Assembly: GCA_963703955.1 (NCBI GenBank)
Contig: CAVPGK010000017.1
Span: forward strand, 64,001-128,000
DNA: 64,000 bases
Reading direction: 5' to 3'
Source: Nitrospirota bacterium
GTDB taxonomy: Bacteria; Nitrospirota; Nitrospiria; Nitrospirales; Nitrospiraceae
Shown: positions 1-64,000 of the stretch, in pieces
How positions within the stretch are numbered: position 1 is the first letter of the stretch
Layout: each line of letters opens with the position of its first letter
Notes under the pieces: model-generated
The model's input: only the letters and a program-made list of their open reading frames with translations
Databases searched by the model: none
Told to the model about the DNA's origin: nothing
Translations under genes and position numbers: made by a program

Positions 1-41
1 GGCTTAACTATATCAGTCCAGTCGCGCAAAATCTTAGGTCA

Positions 42-85
42 AATCTATCCAACTAGACGGATGGCAGTCTAGTCAAATTTGCTCA
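42..85 (-). promoter_or_regulatory. Crp-like palindrome (70-85) plus -10 box; target gene lies left of the window
   Basis: Minus strand TGAGCAAATTTGACTA-GACT, then TAGATT at 47-42; same layout as 7 other copies. Confidence 0.6.
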
Positions 86-286
86 GTTGTGAAGAATTGA
101 TACGCTTCAGCGTGACGGCGGCTTGCTCGAAATCAACCGTACCGAATCAAGATCATCCCTCAAGCGACGTACGACAAGATCAAAGATCAGATCATTGCCA
201 AGCAGAAATGACGAAGGTCATCTGTCTATTGATGAAACAGGGCGGTGGCCCTGCTGTTGCTCGAAGCGACGCGGGAATGTGACGCC

Positions 287-1141
287 TCAACGGTGAGCCC
301 GGCGCGAGCCGTACTCATGGGCATAGACATAGGTGAACTCCGCTCCTAAAAAGAAAATTAAGGCCGAATAGTACACCCATACCAAGATGGCCATCAGTGA
401 AGAGGCGGCGCCGTACATCGATGCCATGGCCGCGCCTCCAAGATAGAGCCCGATCGCCCACTTGCCGATCGTGAAGAGCGTGGCGGTGGCAATCGCACCG
501 ATCCAGACGTCCCGCCAGGCGATATACCCTTCCGGAAGCATCTTGAACATGAGCGCGAAGAGCAAGGTGATCCCGATCGGCGAACCCGCGAGATCTACGA
601 TTGTCATGATGAGCTGAGGCCATGGTATGGTCCGGTGGATGAATTTCCCCACGGCAGCCAAAACGGCGCTCATGATCAGGGACACCAGGAGAAGAAACCC
701 CGTGCCGATCACGAGAATAAACGACAACAATCGTGTCCTGAGCGCTCCCCAAAGAACGGCACTTCTCTTTCCCGGGATCCGCCAAATGAAGTTCAACGCA
801 TCCTGAAGTTCACTGAACATTCCCATGGAGACGACGAGCAGGGTGACCAGACTGACGAGCATCGCGATGGTCCCGTGCGCGGGGTGACCAGCGCTGTGCA
901 GCATGTTCGCCATGGCTTCGGCCCCGGGTTTCCCGATTAGGCCTTCGAACTGACCAAGCAGTTCCCCTTGCACGGCATCCTCATCAGCGACGACAGCCGC
1001 GATGGCGACGGCAATCGTCAAAAGGGGAGCGAGGGAGAAGAGTGTGTAGTAGGACAAGGCGGCGCTCAACCGCCACGGATTGTCGCCCCACCACTTCGTG
1101 GCGGTATCCCTGAGCAACCTCATGACCCTGTCGATCTTCAT
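287..1141 (-). CDS. YihY/virulence factor BrkB family membrane protein
   Basis: SAALSYYTLFSLAP and YGAASSLMAILVWVYYSA motifs, multiple TM helices. Confidence 0.9.
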   Translation of the reverse strand: MKIDRVMRLLRDTATKWWGDNPWRLSAALSYYTLFSLAPLLTIAVAIAAVVADEDAVQGELLGQFEGLIGKPGAEAMANMLHSAGHPAHGTIAMLVSLVTLLVVSMGMFSELQDALNFIWRIPGKRSAVLWGALRTRLLSFILVIGTGFLLLVSLIMSAVLAAVGKFIHRTIPWPQLIMTIVDLAGSPIGITLLFALMFKMLPEGYIAWRDVWIGAIATATLFTIGKWAIGLYLGGAAMASMYGAASSLMAILVWVYYSALIFFLGAEFTYVYAHEYGSRRAHR

Positions 1142-1399
1142 ATTCCAATCGTTCTCGGCGTCTCGCGCAGCTCGATGACCTCATCCCCAGCCATCCCTTA
1201 ATGGCCGCCGAAATGGAGCCGCCGAGCATCTCAACGTTCAGGATTCTGTTGATTCGGGTGGGGGCCGAGGCCAGATGGCGAAATAAGCGGTCGCGAAGTC
1301 CGGCCCTTCAATCGTCACCCTTCGTCGCCCTTGGTGTTCTCAAGGCGACTCAGTGTCTTTGGTGTTGCAATGCCGTGCGTAAGGAGGTCGCGAGACCGA

Positions 1400-1506
1400 T
1401 ATGAGCGGGAACTGCGAACGTGCAATCCGCCGTTGTCGTCAATGAAGCCCAGCTTCCCGAACTTATTCAGGAAGAAACTGACGCGGGAGCGCGTGGTGCC
1501 GACCAT
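1400..1506 (-). pseudogene. C-terminal HTH relic of a Crp/Fnr regulator
   Basis: MVGTTRSRVSFFLNKFGKLGFIDDNGGLHV is nearly identical to the C-terminus of the regulator at 4140-4794; no N-terminal domain. Confidence 0.75.
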
Positions 1507-1630
1507 TTTCAGTTTTCGGGAGGATCTGGTTGGACGTCATCACGAGACATTCTGCCCGCTACGGTGGAAGAGATCTCTTAGTTACGGCTGAGACGCCAAG
1601 TCAGGTTCGCGCCCTGACGGTCCTGAACCA

Positions 1631-3541
1631 TCATGCATCTTGGAACTCCTCGCTCCATAGATCGATCCCATTGATCGCGAGCCCTTGGAGCGACGCCTCG
1701 AACGCCCCTTTGAACTTCCGGTAACGCACTCTGGCAGTGGGCATCAGGGCCCTCAGCGCCTCACCATCCACCAATGCGCGGAGCGCATCGGGGGTAGCCT
1801 GCTTGAGATGCTCGAAATTGATAATGATGTCGAGTCGCGCCTTCTCCGCCGCCTCTCTGATCCGCGTGAGCAACTCTTGTGCGTTAAGCCGATCCAGCGT
1901 GCCTTCCAGGTCTACGAACAGCGCCGCACATTGATCATGACGTTTGGCTTTGATGTTCAGCCACAACTCCTGCGTCGAGGCGGTCGTTGAATCCAGCTTC
2001 TGCTTGATCGGATGCAATGCATTCGGGATCAGATGCTCCCGCTCAATCGTCGGCAGTTTGGCCTGCAAGGTCTTCAGGACCGTCGCCACCGGGGAGAGGG
2101 TCCCTTTCGGGCAGGACCGCTTGAGGAGCTTGCGAAATTCCCGATTCATTTCCAGACGCGGGATGAATCGCTGCGTCGTCCCGGACAGCCGGCGCCAGAT
2201 CGACGGGATCGAATAAAACTGATGATTGGCCCAGAAAAAACCCTCCTGGAGCTGCTCCGCTGTCATCCGGCTTGGAGAGAAGACGACGTGCTTGCCGTCA
2301 TATTTCGCCCAATCCCGGTCGAAAATGCGACCCGCCTGATTGTAGCGTTCATACAGCGCGGTGCCCGGGAGCGGAGTGAGCACATTGAAGTAGGCCAGCT
2401 CCACCTGATTCTTGATGAGGAACTCCACCGCTCGCTCGAACACCGATTCGTCGTCGTGATCGAAGCCAAAGACGATCCCGGGGTTCACCATGATCCCGTG
2501 ATCGTGAAACGTCTGAATCTCGTCAGAAAACTTCTGCACCCGATTGAAGGGTTTGTTGGTTTCCTCCAGACTGTCCTCATCGAGCGATTCCATCCCTACG
2601 AAGACCGAGACGCAGCCGCTCTCCGCCGCCAGCTTGACCATTTCGGGATCATCACCCAGAAACATGGTCGATTGGCACCCCCACTTGATCTTCAGTGGTT
2701 TGAGCGCCGACCAGAGCTCGCGACAGTAGGCGCGGTTGCTATTGTGCAGGTCATCAACAAACGCGAAGATGGTGCCATCTTCAATGCCGAGTCGAATCCG
2801 TACGCCCGTGAGGAACGCATGCCAGAGGGAGTCATTCCGGATCCGTTCCACCAATTCGTTGCGAATCCAGTGTTTGATCTGCGTGAGCTCCTTGACGACT
2901 TCTTGCACCGGCCGCCGTCTCGTCGTTTTCCCATTAAAGGGCGAGACACTGCAGAACTCGCAATCGAAGTGACACCCCCGCGTTGTAAAACTGCACTGTC
3001 TGGTCATATAGGCATCGGGGCTCAGCAGCTCCACGCGCGGATTCTTATAATTGTCCAGCGCCGGAAACGATTGCATCTTATAGGCTCGCTTCATCGCGCC
3101 CGCTTCGAAATCCGCGATGAGTTCTGGCCACAGCTCTTCCGCCTCGCCACAGACGATGGCATCGCTATACTGGAGCGCCTCCTCAGGGCAATAGGTCGGA
3201 TGGACTCCGCCGAGGACCACCTTCTTCCCCCGCTTTCTGAACTCCGTCGCAATCTCATAGGCTCGCGGGGCGTAACAGGTCATCACCGACAAGCCGACGA
3301 GATCGCAAGGATGATCGAAATTTACATCCTCCACCGCCTCATCCACGAGGTCCACGTGCCACGGTTCAGGCGTATAGGCCGCGATGACCGGCAAACTCAG
3401 CTTCGGGAACCAGACCGCACGCCGTTCCGACGCCGTCAGATGGTAGGGATTGTTTCTCGGATAGGGATCCACCAATAAGAGCGTGCGTGTCTGCGCACCC
3501 TCGGTGAACCGGGATGGTCGAGGCGGTTGGATGAGCTGCAT
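1631..3541 (-). CDS. B12-binding-domain radical SAM protein with C-terminal STAS-like domain
   Basis: N-terminal B12-binding-like region (GGVHPT), RGCHFDCEFC CxxxCxxC, C-terminal VDLEGTLDRLNA...IIINFEHLK. Confidence 0.85.
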   Translation of the reverse strand: MQLIQPPRPSRFTEGAQTRTLLLVDPYPRNNPYHLTASERRAVWFPKLSLPVIAAYTPEPWHVDLVDEAVEDVNFDHPCDLVGLSVMTCYAPRAYEIATEFRKRGKKVVLGGVHPTYCPEEALQYSDAIVCGEAEELWPELIADFEAGAMKRAYKMQSFPALDNYKNPRVELLSPDAYMTRQCSFTTRGCHFDCEFCSVSPFNGKTTRRRPVQEVVKELTQIKHWIRNELVERIRNDSLWHAFLTGVRIRLGIEDGTIFAFVDDLHNSNRAYCRELWSALKPLKIKWGCQSTMFLGDDPEMVKLAAESGCVSVFVGMESLDEDSLEETNKPFNRVQKFSDEIQTFHDHGIMVNPGIVFGFDHDDESVFERAVEFLIKNQVELAYFNVLTPLPGTALYERYNQAGRIFDRDWAKYDGKHVVFSPSRMTAEQLQEGFFWANHQFYSIPSIWRRLSGTTQRFIPRLEMNREFRKLLKRSCPKGTLSPVATVLKTLQAKLPTIEREHLIPNALHPIKQKLDSTTASTQELWLNIKAKRHDQCAALFVDLEGTLDRLNAQELLTRIREAAEKARLDIIINFEHLKQATPDALRALVDGEALRALMPTARVRYRKFKGAFEASLQGLAINGIDLWSEEFQDA

Positions 3542-3587
3542 GGTTCTCTCCTGCGGGTCGCTTGGGGGCCTCGTCAGATTCAGTGCG

Positions 3588-3743
3588 CTAAACTCCTGAC
3601 GCCGGCCCCTTTGGCTTCAACGGAAACCTGCCATGATCTAAATCTCTCAGGCAAGACGTACAGATGGTGTGCGTGCTTCCCCTGTCTTTATGAGGCGGTT
3701 TGTCGCCCAGTTGTTGCTTGCACCAAGCGCAGATGATAATCAT
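3588..3743 (-). CDS. 51-aa putative Zn-binding micro-protein (CAWC...THTICTSC), below ORF-track cutoff
   Basis: Manual translation MIIICAWCKQQLGDKPPHKDRGSTHTICTSCLRDLD...; GAGGTGG RBS. Confidence 0.7.
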   Translation of the reverse strand: MIIICAWCKQQLGDKPPHKDRGSTHTICTSCLRDLDHGRFPLKPKGPASGV

Positions 3744-3831
3744 CAGGACCACCTCTGAAGGTGAGGATTGGGGAAAGGATTACCTGAGCCGTTCACTCAT
3801 GGTCCGCTTTCCTGGATAGATCTTTCGTGAA

Positions 3832-3874
3832 AGGCTATACCTCCTGGCAGATGCAATCTGGTCAAAATTGCTCA
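3832..3874 (-). promoter_or_regulatory. Crp-like palindrome (3859-3874) plus -10 TAGCCT
   Basis: Minus strand TGAGCAATTTTGACCA-GATT; TAGCCT begins 37 nt after site start. Confidence 0.7.
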
Positions 3875-4139
3875 GTTGTAAGAATTGATGGCGCGGGGCA
3901 GCTTGAGGCTGCCGCTGCGTGGGATAACAGCAAGGGCACGTCGTTCTGAGGGACGCGGTGACCAGACAGATGAATTGGGTGGGAGAATCTTGGCGGCCGG
4001 TGACATCAGTTCGTGCATGCGGATGACGGGGATCGCAGGACGGCTCCGCCTAGGCCGTCAATGATCGGGCTAGGCCCACGACACTCTGACGACACGAAGC
4101 CGAATCTGCGCTGTGCTCGAAACAGCGAGGCTGGTCAAC

Positions 4140-4794
4140 CTAGTCGTGCAGGACGACACCGAGGAGGGAGCTGTGAACTTGCAATCCGCCGTTGTAATGA
4201 ATGAACCCCAGCTTCCGGAACTTATTCAGAAAGAAACTGACGCGGGACCGTGTGGTGCCGACCATGTCGGCCAGTGTTTCCTGACTGATCTTCGGAACGA
4301 CCGGCTCAGGCTTGCCTTCTTTCCCAAAGTGGGCCAGCAGCAGGAGGATCCGCGCCAGCCGCTTCTCGCTGGAATTAAACAATTGATCCACCAAGTCTTC
4401 TTCGATGCGAATGTTGCGAGACAGCAGATAGGAGGTGAAGAGCTCCGCGAATGTGGGTTCGTCGTGGAGCACGCTGATCATGGCGTTTTTGTCGATTCGA
4501 ACGATGCTGGCGTCTTCGAGTGAGGTCACGGTCCCCATGCGAACAGCCTGCCCTGCCAGGCAGCCTTCACCAAAAAAACTACCACGCTCCAGGATGGCCA
4601 CGACGGCTTCTTTGCCTTGTTGGGACACCACGGTGAGCTTGACCTTGCCCTGCTGCAGATAGAAGACGGCATCCGCCGCATCCCCTTGCGAAAAGATAAT
4701 GTCTTTCTTTCGGGACTGCAGAATGGGTTTTTCCGTTGCCGACCTTGGTGAGAAAGGTTTTAGGATTGAAAAGCGAGGTTCGTTTGCGTGCCAT
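4140..4794 (-). CDS. Crp/Fnr family transcriptional regulator, apparent +1 frameshift near 4725
   Basis: MARKRTSLFNPKTFLTKVGNGKT joins IFSQGDAADAVFYLQQGKVKLTVVS...FFGEGCL...SQETLADMVGTTRSRVSFF if one C is removed. Confidence 0.85.
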
Positions 4795-5031
4795 CGACGT
4801 CGCCCAAGGAAGTTCTGGCAAGTGTTTCAGAGATATCAGAATACCAGGGTGGTGAATTGTTTTGCAAGAGTGTTTTTTGAGGGGGTATTACAGTGGGCTA
4901 GGAAGCTCAAACCGCTAGATCTATGCACCTCAACATACATGCATGCCTCACGCATCTATGTTTCTCCGTGCATGGACTACCTGCTGCGCGTGGTTCTCCT
5001 TTATCATCAAGGGAGCTTTCATGAATACAAC

Positions 5032-5061
5032 TTGACAGCGCACCCAAATAGCGCGTAGCCT
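5032..5061 (+). promoter_or_regulatory. sigma70-like promoter for structured RNA copy A
   Basis: TTGACA-18-TAGCCT. Confidence 0.65.
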
Positions 5062-5067
5062 GACACC

Positions 5068-5195
5068 ATGACGTTCTGAGCCACGCCGACTGCCCTATTA
5101 CTCGCGCTTCGCGACTCCTCCTCGCGCGATTGATTCTCCAGTCTCCGCCGCTTCCTACGCCAGACTCTCTTTAAAGGCACTGTCATGCCTTTCCG
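5068..5195 (+). ncRNA. Structured RNA/leader family 1, copy A
   Basis: GACTG(5088)/CAGTC(5139) stem enclosing GCGA-CTCCTCC-TCGC hairpin; homologous to copies B-F. Confidence 0.6.
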
Positions 5196-5389
5196 GTCAT
5201 CGGAGGCCAATGCCCTCTTTCTGGCTTGTAATGTGCTCTCCAGGAAAGCAGCATGCCGGACCGCCGCCGCCAATGCGACGAGCGGAATCATACGATGGGC
5301 ATTGGACAAATCCGTTGGCCCTACAAACGACCCGGTAAGGTTATCAAAAGTCGAATCACGGTCTCGCGTAAAAACAAAAGGAGGGCGAC

Positions 5390-5629
5390 ATGAACCACGA
5401 GCAATTCAAACAGAGTTGGTGCCAACTTGAGGGACATCTTAAGAAGCACTGGGGAAAACTCACGAAGGACGATCTTGCACGGATTGATGGCGATTTAGAT
5501 ACATTCAACAGCGCCATCGAACAGCGTTACGGCGAGATGAAGGGAGAGGTCAGCAAGTGGGCGGACCGATGGTATGCCCGGTGGACCGGGTGGTATGAAG
5601 GGTACGAAGAGGCGAAACCGACCTCTTGA
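5390..5629 (+). CDS. CsbD family stress protein
   Basis: W.QL.G.LK..WGKLT.DDL motif; GGAGGG RBS. Confidence 0.85.
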   Translation: MNHEQFKQSWCQLEGHLKKHWGKLTKDDLARIDGDLDTFNSAIEQRYGEMKGEVSKWADRWYARWTGWYEGYEEAKPTS

Positions 5630-5709
5630 CTGGTTGAACCAAGTCCACCGATAAGCCGCTGGATCTCAGGCCTGAATAGCATAAGCACATTGCTTCGGCG
5701 AGGTGCCTC

Positions 5710-6210
5710 ATGAGGACATTGACGATTCTGTTGTGCGTCCTGTTTGTCGGGTGTGCCGGACTGACGGATTTCGGCTTGGCGTCTCAGCACAAAGTCCGTT
5801 GGGGTGAGATCGTCCGGGATGATCGTATCACGGATCAACCGACGGCGAAGGCAGAGCCGGAATATGTCGCCACGAGAGATCATGCGGTCTGGCAGTATTT
5901 TCATGACAGAGGGCGCGACTTCAACAAGCGCGACTGGGAAGTCGTGACTTGGTACGCACATCTCAGCCGTGCGGATCGTCGGCAGGTTGACGCGGAGAGT
6001 GGCCCGGATGACGCGCATGAGACACTCCTGCCGGATAGCCCACCGTCACTGCAGCCCATGGCTGATGTATGGCCGTCGATGGCTCTGGCACCGACGCCGC
6101 TCTATCCCATCGTCCAGGAGCCGACGTTCAATCCTAATCCCGGGTTCACCTGTAGTACGTATAAATTGGGAGGGAGCAGTTCGGCCACCGATTGTTTTTG
6201 GCCACCGTGA
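5710..6210 (+). CDS. Hypothetical lipoprotein
   Basis: Signal peptide with FVGC lipobox; GAGGTG RBS. Confidence 0.6.
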   Translation: MRTLTILLCVLFVGCAGLTDFGLASQHKVRWGEIVRDDRITDQPTAKAEPEYVATRDHAVWQYFHDRGRDFNKRDWEVVTWYAHLSRADRRQVDAESGPDDAHETLLPDSPPSLQPMADVWPSMALAPTPLYPIVQEPTFNPNPGFTCSTYKLGGSSSATDCFWPP

Positions 6211-6245
6211 GCCAACCAGCCGCACGTATTAATGGAGGGAGTGTA

Positions 6246-6515
6246 TTGACTTCCTGCTGGGTGTGGTTATGTCTACTAGGTAGTGGATGAAGCGCTCCGA
6301 TGAAGGGTCGTTGAAATCCCAATCCCCATTCAACCTCGCCTTTTCCCTCGCTTCCACCGAAGTAGACCGAAACGACATGCCGATGAAAAGGTACCGGCGA
6401 CGCTACAGGGCTGCTGGGCTCGCCATTGCAGAATGAGCGCCACGACCGGCTCAACACGGCGAGCAAATCATTCCGAACTCAGTCACGATCTGAGGAAGAA
6501 CCAAAAGGAGAAGGT
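6246..6515 (+). promoter_or_regulatory. Conserved promoter plus 5' leader, family 2, copy 1
   Basis: Homologous to 28680-28921(-); identical 34-nt core and GTTGAA/TTCAAC hairpin. Confidence 0.6.
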
Positions 6516-6956
6516 ATGAATACGAGAAACTTTGTGCTGACGATCGGCATTCTCTATTTACTGGTGGGAGCGCTAGGCTTCCTTCCCGCGCTGGTTTCCG
6601 TGCCACACCCCGGTGCACCCAGTGTGACCGTGGATACTGGTTACGGTTATCTCCTGGGGCTGTTTCCCGTGAACGTGCTCTATAACCTCTTTCACCTCGC
6701 GATCGGAGCCTTGGCGTTCGGCGCCTATCGCAGCCTCTCCAGTTCGACCCTCTTTACACGTGGGGTTGCGATCCTCTTCGGCGTGCTGGCGGTTATGGGA
6801 CTAATCCCGATGTTGAGCACCACCTTTGGGTTGATTCCCCTCTTCGGCCACAATGTATGGCTCCACGCCGCCACGGCGGCGATCGCTGCCTACTTCGGAT
6901 ATGTGCGTGCCGCGGAAGTCCTGCCGCTGGAGTGGGGAGCCAGCCGGGCGTCCTGA
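6516..6956 (+). CDS. DUF4383-like membrane protein
   Basis: LLGLFPVNVLYNLFHLAIG and NVWLH motifs; AAGGAG RBS. Confidence 0.8.
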   Translation: MNTRNFVLTIGILYLLVGALGFLPALVSVPHPGAPSVTVDTGYGYLLGLFPVNVLYNLFHLAIGALAFGAYRSLSSSTLFTRGVAILFGVLAVMGLIPMLSTTFGLIPLFGHNVWLHAATAAIAAYFGYVRAAEVLPLEWGASRAS

Positions 6957-7272
6957 AATCGTGCCGCCGGCAAGCGTCACGGCTTGCCGGCTTCGCCGCT
7001 CCGGCATCGTGGAAGGACCGAAATAGAAATAACAGGGTGAGGTCTCTCGCCCTCATGGACAAAGAGCAGACGGAGGACAGAAGGTCTCGGCAGGTCACGG
7101 AAGTGACCTACCTATTGCTACGGGGAAGGAGCGTTTGTGATCAAATCTGAATTGTTAGAAAAACGGATCTGACAAAAGCGGATTGGTGCAAGAAAGTAGT
7201 GTCGGCGTCATTACGCTTTCGTTGATTTCAAAGAGCGTGAGAGAAGCTGCCGGCCTCTCAATTCTTCGAAAC

Positions 7273-7315
7273 CGAGCAATATTGACCAGACTGCATCTGT
7301 CTACAGGCATATGCT
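7273..7315 (+). promoter_or_regulatory. Crp-like palindrome (7273-7288) plus -10 TATGCT
   Basis: CGAGCAATATTGACCA-GACT; TATGCT at 7310. Confidence 0.65.
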
Positions 7316-7387
7316 CAACAAAGAAGGCGAGTCTTGAAGGAAGCTCATTCCAAGCATGACCCCATAGCGGTCGGTGAGAGAGCGACT

Positions 7388-7462
7388 ACGAGATCCTTAG
7401 CCAGGCTGATTGTCCTCTCATCGCGTTTCTGCTTTGCCCTGCGCGGCGGGTTCCTCGGAGTA
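7388..7462 (+). ncRNA. Structured RNA/leader family 1, degenerate copy E
   Basis: TTAGCCAGGCTGATTGTCCTCTCATCGCGTTTCTGCTTTGCCCTGCGCGG aligns to copy C. Confidence 0.4.
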
Positions 7463-7482
7463 ACGAGTCACAAGGAGCAGCG

Positions 7483-7599
7483 ATGATTAGCATAACGTTC
7501 AAGGAAATCTGGCATGACACCGGCGTAGAGCTCGCACTGGGACTATTCCTATTCGTCATGGTCGTCGGTGCTCTCTTGACGTTCTTGATGTCGGGATAA
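7483..7599 (+). CDS. 38-aa single-TM micro-protein
   Basis: MISITFKEIWHDTGVELALGLFLFVMVVGALLTFLMSG; AAGGAG RBS; resembles 12067-12165. Confidence 0.65.
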   Translation: MISITFKEIWHDTGVELALGLFLFVMVVGALLTFLMSG

Positions 7600-7699
7600 G
7601 GCCGCCGGTGTGTGACGGCAAAGAGACCGGAAGCCCATACGGTCTTTCGAAGGTGACCGATGAGATCTCAAGCAGATTCTGAAGACTAAGGAGAACGAT

Positions 7700-8068
7700 A
7701 TGAATAGCCAACTCACGGCTCATACGCACATCGAGATCACGGAAACGCTGGTCCGGCTGTACGTCTTTCTGGCTCAAGACCTGGACCGCTGTCTGGATGA
7801 GGCTGCCCGCCGAACCTATCCAGAGCAGGAGCTTCAGTCGCATCTCGCTTCAACACGGGCCGAGATAATGGAGATGCTCTCGGTGAACCGGGTGGTCAAG
7901 GAGAAGGTGGAACAAGAGTGTAATCGAGTGCTCTCCCTCGCTGGGGCATGCCTCGCGGACGGAGCCGGAACGACGACGGCGATGGATGAATTGAAAGCGG
8001 CGCGGGCCATGCTGAAAACCAAGACCATGGCCTTGAGTGATTTGCTCGCGGTCTTTCGAGCCGCGTGA
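7700..8068 (+). CDS. Hypothetical helical protein
   Basis: 122-aa ORF with AAGGAG RBS. Confidence 0.7.
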   Translation: MNSQLTAHTHIEITETLVRLYVFLAQDLDRCLDEAARRTYPEQELQSHLASTRAEIMEMLSVNRVVKEKVEQECNRVLSLAGACLADGAGTTTAMDELKAARAMLKTKTMALSDLLAVFRAA

Positions 8069-8131
8069 CAATACGCCAGTTGGTCAGGTGGCAGGGATCA
8101 GAACCTAGGCGAGGTCACCATTTAGGAAGAT

Positions 8132-8265
8132 AAAAGGAGAAGGTATGACCACACGAAACTTTGCCTATTTCGGATAGTGCGGGCGGCGGAAGTCGTGCCG
8201 CTGGAGTGGCAGGCCCATCGGGCGTCCTGAATTCGTGTTGCCGGCCAGCGTCACGGTTTGCCGGC
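8132..8265 (+). pseudogene. Internally deleted copy of the DUF4383 gene
   Basis: RBS and first codons fused directly to the last codons and downstream hairpin of 6516-6990. Confidence 0.7.
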
Positions 8266-8300
8266 CCCATCGAGGAGACAAGAGGAACAGGGAGAGCATC

Positions 8301-8729
8301 ATGAACAACACACGACGGACGTATCTACTGACGCTTAATTCGCCATCCCAAAGAGCCCTTCGGCTCTGGACCGGCCAGAGTATCCATACGCTGCGCCACT
8401 GTTCGGTCAAAGAGATCGGAGGGGCGCTGGTTGAGATGCAAAAGAGTCTGGATGATCTGCAAAAGTCCATGCGGGCGCTTCAACGCGTGAAGGAGCAGTT
8501 GGTGTCTGTGTCGGCGGACGGGGTCGGCGGGACCCGGAAAAAGAACAATGAATCATTGAAGACGGCCGCTCGTGTGAGTGGTCCCGATCAGGGAAGGGCC
8601 TCCAGAGACTCCAGAGAAATGAAAGAGCGGACCATAGGCCGGACGAATCGACGTGGCCCATTCTTTCGGAACATCAGCCAGAAAGGTGATCCTCACGGAG
8701 GGAAGGGCCGAGGAAGGTCCAGGACATGA
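8301..8729 (+). CDS. Hypothetical protein
   Basis: GGAG RBS before MNNTRR; coiled-coil-like middle; 3' end uncertain. Confidence 0.35.
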   Translation: MNNTRRTYLLTLNSPSQRALRLWTGQSIHTLRHCSVKEIGGALVEMQKSLDDLQKSMRALQRVKEQLVSVSADGVGGTRKKNNESLKTAARVSGPDQGRASRDSREMKERTIGRTNRRGPFFRNISQKGDPHGGKGRGRSRT

Positions 8730-8747
8730 AGGGGTTAGGGAGCCAGC

Positions 8748-9023
8748 ATGACGAGTGTTGATCTCGACGATAGCCAAAGACAGGGCCCGACCAATGAAAC
8801 CCCATGGCCCTCTGTCATCAAAGGAGGACCCTATATGATGACACTGCTGACTGCGCTGAAAGAAACCAACGTCCTCCTCGGTGAAGTGGCCATGGACTGC
8901 GAAGGACTCCATCACCTATTTTTGTCGGACCGTCTGCGGCAGCAAGCGAAACACAATCGCGCTGTCATCGCTCGCACCGAGAATGCCGCCCTAACCATCC
9001 GGATCAAGAAAAAAGCAGCGTGA
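8748..9023 (+). CDS. Hypothetical protein (start may be 8835)
   Basis: AAGGAGG RBS before MMTLLTALKE. Confidence 0.45.
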   Translation: MTSVDLDDSQRQGPTNETPWPSVIKGGPYMMTLLTALKETNVLLGEVAMDCEGLHHLFLSDRLRQQAKHNRAVIARTENAALTIRIKKKAA

Positions 9024-9245
9024 CGACCACGAAAACTGGCACAAATACCGGACATATTGAGAGGCAGGAGACCACTCGATGACGAGGAGATCAAACGTTG
9101 AGGCGACCATTGCGTACGTTGGACTAGCCGTGACGGTCTTCGGAATGTTTTGGTGGATGGACCACTACTGGGGAAGCGGCTCTCAGCAGTTCAATCACGG
9201 TGTCGCATAAGAAACAGCGGTGGGTGTCATGAAGGAGGTGGGTCA

Positions 9246-10454
9246 ATGGAAACCACATCAGTCATCGGAACAAAAAATAACAAAGGTCAGGTCTACAGTA
9301 ACCCCCGGGTGATGATGAACGAGGCTCCGCGCACGCCCTCCTTTTTTACCGGCAGCGAAGTCATCAAGGAAGCCGTCAGACGCGCCAATGTGGACGTCAT
9401 GGTTGCCTATCCCATCACACCTCAAAGCGAGGCGGCCGCCCTGTGTGGAGAGCTGTTCGCCGAAGGGTACGTCAAGGAATACTTCCGGGGGGAGAGCGAA
9501 TTTGCGGTGATGTCGCAATGCGCCGGCGCGGCATTCGGCGGCGCCCGCGTGTTCACCACGACGGCTGGTCCCGGCACCATGCGAGCCATGGAAAATTTTC
9601 CGATGTGGGCCGGCGCGAGATTGCCGATCCAGATGATCGTCACGTGCCGCGGCATCAATTCACCCCTCTCGATTCAGCCAGACACCATCGAAATTTCGTA
9701 CCTGCTTCAGACCGGCATGCTGGTCTGGCACGCGGAGACGGCGCAGGACTTCTATGATTGGATCCTCAAGGGCTACATGGTGTCAGAGGAGCCGGATGTG
9801 CATTTGCCGTTGGCCCTCTGCTGCGATGGCTTCTTCGTGACCCATACGAAAGACATCGTCAACCTGACTCCAGTCGATATGTGCCTGCCGCCCTATGATC
9901 CGTACCGGTCACCGGTTCCGTGCATGGACATGGAATGTCCGCCGGTCCGAATGATGCGCGACCCGTTCGTGATGAAGAGCAACTATATCAGCTATGCCAC
10001 GCACGCCAGCTGGCAACAGGAAGTCTGGGCCGCCGTCGAGCGGTCGCGAAAACACACGATCTCCTGGATGGACGGTCTCATCGACACGGAAAACGTCGAT
10101 GCTGATGTCCTGATCGTGTCGTCGGGAACTGCGGTGTCCCAAGGTCGTGAAGCCATCCGCCTGTTGGCCGATGAAGGGATCCGCGTCGGGCTGGTCAAGA
10201 TCAAGGCGTTGCGGCCGTGGCCGGGCGAGGAAATCCGTGAAGCCACCAAGAACGCGAAGTTTATCATTGTGCCGGAGTTCAATGTCGTCGGCTGGATGGC
10301 GCGAGAGATCAAAGCATCCATTCCCAACAGCGAGCGTGTCATCGCCGCGCCGCACGTGTGTGGTGGCATGACAATGCCGCCGGAAGTCATTGTGTTGGAA
10401 ATTAAAAATTTGCTCGGCCTGCGATCCGAGGCGCTGGCCGGACGCAATCGTTGA
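9246..10454 (+). CDS. 2-oxoacid:ferredoxin oxidoreductase alpha subunit (ForA/PorA type)
   Basis: AYPITPQSE and TTTAGPG motifs; AGGAGG RBS. Confidence 0.92.
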   Translation: METTSVIGTKNNKGQVYSNPRVMMNEAPRTPSFFTGSEVIKEAVRRANVDVMVAYPITPQSEAAALCGELFAEGYVKEYFRGESEFAVMSQCAGAAFGGARVFTTTAGPGTMRAMENFPMWAGARLPIQMIVTCRGINSPLSIQPDTIEISYLLQTGMLVWHAETAQDFYDWILKGYMVSEEPDVHLPLALCCDGFFVTHTKDIVNLTPVDMCLPPYDPYRSPVPCMDMECPPVRMMRDPFVMKSNYISYATHASWQQEVWAAVERSRKHTISWMDGLIDTENVDADVLIVSSGTAVSQGREAIRLLADEGIRVGLVKIKALRPWPGEEIREATKNAKFIIVPEFNVVGWMAREIKASIPNSERVIAAPHVCGGMTMPPEVIVLEIKNLLGLRSEALAGRNR

Positions 10455-10534
10455 ATCTGGAAACCCGGGGGGATTGACGGGTGGTTCACCTAACACGCAA
10501 CAATTGACATCAGCAGCGCTGTGAGGAGGCATTC

Positions 10535-11441
10535 ATGAGTAGAGAGCGAATCAAAATTGCGCCAGAGTTCTTCGACATCATGCCGCCTGAGTACCAGGAT
10601 TTGGTCACGAAGGCGACCTACGGCAATGAGAGCCGTGGCTGGAAGGACATCGGGACAAGTAAGGAATTGATTGAAGAGCATGCCCTCTGCGCTGGGTGCC
10701 CGGAATCCATGGCGTTTCGATACATTCTCGCCTCTCTTCCCAATCCCGAGGACACGGTCATGGTGGGGTCGACCGGCTGCACCAGCCTGGTCTTTCCGCA
10801 CGTCGCCATCCACAATATCCACTCGCTGTTCGGAAATCAGAACGCGATAGCCTCCGGCCTCAAGCGGGCCTTGACCGTCCGCTTCCCGGGCCGAATCAAG
10901 GACGTCGTCGTGCTGGCCGGCGATGGCGCAACGGTGGACATCGGACTGGACATGACCCTGCAGGCGTGGTTCCGTCAAGAGAAATTCACCACCATCTGCT
11001 TCGACAACGAGTTGTATGCGAACACCGGAGGCCAGGAAAGCGGGCTGATGCAAAAGGGCTTCGTGGCCAAAATGGCCCCGATGGGAAAGAGTTTTGAGAA
11101 GGTGCGCCTTCCGGAAATTGCGCGTGAATCAGGCTGTCACTATGTCGTGAACTGCACGGTGAGCAAGCCCTCGCTCGTTGAGAAAGTCATCAGGAATGCG
11201 GTCCTGGTGGCGCGAGAAATTGGTCCCACCTATCTCGCAGCTCTACACCCCCTGCATTTTGGAGATCGGGAAGGACAGCATGGAGGGCCTTCAGGAGATG
11301 CGTGACTCGGAAAGGCCGAGCGAACGGTTCGCGTATAAGGAGTACATCAGCGAGCCGGCGAAGCAGCTCTTAACTGAAATCGCCGCCAAGGACAAGGAAA
11401 AGAAGGCCGTCGCGAAGCAGTTGGTGTCCCAGGAAGCGTAA
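10535..11441 (+). CDS. 2-oxoacid:ferredoxin oxidoreductase beta subunit (probably ForB type), apparent +1 frameshift at ~11236
   Basis: CAGC, GDG and NTGGQ TPP motifs; GPTYL continues as QLYTPCILEIG in the next frame. Confidence 0.88.
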
Positions 11442-11461
11442 GAAATAGGGCTAAATAGCGG

Positions 11462-11490
11462 TTGACTCGGCTGCCTATTGCGCGTAGGGT
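11462..11490 (+). promoter_or_regulatory. sigma70-like promoter for structured RNA copy D / erpA
   Basis: TTGACT-17-TAGGGT. Confidence 0.6.
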
Positions 11491-11496
11491 GAGGCT

Positions 11497-11605
11497 ATGG
11501 TGTGTTAAGCTTCGCTGACTGTCCTATCTCTCGCGTCTGTCCCGCGACCGATCCCCAGTCTCCGCTTCCTGCACCGTTTCTTTCAAGGGCGCTTTCATTG
11601 CCATT
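11497..11605 (+). ncRNA. Structured RNA/leader family 1, copy D
   Basis: GACTG(11517)/CAGTC(11556) stem with TCGCG-TCTGTCC-CGCGA hairpin. Confidence 0.55.
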
Positions 11606-11714
11606 GTATGACCGGAGGCGACTGCCGCGTTCTGGTTTCCAGAGGGGTGTCTCTACACATGGGCGGTTGAGGCGCGTCGGGCGCTCCAGTCAATCAGAAA
11701 AAAGGGGGAGAGTG

Positions 11715-12035
11715 ATGATTACGATAACGTCGATGGCTGAAGAGAAGATTCGGGAACTCATGCTGGAGGAGAAGGACACGATTGGTCTGCGAGTGTTCGT
11801 GAAAGGCGGAGGCTGTCATGGGTACCAATACGGGATGTCGTTCGAATCCAACATGAGCGAGGACGATACGGTGATTGAGAAAGGTGATGTGAAGGTCATT
11901 ATGGATTCGCAAAGCGCCCCGCTGCTGAGCGGCGCCGAGGTCGATTATCTGGAAAGCTTGCAGGGCTCCGGCTTTGCGATCAAGAACCCGCAAGCGAAGA
12001 CGACCTGCGGGTGCGGCAGTTCATTCAGCGCCTAA
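11715..12035 (+). CDS. erpA: A-type Fe-S carrier (ErpA/IscA, HesB family)
   Basis: GGC.G.QY and TCGCGSSF motifs. Confidence 0.9.
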   Translation: MITITSMAEEKIRELMLEEKDTIGLRVFVKGGGCHGYQYGMSFESNMSEDDTVIEKGDVKVIMDSQSAPLLSGAEVDYLESLQGSGFAIKNPQAKTTCGCGSSFSA

Positions 12036-12066
12036 CCGCATCGCATCCTGTCGTCAGGAGGGGAAG

Positions 12067-12165
12067 ATGAACTTCGTGCGCCACATGGCCCCAGAGCTCT
12101 CAGTGGGATTGTGTTTACTCCTGATGTCCGGCGCGATCCTCGTGACATTCTTTCTGTCTCGATAG
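12067..12165 (+). CDS. 32-aa single-TM micro-protein
   Basis: MNFVRHMAPELSVGLCLLLMSGAILVTFFLSR; AGGAGG RBS. Confidence 0.6.
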   Translation: MNFVRHMAPELSVGLCLLLMSGAILVTFFLSR

Positions 12166-12318
12166 CGGCACGTCAATGAGAGTGGAACCCCCATGGCCAT
12201 TGCGTGAGACCGGATCCTGAGAAGCTCAGGTTGGGGGTAGAAGCCGATTCAGGAGCGGGAACGATGGGAATGGGATTGTTTTGGTTGGATACTAGATAGA
12301 GCGGAGAAAATAATAACG

Positions 12319-12636
12319 ATGATGATCATGAACACGATTTCAACAGCCGTATCAGAGCAACGGCCGATTGCCGACCGGATTCTTGAAGAGGTCCGGCGCG
12401 CTCCTGATTGCGAACTCGATGCCTTGGTGCTGAGTCTCCCGGAAGTAGCCTGGCAAGATGTGTTACTCGAAGTGCATCGGTTGAGCACCACGGGGCAAGT
12501 GCAGGTGAGCCCGTGGGGCGCGGGCATCTACACCGTCAGAGTGACAACTGAACTCGGCACGAGCAACGGTCTTATGCCCACGCAGGGTGGCGTGACCATT
12601 CGTCAGGTGGCAACACCCTGGCATCCTGCAAACTGA
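12319..12636 (+). CDS. Hypothetical protein, possibly winged-helix-like
   Basis: Protein-like ORF (WQDVLLEVHRLS..GQV); GGAG RBS. Confidence 0.55.
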   Translation: MMIMNTISTAVSEQRPIADRILEEVRRAPDCELDALVLSLPEVAWQDVLLEVHRLSTTGQVQVSPWGAGIYTVRVTTELGTSNGLMPTQGGVTIRQVATPWHPAN

Positions 12637-12681
12637 CAATTCATTAGCAAACGTTCGTCCAGAGAGAGGGAGGGTTAGTAG

Positions 12682-13572
12682 ATGAGTCTGAACTATGTGA
12701 AATTTACCCCGGGCTTTGAACCGTTTATGCCGAAGGAATACCGGGATATGGTTGAGCATGGCCCCTTCGGGAAAAAGGTCACAGTGTCGCAGATGGGCAG
12801 CTTCAAGGAGATCCTTGAGGAGCATCCTATGTGCGCGGGCTGTGCCATGACGCTCTTTATCCGTCTGGCTATTATTTCATTCCCCAATCCGGAAGATACG
12901 ATTACGGTGGGGACGGCGGGCTGCGGACGCTTGGCAATATCTCAAGCCGCCATCCCGTTTGTGTACGGGAATTATGGGGATCAGAACGGAGTGGCGAGTG
13001 GACTCTCTCGGGGCCTGCGGCTTCGGTTTGGAGACAAGCCGAAGGATGTGGTCGTGATGGCCGGGGACGGCGGTATGGCGGATATCGGTTTCTCGGTCAC
13101 ACTTCACTCCTGGTTCCGCAAGGAGAAGTTCACCACGATCATGCTGGACAACGAGGTGTACGGGAACACCGGCGGGCAGGAGAGCGGGATGACCAATCGA
13201 GGCGCGGTGCTCAAGATGGCTCCCCTCGGAAAGAAATTCGAAAAGATGGACATGGTAACGATGGCGAAGGTCGCCGGTTGTGCGTACGTGGCGACCGTAG
13301 TCCCCAACAATCCGCGGCGCGTGGAAAGCGTCATCAAGAAGGCGGTGCTGATCGCCCGAGAGGTCGGGCCGACCTACATTCAGGCGTACACCTCGTGCAA
13401 TATCGAATACGCGATTCCGACGGATAAGGTCATGGAAGACGCCAAGAACGTCGAGGACGACCGGTATAAGTTCACCGAGTATGTCAGCGACGAGGCGAAG
13501 GCGTATCTCACGGACCGGTACGGGTACAAGGAGTTCCAACCAAAGCCGGCCGCGTCGATCGCGAAGGCATGA
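12682..13572 (+). CDS. 2-oxoacid:ferredoxin oxidoreductase beta subunit (probably PorB type)
   Basis: HPMCAGC, GDGG and NTGGQ motifs. Confidence 0.92.
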   Translation: MSLNYVKFTPGFEPFMPKEYRDMVEHGPFGKKVTVSQMGSFKEILEEHPMCAGCAMTLFIRLAIISFPNPEDTITVGTAGCGRLAISQAAIPFVYGNYGDQNGVASGLSRGLRLRFGDKPKDVVVMAGDGGMADIGFSVTLHSWFRKEKFTTIMLDNEVYGNTGGQESGMTNRGAVLKMAPLGKKFEKMDMVTMAKVAGCAYVATVVPNNPRRVESVIKKAVLIAREVGPTYIQAYTSCNIEYAIPTDKVMEDAKNVEDDRYKFTEYVSDEAKAYLTDRYGYKEFQPKPAASIAKA

Positions 13573-13593
13573 GGGTGGAAGGAGGGTGAGGAT

Positions 13594-13980
13594 ATGGCAT
13601 ACAGCGAAAAAGTGGTGGACCATTTCAGCAACCCACGCAACGTGGGCAGTTTCAAGAAGGATGAGCTGGGCGTGGGGACCGGGATTGTCGGGGCGCCTGA
13701 GTGCGGCGACGTCATGAAGCTGCAAATCAAGGTGCGGGACGAAAAGATCGTGGATGCGAAATTCAAAACCTTCGGCTGCGGATCGGCTATCGCCAGCTCC
13801 AGTCTTTCCACAGAATGGCTGAAGGGGAAGACGATCGAGGAAGCGGGCATGATCAAGAATACGGACATCGTGCAGGAACTGAATCTGCCGCCCGTCAAGA
13901 TCCACTGCTCGGTCCTGGCCGAGGATGCCATCAAAGCGGCCGTGGCCGACTACAAACAGAAATCTGTTGTGACTGTCTAA
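13594..13980 (+). CDS. iscU: Fe-S cluster scaffold IscU
   Basis: GAPECGD, FGCGSAIASSS, LPPVKIHC. Confidence 0.97.
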   Translation: MAYSEKVVDHFSNPRNVGSFKKDELGVGTGIVGAPECGDVMKLQIKVRDEKIVDAKFKTFGCGSAIASSSLSTEWLKGKTIEEAGMIKNTDIVQELNLPPVKIHCSVLAEDAIKAAVADYKQKSVVTV

Positions 13981-14008
13981 GAAGAATCACAATGGTAGGA
14001 GGAGGATC

Positions 14009-14419
14009 ATGGCGGACTTAAAAGAAAGCCTCACACTCGCTATGGAACCGAGAGTCCTGACATCCGATCAGAAGAAAGCGGCGGAGGCGGCATTTGGCGG
14101 TCTGCCCTGCGATCCGAAGTGGTCGGTCACGGCTCGCGCTGTCTATGATGGGCTGGTGACCGCGCTCCAGGGCAAGACCGTTCAAGACCCGACTCATGAG
14201 TCCGTCCCATCGGGCCCCCAATATACGCTGGGGTATGGCATGCGGCTGGATAAGGGCACGGCTCCCGAACTGGCGCACCCCCAGGTGTCCGTCACGCTGC
14301 CGGATGGATCGGAAGGACGCATGACGTTGCACGTCATGAACGGCACGCCGGATGAAATCAAGGCCCGGTTACTTGACAGCGTGGATGCCTTTTTTGACAT
14401 TTATGCCGAAGGCCCCTGA
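14009..14419 (+). CDS. Hypothetical protein
   Basis: GGAGG RBS; directly follows iscU. Confidence 0.7.
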   Translation: MADLKESLTLAMEPRVLTSDQKKAAEAAFGGLPCDPKWSVTARAVYDGLVTALQGKTVQDPTHESVPSGPQYTLGYGMRLDKGTAPELAHPQVSVTLPDGSEGRMTLHVMNGTPDEIKARLLDSVDAFFDIYAEGP

Positions 14420-14431
14420 GCCATACAATCC

Positions 14432-14877
14432 TTGACCGAGGCCAAAGAGCCGCTGGACGGTTTTCGGAAGCCTTGTGAGATACGACGGACCATGCAGACG
14501 CTCGATATTGATCGTCCCGACATGCCCGATCTTCAGTTCGTCCTGTTGGTGACGGCGCTCTGCACCTCACGGCTTTCGCAGTTCAACGTGCCGGAGGCGT
14601 TGCGCGCCACGATTTTCGACCGGTGCTGGACGCTCATTGATGATGGTCCTCCGCCCACCATGCTGGAGGAGCGGGTCCTGGACCTGCGACCCTGGACCGA
14701 GGTGACGCTCGAGGCGATGGCAGAGACCATCCGCAGGGTGCTCGACGGAGGCGGGCATCCGAACGTTGACCTGGGATCATCCGCCCAGCGAGCCGACACG
14801 GTCCAGCACGCTTCGAAGCCCAACCCCTGATCGAACGCCTCGGGCAACTCTATCCTCAGCCCCCTGGGGGCTACTAA
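14432..14877 (+). CDS. Hypothetical protein with two apparent +1 frameshifts (~14743, ~14815)
   Basis: ...TIRRVL continues as TEAGIRTLTWDHPP and then EAQPLIERLGQLYP after removing single bases. Confidence 0.55.
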
Positions 14878-14937
14878 CAGCGGCCGCTTCTTCACGAACA
14901 GCAATGAGTAGGCTGCGCCCAACAAGGGAGAATTCGA

Positions 14938-15204
14938 ATGGACACCGAAGACAATAATGTCAGGCAGATAGTCGATCAGATTGCCACGTTGATGACAGCG
15001 TTCTCAGCGGCACTGGAAGGTCGCGCAGTGGAAATCCGGGCGAGTGGAAAAGATGTCGAGTTGGGCGACAAGCTCGTCAAGGGCGCCGATGTCATGCGAG
15101 ATAGTAGAGACATCTATTTGTCGTGGGCGCGCCATTATGTCGCGCTATCTGAAGGCAAACCCGAAGCCGCTGAAGATGAGGATGAGGTCGAGTTCGGCGT
15201 GTGA
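14938..15204 (+). CDS. Hypothetical acidic protein
   Basis: 88-aa ORF with GGAG RBS; 3' part duplicated at 28023-28215. Confidence 0.7.
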   Translation: MDTEDNNVRQIVDQIATLMTAFSAALEGRAVEIRASGKDVELGDKLVKGADVMRDSRDIYLSWARHYVALSEGKPEAAEDEDEVEFGV

Positions 15205-15269
15205 ATGTTCCTGTCGTCGCGAATGCGGGGCCCCGGCAGATCGGCATGAGTGGAGGTCTCTTCGTCAAT

Positions 15270-15397
15270 GCCGGCTCAGAGAGAGGGATCGTCGTCTCAC
15301 GCCGGAAGAAGTCGCTCGTCTTCAACGGACTCATGCTGACGCCTACAAACGCCAGGTCAAACAAGTCCGTCCGCTGCCTGGCGCGCGAGAGCTCTGA
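15270..15397 (+). pseudogene. Possible HAD-hydrolase relic
   Basis: LTPEEVARLQRTHADAYKRQVKQVRPLPGAREL resembles the HAD cap/core junction. Confidence 0.45.
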
Positions 15398-15444
15398 CCC
15401 ATTTGTCATGAGCGAAGGTGCCCTATGCGGTGGTTCTTGAAACC

Positions 15445-15487
15445 TGAGCAATCTTGACCAGACTGCATTGGCTCAGAGGTATACCCT
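15445..15487 (+). promoter_or_regulatory. Crp-like palindrome (15445-15460) plus -10 TACCCT
   Basis: TGAGCAATCTTGACCA-GACT; TACCCT at 15482. Confidence 0.7.
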
Positions 15488-15542
15488 CTAGCTAGATCGC
15501 CACGAGATCGTGAATCACATTTGCGGAAAAGGAGAATCACGA

Positions 15543-15821
15543 ATGCTGCCTGAACGCGTTCGGTGGTTTCGGAGATGGTATGGCCGTCAAGGGACTGAGA
15601 ACATGCCCCCCGGAAGTCCGGATGAGGTGAAACTGGATACTATCGGCCCAGCCTTTGACCGGGCTGTGGCTCGTAAGAAGGCCCGAGAGGATCTCCAGGC
15701 CACCAGGAAGTACCAAGGGACTCGCGACGACTTGTCGCTCTTCCTGCCACCGCCGCTCGATAATGGGCCATTGGCCTGGACAACGAGACGAGGAGCTGCG
15801 GCAAGGAGGATCGACCCCTAA
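15543..15821 (+). CDS. Hypothetical protein
   Basis: AAGGAG RBS; directly downstream of a motif promoter. Confidence 0.5.
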   Translation: MLPERVRWFRRWYGRQGTENMPPGSPDEVKLDTIGPAFDRAVARKKAREDLQATRKYQGTRDDLSLFLPPPLDNGPLAWTTRRGAAARRIDP

Positions 15822-15917
15822 AAATGTTAACGGAACTGAGACGGGGGCGGTTGAGGCCGCTTTGATTGCATCTCGGGCAGCTCTTTCGCACCATCATTAA
15901 TTTTTCAAGACCAGGGA

Positions 15918-16737
15918 TTACAAGGCATCCTGCGCACACCGGATGCCCACAAATGGGGCTTTGTTCGCAGGAAAGTAACTGTCCCGGAAAGTGGATTTCA
16001 CCATTTCCTTGGAGTCAGCGAACGACCCACCTCGGATCGCCTTTTGTGTGCCGTGAGAGGGGCCCTTCGGATTGCTGTCCGGGCTTGTTGCGTAATATTC
16101 TTCGTCGTACCAGTCCGCCACCCACTCCGCGGCGTTTCCCGCCATGCCGTAGATCCCATGGGGACTCTTGCCCCCCTCGTCGCTATCCACCGGCCTTAGA
16201 TTGTCATTATATCGGGTGCCTGAAAAGGGCTTATTGTAATTCGTCAGTTTAGAAGAAGGGGCTGCGTTTCCCCAGGGGTAACTGCGGCCGTCCATCCCTC
16301 GTGCTGCTTTCTCCCACTCAGCCTCAGTAGGGAGACGCTTTCCGGCCCAGCGACAGTAGGCTTCGGCTGCGTTCCAGCTGACACCGATCACCGGCCTATC
16401 CCCATCGTGGGACAGCTGGATGTCAGCCCAAGACATCGGCACAAATCCAGGTTCAGGCCGGTCCAGTGGCTGCTAAGAATGTCGCATAGCGCGCTGCTGT
16501 CACCTCATAGAGGTCCATATAGAACGCGTACAGGTACACTCCGTGGGCCGGCTTGCCCCTGTAGGATCGTTCTTGGCTCCCCATCATAAATCCCCCGTCT
16601 CGGATCCAAGCCATTGGGGCTCCATTCTTACGAGCCTCGGCCTCCAACGCTCGGCGAGTCTCGGCTACCGTGGGGATAGTCGGACTGAGAGCAGCAAGCC
16701 CGGCCAGAATCGTCATGGTAAGAGCGAAGCGTCGCAT
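15918..16737 (-). CDS. Secreted FGE-sulfatase (SUMF1/EgtB/PvdO) domain protein, apparent +1 frameshift at ~16460
   Basis: Signal peptide; [39 protein letters not shown]. Confidence 0.85.
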
Positions 16738-16895
16738 GGGAGACCTCCAATGTTCAATGCGGTTAAAAATGTTACATGCCGTAAAAATGTCGCATAATGT
16801 GGTTTTACCCCGGCCAGGCAGGCCCGCTCTACGAAGCCATGGGCTCAAAATTGGCGAGCGTTAGGAGATCGTCAATGGGCGAGCATGTTAGCAGC

Positions 16896-16938
16896 ATTAT
16901 GCCTATAGGACCGATCGCAGTCTGTTCAGTATTGCTCA
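16896..16938 (-). promoter_or_regulatory. Crp-like palindrome (16923-16938) plus -10-like CATAAT
   Basis: Minus strand TGAGCAATACTGAACA-GACT. Confidence 0.6.
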
Positions 16939-16991
16939 ATTTGAAGACGGATACGGTCACCTCTGGCCTCCGGTTTGAAATCTTCGAAACA

Positions 16992-17035
16992 AGAGCAATT
17001 TTGACCAGACTCCTTTCCACCCAGAGGTATAGCAT
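16992..17035 (+). promoter_or_regulatory. Crp-like palindrome (16992-17007) plus -10 TAGCAT
   Basis: AGAGCAATTTTGACCA-GACT; TAGCAT at 17030. Confidence 0.65.
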
Positions 17036-17184
17036 TGAGGGAGGTATCGTTGCGTCACGGATGCGAAGGAGGAGTCCCTCGATGTACTACTGCTGTCGAT
17101 GTAGCAAAGACACAATGGAAGACAGCGCTTCAACATGGGGCACTGACATGTTCTCCCGTCCCCAATGAAGCGACGCATGACACC

Positions 17185-17312
17185 ATGACGTTCTAAGCCA
17201 CGCCGACTTTCCTATCGCTCGCGCGCATCTTTTCCTGCGCGTCTGATTCTCGAGTCTCCGCTGCTTTCTACGCCACAGTCTCTTTGAAAGGGGGCGGCTT
17301 TCACTGCCTTTA
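17185..17312 (+). ncRNA. Structured RNA/leader family 1, copy B
   Basis: GACTT/GAGTC stem with CGCGCA-TCTTTTCC-TGCGCG hairpin; closest to copy A. Confidence 0.6.
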
Positions 17313-17394
17313 AGTTCTTGTGCGCGTAGGGCTGCTGTATCTGCCCAGAGGATCTCTTGCTCGCCCACGTCTTCTGACAAGAGGAGGAACGGAG

Positions 17395-17616
17395 ATGCGC
17401 TGCGAACGCTGTGACGGTCTCATGGTGATGGACCACTATATCGATATGGTGGGCGGAGGACCATGGCTGAAGGCATGGCGGTGCATGTGCTGCGGAAATG
17501 TGGTCGATAACCAAATCAAGGCACATCACTTCGCTGCCGATCCACAGGTCCACAGGCGACGGAGCTTGCGTAAATTTCAAGAAGAAGGGAGACTTCAACC
17601 AGCGGTTTGGCTGTGA
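17395..17616 (+). CDS. Small CxxC...W.CxxCG Zn-ribbon protein
   Basis: MRCERCDGLM...WRCMCCGNVVD; GAGGAGG RBS region. Confidence 0.75.
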   Translation: MRCERCDGLMVMDHYIDMVGGGPWLKAWRCMCCGNVVDNQIKAHHFAADPQVHRRRSLRKFQEEGRLQPAVWL

Positions 17617-17677
17617 TCGCCGTTACGTCCGCCATTCGTTTGCAAGACGAGATCATAGAGGCCTGCGGGCAAGAACG

Positions 17678-17783
17678 AGAATACCAACATCGTGCAGGAG
17701 CTGAATCTTCTGCCTGTGAAGATCTACTGCTCGGTGCTGGCGGACGATGCGATTAAGGCAGCTTGGATGACTACAAGAAATCC
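17678..17783 (+). pseudogene. iscU 3' relic
   Basis: NTNIVQELNLLPVKIYCSVLADDAIKAA matches the IscU C-terminus at 13594-13980. Confidence 0.75.
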
Positions 17784-18119
17784 GTGGAACCCAAAGTCAC
17801 AAACAAACGACAAGCGGTGTCGAGCTGAAGACGCTTCCGGCGATTCGTTTGCGATTTCGCCAACTGAGAGTTCAACGCGGAAGGATGTAGAAATCAATAG
17901 CAAACGCAGCAGTGAAAGGGAAAGCGCCGTGATGACGAAGGTGCGACGGGTGGCGAGGCGCAAGAGCGCACGGGCCGCAGGGAGGGCGAAATCTTTAGGA
18001 TCAATGCCAATCCCTTAATCCGTCTCGCGTGCGTCCTTCTGGATGGGGGATAATCGGCGGCGGCTGGCTGAAAGTGGTCAATTCATGGCCGGTAGGAGCG
18101 AGTTGCCTGAGGAGGAAAG

Positions 18120-18416
18120 ATGATAGGTACATTGAATCAAGTGGACTGGGCAGAGCAGATCAAGGCACGAGTGAGTGTGGAGTTTGATCGCGTTGCGAAA
18201 GCGCTGGCCTCGGCAGTCAGTAAACAGGCCGAGCGACATCGACTGGAGACTCAGGCCCTGATCTCAATCCTCGAAGATAAGCGCGCCCAAGTGATGGCGA
18301 ATGAACAGGCCGGCTATTTCATCTGTGAGTGGCAGGAGTTGAGCGATCAGGTCCGACAGATGATCATTCAAGATCCTCGGTACCAAGCGATCAAGGCTAG
18401 GAGAAAGACGGTATGA
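18120..18416 (+). CDS. Hypothetical protein
   Basis: GAGGAGG RBS; helical 98-aa ORF. Confidence 0.7.
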   Translation: MIGTLNQVDWAEQIKARVSVEFDRVAKALASAVSKQAERHRLETQALISILEDKRAQVMANEQAGYFICEWQELSDQVRQMIIQDPRYQAIKARRKTV

Positions 18417-18578
18417 CTTGCGCTCAGTTGGGGCAGTCCGCGTACCAGCCTTGGCTTGAGGATCGAAAGCCTCGGCCCCTCACTACGAATACATAACAAT
18501 ACAAAATGAATTGTACGGGAGGCCACCTCTCGAACCGTGATAGGAGCATCACATGAATCTGAAGTGAGAGAGGTAGAC

Positions 18579-18621
18579 TGAGCAATTTTGATCAGACTTC
18601 CATTCCTCCACGGCATAGCAT
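18579..18621 (+). promoter_or_regulatory. Crp-like palindrome (18579-18594) plus -10 TAGCAT
   Basis: TGAGCAATTTTGATCA-GACT; TAGCAT at 18616. Confidence 0.7.
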
Positions 18622-18705
18622 GTTGCTCAATGGTATTGCGCATAACCTCCTCTCTTGGAGCTTCTTGAAATAGTCCTGCAGAGCGGCGGGAACCGCAGAA
18701 AGGAA

Positions 18706-18981
18706 ATGGTGACCACCCTGAATACGAATTCGACACTGTCCGATCTGGACAAGGCCAAAAAGCAGTTGAGCGAGATGGTCACGTCTATGAATCCCCAGCT
18801 CATGTGTAAGATTTCGCAAGAGACGGCAAATGGGATCTTTCAAATCGCCATTTCGAACAAAACAAGAACGCTGAGCTTATCACTTTCCGAGGATGATCTG
18901 TACGATTTCATAGAAGATCCAAGCTCAATGAAACAGATCCGCGGACAGATGGAGCAACTTATTCGTGATCTAAGGTGTTAA
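18706..18981 (+). CDS. Hypothetical protein
   Basis: AAGGA RBS; downstream of a motif promoter. Confidence 0.55.
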   Translation: MVTTLNTNSTLSDLDKAKKQLSEMVTSMNPQLMCKISQETANGIFQIAISNKTRTLSLSLSEDDLYDFIEDPSSMKQIRGQMEQLIRDLRC

Positions 18982-18986
18982 GCACC

Positions 18987-19169
18987 ATGAAGCCATATAC
19001 AATGACCGTCGCAAAACAAGCTCACGAGCGTGATCGACGAGCCAAACAGCGAGAGAAAGAGTCGCGTCGGGTCCAGCGAAAAGACGAGAAGGCGGCACAC
19101 GTTCGACCAGACACCGGGGCGGATCCAGACCTTGCCGGTATGAAACCGGGACCGCAAGCGCCCCTCTAG
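18987..19169 (+). CDS. Small basic hypothetical protein
   Basis: KQAHERDRRAKQREK...DPDLAGMKPGPQAP. Confidence 0.55.
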   Translation: MKPYTMTVAKQAHERDRRAKQREKESRRVQRKDEKAAHVRPDTGADPDLAGMKPGPQAPL

Positions 19170-19212
19170 AGATAAACGGCTTTGTCTAGGTCAGATGATG
19201 CACCAGTCTGAG

Positions 19213-19368
19213 TCACTCGACCGCATCCGAGCCTTTTCCTAACATCACATGCGGACGGATCGAATCGGTGATTCCGTTGAGGGAGTCCCCCGCCAAACCG
19301 TAGATTCTTTTCACTCCAGCTGCCACCAGAGTATCGACAAGTACATCTGCCACCTCTTTCTTAGCCAT
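19213..19368 (-). pseudogene. N-terminal relic of TPP-dependent pyruvate dehydrogenase/oxidase (PoxB-like)
   Basis: VADVLVDTLVAAGVKRIYGLAGDSLNGITDSIR, then truncated; GGAGG RBS. Confidence 0.8.
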
Positions 19369-19936
19369 GCCGCACCTCCTCCTGATGGGCGAACCGTTCT
19401 CGACGCTCGAGGTGCTGACCACGGAGAGTCTGCGCGGGAAGGGAAAAATGGGATGGGCTACTTTTCGTATGCTCTACCGGTTGCATGGAGCGTCCTCGCG
19501 TCATGAAAACATAGTCGGTCCCCAAGCCTTTCATCCACAGATTCATGGCACTCATGATCGTGCGGCACGGATGCTCTCTCCTTGTTCCTGTTCACTACCT
19601 GATTGCCGCTTGGCTTACTTAGCCCCGACCTCCAGCATCGCCCGCACGGGCGCGGATACTAACTCACGTCCTCCCAGACATCTACAAGCCGGCTATATTT
19701 CCAGTGCCCAGAGATCGTCAGGACGGGCCCGGCGGCTGCCACCATGGCCAGCAGAGCGGCACACACTTTATGACAGCAGACAAGGGATCTCTTTAATCAC
19801 CCATCGCGTTGCAGTACGGTATCGCTCTGTATAGACTGGTCTTGTACGCGTAGACGAAGTGGACATCCGTCATTGACCTTGCCTTTCCCTTTTGTGAACC
19901 ATCAATCCAACGCGACGATTAAATTCCTCAGTTGGC

Positions 19937-21817
19937 ATGCTGAACCGGTTAGTGGACAGCCGTAAGGTATCAGCTGTGACGCTGGCCGCGCTCGGCATCG
20001 TCTACGGCGACATCGGCACCAGCCCCTTGTATGCCCTACGAGAATGCTTCAGTGACTCTCATGGAGTGCCGCTGAGTGCAGACAACATCCTTGGGGTCAT
20101 ATCCCTCATTATTTGGTCGCTGATCCTGGTCGTGACGGTCAAATATATCGTCTTTGTGATGCGGGCAGACCATGAGGGCGAAGGCGGAATTCTGGCCTTA
20201 ATGACCTTGAGCGGACGCCAGGAGCAGCGTGGACCACGAAAAGGGTTGGGCGTCGTGGTGATCTTAGGGCTCATTGGAGCGGCCTTCCTTTACGGCGATG
20301 GCACTATTACACCAGCTATCTCCGTCTTGAGCGCGGTGGAAGGTCTGGAGATCGCGACGCCTCTGTTCAAACCCTATGTCACCCCCACGACCGTGGCCAT
20401 CTTATCGATCTTGTTTCTCTTTCAAAGTCGAGGCACTGGACGACTGGGCAGTATCTTTGGTCCGGTCATGCTCCTTTGGTTTGGGACGCTTGCGATTCTG
20501 GGTCTCGGAAATCTTCTTCAGACACCGTCCGTTCTGTTGGCTGTCGATCCGATCCACGGCCTCCGCCTCCTGACCGAACACCAGGTGACGGCCTTTCCGG
20601 TGTTAGGCGGTGTCTTCCTTGTTTTGACCGGTGCCGAAGCCCTCTATGCCGATATGGGACATTTTGGGAAACGACCAATACAGCTTGGCTGGTTTACGAT
20701 CGTGCTGCCCGCGTTATTGTTGCAGTACCTCGGACAGGGCGCCTTGCTCATTCGCGATCCCGCGGCGCTGGTCAATCCCTTTTATCATCTGGCCCCGACC
20801 TGGTTCCTTTACCCCCTTGTGCTTCTGTCGACGGTGGCGACCATCATCGCATCACAGGCCATGATCACCGGCGTATTCTCTTTAACCCATCAGGCGGTGC
20901 AACTTGGCTATCTGCCGTATCTCCGCATTCTGCACACCTCCGCGCAACACATCGGGGAGATTTTCGTTCCTTCATTGAATCACTTGTTGCTCGTGGGTAC
21001 CATTGGGCTCGTCCTGGCCTTTGGCTCGTCCAGCAACCTCGCGGCAGCCTACGGTATCGCCGTGTCTGCGACGATGCTCATCACCACGCTGTTGATGTAT
21101 CGGGTGCTCCGTTATGTCTGGCGCTGGAGTGTGGCGCTGACCGGCGTAGCGATGGCCGTGTTTCTCGGCGTGGATCTGGCATTTTTCAGTGCGAATGCCT
21201 TGAAGATTACGCATGGCGGGTGGCTCCCCTTGCTCCTCGGTGCGGCGATCGTGATCCTGATGACGACGTGGCACGGGGGGCGCGCGCTCGTAGCAGCCCA
21301 TCTTCAAGCCGCGGCGCCTCGTTTGGATGAGTTTATGAGTATTGTGCCCCCCACCACTGGACGGGTACCCGGCCATGCTGTATTTCTGACTCAAAACCCG
21401 GCGGCGACTCCGCTGGCCTTTGTACAAAACGTCAGACACAACAAGATCCTGCATGAACACATCGTGTTTCTGACCGTCTTGACAAAAACGGTTCCCCATG
21501 TGCCGCTTGATCAACGCGTGGTGATAAAGCCGATGGGGGACCGCTGCCAGCACGTCATCGTGCACTATGGCTTCATGGACCGGCCGGATGTGCCGAGAGT
21601 ATGCTTCGAGTCAGGCAAGAACGGACTGAACATCCCAATCGCAGACACCACGTTTTTTCTCAGTCGCCTGACGTTCCTTGCCACCCCGAAGCCGGGCATG
21701 GCGATCTGGCGTGAGGAAATATTCGTGTTTTTGAGTCGCAATTCGCAGCGCGCCAGTTCGTTCTTCCAGCTGCCTTCTGAGCAAGTAGTAGAAATTGGGC
21801 TGGTGTTAGAAATCTGA
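19937..21817 (+). CDS. kup: KUP/HAK/KT potassium transporter
   Basis: GIVYGDIGTSPLY, GEGGILAL, EALYADMGHFG. Confidence 0.97.
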   Translation: MLNRLVDSRKVSAVTLAALGIVYGDIGTSPLYALRECFSDSHGVPLSADNILGVISLIIWSLILVVTVKYIVFVMRADHEGEGGILALMTLSGRQEQRGPRKGLGVVVILGLIGAAFLYGDGTITPAISVLSAVEGLEIATPLFKPYVTPTTVAILSILFLFQSRGTGRLGSIFGPVMLLWFGTLAILGLGNLLQTPSVLLAVDPIHGLRLLTEHQVTAFPVLGGVFLVLTGAEALYADMGHFGKRPIQLGWFTIVLPALLLQYLGQGALLIRDPAALVNPFYHLAPTWFLYPLVLLSTVATIIASQAMITGVFSLTHQAVQLGYLPYLRILHTSAQHIGEIFVPSLNHLLLVGTIGLVLAFGSSSNLAAAYGIAVSATMLITTLLMYRVLRYVWRWSVALTGVAMAVFLGVDLAFFSANALKITHGGWLPLLLGAAIVILMTTWHGGRALVAAHLQAAAPRLDEFMSIVPPTTGRVPGHAVFLTQNPAATPLAFVQNVRHNKILHEHIVFLTVLTKTVPHVPLDQRVVIKPMGDRCQHVIVHYGFMDRPDVPRVCFESGKNGLNIPIADTTFFLSRLTFLATPKPGMAIWREEIFVFLSRNSQRASSFFQLPSEQVVEIGLVLEI

Positions 21818-22196
21818 AACTGAGTAATTGGCAGGAGCACCTCGCTTAAACTCCTAATCCTAAATGCACTGATGCTTCCGCCGGCTGTAAGGTGGCGCGG
21901 CTTCCTCTCCACGTTGGGCCATAACCTAATGGTCGCAATTTTCTTTTACGTCAGCAAATCAAAGGTGCTGTTGCGATCGGGTTCTGCATGTAAAGGCCGG
22001 CCTGATTTTCATTCATCTCGTCTAATCGGTCGATCGCCTTGTGTGTTCCACCGCACGAGCAGGTATGGTGCTTTTTCCACCCGGCTATGAAAATTGTACT
22101 TTCGCTTATTTTTTTCGTTTTGCTGAGCTATGAACGTGTAGGAACTAGAGTCAGTCATGCTGGCGTGTTCTGTAACGCGAGGCAAGGGCTACACCC

Positions 22197-23507
22197 ATGA
22201 CCTTTTGGTTCATCATCGTGGGGGTCTTGCTAATTGCCATGGCGCTGGCGGATACGGTAGTTCAGCGTCTCCCGCTAACCACGTCAATGGTTTACTTGGC
22301 AGTAGGGCTGGGGCTAGGCCCCCATGGGTTCGGCTTGATCCAGCTAGACCCCCTTACCCACACATCGATCGTTGAACGGCTCACCGAAATAGCCGTCATC
22401 ATCTCCCTCTTTACGGCTGGACTCAAGCTGAGCATTGCCATCGATGATGCGAGATGGTTGGTTCCGATTCGGCTCGCTTTCGGCTCCATGGTGCTGACCG
22501 TCGGACTCATTGCCATCGTTGGGGTTGTCATGGTGGACCTGCCATTTGGAGCGGCCATCCTGTTGGGAGCTATCCTGGCCCCTACCGATCCCGTGCTTGC
22601 CTCCGATGTCCAAGTCCAGCACGCCGAAGACGTAGATCCGCTCCGATTTACGCTGACCAGCGAAGCGGGCCTGAATGACGGCACCGCGTTTCCCTTCGTC
22701 ATGCTTGGTCTGGGACTGCTTGGCCTGCATGAGCTGGGCACGGCTGGCTGGCGCTGGGTCGCAGTCGATCTCATCTGGGCGACGGCGGGCGGCTTCGCCA
22801 TCGGCGGGGTGCTTGGGACGATGGTCGCTCGTTTGATTCTATACTTGCGGAGGGAGCACCAAGAGGCGCTGGGGCGGGATGAGTTTTTGGCGCTAGGCCT
22901 GATTGCCGTGTCCTATGGCATCGCCGTCGCTGTGTCAGCCTATGGCTTTCTGGCCGTTTTTGCAGCAGGGGTCGCCCTTCGGCGCATCGAGCGCGTATCC
23001 AGGCAGACGGCTTCCCCTCCGGTCTTGCTGCCCGTGACCGCAGGCGAACAGGTGACCCAGGGAGAGAAAGCTCCAGCCTATATGGCGCAGGCTGTGCTCA
23101 GCTTCAACGAACAGCTTGAGCGGGTTGGGGAAGTCGCCGTCGTCCTCATTCTTGGCGGCATGCTGTTTCTTCACGACGTCTCGGTGGGGGCACTAGGGTT
23201 GGTGCTGTTGCTGCTCGTCGTCATTCGGCCCCTTGCGGTCATGCTGGGACTCATCGCCACGCCCGCAATAGGCCTTCTGAAACCTCTCATCGCGTGGTTC
23301 GGCATTCGTGGCATCGGATCAATTTATTACTTGATGTATGCGATTGAGCATGGCCTGTCCCGAACGCTCGCCTACCAGTTGACAGAACTCACGCTAACCG
23401 TAGTGGCGGTCTCTATCCTTATCCATGGAATGTCGGTCACGCCGCTCATGAAGCGATATGAAAAACAAATAGGACGTCGTGCGCGGGGAGTTACCTCGCA
23501 GACCTGA
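22197..23507 (+). CDS. Cation:proton antiporter (CPA1/NhaP-like)
   Basis: LAPTDPVLA, EAGLNDG, WFGIRGIGS motifs. Confidence 0.9.
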   Translation: MTFWFIIVGVLLIAMALADTVVQRLPLTTSMVYLAVGLGLGPHGFGLIQLDPLTHTSIVERLTEIAVIISLFTAGLKLSIAIDDARWLVPIRLAFGSMVLTVGLIAIVGVVMVDLPFGAAILLGAILAPTDPVLASDVQVQHAEDVDPLRFTLTSEAGLNDGTAFPFVMLGLGLLGLHELGTAGWRWVAVDLIWATAGGFAIGGVLGTMVARLILYLRREHQEALGRDEFLALGLIAVSYGIAVAVSAYGFLAVFAAGVALRRIERVSRQTASPPVLLPVTAGEQVTQGEKAPAYMAQAVLSFNEQLERVGEVAVVLILGGMLFLHDVSVGALGLVLLLLVVIRPLAVMLGLIATPAIGLLKPLIAWFGIRGIGSIYYLMYAIEHGLSRTLAYQLTELTLTVVAVSILIHGMSVTPLMKRYEKQIGRRARGVTSQT

Positions 23508-23779
23508 GGAGGACTCGAATGGTGATCCTCATGGGAAGATGTGCTGGCACGGGACGAGGATGATCTTCTTTCGTTTGGAATGGTATGTTGCTTGAGTGAC
23601 ACGGTCCATCGTTCACGCCCAAACGTCGTCCCAGGTGGGCTGAACGTAAGCTCTTGGCATAACCCTTCGTAGTTGGGCTGTCCGCCGTCGAAGGAGACAC
23701 GATTAGGTTGCCTTGATCTCCTTGTATTGAGCAGGCGAGAATTCGAAAAGTTAGTCTAGACCTACCGTATCATTTCCAT

Positions 23780-23822
23780 TGAGCAATTTTGATCAGTCTC
23801 AATCCCTCCAAAGGCATACAAT
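23780..23822 (+). promoter_or_regulatory. Crp-like palindrome (23780-23795) plus -10 TACAAT, upstream of the CsbD gene
   Basis: TGAGCAATTTTGATCA-GTCT; TACAAT at 23817. Confidence 0.72.
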
Positions 23823-23900
23823 GTAGCCTAATCCGTCATTGCCTCCGCACCGTTTCACGAACGCGAATGACGTTATCACCAGGAGGAAGAGGAGGGCAGC

Positions 23901-24122
23901 ATGAACCAGGAACAATTCAAAGGGAGTTGGGACCAGCTTAAAGGAGAGCTCAAGACGCAATGGGGCAAACTGACCGACGATGATCTTCTCCAGGTGGAGG
24001 GCGATCAGGACAAGTTCAACGGCGCCATCCATAAGCGGTACGGCGAAATGAAGGAATTAGTCAGCCAGTGGGTCGATCGGTGGCATGAACGAGACCGACA
24101 TTCGAAAAAAACGACACTGTGA
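23901..24122 (+). CDS. CsbD family stress protein (paralog of 5390)
   Basis: GSWDQLKGELKTQWGKLTDDDL. Confidence 0.9.
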   Translation: MNQEQFKGSWDQLKGELKTQWGKLTDDDLLQVEGDQDKFNGAIHKRYGEMKELVSQWVDRWHERDRHSKKTTL

Positions 24123-24461
24123 CCACTTGGAACCCGTCGATGTGGTAAGTCGGCACATATGAAACGGCAGATCTCTCTCGGTTCACATCAGGAGGCCTGA
24201 CCGTGGAACCCGCTATAAGACAAGCATCTCCGTGGACGTTGGTGAGTGAGTACTGCGAAGGAGATGGCTTCCAAGAGAAACTGGACGTGCCAGACTGGCC
24301 GACCAAACTCGGAAGATGATTTTCTACCTGACCTGTGCGACAGCGATCTGGTTCTTCTATTTGTCAAACGGGATGTAGTGTCTCCATGTTGATTCTCATC
24401 GCACATCATCCACGGTTGTTGTTTCACATCCGAGTCTAGCTAATCACGCAAAAGGAGACCT

Positions 24462-24833
24462 ATGCCGAAGCCAAAGCATCACATCATCGTCTGCACCAAC
24501 GTTCGGCCACTCGGCCATCCGAAACCGTCATGCGGAGCGGCAGGGGCGCCGGAGATTCTGATGGCCTTCAACATGGGCCTCATGGAGCGAGGATACCAAC
24601 CGGGGCAGATACTCATAACTGGTTCTGCATGTTTGGGACCGTGCGAGCAGGGACCAACGGTTGTCGTGTACCCCGATGCCACCTGGTATTCACAGGTCAA
24701 AGAGGCGGACGTTGCCGCGATCTTAGATGAGCATATCGGCCAAGGTCAGCCCGTTGAGCGGCTCAAACCCAATTCCGTGTGGAGCAGTACAGCTACGTCT
24801 GGCCTGCATATACCTGATCCTATTGGGAGGTGA
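24462..24833 (+). CDS. Thioredoxin-like [2Fe-2S] ferredoxin
   Basis: HIIVC...SC...CLGPCEQGPTVVVYPD..WY. Confidence 0.9.
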   Translation: MPKPKHHIIVCTNVRPLGHPKPSCGAAGAPEILMAFNMGLMERGYQPGQILITGSACLGPCEQGPTVVVYPDATWYSQVKEADVAAILDEHIGQGQPVERLKPNSVWSSTATSGLHIPDPIGR

Positions 24834-25050
24834 AATCCTTCGCTTTTATCTTACCTGGAGGACGACCATGACGTCGGAAGAAGCCATATGCTCGTCGAGT
24901 ACGTGACAATGGTTGCCGATGGCTCCCAGTTATTTATCCGTACTCGCCGTTCTGCCTAAAGCGCCTTCTCAAGCAAGCCTCTATGATAGGCTAGGATTCT
25001 GTTCGGCAAGGAAATTCACAGTAACGACCTATGGGGTTTAGGAAAACGGC

Positions 25051-25356
25051 ATGTCACTCGAACGATCATCGCAGTTACCCGGAGGATTTCAGATCACCCA
25101 CCGGCGATTGGGCATTTTTCAGGGCACGGCAGCGGGACTGGCCTGTTGGCATCCTTCCACTGGGGTACCTGAATACGGCCTCTGTCGGTTCTCCACGGAG
25201 GAGAAGGCGCAAGCCTACATTGATTTTCTCTGTTCGCCGGCTCGCGCGGAAGCACTGGATCCAAATGATCTGCTTATTGAGCCATTCGACCGGATGCTGC
25301 ATGAGCGTTTACTCAGCGACCATCCGGTTCCTGCAGCGTGGGAACTTCCTCAGTGA
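25051..25356 (+). CDS. Hypothetical protein, paralog of 36259-36564
   Basis: Highly similar 101-aa protein present twice in the window. Confidence 0.75.
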   Translation: MSLERSSQLPGGFQITHRRLGIFQGTAAGLACWHPSTGVPEYGLCRFSTEEKAQAYIDFLCSPARAEALDPNDLLIEPFDRMLHERLLSDHPVPAAWELPQ

Positions 25357-25477
25357 GCCGCCTCTCAGGGCCGACGGCGGAACCGCTTTTTCTCTAAAGC
25401 GCTTTGCGTCCGAAGCGTCCGGAACGGTAGAAAACAGCCTGTCTATGGGAAGAGCCGTGAATGCCATAAATCCTGTG

Positions 25478-25681
25478 ATGGAAGGGATGATTTTAAGCAT
25501 CATGGTTAAGCTCAATCGACAGGCAAAAGAGGAAGACAACAAAGAGAAGACTCATATTGCAGAAATTCTGGCGATGCTTGCTGGGGCGATTCAGGAGGGT
25601 CAGCTTCAGTCGTTTGCAAAGCAAGTGCCCGCCTGGGGCAAAACGAACCTCAAGAACTGGAAGAAGATAGAAAAGGGTTAG
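25478..25681 (+). CDS. Hypothetical protein (start uncertain)
   Basis: Protein-like 3' part of ORF 25031-25681. Confidence 0.4.
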   Translation: MEGMILSIMVKLNRQAKEEDNKEKTHIAEILAMLAGAIQEGQLQSFAKQVPAWGKTNLKNWKKIEKG

Positions 25682-25743
25682 TCGTCATGGGAGAGCTTTG
25701 TGACGGATCAGGGTTGAGGCTAGATCTCCTTGGAGAAGATTGG

Positions 25744-26199
25744 CTACCAAAACAGTACGAAACGCTGGGGCATGATTCCATTTCCCGTGATCACGTACTC
25801 GTTCCCGTCCTGCTGCTGGACAATACCTTCTACCGTTTGGAAGCGAGGCGAGGTGTTGGCCGAGGGCGAAGCCGGCTTACCTGTGCCGCGTGTGATGAAG
25901 GTAGCATAGGCACTTGAAGGCGGGCCATCGAATCGTGCCACTACGGTATCCCCGACCACGATATTGTCTCTCACGGTATTGCTGTCGAAAAGGACGCGCC
26001 TTTGTCGTCCGGATAGTTCCCTGATGACATAGGCGTTACCTTCGTTCCGTACGACCTGACCCTCGATTACTGGCGATTGGGACTGAAATACTGGTCGCAT
26101 AGGCTCGGTCGTGGAGAAAGGGGGGCTATCTGCCGCGCAACCCATTAACCCAACGATCAACAGGGCGGCCAGTGCAAAGTGTGTCATAGGTTGGTTCAT
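25744..26199 (-). CDS. Lipoprotein with OB-fold-like repeat, second repeat apparently truncated
   Basis: LMGC lipobox; VIEGQVVRNEGNAYVI and TVEGIVQQQDGNEYVI repeat. Confidence 0.6.
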   Translation of the reverse strand: MNQPMTHFALAALLIVGLMGCAADSPPFSTTEPMRPVFQSQSPVIEGQVVRNEGNAYVIRELSGRQRRVLFDSNTVRDNIVVGDTVVARFDGPPSSAYATFITRGTGKPASPSANTSPRFQTVEGIVQQQDGNEYVITGNGIMPQRFVLFW

Positions 26200-26349
26200 G
26201 ACATTGCTCCTTTTCCTCGAGTCGTCCTTTCAGTGTCAGTGCTCAACTTAGATGCATCAGGACGATTCAGCGTCGACACCACTTAATGGGGGAAGCACGT
26301 AAGGGGGAGGCTAATCTGGGAAGGCCTCCCCTCTCGCGTCAACAGGGCG

Positions 26350-26679
26350 CTACTGCTTGGGCATGCGAGTCGCCTCAGTGACCGGCGGCTCAATCTTGAT
26401 GTTCGGCCCTTCAACCGTCGGCAGTTGGCCGGCTCCCTGCGGCTTCACCAGCCTGGCATTATTGGGATCCACCAGTGTCTGGCCCGTGTGCGCATCCTCT
26501 GACGTCGCAGCTGCCCTGAGGGATTGCTCAAGGGTCAGATTCTTTTGCCCGCTATCGTTGGCATACTCTCCGCCCGACGGATACCCGGGATGCTTGGGCA
26601 GCATCGAGGGATTCGCGGAGGCGAGAGAAGCAGCCCCTACCAGCACGAGCCCTGTCATCACCATCGTATAGAGTTTCAT
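26350..26679 (-). CDS. Secreted hypothetical protein
   Basis: Signal peptide ending ASA-NPSMLPKHPGYP; AAGGAG RBS. Confidence 0.75.
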   Translation of the reverse strand: MKLYTMVMTGLVLVGAASLASANPSMLPKHPGYPSGGEYANDSGQKNLTLEQSLRAAATSEDAHTGQTLVDPNNARLVKPQGAGQLPTVEGPNIKIEPPVTEATRMPKQ

Positions 26680-26719
26680 GACCTGCACTCCTTTCATTGA
26701 GAACACCATTACCTCCTCG

Positions 26720-26796
26720 CCATGGACGATCCCAACCCAGGCTAGTACGTAAAGTCCCACTGAGAGCTCTGGTCCGATGTCGCGCCAAACCTGCGT
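26720..26796 (-). pseudogene. Degenerate copy of the PELSVGL micro-protein gene
   Basis: AAGGAGG then ACG in place of ATG; 18-nt identity CCAGAGCTCTCAGTGGGA with the 12067 gene. Confidence 0.5.
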
Positions 26797-26941
26797 CTTA
26801 CCTCCTTCTTTCCTGTTCAGACTCAGACCGTAGTGGGTGTCCTGAATTGCCATCTCTCATCACCGGTGGAGGATCTTGACTCCGGCGTTGCTTCAACCAG
26901 AGACAGTGTCACTTTCGCGTCCCCTTGCAGTGGAGACCGCC

Positions 26942-27142
26942 CTACTGCACCAGCGAAACACCGTATCGAGGACGACCCTGGCTCCGCGTCGGTATGTGGA
27001 GACCTTTCCGATTCGCGTCAATTACCGAATCGATCACCTCACCACACAGCAGGCATTGCCAGCCGGAGAAGCAGAGTGTCGAGCTTCCCGCATCCTCCAA
27101 CCGGATGGTCACCATCAGACCCTGACAACGAAGGCAGTTCAT
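26942..27142 (-). CDS. Small CxxC...W.CxxCG Zn-ribbon protein
   Basis: MNCLRCQGLM...WQCLLCGEVID; GAGGT RBS. Confidence 0.75.
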   Translation of the reverse strand: MNCLRCQGLMVTIRLEDAGSSTLCFSGWQCLLCGEVIDSVIDANRKGLHIPTRSQGRPRYGVSLVQ

Positions 27143-27314
27143 GAGTTGACCTCTGGGGCTCACAACACAGCTTAAGGTTTCGGCACGCCCTAACCGACGC
27201 CTACACCGTCCACGAAGCATGGCAGACGGCCAGGGACCCCGCCAATTTGAGACCCGTCCTCCGAGACACGAACGGCGCCGTTCTGCTGTGCAAAAGCGAT
27301 AAAATCAGTGCTGA

Positions 27315-27410
27315 AGTCTGGCGTTGGAGCGGCGGAGACTGGAGATCGGTCGCGCTAGGAAGGACCGGGAAACGCGAGGGATAGGACAGCCAGCGTGGCT
27401 GAAACGTCTC
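27315..27410 (-). ncRNA. Structured RNA/leader family 1, copy F
   Basis: Minus strand GGCTG/CAGTC stem, ATC/GAT, TCGCGT/GCGCGA hairpin; preceded by TTGACT-18-CAATAT (27446-27417). Confidence 0.6.
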
Positions 27411-28022
27411 TGATGTATATTGCGCGTGAAGGGGCAGCTTAGTCAAGCGGTATTAATCGGGGCTGTGATAGCAGGTGTTGTCGCACTATTCTTATTTATG
27501 CAACCTTCGCTGGACCCATGCCCACCTTTCTATTCTCGGAGAGCCATTTTCTGTGAGGCTCTTGGCAATTCAAACCGCATGGTTCGCAAATTGTTCAGTT
27601 CGGGGACCTTGGTCAAGACCCGAAGCATTGCTCAGCTTTTCTGTAACCAGTTCCAACATCGTTTACTCACTCACTGACCAAATGGAAGTATGGTGACTCA
27701 CAATCTCGGTTTAATCTCGGTTCCCGCACATCGGCCATTAGCACGCCCTGCATTAATCCTGGTCCGATTCCGTATGGCATTGGTGGCTTCCCTCCTTGAT
27801 GTCGGCCCGACGAGCCAGGCCCCCCGCTCACGTATTCACCACCACCTTGCGACCCGCGCTGTTGCGAAAGTCGAGCTGAGGATAGCAAGATCTTGCGCTG
27901 AGGCGCCTTGTTTGGACCTGGCCAACTCCTGCACACACGATGTCCGGTTGATGTCTTCCGGTGGGTCATGCGGCCTTCACCAGCAGGTCAATGGTAAAGC
28001 TGAGAAGTCGTTCCGTAGTCTG

Positions 28023-28245
28023 AGGTCGCGCAGTGGAGATCCAGGCGAGTGGAAAAGATGTCGAGTTGGGCGACAAGCTCGTCAAGGGCGCCGATGTCAT
28101 GCGAGATAGTAGAGACATCTATTTGTCGTGGGCGCGCCATTATGTCGCGCTATCTGAGGGCAAACCCGAAGCGGCTGAAGATGAAGATGAGGATGAGGTC
28201 GAGTTCGGCGTGTGAATGTTTACTGTCGTCGAGAATATGGGCCCC
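28023..28245 (+). pseudogene. Near-identical 5'-truncated duplicate of 15018-15234
   Basis: Direct DNA match including stop codon and downstream bases; one extra DE repeat unit. Confidence 0.8.
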
Positions 28246-28514
28246 CGTCTCAGGTCCGTTAACATTTCTAGGGGTCGATCCGGGTCAGGGGTGGGATTGG
28301 GAACTGGCGCAGGATTCGGATTGGGAAGTGGAGGTCCGGGAAATGGATTCGGATCGGGTGGAAGCGGAGGCGGCTCGGGCTGGGGACTCGGCTCTAAGAG
28401 AGGGGAGACAATGTGAAACATGCTCAGCTCGCTCTTAATGTTGCAGGGCGGTCGCGAGGTGATCGGACGTATCCGATAACTGAAAATGTTTCGCACTGAG
28501 CCGGAACCAGGTGT

Positions 28515-28679
28515 TCATGTTGACTCACCATCCGACAGAAGGGCGTCAACCTCGGCTTCGCTACACGTCAGACCCTCGACTCCACGTCTAGGTGAGCGGG
28601 AGCCTGCACGTTTGAGCGATTTGTTGAACAGATGGTCTTTAGGTTGTTCTGCTTCCGCTTCAGAGCTGATTGCCATCAT
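28515..28679 (-). CDS. 54-aa hypothetical micro-protein
   Basis: AAAGGAGAA RBS at the end of leader family 2; MMAISSEAEAEQPKDHL... Confidence 0.4.
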   Translation of the reverse strand: MMAISSEAEAEQPKDHLFNKSLKRAGSRSPRRGVEGLTCSEAEVDALLSDGEST

Positions 28680-28921
28680 TGGTTCTCCTTTCGTCGGTTA
28701 CTGGAGGAACAGGTAACTCTGCTCTCGTGAGCCGGCCACGGCGGCCACTCTGCAATGGCGAGTCGATCGCCAGACACGTACATGGCAGTTTTTTCGTTTC
28801 GTTCTACTGTGGGAGCCGAGGAAAAAGGAGAAGTTGAAGGCGAAATTGGGATTTCAACGACCCTTCATCGGAGCGCTTTACCCACGATGGGAAGACATAA
28901 CCACACATAGCAGGAAGTCAA
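28680..28921 (-). promoter_or_regulatory. Conserved promoter plus 5' leader, family 2, copy 2
   Basis: Reverse-complement homolog of 6246-6515. Confidence 0.6.
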
Positions 28922-28957
28922 CGGCGGAATACGCAGTTTTATCGATCAATATATCGC

Positions 28958-28986
28958 TTGACGGCCCCGCTCTTTGCGCCTAGCAT
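28958..28986 (+). promoter_or_regulatory. sigma70-like promoter for structured RNA copy C
   Basis: TTGACG-17-TAGCAT. Confidence 0.65.
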
Positions 28987-28992
28987 CCATCT

Positions 28993-29100
28993 ATGACGTG
29001 TTAAGCCCCGCTGGCTGTCCTGTCCTTCGCGCTTTCTGATTCTTCCTGCGCGACCGATTTCCCAGCCCCGCCGCTTCTACGCCATGGTTGCTTTGTAACG
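28993..29100 (+). ncRNA. Structured RNA/leader family 1, copy C
   Basis: GGCTG(29013)/CAGCC(29063) compensatory stem; TCGCGC/GCGCGA hairpin. Confidence 0.6.
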
Positions 29101-29164
29101 TCCATCTGTGTCGAAGACCTTTCTCGTCTCGTTGCCATTCGGCTGAGTTGTGGAGGGCTCTCAC

Positions 29165-29359
29165 ATGCTCAACGTTGAGTTGCAGGTGATCGGCATCCTC
29201 ATCACGTTGGCCTTTCTGGGGCTCATGAGTTTTATCTTGTGGTTCGTCAAACCAGGTGTGCCCATCGAGATATGGCGGAATCAAAGTGTTATCGGATTCT
29301 CGCACAATGACGGCCCCTACAAGACGATTAGGAACTGGTGTAGGTTGTGGAGGAGCTAG
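29165..29359 (+). CDS. Small single-TM protein
   Basis: GGAGGG RBS; hydrophobic N-terminus. Confidence 0.55.
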   Translation: MLNVELQVIGILITLAFLGLMSFILWFVKPGVPIEIWRNQSVIGFSHNDGPYKTIRNWCRLWRS

Positions 29360-29545
29360 GATCCCGGGCGAACGGGCACTGCGCGTGGTCTGAAGATTGT
29401 TGAGGTCCCGCATGGTGGGAGATCGAGAAGTCTTGCGGAGTGCGGGCATGTAGGCGAGGTCGATCGCACCTGGGGCTGAACAACCGAGAGCGATAAGGCA
29501 AGAACGTTACACGAATGTGCAGGACGGCGGTTTGGACAGTCACGC

Positions 29546-29893
29546 TTGATGCGGTCATCAGACTTACAGGAGCGGAATGGTGAACGAGAGAGCATTCTTT
29601 CGCATGAGACAGCCGCGCGCAATAGTTACGTGTTGGTGGCGTGTCTCTTGATCTCGTTGTTTACGTCGGGCTGTACCGGGAACGACACCACGCGAGGCTG
29701 GACGGGCCGTGATCGAGATGAATTGGTCAAGACGTGGGGCGCTCCATCACAGGAAACAACGCTCCCAGATGGCGGCACGCGCGTGCTCTATAGCAACATT
29801 TGGACTAACGGGTACGGGCGATATACCTGCCGGCGCGAGTTTGCGACCGATCCCCAAGGAATCATCCGATCAGCGTCGTCTTCTGAATGTTAA
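29546..29893 (+). CDS. Hypothetical lipoprotein (start uncertain)
   Basis: TSGC lipobox; W.GR...ELV..WGAP motif. Confidence 0.65.
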   Translation: MMRSSDLQERNGERESILSHETAARNSYVLVACLLISLFTSGCTGNDTTRGWTGRDRDELVKTWGAPSQETTLPDGGTRVLYSNIWTNGYGRYTCRREFATDPQGIIRSASSSEC

Positions 29894-30027
29894 CAACGTT
29901 CAGAGAACCAGGACACGTGCCGCCCTTGCAGTTCTTCTTAGGCACTCGTATCCGTCCGGCAGGCTCACCTTGGAAGAAGACCGATCCCAATCACCAGCCA
30001 GCACTCCATTGGTTGCTGTGGGTCCTC

Positions 30028-30537
30028 CTAACTTTGAAAGCGGCGGAGCTGCGCCGCCAGCATGGCGGCGACTTGCGTCAGCTCGAAAGGCCACGCATAG
30101 CGAACATCGATGTGAGGATGTTTAGCGCGCAGTCGCTCCAGGCTCTCCGGGATCTCGATTTCCGAGTGACTGCCGCCGGGCGTCAGCATCGAAGGCACTA
30201 CCGTAATGGTCGTCAAGCCGGTTGCGATCATCTGTTCGACCGCCTCGTCCACCGTGGGCGAGCAGAATTCGTTATAGGCAATGGCAAAGGCGGCGCCGTT
30301 CAAGGCCGGCTTGAGTTGGGCTGCGAGGGCTTCCAGCCCGGCTTGGTAGGGGTCCGTGTGAGGAGTTCTCGGCCACCGGCGAAGGTGGGTTTCAAGTTCG
30401 ATCTCTTCCGGAGTCGGCTCAGCGCGCGTCGCTCGACGGTTGCCCTCGAGCGCTTTCAGCTTCATGAGCAGTTCCCGAGGGTAATCCTTGGGAACCCCGC
30501 CATGGCCCACCAACACCACTCCGTGCTTCTGATTCAT
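30028..30537 (-). CDS. CbiX/SirB-type chelatase
   Basis: LVGHG, AYNEFCSP, GGSHSEIEIP. Confidence 0.85.
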   Translation of the reverse strand: MNQKHGVVLVGHGGVPKDYPRELLMKLKALEGNRRATRAEPTPEEIELETHLRRWPRTPHTDPYQAGLEALAAQLKPALNGAAFAIAYNEFCSPTVDEAVEQMIATGLTTITVVPSMLTPGGSHSEIEIPESLERLRAKHPHIDVRYAWPFELTQVAAMLAAQLRRFQS

Positions 30538-30560
30538 ACTTCCTGATGACTTCTCGCTGT

Positions 30561-31337
30561 TTAGATGGCGAACTCCGCCCAGACGAACGTGTGATCCGAT
30601 GCACTCGGCGCTTTGCGTGGTTCGATGTCCACCTCCACCTGTGTACACTTCTCTGCGAGAGGGGGAGTAGCCATAATGTGGTCGATTCGCCAGCCCTTGT
30701 TCTTTTCCAGAGAGCTGGGCCGAAGATAGTCCCAAAAGGTAAATTGTTGCCGGTCCGGATAGAGCTTCCGGAAGACGTCCACAAACCCCCAGGCGACGGT
30801 CTCTTTATAGGCTCGACGGACGTCTTCATGAAAACAGACGTGTGTCAGATGTTTTTCAGGGCTGTGCACGTCGATCGGGTCGGGCGCCACGTTCATGTCG
30901 CCACACCAGACTGCCGGTCGTTCCGGAGAGAGATGTTTGGAGAAATACTGCCGCAAGCGGGTATACCACCCCAACTTGTATGCGTACTTCGGCGAGTCGA
31001 TTTTGAACCCGTTCGGGACGTACGTATTGATGATCGGAAGCCCTCGTATGATGACCCGCATCAGACGCGCATCATCGATCTCGGCTTCTCCGTCATCGAA
31101 CCCATAGTACACCGCGTCGGGGGGCACGCGTGTCAGGACCGCCACGCCGTTATAGGACTTCATGCCGCGAAATGAAACATGATAACCGGTGGTTGCCAGC
31201 GCGAGACCGGGAAACAGCTCGTCTTGGACCTTGGTTTCCTGGAGGCAGAGGACATCGGGCTGGTGCTGCTCAAGCCAGCGCGAGACGATTGGTAAGCGCA
31301 TGCGGATGGAATTTACATTAAATGTGGCGATTTTCAT
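30561..31337 (-). CDS. xth: Exodeoxyribonuclease III
   Basis: TFNVNS, LQETK, GDMNVA, RIDH, SDH. Confidence 0.95.
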   Translation of the reverse strand: MKIATFNVNSIRMRLPIVSRWLEQHQPDVLCLQETKVQDELFPGLALATTGYHVSFRGMKSYNGVAVLTRVPPDAVYYGFDDGEAEIDDARLMRVIIRGLPIINTYVPNGFKIDSPKYAYKLGWYTRLRQYFSKHLSPERPAVWCGDMNVAPDPIDVHSPEKHLTHVCFHEDVRRAYKETVAWGFVDVFRKLYPDRQQFTFWDYLRPSSLEKNKGWRIDHIMATPPLAEKCTQVEVDIEPRKAPSASDHTFVWAEFAI

Positions 31338-31443
31338 CGAAGCAATGGATGAGTATGGGGCGGATTATAACAGAGGGCTGAATCGAGAAGACAGGCGCTT
31401 CGGGAATTCAGCGTGTGGGCATAGGCATTATCGGTGGCGCAGG

Positions 31444-32220
31444 TCACCGCAACGTTCGGACAAGCATTTGCATTTCGTCCATGGCCGTGGCCACGGCCGC
31501 CACGACACCGTGAACAGAGGTGGTCGCTTGGTTAAAGAGCAGAACATGTCTGTCCTTGTCCACCACGCTCCCCCCGGCTTCTTCAACCAATAAGACCCCG
31601 GCTGCAATATCCCACTCGTTCAACCGATCCAGATTCAAGGTCCCATCGGCTTGACCGGCGGCGACCATGGCCAGCGTGTAGGCGATGGATCCCATCGGCC
31701 GGCAATCAGCGATTGCCTCGAGGCGTTGAAATGCCCCCCGCGCGAATGCAGGTGGACTGACCAGAACGACCGGGCGCTTGCCGTCTCCTCGATCAGCTCG
31801 GATGGGCTTGCCGTTGAGCCATGCGCCCGATCCGCGAACCGCTGAAAACATCTCCTGACTCACTGGATTGTAGACGACCGCGACCACGGGCTTGCCCTTC
31901 TCGACGAGGGCGACCGAGATCGAATATTGAGGGATGCCCTTCATGAAATATTTTGTCCCGTCAATCGGGTCCACGATCCAGACCCGCTCCTTCAGAATTC
32001 GCTGCGAGTCATCCCGGACCTCTTCGGATAGCCAACCGTCCTCGGGAAAGGTTTGTATGAGAATCTCATGCAAGATTCGGTTAACCTCCAAGTCAGCCGT
32101 TGTGACGGGAGACTGATCGTGCTTGATGTAAGTCTCAAATCCATCAGTGGCGAGTTGCAGGACCCGCTCGCCGGCCTGGTGGGCCGCCATGCGCAAGGTG
32201 TCAATCTCACGATCCATCAT
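31444..32220 (-). CDS. Inositol monophosphatase/CysQ family
   Basis: PVTTAD, WIVDPIDGT, WDIAAG. Confidence 0.9.
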   Translation of the reverse strand: MMDREIDTLRMAAHQAGERVLQLATDGFETYIKHDQSPVTTADLEVNRILHEILIQTFPEDGWLSEEVRDDSQRILKERVWIVDPIDGTKYFMKGIPQYSISVALVEKGKPVVAVVYNPVSQEMFSAVRGSGAWLNGKPIRADRGDGKRPVVLVSPPAFARGAFQRLEAIADCRPMGSIAYTLAMVAAGQADGTLNLDRLNEWDIAAGVLLVEEAGGSVVDKDRHVLLFNQATTSVHGVVAAVATAMDEMQMLVRTLR

Positions 32221-32447
32221 TCTTCGTCCTCGATTTCTGGGCCGGCTCCTGCCGTGTGGGGGCCGTCTCAAAGGAGAGCGTACCAGGTCAGAGCTGAAGA
32301 GAAAAGCAGGTCCAAGACGCAGGCCACGCTCAGAACGGCACACAGACAAGCAAAAACCCTATGGTCAGCTATAATCAAATCATAGCGTTGCAGTGGCGGA
32401 CGGCTGGTGCGGTCGTCCCGTCCACGGATCTTTTGGCAGAAGGCCTG

Positions 32448-32924
32448 ATGGCGCAAATCCTATCCTGTCCACAATGCGGCAAAGACGACGTGCTCCGGTC
32501 GCGATGCTTTTCCTTGTTTGAGCATCTGGCCGACGTGTTTCTGGTCTCACCGTTCACCTGTCAGCAGTGCAGCCATCGGTTTATGTCCTGGCGCCTGGGG
32601 CGCCAGTATCCTACGCGGCTCATCGACCGACGAAAACACCGCCGTATTCCAGTTCGTCTGGCTCTTTCCTTCTCGGGAGGTCGAGTCCGGGGAAAGGGCA
32701 CCGTGCTCGACATTTCAATGGGAGGCTGTATTATCGAAAGCGAGACTCACGTGCAGGTCGATGATATCTTCTATTTGCAGATGTACCTTACGGACCACGA
32801 GCCGCCGATAGAAGTTGCGGCCATGGTGCGATCGATCAGCGGGAAAGGGATCGGGTTCAAGTTCCTCCGCGCGGCTCGCGAGAACAAGCGATTATTCGAA
32901 TTTCTTCATTCGCGGGGTGCGTAG
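32448..32924 (+). CDS. PilZ-domain protein with N-terminal Zn-ribbon
   Basis: CPQC...CQQC; RRKHRR and DISMGG PilZ motifs. Confidence 0.85.
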   Translation: MAQILSCPQCGKDDVLRSRCFSLFEHLADVFLVSPFTCQQCSHRFMSWRLGRQYPTRLIDRRKHRRIPVRLALSFSGGRVRGKGTVLDISMGGCIIESETHVQVDDIFYLQMYLTDHEPPIEVAAMVRSISGKGIGFKFLRAARENKRLFEFLHSRGA

Positions 32925-32952
32925 GAGGCAGGTAGCCGGACAGCTCTGTCGA

Positions 32953-33774
32953 TCAGTCGTCCGCAACCGCACTTTCGCCGTAGAGCCTGGTGTCGGCCAC
33001 ATCAAAGAGCGTCGTTGAAACCTCAGCGTCGTCAGGGGCGGTCGCGATACTGTAGAGCACTCGAAGGTCGGCATTCGGCGCGAGTCGAGTGAGATCCGGT
33101 TCGAACTTTTGCACAATTCGCTTGGCGACAGTGTGGGCCCCCTGACTGTCTGATTGAGGCAGCAAGACGGCGAACTCATCCTCGGAAACTCGGCAGGCGT
33201 AATCATACCCCCGCACCGATTCGGCGCACGCGCAGGCCAAGCTCACTAGCAGAGCATCTCCGACCGTAGCGCCATGCTTGTCTTTTGCGCGCTTGAAATT
33301 TTCCAGGTTGACGAGGACCAAGGAAAGCGGATAGCCGTGCCGCAGTGCGCGACCGAGTTCCTTGCCTAGGAAGATGTCAAGCAACCGACGGTTGTAGAGG
33401 CCGGTGAGCGGATCGGCGTCGGCCGAGAGGCGGCGGACCTTGAGTTCCCGATGTTTCAGCAGCACCGCATCACGCAGCAGTGAGGTTGTGACGAAGTATT
33501 CAATCGCCGCGGTTTTCAGATTTACCTCTCGCCCGAGACGTTCGCTGAGCGCCTTCTGTCGGAGCAAGATCTCATGCCAGTGGGTCAGATCTTCCGGCTC
33601 CGGCGTCTTATGAACGTTCTTCAGCAGTTTTTCCAGGAAGGCCTGCTGCATAGACTGGTCAAGCTGCTGGAGCGTGTCAATCAAGATATCGAGGAAATGG
33701 ACGCCGCCATAGCTTTCCCATTCGTCCGGGAGTCCATCGTTCTGCGAATGCATCCGGTCCATATGGGGTTCCAT
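32953..33774 (-). CDS. GGDEF-domain protein with degenerate active site (SEDEF)
   Basis: DPLTGLYNRR, GDALL, RVSEDEF. Confidence 0.85.
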   Translation of the reverse strand: MEPHMDRMHSQNDGLPDEWESYGGVHFLDILIDTLQQLDQSMQQAFLEKLLKNVHKTPEPEDLTHWHEILLRQKALSERLGREVNLKTAAIEYFVTTSLLRDAVLLKHRELKVRRLSADADPLTGLYNRRLLDIFLGKELGRALRHGYPLSLVLVNLENFKRAKDKHGATVGDALLVSLACACAESVRGYDYACRVSEDEFAVLLPQSDSQGAHTVAKRIVQKFEPDLTRLAPNADLRVLYSIATAPDDAEVSTTLFDVADTRLYGESAVADD

Positions 33775-34049
33775 CCGTCCTTCCTTACCGCCTTTACCTG
33801 GCATCAAGTCACACGCGGCGCTGTGTGAACGGAAAACAAATCATTTTTAATGTTGAATACTTATGAGAATTTGTCAAGGACAACTTGCTTGTGAGCCAAA
33901 CCGCCTGAGGAAGAGGGGCGCAACCCCCTCGCTCAACTGTCTCAGAACCACGTGGTCTTGCGAGGTTCAGGCGACACTCCAGCCCAGATTATCCATGAAC
34001 GCCTCCTGCGACTGCCGATCCTCGCGACCGTATTCATGAATAATCCGGG

Positions 34050-35201
34050 CTAGAACGTCCAATTCGCTCCGAAGAATACGCCTTGCCGTCGGGTATGCTC
34101 TTCGTTGTGCACAGCAAATCCGACCGTCCCGTTGGCGAGAAACGCTTGCAGTGTCCCGCTTCCCGACTGAATATCCCAGTACGCGTAACCGACTTCGAGT
34201 GTAAGGCGCCGCCAGACTCGCACGAGAACCGAGCCTTCCAGTTGCACGCCATTACCCCCGGTCGCCTCCGTCAAGAAACTGGGGTCTTGGCGTAAATCGG
34301 TACGCAAGTGGTGGATGTCTTCATTCTGATAGCTAGAATAGGGAATGTAAAAGACGCTGCCCTTGAACGCCAAGCGTGAGAGGACCGGCACGGTGGCGCG
34401 TGTCCCGATCCGGATGCTGTTCCAGGTATTGGTCTGGGTGATCGCGGTGACCCCATTGAACGATGAGGTACCGGTGAGCAGATTCTGAACACCGGAGGCC
34501 TCGTAGCTTTCCCGCCAGTATTGATACCCGACGAGGAGGTCGATTCCTCCCAGCACCGGATTCTCTCGGACTTCCCAGCCGAACACCCGTAACCCGGCAG
34601 CGAATGAGACCGTGAGTACGCTGTCCCCGGTGACTTCGGAGAGGGTTTCAGAGAATTTGTTTGTTCGGTTATTCCCGAGCCAGTCTTGATCCAGCAGAGT
34701 GCCGTGGGCGTGTGAGCCATAGCCGATCATCAAGTCGGCGACGAAGCGGTTGTGGACGACCAGATCACCGGTGAATTGTGTGATGGGAACGTTCAACCCG
34801 CTCCAGGTCAATTCCGAACTGACGTTGGGGCCGCCGAAATTCCCGATGTTGTGGGCGCTGTGTCCCTGGCTGAACCATTCTCTCATACCGACCGTAAAGG
34901 AATAGGAGCGAGTTTCTTTCCTTACGGTCGCTGGATCCTCAGCGGAGACAGGTTGGTCTGGTGCGGAGACGGGTTCTTGGACGGGGACGGGTTGCTGTCG
35001 AGCGGCGACAAGCTCTTCCTGAATGGCAATCGATTCGTGTTGGACCGGGCCGAGTTGCTGACCTGAGATGGGGTCTTCTTGGGCGGAGACCGGAACGATG
35101 GGGATGACCCACAAGCTGACCGCGATCATGAGAAGGGACGACAAGCGGATCATGAAATCAAAGGTAGCAGAAGAGTTCGTCTTTGGTGGAAAGTCTCTCA
35201 C
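34050..35201 (-). CDS. Outer-membrane beta-barrel protein (omptin-like); start may be ~35153
   Basis: Signal peptide, amphipathic strands, DQDW, C-terminal WTF. Confidence 0.7.
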   Translation of the reverse strand: MRDFPPKTNSSATFDFMIRLSSLLMIAVSLWVIPIVPVSAQEDPISGQQLGPVQHESIAIQEELVAARQQPVPVQEPVSAPDQPVSAEDPATVRKETRSYSFTVGMREWFSQGHSAHNIGNFGGPNVSSELTWSGLNVPITQFTGDLVVHNRFVADLMIGYGSHAHGTLLDQDWLGNNRTNKFSETLSEVTGDSVLTVSFAAGLRVFGWEVRENPVLGGIDLLVGYQYWRESYEASGVQNLLTGTSSFNGVTAITQTNTWNSIRIGTRATVPVLSRLAFKGSVFYIPYSSYQNEDIHHLRTDLRQDPSFLTEATGGNGVQLEGSVLVRVWRRLTLEVGYAYWDIQSGSGTLQAFLANGTVGFAVHNEEHTRRQGVFFGANWTF

Positions 35202-35265
35202 GCAGCGGTCGACAAGATCTGAGGCAAATGATCATCGGCCCGATGAGCCGTGGCGTTTGGCCGAT

Positions 35266-35838
35266 CTACCGGAGTCGTGGAGTAACGATGCCGACGTGAA
35301 CGTCAAATTGTCCCCGGCCTCGATCGGAGACGTATCGAATCAACGTTTCGTGAATCACGGGAAAGGCCAAAGCCTCCCACGGAATTTTGTCCGGGTGAAA
35401 GAGTTGGACCTCGAGGCTCTCGTTGCCGGCTCCAAAGACAGGTCGCCGCAGCGTTCCGCGGAACACCACGTAAACCTGACTGATATGCGGAAGGCTGAAC
35501 ACAGCGTAGAGTGACGTAATATCCACATCGGCTTGCGCCTCTTCGAGCGTCTCACGGGCTGCAGCCTGCTCGACGCTTTCGCCCTTTTCCATGAAACCGG
35601 CGGGAAACGTCCAGAAGCCGGTCCGGGGATCAATGGCTCGACGACACAAGAGAATCTGGTCCTGCCACTCGGGCAGGCAGCCTGCCACCATCTTCGGGTT
35701 CTCGTAATGAATGGTCTGGCACGCATCACACACATACCGGAGCAAGACCTCCCCCGCGGGGATTTTCAACGAGACCGGCGCTCCGCACTGACAGCAATAG
35801 TTCATATTCAAACCAGCGTCGGCTCCGCGTTCACTCAT
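35266..35838 (-). CDS. NUDIX hydrolase with N-terminal Zn-ribbon
   Basis: CCQCG...CDAC; GFMEKGESVEQAAARETLEEA. Confidence 0.92.
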   Translation of the reverse strand: MSERGADAGLNMNYCCQCGAPVSLKIPAGEVLLRYVCDACQTIHYENPKMVAGCLPEWQDQILLCRRAIDPRTGFWTFPAGFMEKGESVEQAAARETLEEAQADVDITSLYAVFSLPHISQVYVVFRGTLRRPVFGAGNESLEVQLFHPDKIPWEALAFPVIHETLIRYVSDRGRGQFDVHVGIVTPRLR

Positions 35839-36049
35839 GCGGCGAGCCCTTGTGGCTTCTGGCTCGCCTGATCGAACAATACAAGGCGTATCCCTGGGCG
35901 ATCATACCGGTCGCCGTCAACCCCAACGCCGTTCTCAACCAAATGGAGTCCGGGTGGTCCAATCCGTACATGCCGGCCACGAATCCAAGCGCAATCGAAA
36001 TAATGCCGATGGCTCTGGCAATCAGGGCGCTTTGCTGAAGATTGACCAC
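35831..36049 (-). CDS. Small two-TM membrane protein
   Basis: Two hydrophobic segments; overlaps the NUDIX start. Confidence 0.6.
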   Translation of the reverse strand: MVNLQQSALIARAIGIISIALGFVAGMYGLDHPDSIWLRTALGLTATGMIAQGYALYCSIRRARSHKGSPHE

Positions 36050-36258
36050 TGCAGGCTCACGGTTGAAGACAGATCAGTAGCAGGTTTGAATAAGATCATC
36101 AAGCGGCCGCGAACTCCATTGACCCCGACTTGACTCGACTTGGGTTTGAGAGTTCCTTATTCCAGGTGGGAATAGAAGATGGGAGCAGCCACTGATCAGC
36201 GCTGCGGACGCAGCCCCACGGGTGAAAGCCACTCTGGCCCGACGAAGAACAAGGCAGG

Positions 36259-36564
36259 TCAAGGAGGGAGTTCCCATGCCGTCGGGGTCTGATGATCGCT
36301 GACTAAGCGATCGTGTTTCGCTCGATCGAAGGCTTCAATCGACAGATCGTTCGAATCGAGGGGTTCTTCGCAAGCCGGAGAACAGAGAAAGTCGACATAC
36401 GCTTGGGCCTTCGCCTGTGTCGCAAAGCGGCAGAGACCGTATTCCGGCATGCCGGAAGAGGGGTGCCAACAAGCCAGTCCGGCTGCGGTTCCTTGAAAAA
36501 TACCCAATCGGCGATGGGTGATCTGATACCCGCCGGGTAACTGGGACGAGCGTTCTAATGACAT
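36259..36564 (-). CDS. Hypothetical protein, paralog of 25051-25356
   Basis: MSLERSSQLPGGYQITHRRLGIFQG. Confidence 0.75.
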   Translation of the reverse strand: MSLERSSQLPGGYQITHRRLGIFQGTAAGLACWHPSSGMPEYGLCRFATQAKAQAYVDFLCSPACEEPLDSNDLSIEAFDRAKHDRLVSDHQTPTAWELPP

Positions 36565-36574
36565 GCGGCCTTCG

Positions 36575-36952
36575 CTACTCGCTCGCTTCTACACGATCCA
36601 CAAAGTAATCGGTCGTACCGAAGCAATCGGTCGGCAACCCTCGGTACTCGCGGTAATGGAGGACGACTCTTTTCCCGATCATGGTGTTGACCTGGGCGGC
36701 GACTTTTTCGTCCCACACGCTGAAGATCCAGATCACCGGGGCCAGGCCGGGAACCGTCGTCATCGCCAGCTCACCTTCGTAGGTCTTGCAAATCCAGCCC
36801 CGGTGAGAGAACTTCTGTAGATAGCCGACTCGGTCTCCGTCGGAGAAGCTCCAGTTCAACACCACGACCAGATAGATGGCACCCATTACAATGGGGCTCA
36901 GGATCAAGGCCACTAGGAACCGTTTGATCCCACGACGTACGTCGAGACTCAT
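36575..36952 (-). CDS. Membrane-anchored hypothetical protein
   Basis: N-terminal TM; G.R.G..QKFS..GW..KT.EGEL motif. Confidence 0.8.
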   Translation of the reverse strand: MSLDVRRGIKRFLVALILSPIVMGAIYLVVVLNWSFSDGDRVGYLQKFSHRGWICKTYEGELAMTTVPGLAPVIWIFSVWDEKVAAQVNTMIGKRVVLHYREYRGLPTDCFGTTDYFVDRVEASE

Positions 36953-37170
36953 AGGTCATCACCCTCCTGCAGCAGAGAGAAGCGCGGCACCGACTTTTTA
37001 TCGACCATGACGGATTCCAAGAACATCCCGATCGGCCGCACCCACAACCCGCCTTCGCCATACAGCGCCTTATAGACCACGAACTCTTCCTCCGTCTCCG
37101 AATGCTTTGCGCAACCAATCACCTCATACTCCTTCCCCTTATAATGCCGATACCGCCCGGGCTTCACCAT
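36949..37170 (-). CDS. DUF1653 family protein
   Basis: GRYRHYKG.EYEV...HSET..VVYKALYG..WVRP. Confidence 0.9.
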   Translation of the reverse strand: MVKPGRYRHYKGKEYEVIGCAKHSETEEEFVVYKALYGEGGLWVRPIGMFLESVMVDKKSVPRFSLLQEGDDL

Positions 37171-37332
37171 CTTCTTCTCCTCCGTTCCCCCACACCAGTG
37201 CGACCGTCCCGATTAATGACGGAGTGGTGGGCGCCGGAGCGGACCTCACAGAAGCGGCGGGTTCCCCGCCTGGCGCTCGAAGAAGGAAAGGTGGTACTGA
37301 CCAAAGCACCACGATCACACGCGACGCCACGA

Positions 37333-38094
37333 TTACCAATCTGCCATCAGACGATCGATAATCACTTGCTGAACGATCGTGTTCGGACCCAATGTGCACA
37401 GATAGACCGCCGTTTCCGCAACATCAAACGGGCTGATGGCACCGCTTCGCTCGATCTCCTCCGGCGGCGCATCCACGAGCTCATCCGCCACGCCGCCGGG
37501 ACAGATCGCACACACTTTGATCTGATGCCGTCGACCTTCATCCGCCATCGCTTTGGTGAGGGCCATAATGCCGTGCTTCGAGGCGCTGTAAATCCCCGTT
37601 CCCGCCCAGGCCTGAACGCCCGCCACGCTGGACATATTAATAATGATGCCGCCCTGGGAAGGGGCGCGTTCCGACCCGCCCGGGCTGGGCGGATGAGATT
37701 GTTGCTGCATCTCCCGAAACCCGGCGCGGGCACACAAAAAGGTCCCCCGGAGATTGGTAAACATCACTTCATCGAAAGCTTTGGTCGTCGCGTCCGCGAT
37801 GCGTCCCCCGCCTCCGATGCCGGCATTATTGACCAGAATATCCAACCGTCCGAACTGCCGCACGGTTTCCGAAATCAGCCGCTCCACTTGTAATTCGTTT
37901 GTCACGTCAGTGGGGATCGACGTTGCCTCCCCGCCCCGTTGTCGAATCTGTGTGACGACCTGTTTGCACAGACTTTGCCGCCGCGCCGCCACCACGACCC
38001 GCGCACCTTCGTGAGCGAACGTCAGCGCAATCGCCTTCCCGATTCCGCTACTGCTCCCCGTGACGATTGCTGTCTTTCCTGACAAACGTTTCAT
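37333..38094 (-). CDS. SDR family oxidoreductase
   Basis: TGSSSGIG, NNAG, YSASK. Confidence 0.92.
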   Translation of the reverse strand: MKRLSGKTAIVTGSSSGIGKAIALTFAHEGARVVVAARRQSLCKQVVTQIRQRGGEATSIPTDVTNELQVERLISETVRQFGRLDILVNNAGIGGGGRIADATTKAFDEVMFTNLRGTFLCARAGFREMQQQSHPPSPGGSERAPSQGGIIINMSSVAGVQAWAGTGIYSASKHGIMALTKAMADEGRRHQIKVCAICPGGVADELVDAPPEEIERSGAISPFDVAETAVYLCTLGPNTIVQQVIIDRLMADW

Positions 38095-38235
38095 GGTGCA
38101 CTTTCCACGGTGTCCCCGCCGGCCGCTAGAATACAGGAATCTCTCGTCCTGGAACAGCCCTTGCTCCGACAAAGATCGCTCTGATACACTCCAACTTCCG
38201 GTGAGCCTTTCGTCAGCAGACAAGGAGGAAATGCC

Positions 38236-38670
38236 ATGGGAGAGGTTAGTCCGACACCTGAAGTTGCGACGAGGGCTATTGAAGATCTCACCAAGATGGA
38301 TGTCGATCCCGCAAAAGGAGAACGCCTGTACAAGGCGGCCCTGGTTCATTCAAATAAGGGGTCGACCTATCGCATGCTGGCCAAATCCCTGAAGGACGGG
38401 AGGCTCGATCTGGTTCATTATGGCTGCATGCTGGATGAGCAAGGGAATCCGACCACGAAATGGAGCATCCGACGCATTCTGGAGCAGAAGCCTGAGCGGT
38501 TCGACAGGGAGATCGAAACGATCAAGAAGACGATTCAGGATAGCGGCGAAGCGGTCCAGGGGGTGTGGGTGCATGATCTGACCACCATGACGGACATTGC
38601 CGCTCAAGGAACCAGTCTTGAGGCGTGGACCAAGAAGGTGGTGAGCGAACTTCGAAATCAGCCTTCCTGA
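38236..38670 (+). CDS. Hypothetical protein
   Basis: AAGGAGG RBS; 144-aa ORF. Confidence 0.75.
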   Translation: MGEVSPTPEVATRAIEDLTKMDVDPAKGERLYKAALVHSNKGSTYRMLAKSLKDGRLDLVHYGCMLDEQGNPTTKWSIRRILEQKPERFDREIETIKKTIQDSGEAVQGVWVHDLTTMTDIAAQGTSLEAWTKKVVSELRNQPS

Positions 38671-38676
38671 ACCGTC

Positions 38677-39975
38677 TCAAAACCGAATCGACTCCACACC
38701 GCTATTCACTTGACCATTAGTTCTCTCGCCCTGCCTCTTGTTCGAATCTTCGATCAAGAACTGCAGTCGCCCATGCGCGTGTCGGAGCGCCGCTTCCACG
38801 TCGGCCGGAGTCGCCGATCGGGCGATCATGAACCCCAAGTAGCGAGTGCCTTCGGGAAGCGGGATCAGCTCATCGCCCAGATCGGCCGTGATCGTCACTT
38901 CCTCGATTCCCGGAACTGACAGCGCTTCATCCCGTCCACGTACCTCGCGGAGCACGCCGGCTCGCGGAATCGGCAGCATCATGACGCCCGCCGCCCTACT
39001 TTCGCGGTCGAGTGCAGGGAGATCCATCCGAACGGCATGGCGTAGAATCAACTCTTCCAGCGACAGGTCTGCGGCGAAGTGAAGGGTTCGCGAGCAGCGC
39101 CCACCGATAGAGCGCGCCGCCACCTCAATCACCCAGACGCCCCGATCATTGATGCGAAGCTCACCATGAATGGGGCCCTCTCTGAGCCCCAGGGCGCGGG
39201 CAGCCTTTTCCGTGCAGCCGGCAAGCTTGAGTTGAACGGTCGGTGAGAGCCGTGACGGGGTCACGTAGATCGTCTCTTCAAAGTACGGGCCGTCAAGCGG
39301 ATCAGGTTTATCGAAGAGGGCAAGTACGCGAAGGGAGCCCGCGGTCAAGAGTCCCTCCAACGCCACTTCCCGCCCCGGCACAAATTCCTCGACAAGGAGT
39401 TGACGACCGGCCTCACTGGCCCTGGCCACTCCTAGGGTATGAAGGAGCGCGACCACACGTCGGAATGCGGCAACAAACTCAGTCCGATCATTCGCCCGGA
39501 TCACCCCGCAACTGGCGGAGAGCACCAAGGGCTTGACCACGCAGGGAAAGGATACCTTCTCGCACAGCGCAACGGGATCATCGAAGATGGAAAACCGGAT
39601 GAAGCGCGGCACCGGCACGCCGTGTTCATGTAAAAGCTCCCGCATCCGGTACTTGTTGCGCGCGGCGGACACCGCCTCCACGGAATTGTGCGGGAGATGC
39701 AAGGCTTCGGACAGGTGAGCCGCAAGGACAGTGGTCTCGTCATCGACACCAAGAACGGCGTGGATCGGATGCGCCTGCGCATACTCGACCACCGCGCTCA
39801 CTGAGCGCTCGGTCTCACTGAAATTCAGCGAGAGCCAATCGAACTGCGGCCGGTCGATCAGGACGGCCGTTCTCTCAAGCCCCAGTGTGAGGTCCAGGCG
39901 GAGTTTGCGGGCCGCTTCAACAAATGCCTCGGCTCGGTACGTAGAAGTGGGCAGCAGAAGCAAGAGCCGAGGCAT
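38677..39975 (-). CDS. ATP-grasp domain protein
   Basis: RNKYRMRE, PCVVKP..SASCGV, VEEFVPG.E, IEVAAR. Confidence 0.9.
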   Translation of the reverse strand: MPRLLLLLPTSTYRAEAFVEAARKLRLDLTLGLERTAVLIDRPQFDWLSLNFSETERSVSAVVEYAQAHPIHAVLGVDDETTVLAAHLSEALHLPHNSVEAVSAARNKYRMRELLHEHGVPVPRFIRFSIFDDPVALCEKVSFPCVVKPLVLSASCGVIRANDRTEFVAAFRRVVALLHTLGVARASEAGRQLLVEEFVPGREVALEGLLTAGSLRVLALFDKPDPLDGPYFEETIYVTPSRLSPTVQLKLAGCTEKAARALGLREGPIHGELRINDRGVWVIEVAARSIGGRCSRTLHFAADLSLEELILRHAVRMDLPALDRESRAAGVMMLPIPRAGVLREVRGRDEALSVPGIEEVTITADLGDELIPLPEGTRYLGFMIARSATPADVEAALRHAHGRLQFLIEDSNKRQGERTNGQVNSGVESIRF

Positions 39976-39979
39976 GGTT

Positions 39980-40678
39980 TTAGGAACTTGCGCGGGCGGC
40001 TCGGTCCCGGTGAAACCTGGCAAGCTTGCGGTTCGCCTCCACAATGGGCGCGAGCTTGCTCACCACCTCGCCGACCTTCGCGCCCGGGATCGCATAATAC
40101 CCTTCATCATCGGCCAGCCCGGTGTACACGCGGTTGCCGATGCAGCCGAAACTGGCAGTGGCTTGTCCGGACTGCAAGGACTCCGGGAGGATCGCACAGG
40201 TCGGGCGTCCCATGGTCGCACCGCCGCTGGCGACCCCGGCGGCTTGCGCCGCTTCGGCAACCAGCATGAGTTGCTTCGCCGTTCCCCGAACCAGAACGAT
40301 GTCCGGTTCGAACGGCGCGTCGGCCAGCGGGGCATAGAGCGCGACCCGAAACGGACTGGACCGGCGGGGGATCATCGGGATTTCTTCCATTTTGATGTAC
40401 TGCATCTGGACCATGGTCTGCACCAGGCCGTTCATCTCTTGGGCTACGCCAGGGGGAAGATTCACCCCATGCGTGTGCGCGCCGACCGGACAGGTGTAGT
40501 GATCCGGGGCCTCGGTATAGAACGCCTTTCCTTCAGCGGCCAGGCGCCAATATCCGCATCCGGCCGGGGCCGCTGACTCTATTCGTTTCAGGTCCTTCGG
40601 TGCCGAGTCGCGGAACGCGATGGCAACGGGGGCCACACGAAGATCCAGGAGCGTTTCCAATTCTGTCGTCAGGCCCAT
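39980..40678 (-). CDS. DUF169-like Cys-containing protein
   Basis: APVAI, CPVG, PTCA, SFGCIGNR. Confidence 0.75.
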   Translation of the reverse strand: MGLTTELETLLDLRVAPVAIAFRDSAPKDLKRIESAAPAGCGYWRLAAEGKAFYTEAPDHYTCPVGAHTHGVNLPPGVAQEMNGLVQTMVQMQYIKMEEIPMIPRRSSPFRVALYAPLADAPFEPDIVLVRGTAKQLMLVAEAAQAAGVASGGATMGRPTCAILPESLQSGQATASFGCIGNRVYTGLADDEGYYAIPGAKVGEVVSKLAPIVEANRKLARFHRDRAARASS

Positions 40679-40744
40679 CTACGTTCTCCTTTGCAAATTG
40701 CGTGAGATTCCTGAGGGCGCCACCGACGCAAGGCGCGGGCAGGA

Positions 40745-42313
40745 TCAGTCTTTCTGTAATCGATGCAACTGAAGCGGCACAAACTGGTCCTTTGTCGGCT
40801 CGGCACAGCAAAACCAGGGCTCGGTTACGCGAGGCGGCCGTTTTCGATCCGAGCGCGGGCTCGCATCCCGAGCGGCCGGCGCGGCTCGGTCCGCGAGTCG
40901 ACACGCGATGGCTCGCAGTCGATGGAAGGTGTCCACGGGATCCTCGTCACACGTCGCCGCGTTCTCCACGGCCGAACTGATTTCTTGGTGGAGTTGGTCC
41001 AGACGGAGATCCGGGTGTGTCCAATGATACTGGAACCCGGCCTGATCCAATGGACCCACGAATGGCTCAATCGGCGCCGGTTGTCCGGATCGGACGAGCA
41101 AGGCGGAGCCGGGAGGAATCAGCAGGCGGATCGAATACTGGACGGGATCGATGGCATCAATCAGATCCTGTGCCTCCACGATATCGAACATCTCCAGGTA
41201 ATCATCCAGCGTGGTCCAGGGCGTAAAGGCAACCAATGACGGTCGCAGGGTGATCCCGGAGCCCCGCAAAATGTCCAGCGCAGCGATCGCATTGGCCCGC
41301 GTGTGTCCCTTGTTGAGGTGTGCGAGCACGACGTCGCTGAAAGATTCCACGGCCGAGATCACGAACAGGCAGCCCAATCCGGCGAATTCAGGGAAGAGCA
41401 CACGACGCTTCAGCAGATGCTCGATCTTCGCCGTGAAATCAAAAGTGAGATGCGGGAACTCCGCATGCATCGCGCGAACGATGCTGAGCGAATGTCCGGG
41501 CCCATTCAAAAAATCCGGGTCGCCGAACGTGATATGAGTCGCGCCGGCCGCCACCTGTTGCCGAATATCTTGCAGCACGATCTCCTCTGGCACCAGAAAG
41601 AAGCGGCCCTCGTAGACCGGCACGATGGGGCAATGGAGGCACGTGTGCAGACAGCCCCGGCTGGCTTCGACGTAACCGACGACGCGTTGCTCGCCGTCAT
41701 GTTCGAGATGCGCATATCGTGTGAGCGACGGGAGATGTCTACGGCTTGCAGCAGGCGCGTTGGTCGGGAACCGTTTGAGCGAGGGGGCTGCAATCCTCCC
41801 GAGTCGGCTCACTCCTTCGAGCTCACGATGCTCATCGCCCTGCTCGATCGACTCGATCAGGGCCACCAAAGGCGGTTCATATTCTCCCCCGATCACCGAA
41901 TCGGCGAAATGTGCGAGCAGGTATTCCGCATTGATCGAAGCATAGAGGCCGTAAAAGCAAATGTGGCAACCGGGATTGATTTCTCGGATCATCGCAGCTA
42001 CACGGACCCCCAAGCGCAAAGCCGTGTGCATGGGCACGGAGATCCCGATGAACCGAGCCCGCGTGATGCGATGGGCATCGAGTTCTTCGACGGCAATGTC
42101 CAACCAACCCGGTGCGTAGCCTGCCTGCTCGAGGAACCCCATCGGTTGAGCAAGACCGATCGGCTGATGCCCGAGCTCATAGCACGAGATCAAGAGGATC
42201 GCACCGGGCCGACGAAGAGAGACCGATTCCCCGCCGTTGACTTGTTTCTGCACCGTGATGAGATCCACGCCTGGCTCCACACTCTCGCTGCCGATTAGAG
42301 CACAGTCTATCAC
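40745..42313 (-). CDS. CUAEP/CCAEP-tail radical SAM protein (Cys form)
   Basis: ISCYELGHQP, RGCLHTCLHC, C-terminal EPWFCCAEP (TGC TGT). Confidence 0.85.
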   Translation of the reverse strand: MIDCALIGSESVEPGVDLITVQKQVNGGESVSLRRPGAILLISCYELGHQPIGLAQPMGFLEQAGYAPGWLDIAVEELDAHRITRARFIGISVPMHTALRLGVRVAAMIREINPGCHICFYGLYASINAEYLLAHFADSVIGGEYEPPLVALIESIEQGDEHRELEGVSRLGRIAAPSLKRFPTNAPAASRRHLPSLTRYAHLEHDGEQRVVGYVEASRGCLHTCLHCPIVPVYEGRFFLVPEEIVLQDIRQQVAAGATHITFGDPDFLNGPGHSLSIVRAMHAEFPHLTFDFTAKIEHLLKRRVLFPEFAGLGCLFVISAVESFSDVVLAHLNKGHTRANAIAALDILRGSGITLRPSLVAFTPWTTLDDYLEMFDIVEAQDLIDAIDPVQYSIRLLIPPGSALLVRSGQPAPIEPFVGPLDQAGFQYHWTHPDLRLDQLHQEISSAVENAATCDEDPVDTFHRLRAIACRLADRAAPAARDASPRSDRKRPPRVTEPWFCCAEPTKDQFVPLQLHRLQKD

Positions 42314-42440
42314 GCTGGCCTACTGAAAAAAACCGAACTCGTCACCAAGGAGCACGTTGCGATCCCGAGGACCGCCTTGCTTCCTGCGCGCGGACTGGTG
42401 TAGACAAACGCCTATCTTTGGCATGGGTTCTCAATTCACG

Positions 42441-42625
42441 AGGAGTCTGTCCGAGTCATCCTTCGTTGCGAGGCGAAGGAGGTACGGGAAGATGCGAGGC
42501 CGCAGGCTCGAAACAACCGGAGGCGTATTCGCTGGAATACGTTGAGGATTGTTTCGGGCCGAGAACGACGCAGATACTCGTAGATCGTTTGCCGCAGTAG
42601 AATGGCATGACTCGGACAGACTCCT
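42441..42625. mobile_element. MITE-like element with perfect 19-bp terminal inverted repeats
   Basis: AGGAGTCTGTCCGAGTCAT ... ATGACTCGGACAGACTCCT; no transposase. Confidence 0.75.
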
Positions 42626-42635
42626 AGGGGGAGGA

Positions 42636-43649
42636 ATGATGAAGCCCGCACTGACACCGGATGGCATTATGCAGCTTGGCATGGGATTCTGGGGTTCGAA
42701 AGCTCTCCTGAGCGCGGTGGAGCTCGGTCTTTTTACGCAGTTGGCCAAGGGGCCGCTGACGGCTGAGGAGTTGCGCGGGCGGCTGAAGCTGCATGAGCGC
42801 AGCGCACGGGATTTCTTCGACGCGTTGGTCGCCTTAGGCATGTTGGAGCGGAAGGACGACAGATATTCAAACACGCCGGAGACCGATCTTTTCTTGGATC
42901 GAGCAAAGGCCACCTACATCGGCGGCATGTTGGAAATGGCCAATGAGCGGCTCTATCCATTCTGGGGTCACCTGACTGAAGGATTGCGCACGGGGCAGCC
43001 GCAGAACGAAGCCAAAGCGGGGCAGAATTTCTTTACCGCGCTCTACGCTGATCCGGTCCGGCTGGACCATTTTCTCAAAGCGATGACCGGCGTCAGCATG
43101 GGCGCGGCTCTGGCGATCGCCAAACAGTTTCCTTGGAAGAACCACCGCACGTTCGTGGACATCGGCGCCGCGCAAGGTAACGTTCCGGTTCAGATTGCGC
43201 TGGCTCATCATCATCTCACCGGGGGCGGCATGGATCTGCCCGTGGTCCGCCCCATCTTCGAGGCGTACGTTCGTACCCATGGTCTTTCTAACCGGCTCAC
43301 TTTCCATGCCGGCGATTTCTTCAAGGACCCGCTTCCGCCGGCAGATGTGTATGTCATGGGACACATTCTGCATGATTGGAATCTGGAGGAAAAACGCTTG
43401 CTGCTCCGAAAGGTCTATGAGGCGCTTCCACCGGGTGGAGCGCTGATCGTGCATGAGGCGATTATCGACGACGAGCGGAAGCGAAATGCCTTTGGACTCC
43501 TCATGAGCGTGAACATGTTGATCGAGACGCCAGGAGGGTTTGACTATACCGGCGCGGACTGCATGGGCTGGATGCGAGAAGCGGGCTTCCGCGAGACGCG
43601 AGTCGAACATCTCATCGGCCCCGATTCGATGGTCGTCGGAATCAAGTAA
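42636..43649 (+). CDS. O-methyltransferase (dimerisation plus Methyltransf_2 domains)
   Basis: [26 protein letters not shown]. Confidence 0.92.
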
Positions 43650-43725
43650 AAGACAAGTCACTGGCAGGAAGATCACCGGGATCACGCGCGACATTGACCA
43701 ACTTTGCAGCGATAAGGAGGAAGCC

Positions 43726-44793
43726 ATGGCATCGAAGCAGGCGCTCAAGCAATGGACGTTGGACGAACTCATGGCTGAACTGCGGCATCGTGAACGTAGG
43801 ACGCGGGCTGGGCACACACGAATCCTTGCGGCTCCTCGCGTGTCCGCGAGACCGGGACTTGCAACAGTGCCGACACGGGACCTGGTGCATCACGTCCGCG
43901 GCCGACAAAGGGTGGTCTATGGTGTGGATGACCGCAAGGACATCTACCAAGTGAAACGCAAGACGGTCCTGGCGGCGGCGGATGCAGTAGCCGCACTCGT
44001 CAAGGCCTCGGACTTGACCCCGCTTCGCAACGGTAACTGGCGACTCCGGACGACAAGCTACAAGCAGGAATATGACCTCTGCGACAGTGAGCCCTTTGCG
44101 AGCCAGCCGTTGGGTTGTTTCTGCAGCGGGTTTCTCGTGGCGCCGGACATTCTTGCCACGGCCGGGCATTGCGTCAAGAGCACCGCGGATCTGGCAGGGA
44201 TGCGCTTTGTATTCGGCTTTCGGATGAGCAAGGCCGGTTCCGCCACGACTGAGTTCGGCCCTGACGCCGTCTACAAAGGCACCGAGGTGATCGGGAGAAA
44301 GCTGGAGGAAGACCGCGGGTCTGATTGGGCGGTGGTCCGACTTGAGCGTCCCGTCGTGGGGCGCAAGCCACTGAAAGTGAGAAAATCCGGCAAGGTCAAA
44401 GATAGTCAGTCTCTCTTCGTCATCGGTCATCCCAACGGCCTGCCTGCGAAATATGCGGATGGAGCCGCCGTGCGAGATAACAGTCCGAAGCCATTCTTCG
44501 TCGCCAATCTGGATACCTACGGCGGCAATTCCGGATCGCCCGTCTTCAATAAGACGAACGTGAGCGTCGAGGGTATCCTTGTCCGTGGCGAGAACGATTT
44601 CGCCTCGGCAGGAAGCTGCAATCTGTCCCTCGTCTGCCCCAGCACCGGATGCCGCGGCGAAGACGTGACGCGCGCCAGCGAGTGGGTTGGGCAGGTTCAA
44701 AAAGCGAAGGCGCGAGGCCAAAGCGACGGTCCAGGAAACGGTAGCGGTGGCGAGTACTTGTTTGACCTCAGCTTAGGGTTTAGTGGATTCTAG
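43726..44793 (+). CDS. Trypsin-like serine protease with no obvious signal peptide
   Basis: TAGHC, DWAVV, GGNSGSPV catalytic motifs. Confidence 0.88.
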   Translation: MASKQALKQWTLDELMAELRHRERRTRAGHTRILAAPRVSARPGLATVPTRDLVHHVRGRQRVVYGVDDRKDIYQVKRKTVLAAADAVAALVKASDLTPLRNGNWRLRTTSYKQEYDLCDSEPFASQPLGCFCSGFLVAPDILATAGHCVKSTADLAGMRFVFGFRMSKAGSATTEFGPDAVYKGTEVIGRKLEEDRGSDWAVVRLERPVVGRKPLKVRKSGKVKDSQSLFVIGHPNGLPAKYADGAAVRDNSPKPFFVANLDTYGGNSGSPVFNKTNVSVEGILVRGENDFASAGSCNLSLVCPSTGCRGEDVTRASEWVGQVQKAKARGQSDGPGNGSGGEYLFDLSLGFSGF

Positions 44794-45489
44794 AAATTTC
44801 GCTCGGGCAGCCTCTACCGCAGCTAGCATCTCGTCGCGCGTCTTCCCTTCCATGCCGGTCAAGAGGTCGAGCAGCCAGGCACGATGAGCAGCGAGCCTGG
44901 CGGACTTGGCGGAAGTGTCCCCTATGGTGATGTAGATGTTTCCTGCCGCCTGATAGACGTTTCCCTGCACCGTCCACTGTTCCTGGTCGAAGATCGCTCT
45001 GGCGGCTCTCACGACTTCTTGTGGCTCTGTTGAGGCGATGCCGCTCGAGCTTATTGATGACCGCTGCGCGATGCGCAGGATCGACTACGGCGCGCCTTCG
45101 GTTTGCACTGCATCAACGATGTTGGGGATAGCTCGGCAAGCGCGCGCGCGTCGATGCCATGCGCGGCTTTGAGTATGTCGGGAAGCGGAGTGTTATCCAG
45201 CGAGGAGGGGATGATGACTTTCTTTCGGGCAATGGCGGCGCTCCACTACGAGTTCTACGAGATGGGATTGCGGCCGCACTCTTCGACCATGCCAGGAGAA
45301 AAAAAATCGCTTGCTGCGATCGCTTCGCCCAGGCGTTTCGGCCATAGTTGCCCGGCATGCAGATCTGTCTTGTCTCGCCGAAATCGAGATTTTATGGCCA
45401 TGAACTTCTTGGCCGGCTAGAGCCCTGCGCGAGTGGCTGGACAACCTCAAGGTCTGGACGCTGGAATAGCTCAGGAAGATGCTCGGCAT
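44773..45489 (-). pseudogene. Decayed TIR-domain gene
   Basis: MPSIFLSYS start; RLGEAIAASD, FFLLAWSKSAAA and AAIARKKVIIP..LDNTPLP in shifting frames. Confidence 0.65.
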
Positions 45490-45735
45490 GTTCGCTCCTC
45501 TGCACCTTCGGGGAGGATGAGCACTTAGGAGGGCCAAGACCAATACCTCAGATTTCTTTGGCCATCAAGAGAGATGCACGACAGAATGAGACACGAACAC
45601 GAGAAAATGGCAGTCACGGTGGGACTGCGTTCACCACACAGAACCGGCGGGATCGTCCTGGACTTGGACATGCCTGCATCGAGAAGACAGCGTCGCCTCC
45701 TATGGGATAATCGCATCAAGGCAGCATTTCCGAGC

Positions 45736-46171
45736 TTAGATCAACTCGTCTAGCGTCAGGCATCGGATCTCGCTCACTCACGTAGCGCTTTATCGTTTCC
45801 GACAAACGCTGTTCACCGAACGTCAGTGCCGTGGCGACATGGATCGCGTCCGGGTCTGAGGCGATGGCAAGCGCGAAGCTGGCCGCTCTGCGACCTCAAT
45901 CGTCACAGGCGTCCAGACCAATCCAGGATAGGTGGAGACCACGCAAACACCTTCCGGACCAATTCATCGTTCTGGCTGCGATAGGGTTGAACCAGTGTCT
46001 CAAGAAGCGCGATGGTGAAGCCACTGCGACGGTTTGCCGACGTTCGACCCGTTCGAAGAATGAAGTGCACCAGGGTGCGTAACGAGGATGGTCTTGAATG
46101 AAGTAGATGAGAACGTTGGTGTCGATGCCGAGTCGTGGGTGCTGAGCAAAAAAGGTCGGGGCTACCGCCAC
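45736..46171 (-). pseudogene. PIN/VapC toxin with multiple frameshifts
   Basis: IDTNVLIY, TIALLETLVQP and PDAIHVATA in different frames. Confidence 0.75.
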
Positions 46172-46383
46172 GAATCCCGCTCTCTCTTGACGTAACCGGA
46201 GGCATAGATGCCCTTCCCCAAGCCCCGAAGAGCCCGCGCGTAGCTCTTGGGTTTCGGCATCACAACGGTGACGCCCCCCTTCACGACTACCAGCAATTCG
46301 TCACCGCCCTTGATATGCATCGCCTCTCTTGCCTCTTTGGGAATCACGATCTGATTTTTGCTGCTCAGCCTCTGGATACCCAT
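46162..46383 (-). CDS. AbrB/MazE-type antitoxin
   Basis: LSSKNQIVIPKEARE.MHIKGGDEL; overlaps the PIN gene start. Confidence 0.88.
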   Translation of the reverse strand: MGIQRLSSKNQIVIPKEAREAMHIKGGDELLVVVKGGVTVVMPKPKSYARALRGLGKGIYASGYVKRERDSWR

Positions 46384-46475
46384 GTGACGACCTCCGTGAT
46401 GAGCTTTACGATATCACGAAAAAGTAAAGCGCACAACTCGGCAGGCTCATCCGCCACGCCCGGGTCAACGATCTT

Positions 46476-47795
46476 TCAGGAGGTGGCGACCTCGTCAGAG
46501 GGCATCAGTTGATGTTCATGAATGTGTCGTCGGATGGCCGGCAGGGCTTTCCAAAGCAACCACGCCGTGATCAGGGTGATGATCCCGCCGCACACGACGA
46601 TCACCGGCGCCGGGAAATAGGTCGCCCCGACTCCCGCCACCAGGCTGCCGAAGATCGTTGAGCCTAGCGACAGGGATGCGAAGAGACTCACGACCCGCCC
46701 GCGCAGGGCATCGGGCACGAGGCTCTGTAACAGGATGTTGATGCCGGCGAGGCTACTGACCATGCCGAACCCGATGGCGATCATCGCCAGGGCGGACATC
46801 CAAAAGACGGAGCTGGCCGCGAACACCAGGAGTCCGATACCGAACAGCCCGACCGAGCGGGCGATGGATCGTCCCAGCCCCTTCACACTCTGCCGGCGGG
46901 CGTGACGGAGGGCGGCTGCGAGCGCACCGAACCCGCTGCACGCCATCAACACTCCCAGCCCTTCCGGGCCTCCGTGGAGAATATCGCGCGCGAACACCGG
47001 CAAGAGCGTGCTGTACGGCATAGCGGCGATGCTCAAGACCGTCGTCACGGAAAGCACGGCGCGAACATGCGGCGTGTGCCATGCGTAGCGCAGTCCCTCC
47101 TGCAACTGTGTCCACACGTCGCCGGACTCCTGTCGAGATTTCGGTTCGACGCGCATGGCGTACAGGGATCCGAGGATAATCAGAAACGTGGCCGAATTGA
47201 TGAGAAAGCACAGGCCTTCCCCGACGGTGCTCACGAGAATTCCTGCCAAAGACGGCCCGACAATGCGAGCGGCATTGAACAGGGAGGAGTTCAAGCCGAT
47301 GGCGGACGGGATCTCTGATCGTGGGACGAGGTCCGCGACGAACGCTTGCCGAACCGGAATTTCCAGCGCGCTGATGATGCCGAGGACCAACGCCAACCCG
47401 AGAATCCATCCGATGGTAATGACCCCACTCAAGGTCAGCGCCGCGAGCGCGCCGGCCTGCAGGAGCAAGCCGGTCTGCGCCAGGATCATGAGCCGATGGC
47501 GCGGCCAGCGATCGGCCAAGATGCCGCCGATGACGCTCAAGATAAGGATCGGCCCTCGGGCGATGAATTCCACCAACCCGAGCATGAACGGCGAGCCGCT
47601 CAGCCGATAGACCAGCCACGCCAGCGCCATGCTCTGCATCCAGGTTCCGCACAGCGAAAGACCGTGCCCGGTAAAAAACAGGGCATAGTTCCGGTTCGCC
47701 AACGCGCGCCACGGTGAGCGGGTCGCCGCGGATGAGGTTACCCGTGCGGCGGTACCGGGAGTCATCGGCTGTGCGGTTGGCTCAGGAGTGTCCAT
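46476..47795 (-). CDS. MFS transporter
   Basis: GILADRWPR motif A; about 12 TM helices. Confidence 0.92.
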   Translation of the reverse strand: MDTPEPTAQPMTPGTAARVTSSAATRSPWRALANRNYALFFTGHGLSLCGTWMQSMALAWLVYRLSGSPFMLGLVEFIARGPILILSVIGGILADRWPRHRLMILAQTGLLLQAGALAALTLSGVITIGWILGLALVLGIISALEIPVRQAFVADLVPRSEIPSAIGLNSSLFNAARIVGPSLAGILVSTVGEGLCFLINSATFLIILGSLYAMRVEPKSRQESGDVWTQLQEGLRYAWHTPHVRAVLSVTTVLSIAAMPYSTLLPVFARDILHGGPEGLGVLMACSGFGALAAALRHARRQSVKGLGRSIARSVGLFGIGLLVFAASSVFWMSALAMIAIGFGMVSSLAGINILLQSLVPDALRGRVVSLFASLSLGSTIFGSLVAGVGATYFPAPVIVVCGGIITLITAWLLWKALPAIRRHIHEHQLMPSDEVATS

Positions 47796-48121
47796 TGGTC
47801 ATCTGTACCATAACATGGGAAAGAGTCAGGTGCTTGGGTTGAGGGGATGGAGAACGAGGGCAGGCCTCCTCAATGCGATCGAAGCGACCTCGGCTGAAGA
47901 GGTCTCGGCGAGCATCGCTCTAAGCTCGGTTGAGCGAGGATTCGAGGCGGTGCGCCGCACGAAAATGATGTTGGAGCTGCGCCGCTCTTACCACAAATTC
48001 CTCGTCCGCGCCACGGCGCTTCACGTTCGGTCGGTACCCAACAGGGTTGTGAATCAGGTCACGCCTTTGTTATCGTGGGCCGGTCATTACAGGCCTCAAG
48101 GAAACAGAAACAGAGGAGTTT

Positions 48122-49810
48122 ATGAGCACCAATGACAAGCAGGTCATTTTTTCATTGATTGGCGTTGGGCGGGTGCATCCACCCAAAAAGCAGGTGCTGA
48201 AGGACATTTACCTGTCTTTTTACTACGGGGCCAAGATCGGCGTGCTGGGGCTGAACGGATCCGGCAAGAGCACCCTGCTGCGAATCATCGGTGGGGTAGA
48301 CAAGGACTACCTCGGCGAGATCACGATGTCCAAAGGTTACACGGTCGGGCTCCTGGAGCAGGAGCCGCAGCTCGACAAGAACAAGACGGTGAAGGAGATC
48401 GTCGAGGAAGGGCGCAAGGACGTCATCAGCCTGTTGCGGGAGTACGAGGCTGTCAGCAACAAGCTCGGCGAGAATCTCTCGCCCGACGAGATGGAGAAAC
48501 TGCTGGAGAAGCAGAGTCACCTTCAAGAACAGATCGAGAACGCCAATGGCTGGGAGTTGGAGAACGAACTCGAGGTGGCCATGGACGCCCTTCGCTGTCC
48601 GCCTCCGCAAACGAAGATCGACATCCTGTCGGGCGGGGAACGGCGCCGCGTGGCGCTCTGCCGGCTGCTGATTCAGGAACCGGATATTCTCTTGCTGGAC
48701 GAGCCGACGAACCATCTCGACGCCGAGTCCGTCCAATGGCTGGAGCAACACCTGCAGCAGTACAAGGGCACGGTGATTGCCGTGACCCACGACCGCTATT
48801 TTCTCGACAATGTCGCAGGCTGGATTCTGGAACTGGATCGCGGGCAGGGCATTCCCTTTCAAGGGAATTACTCCTCCTGGCTGGAACAGAAGCAGGCGCG
48901 GCTGGAAAAAGAGGAAAAGGCGGAATCGAAACGGCGGAAGACGCTGGAGCGGGAGTTGGAATGGATCCGCATGTCGCCGAAGGGCCGCCACGCCAAGGGC
49001 AAGGCCCGCATCACGCGGTATGAACAGATGCTGGGCGACGAGCAAGACCAGACGGCGGAGGAGTTGGAGATCTATATTCCCGCCGGCCCGCGTCTCGGCG
49101 ATGTCGTGGTAGAAGCCAAGGATGTCGCCAAGGCCTATGGCGAGAAGGTGCTGTTCGAGAATCTGAATTTCGACCTACCGCGCGGCGGGATCGTCGGGGT
49201 CATCGGGCCCAACGGCGCCGGGAAAACGACGCTGTTCAGGATGATCGTCGGCAAGGAAAAGCCGGACGCCGGTTCATTTAAGGTCGGGGAGACCGTTGTC
49301 CTGGGATACGTCGATCAGGACCGGACGCTGGAGGGGAACAAGACCGTCTGGGAAGTCATCTCCGACGGCAAGGACACGATCAACTTGGGGAAAAGCGAGA
49401 CCAACTCGCGCGCCTACTGCGGGCGATTCAACTTCGGCGGGTCGGATCAGCAGAAGAAGGTGAAGGACCTGTCGGGTGGCGAGCGCAATCGCGTGCATCT
49501 CGCGCGCATGTTGAAGGAAGGGGCGAACTTGATCTTGTTGGACGAGCCCACCAACGACTTGGATGTGAACACCCTGCGGGCGCTCGAAGAAGGGCTCGAG
49601 CGATTCGGCGGCTGCTGCATGGTGAGCAGCCACGACCGCTGGTTCCTGGACCGCATCGCCACCCACATCCTGGCGTTCGAAGGTGACAGCCAGGTGGTCT
49701 GGTTCGACGGCAACTACAGCGAGTATGAAGCCGATCGCAAGAGACGGTTGGGCAAAGAAGCCGACCGGCCTCACCGAATTCGGTACCGGAAGCTGACGCG
49801 GAGTTCATAG
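48122..49810 (+). CDS. ettA: Energy-dependent translational throttle ABC-F protein
   Basis: Two ABC domains; GAKIGVLGLNGSGKS; ELEWIR linker. Confidence 0.96.
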   Translation: MSTNDKQVIFSLIGVGRVHPPKKQVLKDIYLSFYYGAKIGVLGLNGSGKSTLLRIIGGVDKDYLGEITMSKGYTVGLLEQEPQLDKNKTVKEIVEEGRKDVISLLREYEAVSNKLGENLSPDEMEKLLEKQSHLQEQIENANGWELENELEVAMDALRCPPPQTKIDILSGGERRRVALCRLLIQEPDILLLDEPTNHLDAESVQWLEQHLQQYKGTVIAVTHDRYFLDNVAGWILELDRGQGIPFQGNYSSWLEQKQARLEKEEKAESKRRKTLERELEWIRMSPKGRHAKGKARITRYEQMLGDEQDQTAEELEIYIPAGPRLGDVVVEAKDVAKAYGEKVLFENLNFDLPRGGIVGVIGPNGAGKTTLFRMIVGKEKPDAGSFKVGETVVLGYVDQDRTLEGNKTVWEVISDGKDTINLGKSETNSRAYCGRFNFGGSDQQKKVKDLSGGERNRVHLARMLKEGANLILLDEPTNDLDVNTLRALEEGLERFGGCCMVSSHDRWFLDRIATHILAFEGDSQVVWFDGNYSEYEADRKRRLGKEADRPHRIRYRKLTRSS

Positions 49811-49908
49811 ACGATTAGCAGATATTTCCCGAGCTTCAACCTAGCCGCCCACTGTGGCTCGCCGGATTGCCGATGGTGCATAGGTCTTCACGGCGAAGGT
49901 CTTTTCGA

Positions 49909-50073
49909 CTAGATCAAGGCCTGGCTCTCCTCTCTCACCGCAGGCTTCCGATTCCGTTGGATGGTCTCGTCGGTGACTGAGCCGCAGTTGAGGCACCGCC
50001 AGACATAGGCTTCGTCCAGCTCATCCGCCAGCCACTCCTTCACCGTTAGGCCGTTGCATTTCCAGCATTCCAT
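49909..50073 (-). CDS. 54-aa CxxC...W.CxxCG Zn-ribbon protein, below ORF-track cutoff
   Basis: MECWKCNGLTVKEW...WRCLNCGSVTD; GAGGAGG RBS. Confidence 0.75.
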   Translation of the reverse strand: MECWKCNGLTVKEWLADELDEAYVWRCLNCGSVTDETIQRNRKPAVREESQALI

Positions 50074-50305
50074 GGTCGCCTCCTCTTGCGTTGAGACGTT
50101 CGCCGGTCATGCCCGCGATCATTTGAGCGCAACCGTAGCAAGGGAAGATGAGAGGATGATTAGGAGAATATTAAAACTTTCTAATTTACATAACCTAGGT
50201 GCGTATACAGTTGCCGGCGGCCATTCCTGTCGTGATGACGACGGAATTCGGCTCTGGGGAATTTGTTCAGCATAAGAGAATTGACAATGTTTATAATGAA
50301 GGGTC

Positions 50306-50719
50306 ATGAACCACGACGAGCAGGCTCCGTCTCACCCGACGCGGGAGCCGAAGACCATTCTGGTCGTCGACGATGAAGCGAAGATGCGACAGATTCTTCG
50401 CATTGGGCTGACTGCGCATGGCTTTCATGTTCTTGAGGCTGAGAACGGTCAAGAAGCCCTCCGTATCTGCAAAGAACATGAAGGGCCCATCCACCTGATG
50501 TTAGCGGATGTGGTGATGCCGGGAATGAGTGGGGTAGAACTTGCGCCGCGGGTCAAAGCCTTGGTGCCGGAAGTCCAGGTGATTCTAATGTCGGGTCACC
50601 ACGATGACCAAATTCTCCTGCATGCGTCCTTGAATCCCAACATGCCGTTTTTCCACAAACCGTTTACCTTGGACGCGCTGGTGCAGACGATATGGGAGGT
50701 ACTCAAGATCCCGACCTGA
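50306..50719 (+). CDS. Single-domain response regulator
   Basis: ILVVDD, DVVMPGMSG, KPF. Confidence 0.92.
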   Translation: MNHDEQAPSHPTREPKTILVVDDEAKMRQILRIGLTAHGFHVLEAENGQEALRICKEHEGPIHLMLADVVMPGMSGVELAPRVKALVPEVQVILMSGHHDDQILLHASLNPNMPFFHKPFTLDALVQTIWEVLKIPT

Positions 50720-50798
50720 CCCAACGGCGCGGCTTGCTGCTCAGGAAACCTCATGCTAAGATGTCGCTCTTTTGCACTCGCGATGAGATGCGTGACGC

Positions 50799-50888
50799 GG
50801 AGAGGTGCGAGAGCGGCCGAATCGGCGTGCCTGGAGAGCACGTGTGCTGGCAACGGCACCGTGGGTTCAAATCCCACCCTCTCCGCCA
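50799..50888 (+). tRNA. tRNA-Ser(GGA)
   Basis: Cloverleaf with long variable arm, anticodon GGA, 3' CCA. Confidence 0.95.
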
Positions 50889-50890
50889 AA

Positions 50891-51043
50891 ATAGAATAAT
50901 TCCGTCGGATGGGATTTGAACCGGGGTTGTGAAGGGGGTACGCCCCCTTCACGGGGAGCAACGCGAGGGGCTCGCTCCCCTTGCTGGAGCGCGTGTGCAG
51001 CGCACGGAAAGCGCAACTTCAAATTCCCACCCTCTCCGCCAAA
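50891..51043. mobile_element. Mini-element at tRNA-Ser 3' end flanked by a direct repeat
   Basis: TTCAAAT(T)CCCACCCTCTCCGCCAAA at 50866 and 51018; internal hairpins. Confidence 0.6.
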
Positions 51044-51112
51044 CCGAACGTATGGTACCGGTCGCGTCATGATGGTCATGTGACGCGATAATGCCTCCAT
51101 GACTGAGTATAA

Positions 51113-51213
51113 GGGGCTGGGCCCTGTGCAACAGAATCCTGTGAACCCCGCCAGGTCCGGAAGGAAGCAACGGTAAGCAGGGCAGTCTGTGTGCCGCGGG
51201 ATCACCTGGCCCC
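51113..51213 (+). ncRNA. ffs: SRP 4.5S RNA
   Basis: CAGGTCCGGAAGGAAGCA domain IV motif, terminal stem, T-run; upstream of dnaX. Confidence 0.95.
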
Positions 51214-51222
51214 GTTTTTTTT

Positions 51223-51356
51223 CAGGATGCTGAAAAGGTCTCTCGCTTGTTATTGGCTCGAAAAAATCTTCAACGCAGCCCAGAGGCTACCCTTACGGGA
51301 AGGAGGGCCTTTGGAGCGCTCAGGACGCCGGATGCAAATGAGCTTTTGAGCATCTG
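51223..51356. mobile_element. MITE-like element
   Basis: Imperfect TIR CAGGATGCTGAAAAG / CTTTTGAGCATCTG; same ends as 53609-53820. Confidence 0.55.
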
Positions 51357-51412
51357 AGAGCATTGAGCAGAGAATTATCTTTTAGGAACGATTAACGGTT
51401 AACAACAAGCCT

Positions 51413-53278
51413 ATGGACTATCAGGTTTCTGCACGGAAATATCGACCGGGAACCTTTCACGAGGTCATTGGCCAGCCGCACGTCGTGCAAACGCTCGTGA
51501 ACGCGATCACGACTCGGCGAATCGCCCACGCCTTTCTCTTTTCCGGCACGCGCGGAGTCGGAAAGACCACAGTGGCGCGCATTCTCGCCAAGGCCCTGAA
51601 CTGCGAGCGAGGCCCCACCGGCACGCCGTGTGAGGCCTGTCCTAACTGCGTTGAGATCACTCAAGGGACATCCGTCGACGTCATTGAGATCGACGGAGCG
51701 TCCAATACCGGCGTGGACGACGTACGAGAAATCCGAGAGAACGTCAAGTTCACGCCGTTTCGCGGTGGGTATCGCGTCTACATCATCGATGAAGTGCACA
51801 TGCTGTCTAATTCCGCCTTCAACGCGCTGCTCAAAACGCTGGAGGAACCGCCAGCGCACGTTGTCTTCATTTTCGCCACTACGGAAATCCATAAAATTCC
51901 TGCGACCATTCTCTCGCGGTGCCAGCATTTTAATTTCCGAAGGATTTCCACTTCTGAAATCATCCGCCGCCTGCGTCACGTGGCTGAGCAAGACGCGATC
52001 CTCGTTGAGGACCGCAGCCTGGCCATCATTGCCCGAGCCAGTGAAGGCAGCATGCGTGACAGCCTCAGCCTTCTCGATCAAGCGGTCGCGTTCGGCGGAA
52101 AGACGGTCCGACATGGCGATCTGGAATCCCTTTTGGGGTCTGTTCCCCAAGAACAGGTGCGAGCGCTGATTGCCGCCATCATTGCCCACGACAGCCCGGC
52201 GGCGTTGCGTGTCATTGCGCAGCTCCTCGAATGCGGTCATGACCTGCGCGCCTACTGCAGTGAGATCGTCGAATATGCGCGAAACTTGTTGGTTGCCTCC
52301 GTAGTACCGACTCCTCAGGCTCCTCAGGGATTGCAGGATCTCCGCGGGTTGATTGAGCTCGCCGAAGAAGACCTCCGGCAGGTTGTCACAGATGCAAGGG
52401 CATTCACGGCCGATCAACTTCAGGACTTGTTTAGAATTTTCTCTCAGGCAGAAGACGGGATCCGTCTGAGCCCCCACCCCCGCTTCGTTCTGGAAGCAGC
52501 TGCGGTGCGAGCGACTCACCTCTTGCGGGTTCCTGTTGTGACGACTGCTGCCCCGCAGCCCATGACAGAACCGAGTCCGGGCTCGGACCGAAGTCGTGTG
52601 GGAAGCTTCTCCAAGGTGCACACTGAGGTGGATACCGCCTCACCCACGCCAGCTCCTGCGCCCATGGAGGCTACGCGTCCAACCGCTTCGCCGACAGCCG
52701 CGACAAGACCTTCCCACGAAACATCTTCACGGCTGGGAGTCCCCTCACGCGCACCATCCGGCACCACGCAGGCCGAGCCACCGACGTCGGCATCATCCGC
52801 ATCCACCATGCGTCCACTCTTGAGGACGCCTCAGGCGCCGTCACCGGGTCATCAATCGCATGTGACCCTTGCCTGGGAGCGGGTTGTGGAGCAGGTCGAA
52901 CGGAGGCATCCCAACATCGCTCCGTTTTTGGCCGCGGGGACGCTCTTGAGCATCGAGGGGAACCGAATCTCAATTGGGTATCCGAAAACAGCTTCGATCG
53001 CCCTCACCAGAGTTCAGAAAGAGGAGACGCGGCGGCTCGTGACAGATATCTGCACCGAGTTGGCCGGTCAACTTGTTTCGGTCCACGTGCTCGAACTTCC
53101 GGATGGCGAGCCCGCTCCGCCGAGCCTGGCGCAATTGCGCGCCGCGAAGAAACAGAGCGAGAAAGACTCGCTCTTAGCGCAGGCCCGATCCCACCCATTA
53201 GTGAAGCATACCTTGGAAATCTTCGGCGGCGACCTGATCGAGGTCCGCCCGACATCACCTCAAGAGGAGACACGCTGA
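51413..53278 (+). CDS. dnaX: DNA polymerase III gamma/tau
   Basis: ARKYRP, GTRGVGKTT, IIDEVHML, SRC. Confidence 0.97.
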   Translation: MDYQVSARKYRPGTFHEVIGQPHVVQTLVNAITTRRIAHAFLFSGTRGVGKTTVARILAKALNCERGPTGTPCEACPNCVEITQGTSVDVIEIDGASNTGVDDVREIRENVKFTPFRGGYRVYIIDEVHMLSNSAFNALLKTLEEPPAHVVFIFATTEIHKIPATILSRCQHFNFRRISTSEIIRRLRHVAEQDAILVEDRSLAIIARASEGSMRDSLSLLDQAVAFGGKTVRHGDLESLLGSVPQEQVRALIAAIIAHDSPAALRVIAQLLECGHDLRAYCSEIVEYARNLLVASVVPTPQAPQGLQDLRGLIELAEEDLRQVVTDARAFTADQLQDLFRIFSQAEDGIRLSPHPRFVLEAAAVRATHLLRVPVVTTAAPQPMTEPSPGSDRSRVGSFSKVHTEVDTASPTPAPAPMEATRPTASPTAATRPSHETSSRLGVPSRAPSGTTQAEPPTSASSASTMRPLLRTPQAPSPGHQSHVTLAWERVVEQVERRHPNIAPFLAAGTLLSIEGNRISIGYPKTASIALTRVQKEETRRLVTDICTELAGQLVSVHVLELPDGEPAPPSLAQLRAAKKQSEKDSLLAQARSHPLVKHTLEIFGGDLIEVRPTSPQEETR

Positions 53279-53604
53279 TGTCAAAGAATCCGTTCGGCAA
53301 TATGGGCAATATCATGAAGCAAGCACAAGCGATGCAAGAACAGTTGGCGAAGATCCAAGAAGAAGCGGCCCAGAAAACGGTAGAAGGAACTGCCGGTGGG
53401 GGAATGGTCACGGTCACGGTCAACGGCGCCATGCAGGTGGTCGGGGCCAGGATCGATCCCGAGGTGCTCAAATCAGGTGACGTCGACATGCTTCAGGATC
53501 TAATTGTCGCGGCGGCAGGGGAAGCCCAGCGCAAGGCTCGCGAGATGATGGCGGATCAGATGAAGTCTGTGACGGGCGGGCTTCACATCCCCGGTCTGTT
53601 CTGA
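53278..53604 (+). CDS. ybaB: YbaB/EbfC nucleoid-associated protein
   Basis: GGGMVTVTVNG, DLIVAA; lies between dnaX and recR. Confidence 0.95.
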   Translation: MSKNPFGNMGNIMKQAQAMQEQLAKIQEEAAQKTVEGTAGGGMVTVTVNGAMQVVGARIDPEVLKSGDVDMLQDLIVAAAGEAQRKAREMMADQMKSVTGGLHIPGLF

Positions 53605-53608
53605 TTGG

Positions 53609-53820
53609 CAAGATGCTGAAAAAGCTCCCCAGCTTCGTTCTCAGGATTGCAAGGAACCCGGCCGCCTCACAAAGACACTGCCCGCTCACGACTCGCGGGC
53701 GTGCGCAAACGTCGGGCTCCTTCTCCAGATTTTTCTTCCCTGCGGCCTCGCCCGAGAAGGAGCGCGTCTTGGCGCGCTTGGGGTGGGCCGGGTGCAATAG
53801 ATACCCTTTTGAGCATCTTG
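53609..53820. mobile_element. MITE-like element between ybaB and recR
   Basis: TIR CAAGATGCTGAAAA / TTTTGAGCATCTTG. Confidence 0.7.
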
Positions 53821-53851
53821 AAGTGAATACGCTCGTGAGATACGAAAACGG

Positions 53852-54454
53852 ATGAGCATCGATCAAAATGGACTGCTGATCCGGCTCATCCGGGAATTGG
53901 TCAGGTTGCCGGGGATCGGCCAGAAGACGGCGCAACGTCTGGCGTTCCATGTCCTCAAGGCCGAACGGGAGGAGGCCCTTCGGCTGGCGGACGCGATCAG
54001 GGCGGTGAAGGAAGGCCTGTCCTTTTGTCAGCAATGCCGCAATATTGCTGAGGGGGAATTGTGTGAGTTTTGCCTTGACCCGAAACGTGACCACACGAAA
54101 ATTCTTGTGGTGGAAGAGCCCAGCACGCTGTATGCCATCGAGCGAGCCGGTGGGTTCCGAGGCCTCTATCACGTCTTGCTTGGTTCGCTCTCCCCACTTG
54201 ATGGAGTCGGCCCGGCAGATATCCGCGCGCAAGACCTAGCGGATCGAGTGAAAGAAGGAGGGATTCAAGAGGTCATTCTCGCAACGAGTCCGACGATCGA
54301 AGGAGAAGCCACGGCCATTTATCTGACCAAGCTCATCAAGCCCTACGGAGCGCGAGTGTCACGGATCGCGTATGGCATCCCGGTGGGCATGGATATCGAG
54401 TATGCCGATGAAGTGACGTTGATCAAGTCGATCGAGGGTCGCCGGGAACTCTGA
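53852..54454 (+). CDS. recR: Recombination mediator RecR
   Basis: LPGIGQKTAQRLA, C4 Zn finger, Toprim EGEATA. Confidence 0.97.
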   Translation: MSIDQNGLLIRLIRELVRLPGIGQKTAQRLAFHVLKAEREEALRLADAIRAVKEGLSFCQQCRNIAEGELCEFCLDPKRDHTKILVVEEPSTLYAIERAGGFRGLYHVLLGSLSPLDGVGPADIRAQDLADRVKEGGIQEVILATSPTIEGEATAIYLTKLIKPYGARVSRIAYGIPVGMDIEYADEVTLIKSIEGRREL

Positions 54455-54498
54455 TTTGGTCAACCTGATATGGCCACGGACAGGCGCTCGCTCTTGCA

Positions 54499-54527
54499 TT
54501 GACGCTAATCCGGCAGACTGTTATAGT
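54499..54527 (+). promoter_or_regulatory. sigma70 promoter of dksA
   Basis: TTGACG-17-TATAGT with extended TG. Confidence 0.65.
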
Positions 54528-54559
54528 GACCGGGTTTGTTTGAAGCCTAAGAGGGATCG

Positions 54560-54985
54560 ATGCCAAAAAGCGCGACAAAAGCAGCCCGGCCGAAGCGTGC
54601 TCCCAAGCGCGCGGCAAAGAAAAGGAAGCCGGCCCCTAATCGGTACGAAACTATCCGCGCCGATCTTCAACGTCAACGCGTTGAGCTTCTCAATGAAGCC
54701 GGCGAAGCGCTCACCAACAGGCAAGAGATCGAAGCGTTTCCGGATCTGAGTGACCAGGCCACAGCAGAAGTGGATCAAAATTTTGAGCTGCGGCTCAAAG
54801 AGCGACACCAAAAGCTACTCAAGAAAATCGACGAGGCGTTGGATCGGATGGCGACCAATACCTATGGAATCTGCGAGCGGTGTGGCGATGAGATCCCATT
54901 TAAACGCCTGAAGGCCCGCCCCGTCACCACCTTGTGCATTGAATGTAAGACCCTGCAGGAGGAGGAGGAGAAGATTCGGCGGTAA
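54560..54985 (+). CDS. dksA: DksA/TraR family protein
   Basis: DLSDQA, YGICERCG, RLKARP, CIEC. Confidence 0.93.
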   Translation: MPKSATKAARPKRAPKRAAKKRKPAPNRYETIRADLQRQRVELLNEAGEALTNRQEIEAFPDLSDQATAEVDQNFELRLKERHQKLLKKIDEALDRMATNTYGICERCGDEIPFKRLKARPVTTLCIECKTLQEEEEKIRR

Positions 54986-55000
54986 GCCTTTTCCATCCGC

Positions 55001-56164
55001 CTATCGACGTAACGCCTTGACCCGCTCTTGAGCTTTGGTAGCTCGCGCTGCTTCCTCAGGAACTCCTTTAACCAGAGCAAGATACGTTTCATACTCCGAG
55101 ACAGCTCGCTTAGTATTGATCGGTTCATACGCTTCAGCCAGATTGTATCGCGCAATGGGATAATTCGGTCTGAGGGCGACCGCCTTCTCGAACATTCTCA
55201 TAGCGTTCTCACGGTCTCCTAGCTTGGTGAAGACGGTCCCCAAGTTGTTTAAGACCTCCGGCGTGTTGGGGCGGATCTTCAAAGATTCCTGCATTTCGGC
55301 TTTCGCTTCTTCAAGTCGTCCTTGTCCTTCCAGCGCCAGCCCTAAGCGATGATGGGCTTCGGCAACCCAGACCTTGTCGGTAAACCCGTGAGCTATCGCC
55401 TTGCGATAGGCATCAGCCGCCTGGTCGTAATTCCGATCGCCACAATACGCCAATTGAGCAGATTGCCCCCTGGCAAATTGCTGAAGCGAGGGAAATGGCT
55501 CCTTGGTTTCCGCGCCCTTCAGACCTGGAGAGGAACTACTCTTACTCGTGTGGCTCCCACCCATGCGAGCGAGAAATTCTTGTCGGTAGGGGGAAAGTAA
55601 GGTCGCGTACGGATCGATGGAAAAGGACGCTATCAGCAAGGTCGGATCATCAACATCACCACGCGTAATGTATTGAGTTGTGGTCTTTTCATCCCCGGTC
55701 ATGTAGAGCGCGCTACTGTCCAGGTTCCCGCCACCGAGCAGACTTGCGCCGGTCAGATAAAACTCAGTGGTAGGCTTCAGTTCGGACAGGGTTTGCCGCA
55801 AAACCGGGTAAGGCTTCAATTTGAGACCGGAGGGAAACAGAAACAAGGCTCCCACAAGCAAGCCGTCTTCATCGAAGAAAAAGGCTTCTTCCGAGGCGGT
55901 TTGGCTCTCCTGAAAAGGTACTCGAAGCTCCTCGCCGCTTCCCCATGCTGCCCGACCAATCTGGTGGCCCCGATGCTTTTCGAGAAACGCCTCCTTCTGG
56001 TCGCACAGCCGGGCTGCTTTCAGCAAGGTTAAGTCGGTGGCGGAGGGAGGCAGACGGGACGGCGGGGCTTCGGCGCAGGAAGACAGAAAGAATCCGACTA
56101 CCAAGAAGCTCAGCCCAAAGCCAAGCCAACTCGGTTTCTCAATGAATCCTTGGCTGAAGCGCAT
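55001..56164 (-). CDS. TPR-containing lipoprotein
   Basis: LSSC lipobox; C-terminal TPR motifs. Confidence 0.8.
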   Translation of the reverse strand: MRFSQGFIEKPSWLGFGLSFLVVGFFLSSCAEAPPSRLPPSATDLTLLKAARLCDQKEAFLEKHRGHQIGRAAWGSGEELRVPFQESQTASEEAFFFDEDGLLVGALFLFPSGLKLKPYPVLRQTLSELKPTTEFYLTGASLLGGGNLDSSALYMTGDEKTTTQYITRGDVDDPTLLIASFSIDPYATLLSPYRQEFLARMGGSHTSKSSSSPGLKGAETKEPFPSLQQFARGQSAQLAYCGDRNYDQAADAYRKAIAHGFTDKVWVAEAHHRLGLALEGQGRLEEAKAEMQESLKIRPNTPEVLNNLGTVFTKLGDRENAMRMFEKAVALRPNYPIARYNLAEAYEPINTKRAVSEYETYLALVKGVPEEAARATKAQERVKALRR

Positions 56165-56274
56165 TTCCCAAGAACGGAGAGTCGTCTACGTGGAATGAGC
56201 ATACCGGGCAAGAAACACGGAGGGGGTCGCCCCCGGGCGCGGGAGCGACCCCCTCGGTTGTTCAACCCTTCGTT

Positions 56275-56628
56275 TCAGTAGTTCCCATAATCACGACTAG
56301 GCCGTTGGGCATCAAGGGTGTAATCCTCCGGTGTAAACCCGAAAAGGCTCGAATTGCTCGATCCCAGCGCATACAAGGGGCGATTGACCAGGTAATCAAG
56401 GACCACCCCGACCGGATTTAAGATGAACCCCGCCCAGCGCCATTCATTGTCGTTCAATGGCGATGCGGTGACCGGATCCGAGTAAATGTAGGCGAGGCTA
56501 TCGAGAGGCCATGCTCCGCCGACCTGTTGACCCGGCTGGGTCTCCAAATTACTCGCGGTACTCGCGCATCCACCGGCAAGCCATACGACCATAAGCATCA
56601 TTCCCGCTAGAAGTCGAATCGTCGGCAT
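56275..56628 (-). CDS. Hypothetical lipoprotein
   Basis: LAGGC lipobox; GAGGTG RBS. Confidence 0.7.
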   Translation of the reverse strand: MPTIRLLAGMMLMVVWLAGGCASTASNLETQPGQQVGGAWPLDSLAYIYSDPVTASPLNDNEWRWAGFILNPVGVVLDYLVNRPLYALGSSNSSLFGFTPEDYTLDAQRPSRDYGNY

Positions 56629-56754
56629 CTCCCACCTCACTTTCGATGTCTGTTCATCCCTCGAAAACTGAGGGAAGTCTACCTCGAAAGGCCTCTTTTG
56701 TCCAGCCGAACCAACGCGAGGGGAGCGAACGAGTAGAACCAGAAAATGCGGACA

Positions 56755-56829
56755 TGGTGGGCGATACTGGTATCGAACCAGTGGCCTCTTCCGTGTGAGG
56801 GAAGCGCTCTCCCACTGAGCTAATCGCCC
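56755..56829 (-). tRNA. tRNA-Val(CAC)
   Basis: GGGCGATTAGCTCAG...CTCACAC...GGTTCGATACC...CCA. Confidence 0.95.
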
Positions 56830-56896
56830 ACCGCGCGAACACTCTAGCACTAGGAATCTCGGTCAGTCAACGAAGCATCACCAGTCAGATCGAAGC

Positions 56897-56926
56897 TTGA
56901 CATATTTTTTGAACGATCCTTACAAT
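56897..56926 (+). promoter_or_regulatory. sigma70 promoter of the trmFO operon
   Basis: TTGACA-18-TACAAT. Confidence 0.65.
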
Positions 56927-56943
56927 GCTTTCAGGGAGATGCG

Positions 56944-58260
56944 ATGCGTGATGATGTTGTGGTGATTGGTGGTGGGCTCGCGGGATCGGAAGCGACCTGG
57001 CAAGCAGCCAATCACGGCGCTCGGGTGACGCTATATGAGATGCGTCCCAAAGAGTCCACTCCCGCCCATAAGACCGGGACCCTCGCCGAACTCGTCTGTT
57101 CCAACTCGCTTGGCTCCGACGACATTCTCAACGCGCCCGGAATCCTCAAGGAGGAAATGCGGCGCCTGAATTCGCTGATCATCCGTGTGGCGGACGAAGT
57201 CCGAGTTCCAGCCGGATCAGCGTTGGCCGTTGACCGCGAACAATTTTCTCAGCGGATCACCCAAGCCCTCCAAGAGCACCCGAACGTCCGCATTCTCCAT
57301 GAGGAAGTCAAAGATATTCCAACCGACTGCCTCTGTATCGTTGCTACCGGACCCTTGACGTCCGACAGCATGGCCACTTCCATTAGGAATCTGACTCATT
57401 CCAACAGCTTGTACTTTTTTGACGCGATCTCTCCGATCATCGACGCCGACTCCGTCAATATGGATGTGGCATTCAGAGCGTCCCGTTACGATAAAGGGGG
57501 CCCGGACTATCTCAACTGCCCGATGGATCAGGCCACCTATCAGGCTTTTTACGACGCCCTCATGAAGGCCGAGAAGGTCCACCCGAAGGATTTTGAGAGG
57601 ATCCCGTACTTTGAAAGCTGCATTCCCATTGAGGTCATGGCGGAGCGGGGAATTCAGACGATGCTCTTCGGTCCCTTGAAACCGGTCGGATTGGAGGACC
57701 CTCACACACACGGCCGCCATCACGCGGTCGTTCAGCTCAGGGCCGAGAACGCGCACGGCACGGCGTACAACATGGTCGGTTTTCAAACCAAGCTCACCTA
57801 TCCGGAACAGCGGCGGGTGTTCCGCATGATTCCCGGTCTGGAGGAGGCGGAGTTTCTTCGATACGGAAGTCTGCATCGCAATACCTTCATCAACTCGCCC
57901 CTCCTGCTCAGGGAGACCTTACAGCTCAAGGCGCGCGGCACGGCATTTTTCGCGGGCCAGCTTGTCGGGGTGGAAGGCTACACGGAGTCGGCCGCCATGG
58001 GAGGCATGGCCGGAATCAACGCCGCCAGAGGCATGAACGGACTTCAACCGCTGACACCGCCGCCCACGACAGCCCACGGCAGCCTCATCACCTACATCAC
58101 GACCAGTGAACCGCGTCATTTTCAACCGATGAACACAAACTTCGGCCTGTTTCCGCCGTTGCCGATCAGTCTCAAGGACAAGAAGGAAAAGCGTAGTCGG
58201 ATCGGTCAGCGTGCGCTGGAGGATCTGGAAACATGGAAGACGCGATTCGGGCTTTCGTGA
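56944..58260 (+). CDS. trmFO: tRNA (uracil-54) methyltransferase TrmFO
   Basis: GGGLAGSEA, ELVCSNS, VGFQTKL, GVEGYTES. Confidence 0.96.
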   Translation: MRDDVVVIGGGLAGSEATWQAANHGARVTLYEMRPKESTPAHKTGTLAELVCSNSLGSDDILNAPGILKEEMRRLNSLIIRVADEVRVPAGSALAVDREQFSQRITQALQEHPNVRILHEEVKDIPTDCLCIVATGPLTSDSMATSIRNLTHSNSLYFFDAISPIIDADSVNMDVAFRASRYDKGGPDYLNCPMDQATYQAFYDALMKAEKVHPKDFERIPYFESCIPIEVMAERGIQTMLFGPLKPVGLEDPHTHGRHHAVVQLRAENAHGTAYNMVGFQTKLTYPEQRRVFRMIPGLEEAEFLRYGSLHRNTFINSPLLLRETLQLKARGTAFFAGQLVGVEGYTESAAMGGMAGINAARGMNGLQPLTPPPTTAHGSLITYITTSEPRHFQPMNTNFGLFPPLPISLKDKKEKRSRIGQRALEDLETWKTRFGLS

Positions 58261-59171
58261 AGTTTCTTGATGTGGAACAAGGAGCGTCCCGGGAAACGAT
58301 TCGCGCATATCGGTCAGATCTCCATCAGTTCCTTTCCTTCATGAAGTCAGGCTCTCCGGGGAAGGCTTCTCTGACGGCTCCTGACCAGATCGATGGCTTG
58401 ACCATCCGCGGCTACCTTGCCTGGTTAGACAAGAAGAAGGAGAAAAAGTCATCGTTAGCCAGGAAGCTTGCCACCCTGAGAAGCTTTTATCGGTTTCTGG
58501 GCCGGGAAGGGAGAACGAAGATCAATCCGGCAGAGGAGGTCCGCACGCCAAAACAGCTTCAACATTTACCCCGAGTCCTGACGAAGGATGATGCAGCCGC
58601 GCTCATGGAGCTTCCCGAAGGGGAGTCGATTACGGCTCTTCGTGACCGGGCGATTCTCGAAACCCTGTATTCCACCGGCGCCCGGGTCAGCGAATTGGTC
58701 GGCATCAATCTGGAGGACATGAATACGACCGACGGCGTGGTCAGACTGAGGGGCAAGGGGCGAAAGGAGCGCATCGTGCCGATCGGGGCCGTCGCTGTCG
58801 AGGCCATCAAAGAATATCTGGCATTCGTTGATCGCCTGCCCACGATTCCGCAGGTCTCGGCCGAGGCAGTTGCCCCGGTTTTTTGCAACCTCCGCGGGGG
58901 ACGTCTCACATCCCGAAGCGTGGAACGGATCGTCGCCGCGTACTCCAGCCGGCTGGCCGGAGGACGCATCAGCCCACACGCGCTTCGTCATTCTTTCGCC
59001 ACCCATTTGCTCGATGAGGGCGCCGATCTTCGGGCGATCCAGGAAATGTTGGGACATGCCACGATCGACACGACCCAAAAATATACGCATCTGGCAATGG
59101 ACCACCTTCTGAAAATCTATGACGACGCGCATCCGAGAGCGCGCCGTCGAGAGGCGGCAAAGCCCCGCTAG
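58233..59171 (+). CDS. xerC: Tyrosine recombinase XerC
   Basis: [28 protein letters not shown]; trmFO-xerC-hslVU synteny. Confidence 0.9.
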
Positions 59172-59196
59172 AGCTCGAAAAGCACGGACCAACCCC

Positions 59197-59733
59197 ATGA
59201 TCATCCGATCGACAACAATATTGTGCGTCTCGCGCGACGACCGCGTCGCCATGGGCTCCGATGGCCAAGTGACCGTGGGAACGACGGTGATGAAGAGCAA
59301 CGCCCGCAAGCTCCGCCGGCTGCATAACGACAAGGTCCTCGCGGGCTTTGCCGGCGCCACCGCCGATGCGTTCACATTGTTCGAGAAATTTGAGGCCAAG
59401 CTGGAAGAGTACCGCGGAAACCTGACACGGGCCGCCGTAGAACTAGCCAAGGACTGGCGGACGGACCGAGTCCTGCGGCGATTGGAAGCCTTGCTCGCCG
59501 TAGCGGATCTCGACCATGCATTTGTCATTTCCGGCACCGGCGACGTCGTGGAACCCGAAGACGGCATCGTCGCGATCGGGTCGGGTGGCCCCTATGCCCT
59601 CGCGGCCGCGCGAGCTCTCTTGGGTCATTCGACGCTGGAAGCCCGCGCGATCGTGGAAGAGTCCATGAAGATCGCAGGCGCCATCGATATTTACACTAAC
59701 CAACAGCTTGTCATTGAGGAGTTGAAGCCCTGA
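59197..59733 (+). CDS. hslV: ATP-dependent protease subunit HslV
   Basis: STTIL, DGQVT, GFAG, GSGG. Confidence 0.97.
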
Positions 59734-59833
59734 AAAAAGAGGGTTGGTTGACCGCCACCCCGATCTGTGTTTAGTTAGGCGACCCCTGAAAGTAATCAGG
59801 CAGCAAACAGCCAGATTGAAAGCGGACATAGCT

Positions 59834-61234
59834 ATGAATCGTAACTCCTTACCCGATAGGCACCCGGCCAGCCTCGACCGTCTGACGCCCCGCCAGATCG
59901 TGGAAGAGCTGGATCGCTATGTGATCGGCCAGCGGGATGCCAAGCGGATGGTGGCCATCGCCCTTCGGAACCGCTGGCGACGGCAGCAATTGAGCCCGGA
60001 TCTGCGAGAAGAAGTGATTCCGAAGAACATTATTATGATCGGTCCCACCGGTGTTGGAAAGACTGAAATTGCGCGAAGGCTCGCCAAACTGGCCCAGGCG
60101 CCGTTCCTGAAGATCGAGGCGTCGAAGTTCACCGAAGTAGGGTATGTCGGACGGGACGTGGAGTCGATCGTTCGTGATCTCGCTGAACTGTCCGTCGGGC
60201 TGGTTAAGGCCGCACATGTCGAGCAGGTTCAACAGAAGGCGGAGCAATTGGCGGAAGAGCGACTTCTGGACCTGCTACTTCCAGCCGTCGCCACGAAAAC
60301 GACAGTCGGGTTCGAGGAAATCGGGCAGGAGTCTCCTATCGGGGTGGATTCCTCTGACGCGACGCGCTCCAAGCTCCGACTTCAATTGCGCGAAGGCAAG
60401 CTGGACCACCGGTCCGTCGAGCTCGAGGTCAAGGAGCGGGGACTCCCGATCGGGGTCATCTCGAGCGCCGGGGGCATGGAGGAATTGGAAACCGGCCTAC
60501 GCGACATGCTGGGCGGGCTCTTTCCAGGGAAGAAAAAGAAACGGATTATGAAAGTGCCAGAAGCGCTCAAGCACCTGGCGCAGGATGAAGCGCAAAAGCT
60601 CATCGATATGGACGAAGTCGTGCGCGAGGCCGTGAACAAGGTGGAAGAAGCCGGTATTGTGTTTCTCGATGAAATCGACAAGATCGCAGGGCGTGAGAAA
60701 GGCACGGGGCCGGATATCTCGCGGGAGGGAGTTCAGCGCGATCTCTTGCCGATCGTGGAAGGATCGACCGTCAATACCAAGTATGGGCCGGTCAGGACAG
60801 ACCATATTCTGTTTATCGCCGCCGGAGCCTTCCATATCGCCAAGCCGTCCGATCTGATCCCTGAATTGCAGGGCCGCTTTCCCATCCGGGTCGAACTGGA
60901 TGCCTTGACAAAGGAGGACTTCATCCGCATCTTGACGGAGCCGCGCGGCGCGCTGGTGACTCAGTATGAAGCGCTCCTGCAGACCGAAAGCGTCGCATTG
61001 GAGTTTACCCGGGACGGGCTGGAAGAGATCGCCGCCACGGCGGTCCAGGTCAATGACCGGACTGAGAACATCGGTGCCCGTCGGCTGTTCACGATCATGG
61101 AACGGCTGCTGGAGCAGGTCCTGTTCGAGGCGCCTGACCTGAACGAACAGAAAATCGTCGTCGATGCACACTACGTGAGAGAGCGACTGAAAGAGATCGT
61201 CAAGGATGAGGATTTGAGCCGGTTTATTCTCTAA
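59834..61234 (+). CDS. hslU: ATP-dependent protease ATPase HslU
   Basis: [21 protein letters not shown]. Confidence 0.97.
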
Positions 61235-61287
61235 AAAACGTAGCTGGTAGCTCATACCTATCAGCGAGCTTGGCTGCGAGCGTACAG

Positions 61288-62181
61288 ATGAACAGACTGA
61301 TCAAGAAAGCCAATGTCCTCGTCGAAGCCTTGCCGTACATCCGCACCTTTGCCGAAAAGACAGTCGTGATCAAATACGGTGGCAAGGCGATGACGGAGGA
61401 AGCGCTCAAGGAAAAATTCGCCCTGGATGTGGTTCTCATGAAGTACGTGGGCCTTAACCCGGTCATTGTCCACGGGGGAGGACCTCAGATCGATCAGATG
61501 TTGGGCAAGCTGGGCATAGAGGCCAAGTTCCTGCAAGGCGTGCGGGTCACAGATCGTCCGACGATGGACATCGTGGAGATGGTGCTGGGAGGCAAGATCA
61601 ACAAGGAGATCGTGACCCTGCTCAACCGACATGGCGGCAGAGCCGTCGGGCTGACCGGCAAGGATGGGAACCTGATTTTCGCCAAGCCGTTGACGGTCAA
61701 ATCCTGGGCTGAGAGCCTCAACACGGAGCCGGAAGGAGAGCCGGACGATGATTTCGGTCTGGTGGGTGAGGTGCAAGCCGTCAACCCGAACTTGCTGGGA
61801 AAATTGCAGCAAGAGAATTTCATTCCGGTCATCGCCCCCATCGGAACCGATCGTGCCGGCCACACCTACAACATCAACGCCGATCTGGTTGCCGGCGCGG
61901 TGGCCGCCGCACTCAAGGCTGAGAAGTTGCTGGTCTTAACCGACGTCAAAGGGATCCGCAACGCCAACGGACGGCATGTGTCTACCCTGACACGGAAGGA
62001 CATGCAACGCATGGTCAAAAAAGGCACGATCAGCGCCGGCATGCTTCCCAAGGTCCATGCCTGCCTGATGGCGTTGGACGGGGGGGTCCGCAAAGCCCAC
62101 ATTATCGACGGCCGGATGCCCCACGCGATTCTCTTAGAAGTGTTCACGGACAGGGGCATCGGAACGGAAATCCTGAGCTAA
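61288..62181 (+). CDS. argB: Acetylglutamate kinase
   Basis: KYGG, VHGGG, NINAD, GMLPK. Confidence 0.96.
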   Translation: MNRLIKKANVLVEALPYIRTFAEKTVVIKYGGKAMTEEALKEKFALDVVLMKYVGLNPVIVHGGGPQIDQMLGKLGIEAKFLQGVRVTDRPTMDIVEMVLGGKINKEIVTLLNRHGGRAVGLTGKDGNLIFAKPLTVKSWAESLNTEPEGEPDDDFGLVGEVQAVNPNLLGKLQQENFIPVIAPIGTDRAGHTYNINADLVAGAVAAALKAEKLLVLTDVKGIRNANGRHVSTLTRKDMQRMVKKGTISAGMLPKVHACLMALDGGVRKAHIIDGRMPHAILLEVFTDRGIGTEILS

Positions 62182-62186
62182 CTCAC

Positions 62187-63092
62187 TTGCCTCAGGCCTC
62201 ACGTCACAGATTCCAGGCTCACCTTCAAGCTCTCGTCGGCGACCGGCATCCCCATTCAGCTCCGGCCAAGCTCAGACAAACCGCAATCTACCTCACTGAG
62301 CAATTCCGGCAGCTCGGCCTGAATGTCACATTTCACCCTTTCAAGGCGCTTGGGAGGACATATCGGAACGTCATCGCTTCCTTGCCGGTGTCACACTCTT
62401 CCGCGTCACTCCGCAGCGACGAACGAAAGAGCCCTCCGCCGTTGGTCATTGCGGCCCATTACGACACGGTACAGCATTCGCCGGGCGCGGATGATAACGC
62501 CAGCGGCCTTGCCGTCATGCTGGAAACCGCCAGAAGCCTCGTGAAGGTTTCGCTGAGCGGGGAGGTGCGGTTCATTGCTTTCTGCTTGGAGGAAGAAAAC
62601 CTGCTCGGCAGTCTGGCCTACGCGGCTCATCTCCGGGAAAGCGGTCAATTTCTCACGGGGGCCATCGTGCTGGAATGTGTCGGGTTCACGTCCTCTCAGG
62701 AAGGCTCCCAACAGAAACCACCCGGAGTGCCGATTGCCGTCCCGACCATGGGTGACTTCTTGGCGATCGTCGGCAACACGGCGTCAAGCAGGCTGGTGAC
62801 AGGCTTCGAAGCCGCGGCCAAAAAACACGTCCCTGACTTGAAAACCCTCCCGCTCGTCGTCACCGGCAATGGAGAACAACTGCCGGATACGAGGCGCAGC
62901 GATCACGCCGCCTTCTGGCATTATGGGTACCCGGCCATTATGCTGACCGATACCTCCAACTTCCGTAATGCCCATTACCATCAACCGACCGACACGATTG
63001 ACACCCTGGATCTCACATTCATGACCAGAATCGCAGATGCGGTCACAGCCGCAGCGATTGAGTTGGTTAAGCGGTCTGCTGGAGCGATCTAG
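62187..63092 (+). CDS. M28 family peptidase
   Basis: AHYD, GADDNASG, EE, SDH. Confidence 0.88.
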   Translation: MPQASRHRFQAHLQALVGDRHPHSAPAKLRQTAIYLTEQFRQLGLNVTFHPFKALGRTYRNVIASLPVSHSSASLRSDERKSPPPLVIAAHYDTVQHSPGADDNASGLAVMLETARSLVKVSLSGEVRFIAFCLEEENLLGSLAYAAHLRESGQFLTGAIVLECVGFTSSQEGSQQKPPGVPIAVPTMGDFLAIVGNTASSRLVTGFEAAAKKHVPDLKTLPLVVTGNGEQLPDTRRSDHAAFWHYGYPAIMLTDTSNFRNAHYHQPTDTIDTLDLTFMTRIADAVTAAAIELVKRSAGAI

Positions 63093-63110
63093 CTAGCGGA
63101 TTCCGATCAA

Positions 63111-63842
63111 GTGACTACCAGATCACGGCTCAAGCGTGCAACTCTTCGATCGATCGCTCAGGCTTTTGATGCCCTCGACTTTTCAGCCCTGTCGACCATC
63201 TACTGCGACGAAGGCGGCGAGGAATTCTGGAATGACCGGCGTGAGCCCTGCCAGGCGTTGGGCATCGGACTGGCAGAGATCCTTCGCGATCGACTTCGAC
63301 CGGGAGGGCGAAGTCTCTATGTGGGGGCCGGGGTTGCAGAAATTCCGGTGTTGGCCATGGAGACGCTCGATCTGCATCGAAAGGTGGCGGTCTTCAACCT
63401 CCGCGCCGAGGAAGTGTCTGTCTTGAACGCCGCATGCCGGACGCTTCCATTTCGATTTGTTCTGGGAGATGCCGGATCCGCGCGCGGGACATTCGATCAC
63501 CTGTGGATCGTCAGCGTGCTGAATGATCCCGAACGCTTTCCCGATCTGTCGGCCTTGTCATACGGGCAGGCGAATCCAGCCACGTTCAACCCGAATGCAT
63601 TCGCCCGGGAACGCAAGGCGGTCGCTGCGCTCGTGGACTCGTGTCTCAAGAAGCTGGCGCAGTCGGCTCTCGTGACCATGTCGGTCGAAGAAATACCCTG
63701 GATCACAAGCTGGTGCGACCGAAAGAAAATTGCCTGCGCGGTTGAAGAAGAGGAATACCCGACGGCGATCGTTCAAGACCCGGTGTGCTTCATCAGGGTT
63801 GGCAATGAGGCGCGCAGGAAAAACAGGAAGAAATGGAGTTAG
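63111..63842 (+). CDS. Hypothetical protein, methyltransferase-fold-like
   Basis: LYVGAGVAE glycine-rich motif. Confidence 0.65.
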   Translation: MTTRSRLKRATLRSIAQAFDALDFSALSTIYCDEGGEEFWNDRREPCQALGIGLAEILRDRLRPGGRSLYVGAGVAEIPVLAMETLDLHRKVAVFNLRAEEVSVLNAACRTLPFRFVLGDAGSARGTFDHLWIVSVLNDPERFPDLSALSYGQANPATFNPNAFARERKAVAALVDSCLKKLAQSALVTMSVEEIPWITSWCDRKKIACAVEEEEYPTAIVQDPVCFIRVGNEARRKNRKKWS

Positions 63843-64000
63843 AACCCCACCTTCGGCCGCTCGGGACCGGCGAGATACTGACGGGAGTACCTGACGTAGT
63901 TCTGGGCAGATTCTCTGATCCATGCAAGCTCTTCGTTGGTGACCGGTCGCTTAACCTTGGCCGGAGAACCGACGATCAGACTCTTCGGAGGCACAGTGGT
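63839..64000 (-). CDS. Gamma carbonic anhydrase/YrdA family protein, 3' end only
   Basis: TVPPKSLIVGSPAKVKRPVTNEE...SAQNYV. Confidence 0.8.
   Translation of the reverse strand, partial: TTVPPKSLIVGSPAKVKRPVTNEELAWIRESAQNYVRYSRQYLAGPERPKVGF

Follow-up and report, generated by a model that had tools for sequence, protein, structure and literature searches.

A class II-type operator-promoter module on a Nitrospirota genomic island and its candidate regulator, a CRP-family protein with a TRSRVSFF recognition helix

Class II architecture and its mechanism are textbook knowledge: in a class II CRP promoter the activator site is centred at -41.5. FNR and FixK2 recognize the consensus TTGAT-N4-ATCAA, and general-stress regulons are typified by those of sigma-S, sigma-B and PhyR/EcfG. 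The residue contacts of Escherichia coli CRP are given in PMC11253593 and PMC2677863. SdrP of Thermus thermophilus and DdrI of Deinococcus radiodurans are described in PMC12937710 and PMC11253593 as ligand-independent stress CRPs, and FixK2 is depicted (PMC12937710) as ligand-free with a redox-sensitive cysteine in its DNA-binding domain.

The locus presented here lies in a window of 64,000 nucleotides (the whole stretch of DNA that was analysed) from a Nitrospirota bacterium. It resembles the E. coli class II system in the fold of the regulator, the 5-6-5 site, the TG at positions 1-2, an equivalent of Arg180 and a site centre at -41.5/-42.5 over a poor -35, and differs from it in the helix (RSRVSF against RETVGR), the half-site (TGnnCA against TGTGA), the replacement of the TS motif by I/V-Q/E and a small island regulon instead of a global one. 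Likeness to SdrP and DdrI consists of a stress-tied CRP family in which the adenine-binding residues of the cAMP pocket are lost and the Glu72 equivalent is kept; DdrI, however, has an RETV helix and a TGTGA-N6-TCACA site, and ligand independence is only predicted here. Superfamily and class II position are shared with FNR and FixK2, and the FixK2 cysteine may be set beside a phosphate-binding cassette cysteine found in 82% of 79 TRSRVSFF-Crp proteins; in FixK2, though, it resides in the DNA-binding domain, and the present family has one conserved cysteine with no cluster, another helix and another site. The targets are of the types known from sigma-S, sigma-B and PhyR/EcfG regulons (CsbD, BON/OsmY, DUF1328, DUF3309, YtxH, ferritin-like), but it is an activator site over a TAnnnT -10, rather than an alternative-sigma consensus, that their promoters share, in a patchy system borne on islands or plasmids.

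Eight 16-mers had been reported in the window, and a sequence check bore out their positions and strands as follows, with predicted starts and targets.

70..85, minus strand: operator 1; -10 TAGATT at 42-47; predicted start ~35; predicted target a GH94 cyclic beta-1,2-glucan synthase-like gene outside the window (L001:10960-19699)
3859..3874, minus strand: operator 2; -10 TAGCCT at 3832-3837; predicted start ~3825
3588-3743, minus strand: predicted target 1 of operator 2, a 51-aa CxxC..HxxCxxC zinc microprotein
1631-3541, minus strand: predicted target 2 of operator 2, a B12-binding radical SAM gene
7273..7288, plus strand: operator 3; -10 TATGCT at 7310-7315; predicted start ~7322; downstream a 38-aa hydrophobic peptide (7483-7599), then a 122-aa unknown protein (7700-8068)
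15445..15460, plus strand: operator 4; -10 TACCCT at 15482-15487; predicted start ~15494; downstream a 92-aa ORF without family (15543-15821)
16923..16938, minus strand: operator 5; -10 CATAAT at 16896-16901; predicted start ~16889; downstream an FGE-domain gene in two frames (16453-16737, 15918-16442)
16992..17007, plus strand: operator 6, back to back with operator 5; -10 TAGCAT at 17030-17035; predicted start ~17042; downstream a 28-aa ORF, a repeated leader element (17170-17320) and a 73-aa zinc-ribbon protein (17395-17616)
18579..18594, plus strand: operator 7, the most symmetric copy; -10 TAGCAT at 18616-18621; predicted start ~18628; downstream a 90-aa ORF without family (18709-18981)
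23780..23795, plus strand: operator 8; -10 TACAAT at 23817-23822; predicted start ~23829
23901..24122, plus strand: predicted target of operator 8, csbD, encoding a CsbD-like general-stress protein (Pfam PF05532, 62.4 bits)

The original prediction described these sites as TGAGC-N6-GAYCA trailed by GACT or a close variant. GACT indeed follows six of the eight (GATT and GTCT once each), but the spacer is not made of free bases, being conserved as AATTTT (AATATT and AATTGT also occur), and in the site logo the right half reads GA(C/A/T)CA. The consensus, TGAGCAATTTTGA(C/A/T)CAGAC, is tighter than the motif first proposed, and the dissimilarity of the half-site to those of CRP and FNR persisted in independent genomes (logo TGAGC..GA(C/A/T)CA). 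With up to one mismatch the loose pattern yielded 29 matches against 11.2 expected (largest shuffle 17); its perfect matches are four, every one among the eight window sites. A genome-wide motif scan had been suggested as a check, and a matrix trained on the eight window sites, with the -10 hexamer left out, was run over the 3.3-Mb genome. It returned 15 sites at 25.9-36.0 bits with a clean gap to the next distinct place (17.8 bits). Seven of the 15 lie outside the window and so outside the training set, 11 fall within one 35-kb island (C17:53-88 kb), and the rest of the window past 24 kb holds no strong site, as had been stated. Rfam searches of window positions 1-30000 gave no families.

The promoter geometry that was claimed for the window is present there and recurs elsewhere. 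Seven of the eight sites have a TAnnnT beginning at offset 37 or 38 and the eighth has CATAAT at 37; the seven sites outside the window divide likewise into five with TAnnnT at 37/38 and two with CATAAT at 37. Relative to the -10, the site is thus centred at -41.5/-42.5 over the poor -35 CAGACT, with the -10 on one side only, and this held in independent genomes: of 152 foreign sites from outside the Acidobacteriota, 77 carry TAnnnT at offsets 36-38, whereas nine control triplets of offsets give 0-8 and the mirror side gives 6/152. Acidobacterial sites show it in 12 of 39 (controls 0-5). Foreign sites lie outside called genes in 174 of 191 cases, in DNA of which 71% is coding. A sigma-S preference was not apparent, C at -13 amounting to only 27% without enrichment in an alignment selected on A-11 and T-7, which is not an independent test of the -10. 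Parts of 4085-8000, among them sequence that precedes the predicted start at 7322, are covered by the RNA contigs of a single study; assembled contigs cannot show starts or levels.

Across relatives, as had been proposed for examination, the site tracks a Crp with the TRSRVSFF helix both in Nitrospirales genomes and in other phyla. Among 200 Nitrospirales genomes, at least three sites were found in 34/50 with this Crp and in 0/150 without it, and at least two sites in 43/50 and 5/150, respectively; the relatedness of these genomes means that Fisher P values for the co-occurrence overstate it. Three of the 50 Crp-positive genomes carry no site and four carry one. The Crp-negative genomes with one or two matches (24/150) hold 29 in all, somewhat above the reversed-pattern control of 18 matches in the 200 genomes. 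The contrast holds within four genera, and site number climbs with Crp copy number (rho 0.62). In 26 of 56 non-acidobacterial loci a site lies 50-120 bp past the crp stop on the same strand. A Bradyrhizobium japonicum plasmid bears 8 sites in 24.5 kb beside a TRSRVSFF-type Crp, WP_018643679.1 (simulated mean 0.8, largest 5), and a Methylocapsa plasmid has two beside crp, one of them directed at csbD; with a symmetric matrix, 3 of 7 plasmid loci (L140, L141, L144) were without excess over simulation. Two Acidobacteriota genomes hold 15 and 5 sites, with reversed-pattern controls of 0. The site follows the Crp and not the lineage, and recurs in three phyla.

Two crp features in the window are of relevance, operator 2 being located about 265 bp past the stop of the first.

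4140..4794, minus strand: crp, Crp/Fnr-family regulator with recognition helix GTTRSRVSFF (Pfam cNMP_binding and HTH_Crp_2)
1408..1512, minus strand: decayed 3' remnant of a second crp copy, upstream of a YihY/BrkB gene (287-1141)

The protein belongs to the CRP/FNR superfamily, with PF00027 and PF13545 above cut-off and a model (pLDDT 83) matching CRP structures, none of which is close (Foldseek E about 1e-15 to 1e-18 and TM about 0.7 for the CRP fold; best hits at E about 1e-18). Its helix RSRVSF aligns to RETVGR of E. coli CRP, to which the protein has 24% identity, and the protein lacks both the E. coli-type helix and an E. coli-type site (TGTGA-N6-TCACA). Scores against the NCBIfam CRP and LdrP models are 58.8 bits (cut-off 266) and 45 bits (cut-off 300), the Fnr model gives 35 bits against 228, and NCBIfam has no named model for this family, which is very large (7,996 of 8,000 scored candidates at E <=1e-40). 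The cAMP pocket of Glu72, Arg82, Ser83, Thr127 and Ser128 is not retained among the 79 proteins: Glu is kept in 97% and Arg in 59%, while Ser83 is Met in 59%, Thr127 Ile in 75% and Ser128 Gln in 60%, and the Val126 position is an invariant Arg. Since the pocket is degenerate at sequence level, control through the amount of the protein or through a non-cAMP signal is more likely than control by cAMP; for full ligand independence the chances appear about even.

On the whole we consider it probable that all eight sites represent a single oriented promoter module in multiple copies, a 16-bp pseudo-palindrome set at a constant spacing to a sigma-70-type -10 hexamer, likely bound by the TRSRVSFF Crp as a likely class II activator of stress-survival genes. 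A Crp dimer would bind the TGnnCA half-sites centred at -41.5/-42.5, overlapping the -35. The conserved TG would be recognized by the equivalent of Arg180. With Ser in place of Glu181 and Phe in place of Arg185, position 4 would no longer be constrained, and the Arg gained at the Thr182 position would recognize the invariant C:G at position 5. In PMC11253593, Arg180 contacts G2 and Glu181/Arg185 contact base pair 4, an assignment that is consistent with the site logo. GAC, kept on the downstream side only, may account for the contact with sigma region 4 that remains, and an A/T-rich tract 6-12 bp upstream may serve as the alpha-CTD site. Regulator and promoters likely travel jointly as an accessory island, new targets being likely recruited in part by copying of a ~65-bp promoter cassette; that of operator 4 is near-identical at C11:161240 between unrelated flanks.

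The local Crp, which the original prediction put forward for binding tests, stands as the best-supported candidate binder, with the reservation that its gene is frameshifted in the present assembly. The frame is displaced by a single additional base near 4724; both full-length copies in the assembly carry a +1 frameshift and three others are remnants, a state that could leave the regulon of this strain without its regulator. The sites might accordingly be true operators in a decaying set spread by local duplication after regulator loss, with which split target genes (the GH94 gene falls into several ORFs), three paralogous promoter pairs and a copied cassette among the 15 sites would agree; some copies were born of short duplications, and the 15 are not all independent. 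We regard such decay as unlikely, as the sites are still near consensus, the base at 4724 is absent from all 4 contigs covering the position in two publicly available DNA runs from related strains, and the essential gene RpoD also ends early while 7/40 tested loci match in more than one frame, pointing to indel errors. The crp frameshift is probably an assembly error. Programmed frameshifting was rejected as an explanation: the reading frame is intact through that region in most of the 77 related loci, and the positions of the two local insertions differ.

Co-occurrence alone has no power to part the binder from another island passenger, and the sites could instead be read by a second Crp type (helix VSRARVN or TDRPSVS) or a response regulator, with the TRSRVSFF Crp a mere neighbour. 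At several loci the second type does immediately precede the first, and receiver-domain proteins occur in 29/77. Yet the second type was found in 11/201 genomes and not in the present one, and the eight genomes that have it without the first hold one site in total, upon which it was rejected as binder; no family but the TRSRV Crp exceeds 29 of the 77 loci, which were selected for that Crp; and a 5-6-5 arrangement centred at -41.5 is characteristic of the CRP family. Another binder is hence improbable. Repression by the same Crp through covering of the -35 region, which the overlap would allow and for which the same co-occurrence is expected, appears slightly less probable again, for a steric block needs no spacing locked at offsets 37-38, the -35 is poor, and the beta4-beta5 loop (activating region 3 of CRP) keeps G-K-E of residues 56-58 and lacks Lys52. 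A mobile-element end, dispersed repeat or alternative-sigma -35 element is very improbable, for although weak conservation spans about 65 bp around the sites, one near-identical cassette is shared between contigs, one C4 site is 147 bp from an IS256 transposase and genes for RpoS-like, RpoH-like and ECF sigma factors are present, the flank homology of a mobile element, an alternative raised at the outset, is strong in only three of 105 site pairs and weak in one more, the conserved positions are the palindrome plus the TAnnnT hexamer, presence follows the Crp and not the lineage, and the site recurs in three phyla.

The regulator-operator pair was not found in the open literature searched, a scope short of subscription articles and of RegPrecise and similar regulon databases; exact site strings and the helix peptide retrieved only unrelated wheat and worm papers, and no such motif was found in the main text of PMC3590769. 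With an operator, a promoter geometry and a target list, the regulon can be predicted in soil nitrifiers, in Acidobacteriota and in rhizobia, the pair provides a naturally occurring test case for the CRP helix-to-base code, and its presence on plasmids of cultured Bradyrhizobium and Methylocapsa renders it bench-testable now. We tentatively suggest, with more doubt than conviction, a portable general-stress switch without a dedicated stress sigma: an effector-independent CRP-family activator with its own operator, in at least three phyla and thousands of soil-bacterial sequence clusters, carried on islands and plasmids and recruiting targets by ~65-bp cassette copying. If true, such a sigma-independent switch would help explain how accessory stress islands are regulated after inter-phylum transfer.

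The stress character of the regulon, also part of the original prediction, draws mostly on relatives, and stress induction itself is a prediction. In the window one of eight targets (CsbD) is a classic marker, whereas behind sites in independent genomes stress markers recur, the first downstream genes being crp (9), CsbD (7), BON (7), DUF3309 (5), DUF1328 (3), Ysc84 (3) and ferritin-like (2), with trehalose, glycogen and Ku genes in the neighbourhood. A B12 radical SAM gene is first downstream at four foreign sites, and the pairing of a site with a GH94-type gene recurs in loci L070 and L095 at 437-439 nt.

All eight 16-bp pseudo-palindromes announced by the original prediction were found in the window, at 70-85(-), 3859-3874(-), 7273, 15445, 16923-16938(-), 16992, 18579 and 23780. 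Its looser pattern gave four exact matches, each belonging to one of these sites, and with at most one mismatch 29 matches against 11.2 expected in the window. The proposed genome-wide search was carried out with a 20-bp matrix trained on the eight window sites and applied to the whole assembly (3.3 Mb in 28 contigs); it returned 15 sites at 25.9–36.0 bits with a clear gap below, the next distinct place falling to 17.8. Eleven of them lie in an island at 53–88 kb of contig C17 that begins upstream of the window, while contig C4 holds two and C6, C11 and C15 one each. TAnnnT starts 37 or 38 nt after the site start in 12 of the 15 and CATAAT at 37 in the remaining three, placing the site centre at -41.5 in six window sites and at -42.5 in the other two when the -10 is taken as -12 to -7. 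The joint site and hexamer pattern, derived from these same sites, occurs seven times in the window and in none of 60 simulated sequences. At 16923-17007 two back-to-back operators, centres 69 bp apart, serve divergent promoters.

The class II activator geometry claimed for these promoters recurs in independent loci. Of 77 loci fetched around Crp relatives, 54 were labelled Nitrospirota and 20 Acidobacteriota; one labelled Nitrosospira and two others were pooled with Nitrospirota. In 64 of the 77 the matrix scan found one or more sites scoring above 16 bits, and after merging of strands and duplicates and exclusion of sites near locus ends, 191 foreign sites were kept (152 non-acidobacterial, 39 acidobacterial), with the logo TGAGCAATTTTGA(C/A/T)CAGAC. 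T1, G2, C5, G12, C15, A16 and G17 stand at 96–99% in the 152, percentages partly fixed by the matrix threshold. Although the matrix excluded the -10, TAnnnT was present at offsets 36–38 in 77/152 non-acidobacterial sites (0–8 in nine control triplets; 6/152 on the mirror side) and in 12/39 acidobacterial sites (0–5 in control triplets). Sites lie outside called genes in 174/191 cases, though coding sequence makes up 71% of the DNA by a simple in-house gene caller. An A/T-rich tract 6–12 bp upstream of the site (0.65–0.69 A+T versus 0.39–0.46 further up) marks the non-acidobacterial set and is weak in Acidobacteriota. By geometry, the promoter system is CRP/FNR class II.

Genes start 40–500 bp downstream of 145/191 foreign sites, the commonest being crp (9), CsbD (7), BON (7), DUF3309 (5) and B12 radical SAM (4), together with receiver proteins (5, all acidobacterial), RRM (3), DUF1328 (3), Ysc84 (3), ferritin-like proteins (2) and many singletons; YtxH, DUF948, superoxide dismutase, TreS, GlgE, KaiC, Ku and trehalose-6-phosphate synthase occur in the neighbourhood. 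Such genes mark general-stress regulons. Besides many small unknown proteins, the first 25 kb of the window encodes YihY/BrkB, two CsbD proteins, a B12 radical SAM enzyme, subunits of oxoacid:ferredoxin oxidoreductase, IscA/IscU-like proteins, a Na+/H+ exchanger and a Kup potassium transporter. One predicted target of the window sites, a cyclic beta-glucan synthase-like gene, lies past the left edge. Those inside are csbD, the zinc microprotein/radical SAM pair, a zinc-ribbon protein, an FGE gene that is split, a 38-aa peptide together with an unknown protein of 122 aa, and two ORFs with no family. The reading of a class II, stress-type regulon with the local Crp as predicted binder is supported. 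Very small, cysteine-rich proteins that resemble zinc ribbons, without Pfam or NCBIfam family at cut-off, are among the predicted targets in several cases:

Cysteine-rich zinc-ribbon-like predicted targets
window 3588-3743, (-)
window 17082-17168, (+)
window 17395-17616, (+)
L003 (a related locus) 7104-7268

Within the island, at 9246-13980, oxoacid:ferredoxin oxidoreductase alpha and two beta subunit genes are interleaved with IscA- and IscU-like genes, the first beta gene apparently stopping early via a frameshift near 11230. KaiC- and KaiB-like genes (L102:11723-13180, L113:12890-13219) recur in four related Crp loci, in one of which a Kai-like gene is first downstream of an operator.

The putative binder, here called TRSRV Crp after its helix GTTRSRVSFF, is encoded at:

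window 4140-4794, (-), Crp/Fnr gene

Besides three remnants, the source genome holds two full-length copies. Each of the latter is disrupted near codon 23–26 by a +1 frameshift; this could be read as pseudogenisation, which is less likely than an error of an indel-prone assembly: the extra base at 4724 is absent from 4/4 covering contigs in two public DNA runs (related strains, not necessarily the source strain), RpoD ends early too, and 7/40 tested loci have matches in more than one frame. Encoded sigma factors are RpoD, a second RpoD-like, an RpoS-like, an RpoH-like and four ECF-sized proteins.

As to how the sites spread, three pairs among the 15 have common flanks and are paralogous duplicates, and window 15445 and C11:161240 have a near-identical ~65-bp promoter within largely unrelated flanks, so copying contributes. 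Most pairs have only the module in common, which argues against a mobile element as their source.

Occurrence of the sites follows TRSRV Crp, which 50 of 200 searched Nitrospirales genomes encode. At least one site was present in 47/50 Crp-positive versus 24/150 Crp-negative genomes, at least two in 43/50 versus 5/150, and at least three in 34/50 versus 0/150; totals were 314 and 29, with 18 matches, as tallied by hand, to a reversed-pattern control across all 200. The contrast persists inside each of four well-sampled genera, whose members as kin are not independent, and is therefore not a lineage effect alone. Furthermore, 26/56 non-acidobacterial loci carry a site 50–120 bp past the crp stop. 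In L076, L092, L093 and L121 (~9067-9800) a Crp of a second type, with helix VSRARVN and a pair of cysteines at the C-terminus, is encoded in tandem directly upstream of TRSRV Crp. Despite this frequent adjacency it does not explain the sites, being present in 11/201 genomes, absent from the source genome and accompanied by one site in all in the eight genomes that have it alone.

Close homologues of TRSRV Crp come mainly from Nitrospirales. Of the 93 Crp-fold proteins of full length that the loci encode, 79 have TRSR[VI], one has TCSRV and 13 are of other types. Its AlphaFold model (pLDDT 83) matches CRP-family structures at 22–27% identity; NCBIfam gave no family at cut-off, and the system belongs neither to CRP proper nor to FNR. 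Aligned with E. coli CRP, RETVGR is replaced by RSRVSF. According to PMC11253593, Arg180 contacts G2 and Glu181/Arg185 contact base pair 4, and according to PMC2677863 specificity can shift when this triad is altered. Arg180 retained, Glu181/Arg185 lost and an Arg gained at 182 would predict the operator observed, with TG in both halves, halves differing at positions 3–4 and C fixed at position 5, which the new Arg182 may read. In the pocket, Gly71-Glu72 is retained, as is Arg82 in 59%; Met mostly replaces Ser83, and Ile/Val and Gln/Glu take the places of Thr127 and Ser128. Hydrophobic changes of the TS motif make CRP cAMP-independent, and SdrP and DdrI are active without ligand (PMC11253593 and PMC12937710); the degenerate motif therefore leads us to predict, from sequence and analogy, that cAMP is not the signal. 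A first guess would be control by protein amount, helped by the nine sites that precede crp genes; alternatively, the pocket cysteine (present in 82%) may have a redox role or another ligand may act. A C-terminal VHSSLLNVVLHD segment (residues 206-217 of P0001, an intact member) is near-invariant in the family and forms the final helix in the model. No description of site or helix was found in the open literature, closed journals and regulon databases being beyond the reach of the search.

A second repeated element has 11 genome copies, three of them downstream of a Crp-site promoter, and is found in other related loci as well. Its leader, ~110 nt long and rich in pyrimidines, has a TCGCGC/GCGCGA stem; a TTGAC-N17-TAGCAT promoter mostly precedes it, and small genes for zinc ribbons, IscA or CsbD follow. 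Copies in window 1-30000 had no Rfam match, and we regard the element as a candidate undescribed 5' leader RNA.

Copies of the leader element
window 5031-5200
window 11455-11620
window 17170-17320
window ~27330-27450, (-)
window 28950-29100
C17 30.2, 40.9 and 52.9 kb
C15 166.0 and 175.0 kb
C13 55.9 kb

Outside Nitrospirota, two acidobacterial genomes have 15 and 5 sites with zero control matches, and Methylocapsa has one site directed at csbD and another 85 bp past the crp stop. In 24.5 kb of one Bradyrhizobium japonicum plasmid locus there are 8 sites, where simulation gave a mean of 0.8 and at most 5; a second locus has the perfect palindrome TGAGCAATATTGCTCA ~1.4 kb upstream of crp. Of the seven plasmid loci, three show no excess over simulation. 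By eye, the word TCACCGCC recurs in Bradyrhizobium copies ~49–56 nt after the operator start, near the predicted transcription start:

Operators with the recurring word TCACCGCC
L142 (Bradyrhizobium japonicum plasmid) 1072, 10725, 15109, 18681, 24000
L139 14232

Follow-up and report, generated by a model that had tools for sequence, protein, structure and literature searches.

A conserved rod-shaped RNA element at predicted transcript starts of about 18 small-gene families in Nitrospiria

Several described RNA systems resemble parts of the element reported here. In Escherichia coli, the leaders of pgaA and of the cold-related cspA/B/G genes each hide a Rut site, which CsrA and CspA, respectively, make accessible, according to the passages of PMC12360218 on these leaders; they share with our element a long untranslated leader, a structured C-rich tract, the lack of an intrinsic terminator and opening by an RNA-binding protein, the last being a proposal for our element. 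The E. coli leaders are gene-specific, however, whereas the element is conserved in sequence across 18 gene families, on which the action of Rho is inferred. Alphaproteobacterial cuckoo RNAs are likewise multicopy, with a C/U-rich hairpin loop and a stress context, and the relevant part of PMC4615179 gives them 2–4 adjacent hairpins, variable stem sequence and CCUCCUCCC in each. Our element is, in contrast, one long rod with conserved stems at predicted mRNA 5′ ends. The FopS sRNAs/RbpB of Bacteroides are similar in comprising paralogous RNAs in an RRM-bearing lineage, but FopS RNAs, as outlined in excerpts of PMC11697453, act in trans through a single-stranded seed and carry an intrinsic terminator, whereas the rod lies in cis and has none. 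The Streptococcus YjbJ motif WRC-39-1 likewise stands ahead of a CsbD-like gene as a candidate cis element; it is set apart by its description in PMC11109978, where it comprises two hairpins and a terminator, lies about 30 nt from the Shine-Dalgarno sequence (SD) and is confined to Streptococcus. Finally, the bacterial small SRP RNA (RF00169) is likewise a rod of ~100 nt whose ends pair and whose internal loops are symmetric, but the loops of our rod are pyrimidine-only, and the real SRP RNA of the window lies at 51115–51214. No Rfam 15 model overlaps any copy on either strand, at gathering score or at E≤10, which bears out the preliminary description of an unrecognised family.

The window, a stretch of 64,000 nt from a Nitrospirota bacterium, contains the copies and neighbouring genes collected in Table 1. 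Members of Nitrospira oxidise nitrite and perform comammox in soils, aquifers and waterworks; the literature searches made for this analysis listed no description of RNA-level regulation in them.

Table 1. Rod copies, predicted promoters and downstream genes in the window.
Feature	Position	Strand	Remarks
Sigma-70-type promoter, copy 1 (TTGACA-18-TAGCCT)	5032..5061	+	
Rod copy 1	5068..5166	+	25/25 model pairs form
CsbD-like gene, 223 nt after copy 1	5390..5629	+	PF05532 E 4e-10, 39.9 bits, cut-off 40
Crp-family-like class II promoter, predicted (site, 21 nt, -10 TATGCT)	7273..7315	+	
Degenerate rod relic (5′ arm and inner stem only)	7388..7457	+	nhmmer E 0.13 / 0.059
38-aa hydrophobic ORF after relic	7483..7599	+	no match in Pfam or NCBIfam
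Sigma-70-type promoter, copy 3 (TTGACT-17-TAGGGT)	11462..11490	+	
Rod copy 3, short-loop variant	11497..11583	+	
erpA, 131 nt after copy 3	11715..12035	+	NF010147 over cut-off
Small winged-helix family gene	12319..12636	+	relatives directly behind 12 rods elsewhere
Crp-family-like class II promoter, predicted, upstream of copy 4	16992..17035	+	
Rod copy 4	17185..17279	+	24/25 pairs
Zn-ribbon-type small gene, 115 nt after copy 4	17395..17616	+	
Sigma-70-type promoter, copy 5 (TTGACT-18-CAATAT)	27417..27446	-	
Rod copy 5	27315..27410	-	
Zn-ribbon-type small gene, 172 nt after copy 5	26942..27142	-	
Sigma-70-type promoter, copy 6 (TTGACG-17-TAGCAT)	28958..28986	+	
Rod copy 6	28993..29088	+	25/25 pairs
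64-aa ORF, hydrophobic N-terminal segment, 76 nt after copy 6	29165..29359	+	no family

The ~95-nt element is a single unbranched rod, in which six short helices (longest ≤6 bp) pair the 5′ end to the 3′ end, with symmetric internal loops of fixed size (2x2, 2x2, 4x4, 2x2) between them. It extends from +2, where pairing begins, to about +95. Pyrimidines make up 93% of the unpaired nucleotides, conserved purines being almost absent there, and C-C is the commonest opposition at 5/10 loop positions (48–78%). Helix sequences are near-invariant, and both these and the loop sizes are kept across 18 gene families; the terminal loop varies from 6 to 26 nt and differs by gene family. A long rod with strictly sized, pyrimidine-only loops and no conserved unpaired purines is an unusual architecture. 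The five intact window copies (5068+, 11497+, 17185+, 27410− and 28993+) each fold alone into the same rod, in line with the single fold claimed in the preliminary description, with z scores against shuffles of -2.6, -4.0, -2.9, -1.4 and -3.1, respectively, and they match at E 1e-17 to 1e-26 a profile built from these same five. The sixth member claimed there, at 7388, is only a marginal relic that was missed by both covariance models and gives no fold signal (z +1.5). The pair changes quoted for the GACUG/CAGUC stem are present, but the stem is not outermost: three more helices lie beyond it, so that the element is one rod of 95–99 nt.

Compensatory changes are found in the rod. In the main alignment 93.2% of cells are paired and 21/25 model pairs show a double change, the P1 covariation leaning on an alignment fitted to the structure; an independently found set of 75 copies gives 91.1% and 13/25, and 13 copies from sister families give 92.2% paired. 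Counted on the tree, joint changes number 88 against 29.8 expected, with 54 Watson-Crick-to-Watson-Crick events. Fold energy alone does not separate the strands (z -2.2 vs. -2.1). G-U cells outnumber A-C cells by 358 to 99, and by 150 to 60 events on the tree, and this bias, together with the compensatory changes, supports a structure on the promoter strand. An antisense-strand RNA with GGA repeats is disfavoured by the same bias and by the count of strict antisense promoters (0/142). The data support the view that the rod is an undescribed structured RNA at transcript starts.

The family proves larger than first described: the host genome carries 12 rod copies, with 1–12 per genome overall; the rod is present in 48/60 genomes of the host's taxonomic family and is kept ahead of 18 gene families in at least 2 orders, in Nitrospiria. 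The nearest neighbour of a copy belongs to the same gene family in 62/90 cases (8.6 expected) and to the same genome in 7/90 (2.5 expected). Copies thus track the downstream gene and not the genome, which argues for an old cis-leader as opposed to a cuckoo-type sRNA or a mobile repeat. Copies do cluster in gene islands, and half-copies occur, as might be expected of a non-functional repeat, a MITE or a protein-gene relic. This reading is already largely refuted and hardly credible, given that the copies follow gene families, show compensatory changes and were found neither in IMG/VR nor in plasmids; as for a protein relic, span modulo 3 is 38/59/103 and the best frame is open in 110/200, so that no reading frame is kept. 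Among the matches listed, one assigned to ‘Deltaproteobacteria’ (L141) has a rod practically identical to that of L091, along with the same DUF1328-type gene, and is therefore probably a mis-binned contig, and an archaeal one (L210) fails the rod model.

A strict sigma-70 promoter stands ahead of 134/200 copies; in a set of 142 copies it preceded 93, vs. 11/11000 random anchors. In 179/200 cases the rod is followed, on the same strand, by a member of one of 18 recurring gene families, including CsbD, DUF1328, ErpA, Zn ribbons, a desaturase and a dozen unnamed small proteins. Between rod and gene, a second promoter was found in 0/179 and an intrinsic terminator in 9/179, vs. 11.2 in shuffled sequence and hence without excess. 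The SD lies a median of 126 nt beyond the rod, and some copies stand only 25–52 nt from the start codon. On this sequence evidence, the mRNAs of about 18 unrelated families of small genes in Nitrospiria are predicted to begin with the rod, and we put the probability that it is a cis-acting leader defining a post-initiation regulon at about 0.85. It looks like a common on/off switch for small stress-type genes of nitrite-oxidising Nitrospira, and the motif offers, from sequence alone, a candidate regulon and a testable lead on stress handling in slow growers. The earlier suggestion of a cis-regulatory leader is thereby supported, while its cuckoo-like alternative lacks the features that define such RNAs: there is a single rod in place of 2–4 hairpins, CCUCCUCCC occurs in 2/200 loops, terminators show no excess, and Hfq was not found in 6 genomes. 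As regards a leader peptide, a leaderless ORF of 3 codons can be read in 50 of the 134 promoter-bearing copies; another 58 lack a start codon, and in half of these, too, the stop triplet is kept.

In the window, the four sigma70-like promoters reported earlier are in place, 6 nt upstream of the element; the type seen at copy 1 also precedes 8 tRNA genes of this genome. The Crp-like motif, with 9 copies in the genome at class-II spacing and putative Crp binding, is indeed present upstream of the other two copies, but their -10 hexamers (7310–7315 and 17030–17035) end 72 and 149 nt before the rods at 7388 and 17185, so these copies do not start at +1. The sigma-70 promoter proximal to copy 4 is decayed. 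A terminator-like hairpin lies behind this copy at 17290–17311 and is not general among copies. Downstream genes are as originally named, CsbD falling just below its Pfam cut-off and ErpA above its cut-offs; the Zn-ribbon label reflects four invariant cysteines, with Pfam reaching no better than E 0.004, on one gene of the pair, and the Zn-ribbon profile across genomes is uninformative (80/80). One RNA-library contig spans 17058–17591, the region of copy 4 and its Zn-ribbon gene, and contigs X1–X3 and X6 cover most of 5047–18000 and little of 4600–5046; these are assembled contigs, from which start, strand and level are not readable. In published N. moscoviensis expression data, rbpA ranks 15, erpA 2 ranks 43 and DUF1328 is at zero (PMC6606698), but these rows could not be linked to rods and carry no weight here. 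A Z-RNA function, suggested by an alternating CG helix and the winged-helix gene downstream, was rejected: the structural model shows a winged helix of generic type, nothing matches it at E≤0.001, and Z-alpha domains come only at ranks 45 and 48.

The terminal loop, described earlier as anti-SD-like, has the consensus UUCCU-GAUYC-YUYCY and resembles the host genome's own 16S tail. The enriched loop words are UUCC and UCCU; the full anti-SD CCUCCU occurs in only 25/200 loops. Such a loop, and the 1–12 copies per genome, could suit a rod that Rho or cleavage frees from its leader to act as a stable multicopy sRNA, pairing SDs in trans or titrating a protein; paralogous sRNA families of Bacteroides work with an RRM protein, in the account that PMC11697453 gives of them. 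With no terminator, a position nearly always ahead of a same-strand gene, loops that vary by gene family and no Hfq found, we give a released sRNA only a slim chance. An RNA thermometer, or a leader that sequesters its own SD, is very improbable. The SD does pair with the rod in the full leader at a mean probability of 0.35, but a shuffled rod pairs with it more (0.44), the predicted accessibility of the SD barely changes between 10 and 50 °C (0.32–0.36), and the loop pairs its own ribosome-binding site (RBS) at -9.6 kcal/mol, other RBSs at -10.0 and, when shuffled, at -9.7. The thermometer suggested previously thus lacks cognate preference and a predicted temperature response, and the SD is distant.

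The composition of the rod bears on how it might act. C amounts to 0.38 and G to 0.22, and YC to 0.24 per nt vs. 0.14 in the flanks, an excess that stands at the 97th percentile of genomic windows and is not extreme. Ahead of the ORF, the leader holds an untranslated stretch of rut length that has more C than G and is rich in YC. Pyrimidine-pyrimidine mismatches filling the internal loops would keep both arms C-rich, so that the same 95 nt could exist closed, as a rod, or open, as a rut-like tract. We tentatively propose, at somewhat less than even odds, that a C-rich Rho-loading site is zipped into the rod and opened by an RNA-binding protein. With the rod closed, transcription would continue into the gene; once it is opened, Rho would load and terminate in the 50–200-nt untranslated spacer. 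The opener would be either the RRM chaperone encoded beside rods or the co-distributed 47-aa helical-hairpin protein, and the signal is probably general or cold stress. The rod is predicted to be metastable, with a probability of 0.75 alone and 0.32 in the full leader. Rho was found in 40/40 genomes checked, including all 5 rod-negative ones, and RRM genes in 41/42 genomes with or without the rod, so neither profile discriminates. Two features count against Rho: near-invariant helix sequences would seem to exceed what a rut site needs, and the shortest distances from rod to start codon are short for Rho.

The conservation of helix sequences and loop sizes across 18 gene families, with pairing from +2, would also suit an irregular helix that is read by a protein or double-strand RNase and sets mRNA stability or translation without Rho, the paired 5′ end shielding the message from 5′-dependent decay. 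The same RRM and 47-aa partner evidence applies. This reading alone does not explain the C-richness of both arms, and the lack of any helix exceeding 6 bp speaks against it; we consider it unlikely, though not far-fetched. An orphan riboswitch or physico-chemical sensor, in which an ion or proton binds to the stacked C-C, U-C and U-U mismatches, or these respond to temperature, and rod stability is the signal, is improbable. The frequent C-C oppositions, the strong sequence conservation, the stress-type targets and a cis 5′ position with covarying structure agree with it. Metabolite aptamers differ, pyrimidine-only unpaired regions without conserved purines being atypical of them; no shared expression platform (terminator or SD-sequestering alternative) was found, and the targets indicate no single metabolite. 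That the rod itself senses, protonation or ion binding at its ~ten conserved pyrimidine-pyrimidine mismatches, mostly C-C, zipping and unzipping the Rho-loading site, is distinctly improbable. If the sensor reading were true, a nitrifier would control a general-stress regulon of at least 18 gene families through a single RNA motif in place of an alternative sigma factor.

The candidate openers for the proposed Rho-loading site are RRM proteins and the 47-aa protein. CsrA is unlikely, as GGA occurs in 4/200 loops on the structured strand; csrA is present in 5/5 relatives and was not found in this 82%-complete genome. The 47-aa protein occurs in 29/44 rod-positive vs. 2/36 rod-negative genomes, and its gene lies within 2 kb of a rod in 21/30; an RRM gene does so in 11/22 genomes (0.47 expected). 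These counts are drawn from kin, and shared gene-island residence may explain them. The 47-aa protein is absent from 15/44 rod-positive genomes, some with 4–6 copies, and cannot therefore be an obligatory partner. It is a two-helix hairpin; a Rop-like identity was dropped for lack of a significant match in Foldseek, PDB-sequence, Pfam and NCBIfam searches. RRM proteins of Bacteroides are cold chaperones with feedback via their own 5′ UTRs, as stated in portions of PMC13370968. The finding points, in addition to the rod, to an unstudied 47-aa protein and a new RRM-gene leader motif. This second leader motif, carried by the RRM genes, has no homology to the rod; UCCUUCC occurs in 41/200 rod loops (4.0 when shuffled) and in 14/30 RRM leaders (0.3 when shuffled).

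A profile built from the five intact window copies of the rod, a folded RNA leader of about 95 nt, recovered 11 genomic copies with E<=2e-16 plus a twelfth with 3e-5, and each of two covariance models (R1 and R2) found 12. Eight lie on the window's contig inside 63 kb, and contigs C15 and C13 carry two each. The preliminary description had placed the five intact copies correctly; the sixth, at 7388, is present as a relic (E 0.13 and 0.059) with no fold signal. The Rfam search that it proposed gave no family over any copy tested, by gathering score or at E<=10.

The analysed set comprised 200 distinct copies: 128 rows of alignment A5 (from 100 fetched loci, with near-duplicate loci and those of one unpublished genome excluded) and 75 rows of A6, less three identical rows. 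Each copy adopts a single unbranched fold of 95-99 nt in which position +2 is paired with the 3′ end, built from P1 (UG/CA plus CGU/ACG), P2 (RAGC/GCUY), P3 (CG/CG), P4 (GACUG/CAGUC), P5 (AUC/GAU) and P6 (UCGCGC/GCGCGA). The successive loops from P2 to P6 measure 2x2 (186/200), 2x2 (192/200), 4x4 (195/200) and 2x2 (189/200); they are 93% pyrimidine, and C-C is the most frequent opposition at 5/10 internal-loop positions. The terminal loop (6-26 nt, mode 16; consensus UUCCU-GAUYC-YUYCY) contains UCCU in 135/200 copies (70 when shuffled), UCCUUCC in 41/200 (4.0) and CCUCCU in 25/200 (11). Three truncated or half rods also occur in the genome: a short rod with its promoter intact, and two 3′-arm remnants, one abutting the stop codon of an FmdB-type gene and the other that of a Crp-type gene. 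At three fetched loci (L026, L063 and L024) divergent rods occur in pairs, 200-350 nt apart, and each rod has its own downstream gene.

Sequence comparison indicates that the rod structure is under selection, and on the promoter strand. Alignment A3 had 126 distinct rows, of which two were antisense and one was cut; pairing reached 93.2% of its cells vs. 24-47% in slid controls, with a double change in 21/25 pairs. A sequence pattern avoiding P1-P3 yielded 75 copies that were 91.1% paired, with both sides changed in 13/25 pairs, and 13 sister-family copies were 92.2% paired. When the 200 copies were placed on a tree, same-branch changes in partner columns numbered 88 (29.8 expected), with 54 Watson-Crick to Watson-Crick events; fitting these alignments to the model flatters P1 most, and P2-P6 alone gave 34 vs. 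about 11. G-U outnumbered A-C by 358 to 99 in cells and by 150 to 60 in events, while folding z-scores did not separate the two strands. The copies keep no reading frame, and an origin as relics of a protein gene was not borne out.

A strict promoter (TTGAC-16..18-TAnnnT) preceded 93 of 142 copies (148 rows less two antisense, one cut and three duplicate rows) vs. 11 of 11000 random anchors, with a modal gap of 6 nt, and none fired into the antisense strand of these 142; in the full set the count was 134/200. Since the same type precedes 8 tRNA genes of the genome, the rod promoter is of the housekeeping type. Crp-motif promoters had been assigned to the copies at 7388 and 17185; the upstream motif is indeed present, and the Crp label reflects resemblance only. 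In these and two other genome copies the proximal promoter has decayed, and farther upstream lies a nine-copy motif with class-II Crp-like spacing, its Crp-family-like site (by resemblance) 21-22 nt upstream of the -10 hexamer. The window also holds a Crp-family gene, and before some genes of the families that elsewhere follow rods, such as that of the 47-aa protein considered below, a Crp-like promoter stands in place of the rod promoter. An RNA-library contig covers copy 4, at 17185, and its gene, which is weak evidence because such contigs reveal neither strand nor ends.

Behind 179/200 copies, at a median gap of 126 nt after the rod, lies a gene on the same strand that belongs to one of 18 recurrent protein families. 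These include CsbD-like proteins (37 copies), a secreted-looking family (23), Zn ribbons (18), DUF1328 (17), a 47-64-aa helical protein (16), winged-helix proteins (12), ErpA (11), FmdB, a fatty-acid desaturase and a histidine kinase; RRM (RNA-binding protein), Crp and LuxR genes each stand behind a single copy. No second strict promoter lies between rod and gene (0/179). Genes around the rods in the window and at locus L012, and other features, are collected in the table.

Coordinates of features in the window, on contigs of its genome (C-numbers) and at fetched loci (L-numbers)
Feature	Sequence	Position (strand)	Remark
Crp-family-like promoter site	window	3859-3874(-)	9 sites genome-wide
Crp-family-like promoter site	window	7273-7315(+)	
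Crp-family-like promoter site	window	16992-17035(+)	
Crp-family gene	window	4140-4631(-)	
2-oxoacid:ferredoxin oxidoreductase alpha gene and two TPP-binding subunit genes	window	9246-13980	erpA and an IscU/NifU_N gene lie between them; rod copy 3 inside cluster
Small winged-helix gene	window	12319-12636(+)	Nitrospirota-specific family, among named families closest to DUF2582; rod islands hold several paralogues
RNA-library contig	window	17058-17591	
SRP RNA	window	51115-51214(+)	
tRNA-Val	window	56758-56829(-)	
Truncated/half rod	C10	32666-32738(-)	
Truncated/half rod	C17	30773-30816(+)	
Truncated/half rod	C11	169216-169264(-)	
47-64-aa two-helix protein	L299	2310-2450	and relatives
47-64-aa two-helix protein	C11	160972-161109(-)	Crp-like promoter before it
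Small protein with an arginine/lysine-rich segment	L012	3484-3711(+)	behind divergent rod variant; type behind 3 rods; possible RNA binder
Second leader	L265-L294		before RRM genes
Second leader	C11	11329-11177(-)	
Second leader	C13	55049-54904(-)	
Second leader	C17	163044-162896(-)	
Second leader	C10	8434-8557(+)	

R1 matched 48/60 Nitrospiraceae genomes at 1-6 copies each (a tally including two unpublished genomes). R2 matched 21/26 Nitrospiraceae genomes, 6/6 in one family of another order and 1/12 in a sister family; 14 further families of the class gave no match. In a phylum sample 16/120 genomes carried the rod, all in lineages already matched by R2, and a further family of the order had it in 4/5. 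Among the 80 matches listed in a GTDB-wide pattern scan, 74 were titled Nitrospira, Nitrospiraceae, Nitrospirales or Nitrospirae/Nitrospirota and four 'uncultured bacterium'; one deltaproteobacterial match is probably mis-binned, and one archaeal match fails the model and was rejected. No copy was found in IMG/VR or plasmids. The nearest-neighbour copy shared the downstream family in 62/90 cases (8.6 expected) and the genome in 7/90 (2.5 expected), and one genome's copies before different genes were no more similar than random pairs. Because the neighbour tracks gene family, not genome, the motif has long been maintained independently in front of many genes; this implies a shared trans factor or signal and speaks against a mobile repeat.

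These comparisons give solid support for a real, lineage-specific cis-regulatory RNA family. It is not SRP RNA, is not a cuckoo RNA (PMC4615179), is not built like FopS (PMC11697453) and is set apart by description from the Streptococcus YjbJ motif (PMC11109978). Full-text searches of the accessible literature brought up no paper on a Nitrospira RNA motif, and the genus does not figure in the main text of either of two genome-wide motif surveys. As far as Rfam and main texts show, the earlier impression of no described family holds; the family is apparently new, although it may have an entry in some motif catalogue. The architecture is unusual, while the general kind, a structured 5′ leader, is known.

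As to mechanism, the cis-regulatory leader of the preliminary description stood, whereas its thermometer did not: a temperature switch of Shine-Dalgarno access failed, as did loop pairing with the rod's own ribosome-binding site. CsrA-type loops also failed, as did an intrinsic terminator, since terminators between rod and gene occurred at chance level (9/179 vs. 11.2 shuffled). No Hfq partner was found in 6 genomes. A 3-codon leaderless ORF is present in 50/134 promoter-bearing copies, and 58/134 have no start codon. Beyond a cis leader we infer, tentatively and with a probability of roughly 0.4, that the rod would act through Rho attenuation gated by a protein. Both arms of the hairpin are C-rich (rod C 0.38, G 0.22; YC 0.24 per nt vs. 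0.14 in flanks; 97th percentile of genomic windows), its length is about that of a rut site, and an untranslated runway follows. The predicted fold is metastable in context (probability 0.75 alone vs. 0.32 in the full leader), and Rho is present in 40/40 genomes tested, rod-positive or rod-negative alike. A precedent is provided by the pgaA and cspA/B/G leaders, in which a Rut site is hidden until a protein opens it (PMC12360218).

Two kinds of gene were considered as partners. The 47-aa two-helix protein is highly conserved (47-64 aa, 64-89% identity across orders, 1723 relatives in the protein collection) and belongs to no known family. It occurs in 29/44 rod-positive vs. 2/36 rod-negative genomes, and inside Nitrospiraceae in 19/33 vs. 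0/15, with its gene <=2 kb from a rod in 21/30, kin being non-independent in all three counts. Its distribution is nested within that of the rod, and since it is missing from 15 rod-positive genomes it is a core member of the regulon, not a required partner. RRM genes occur in 41/42 genomes irrespective of the rod. One lies <=2 kb from a rod in 11/22 genomes (0.47 expected), in varied arrangements, with kin not independent; this count omits two rod-positive genomes for which no coordinates were listed. UCCUUCC appears in 14/30 RRM leaders, again among non-independent kin.

RRM genes across the order are also preceded by a second conserved leader, a predicted rod of ~125 nt that is closed by GAUGUUG/AGACAA words and carries UCCUUCC. 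It had no Rfam match in 10 loci and no cross-match to the rod, and is unrelated to it. One of its genes in the window's genome encodes a product that we take to resemble an FKBP-type isomerase. The second leader is a new motif in its own right and may be a cold-shock leader.
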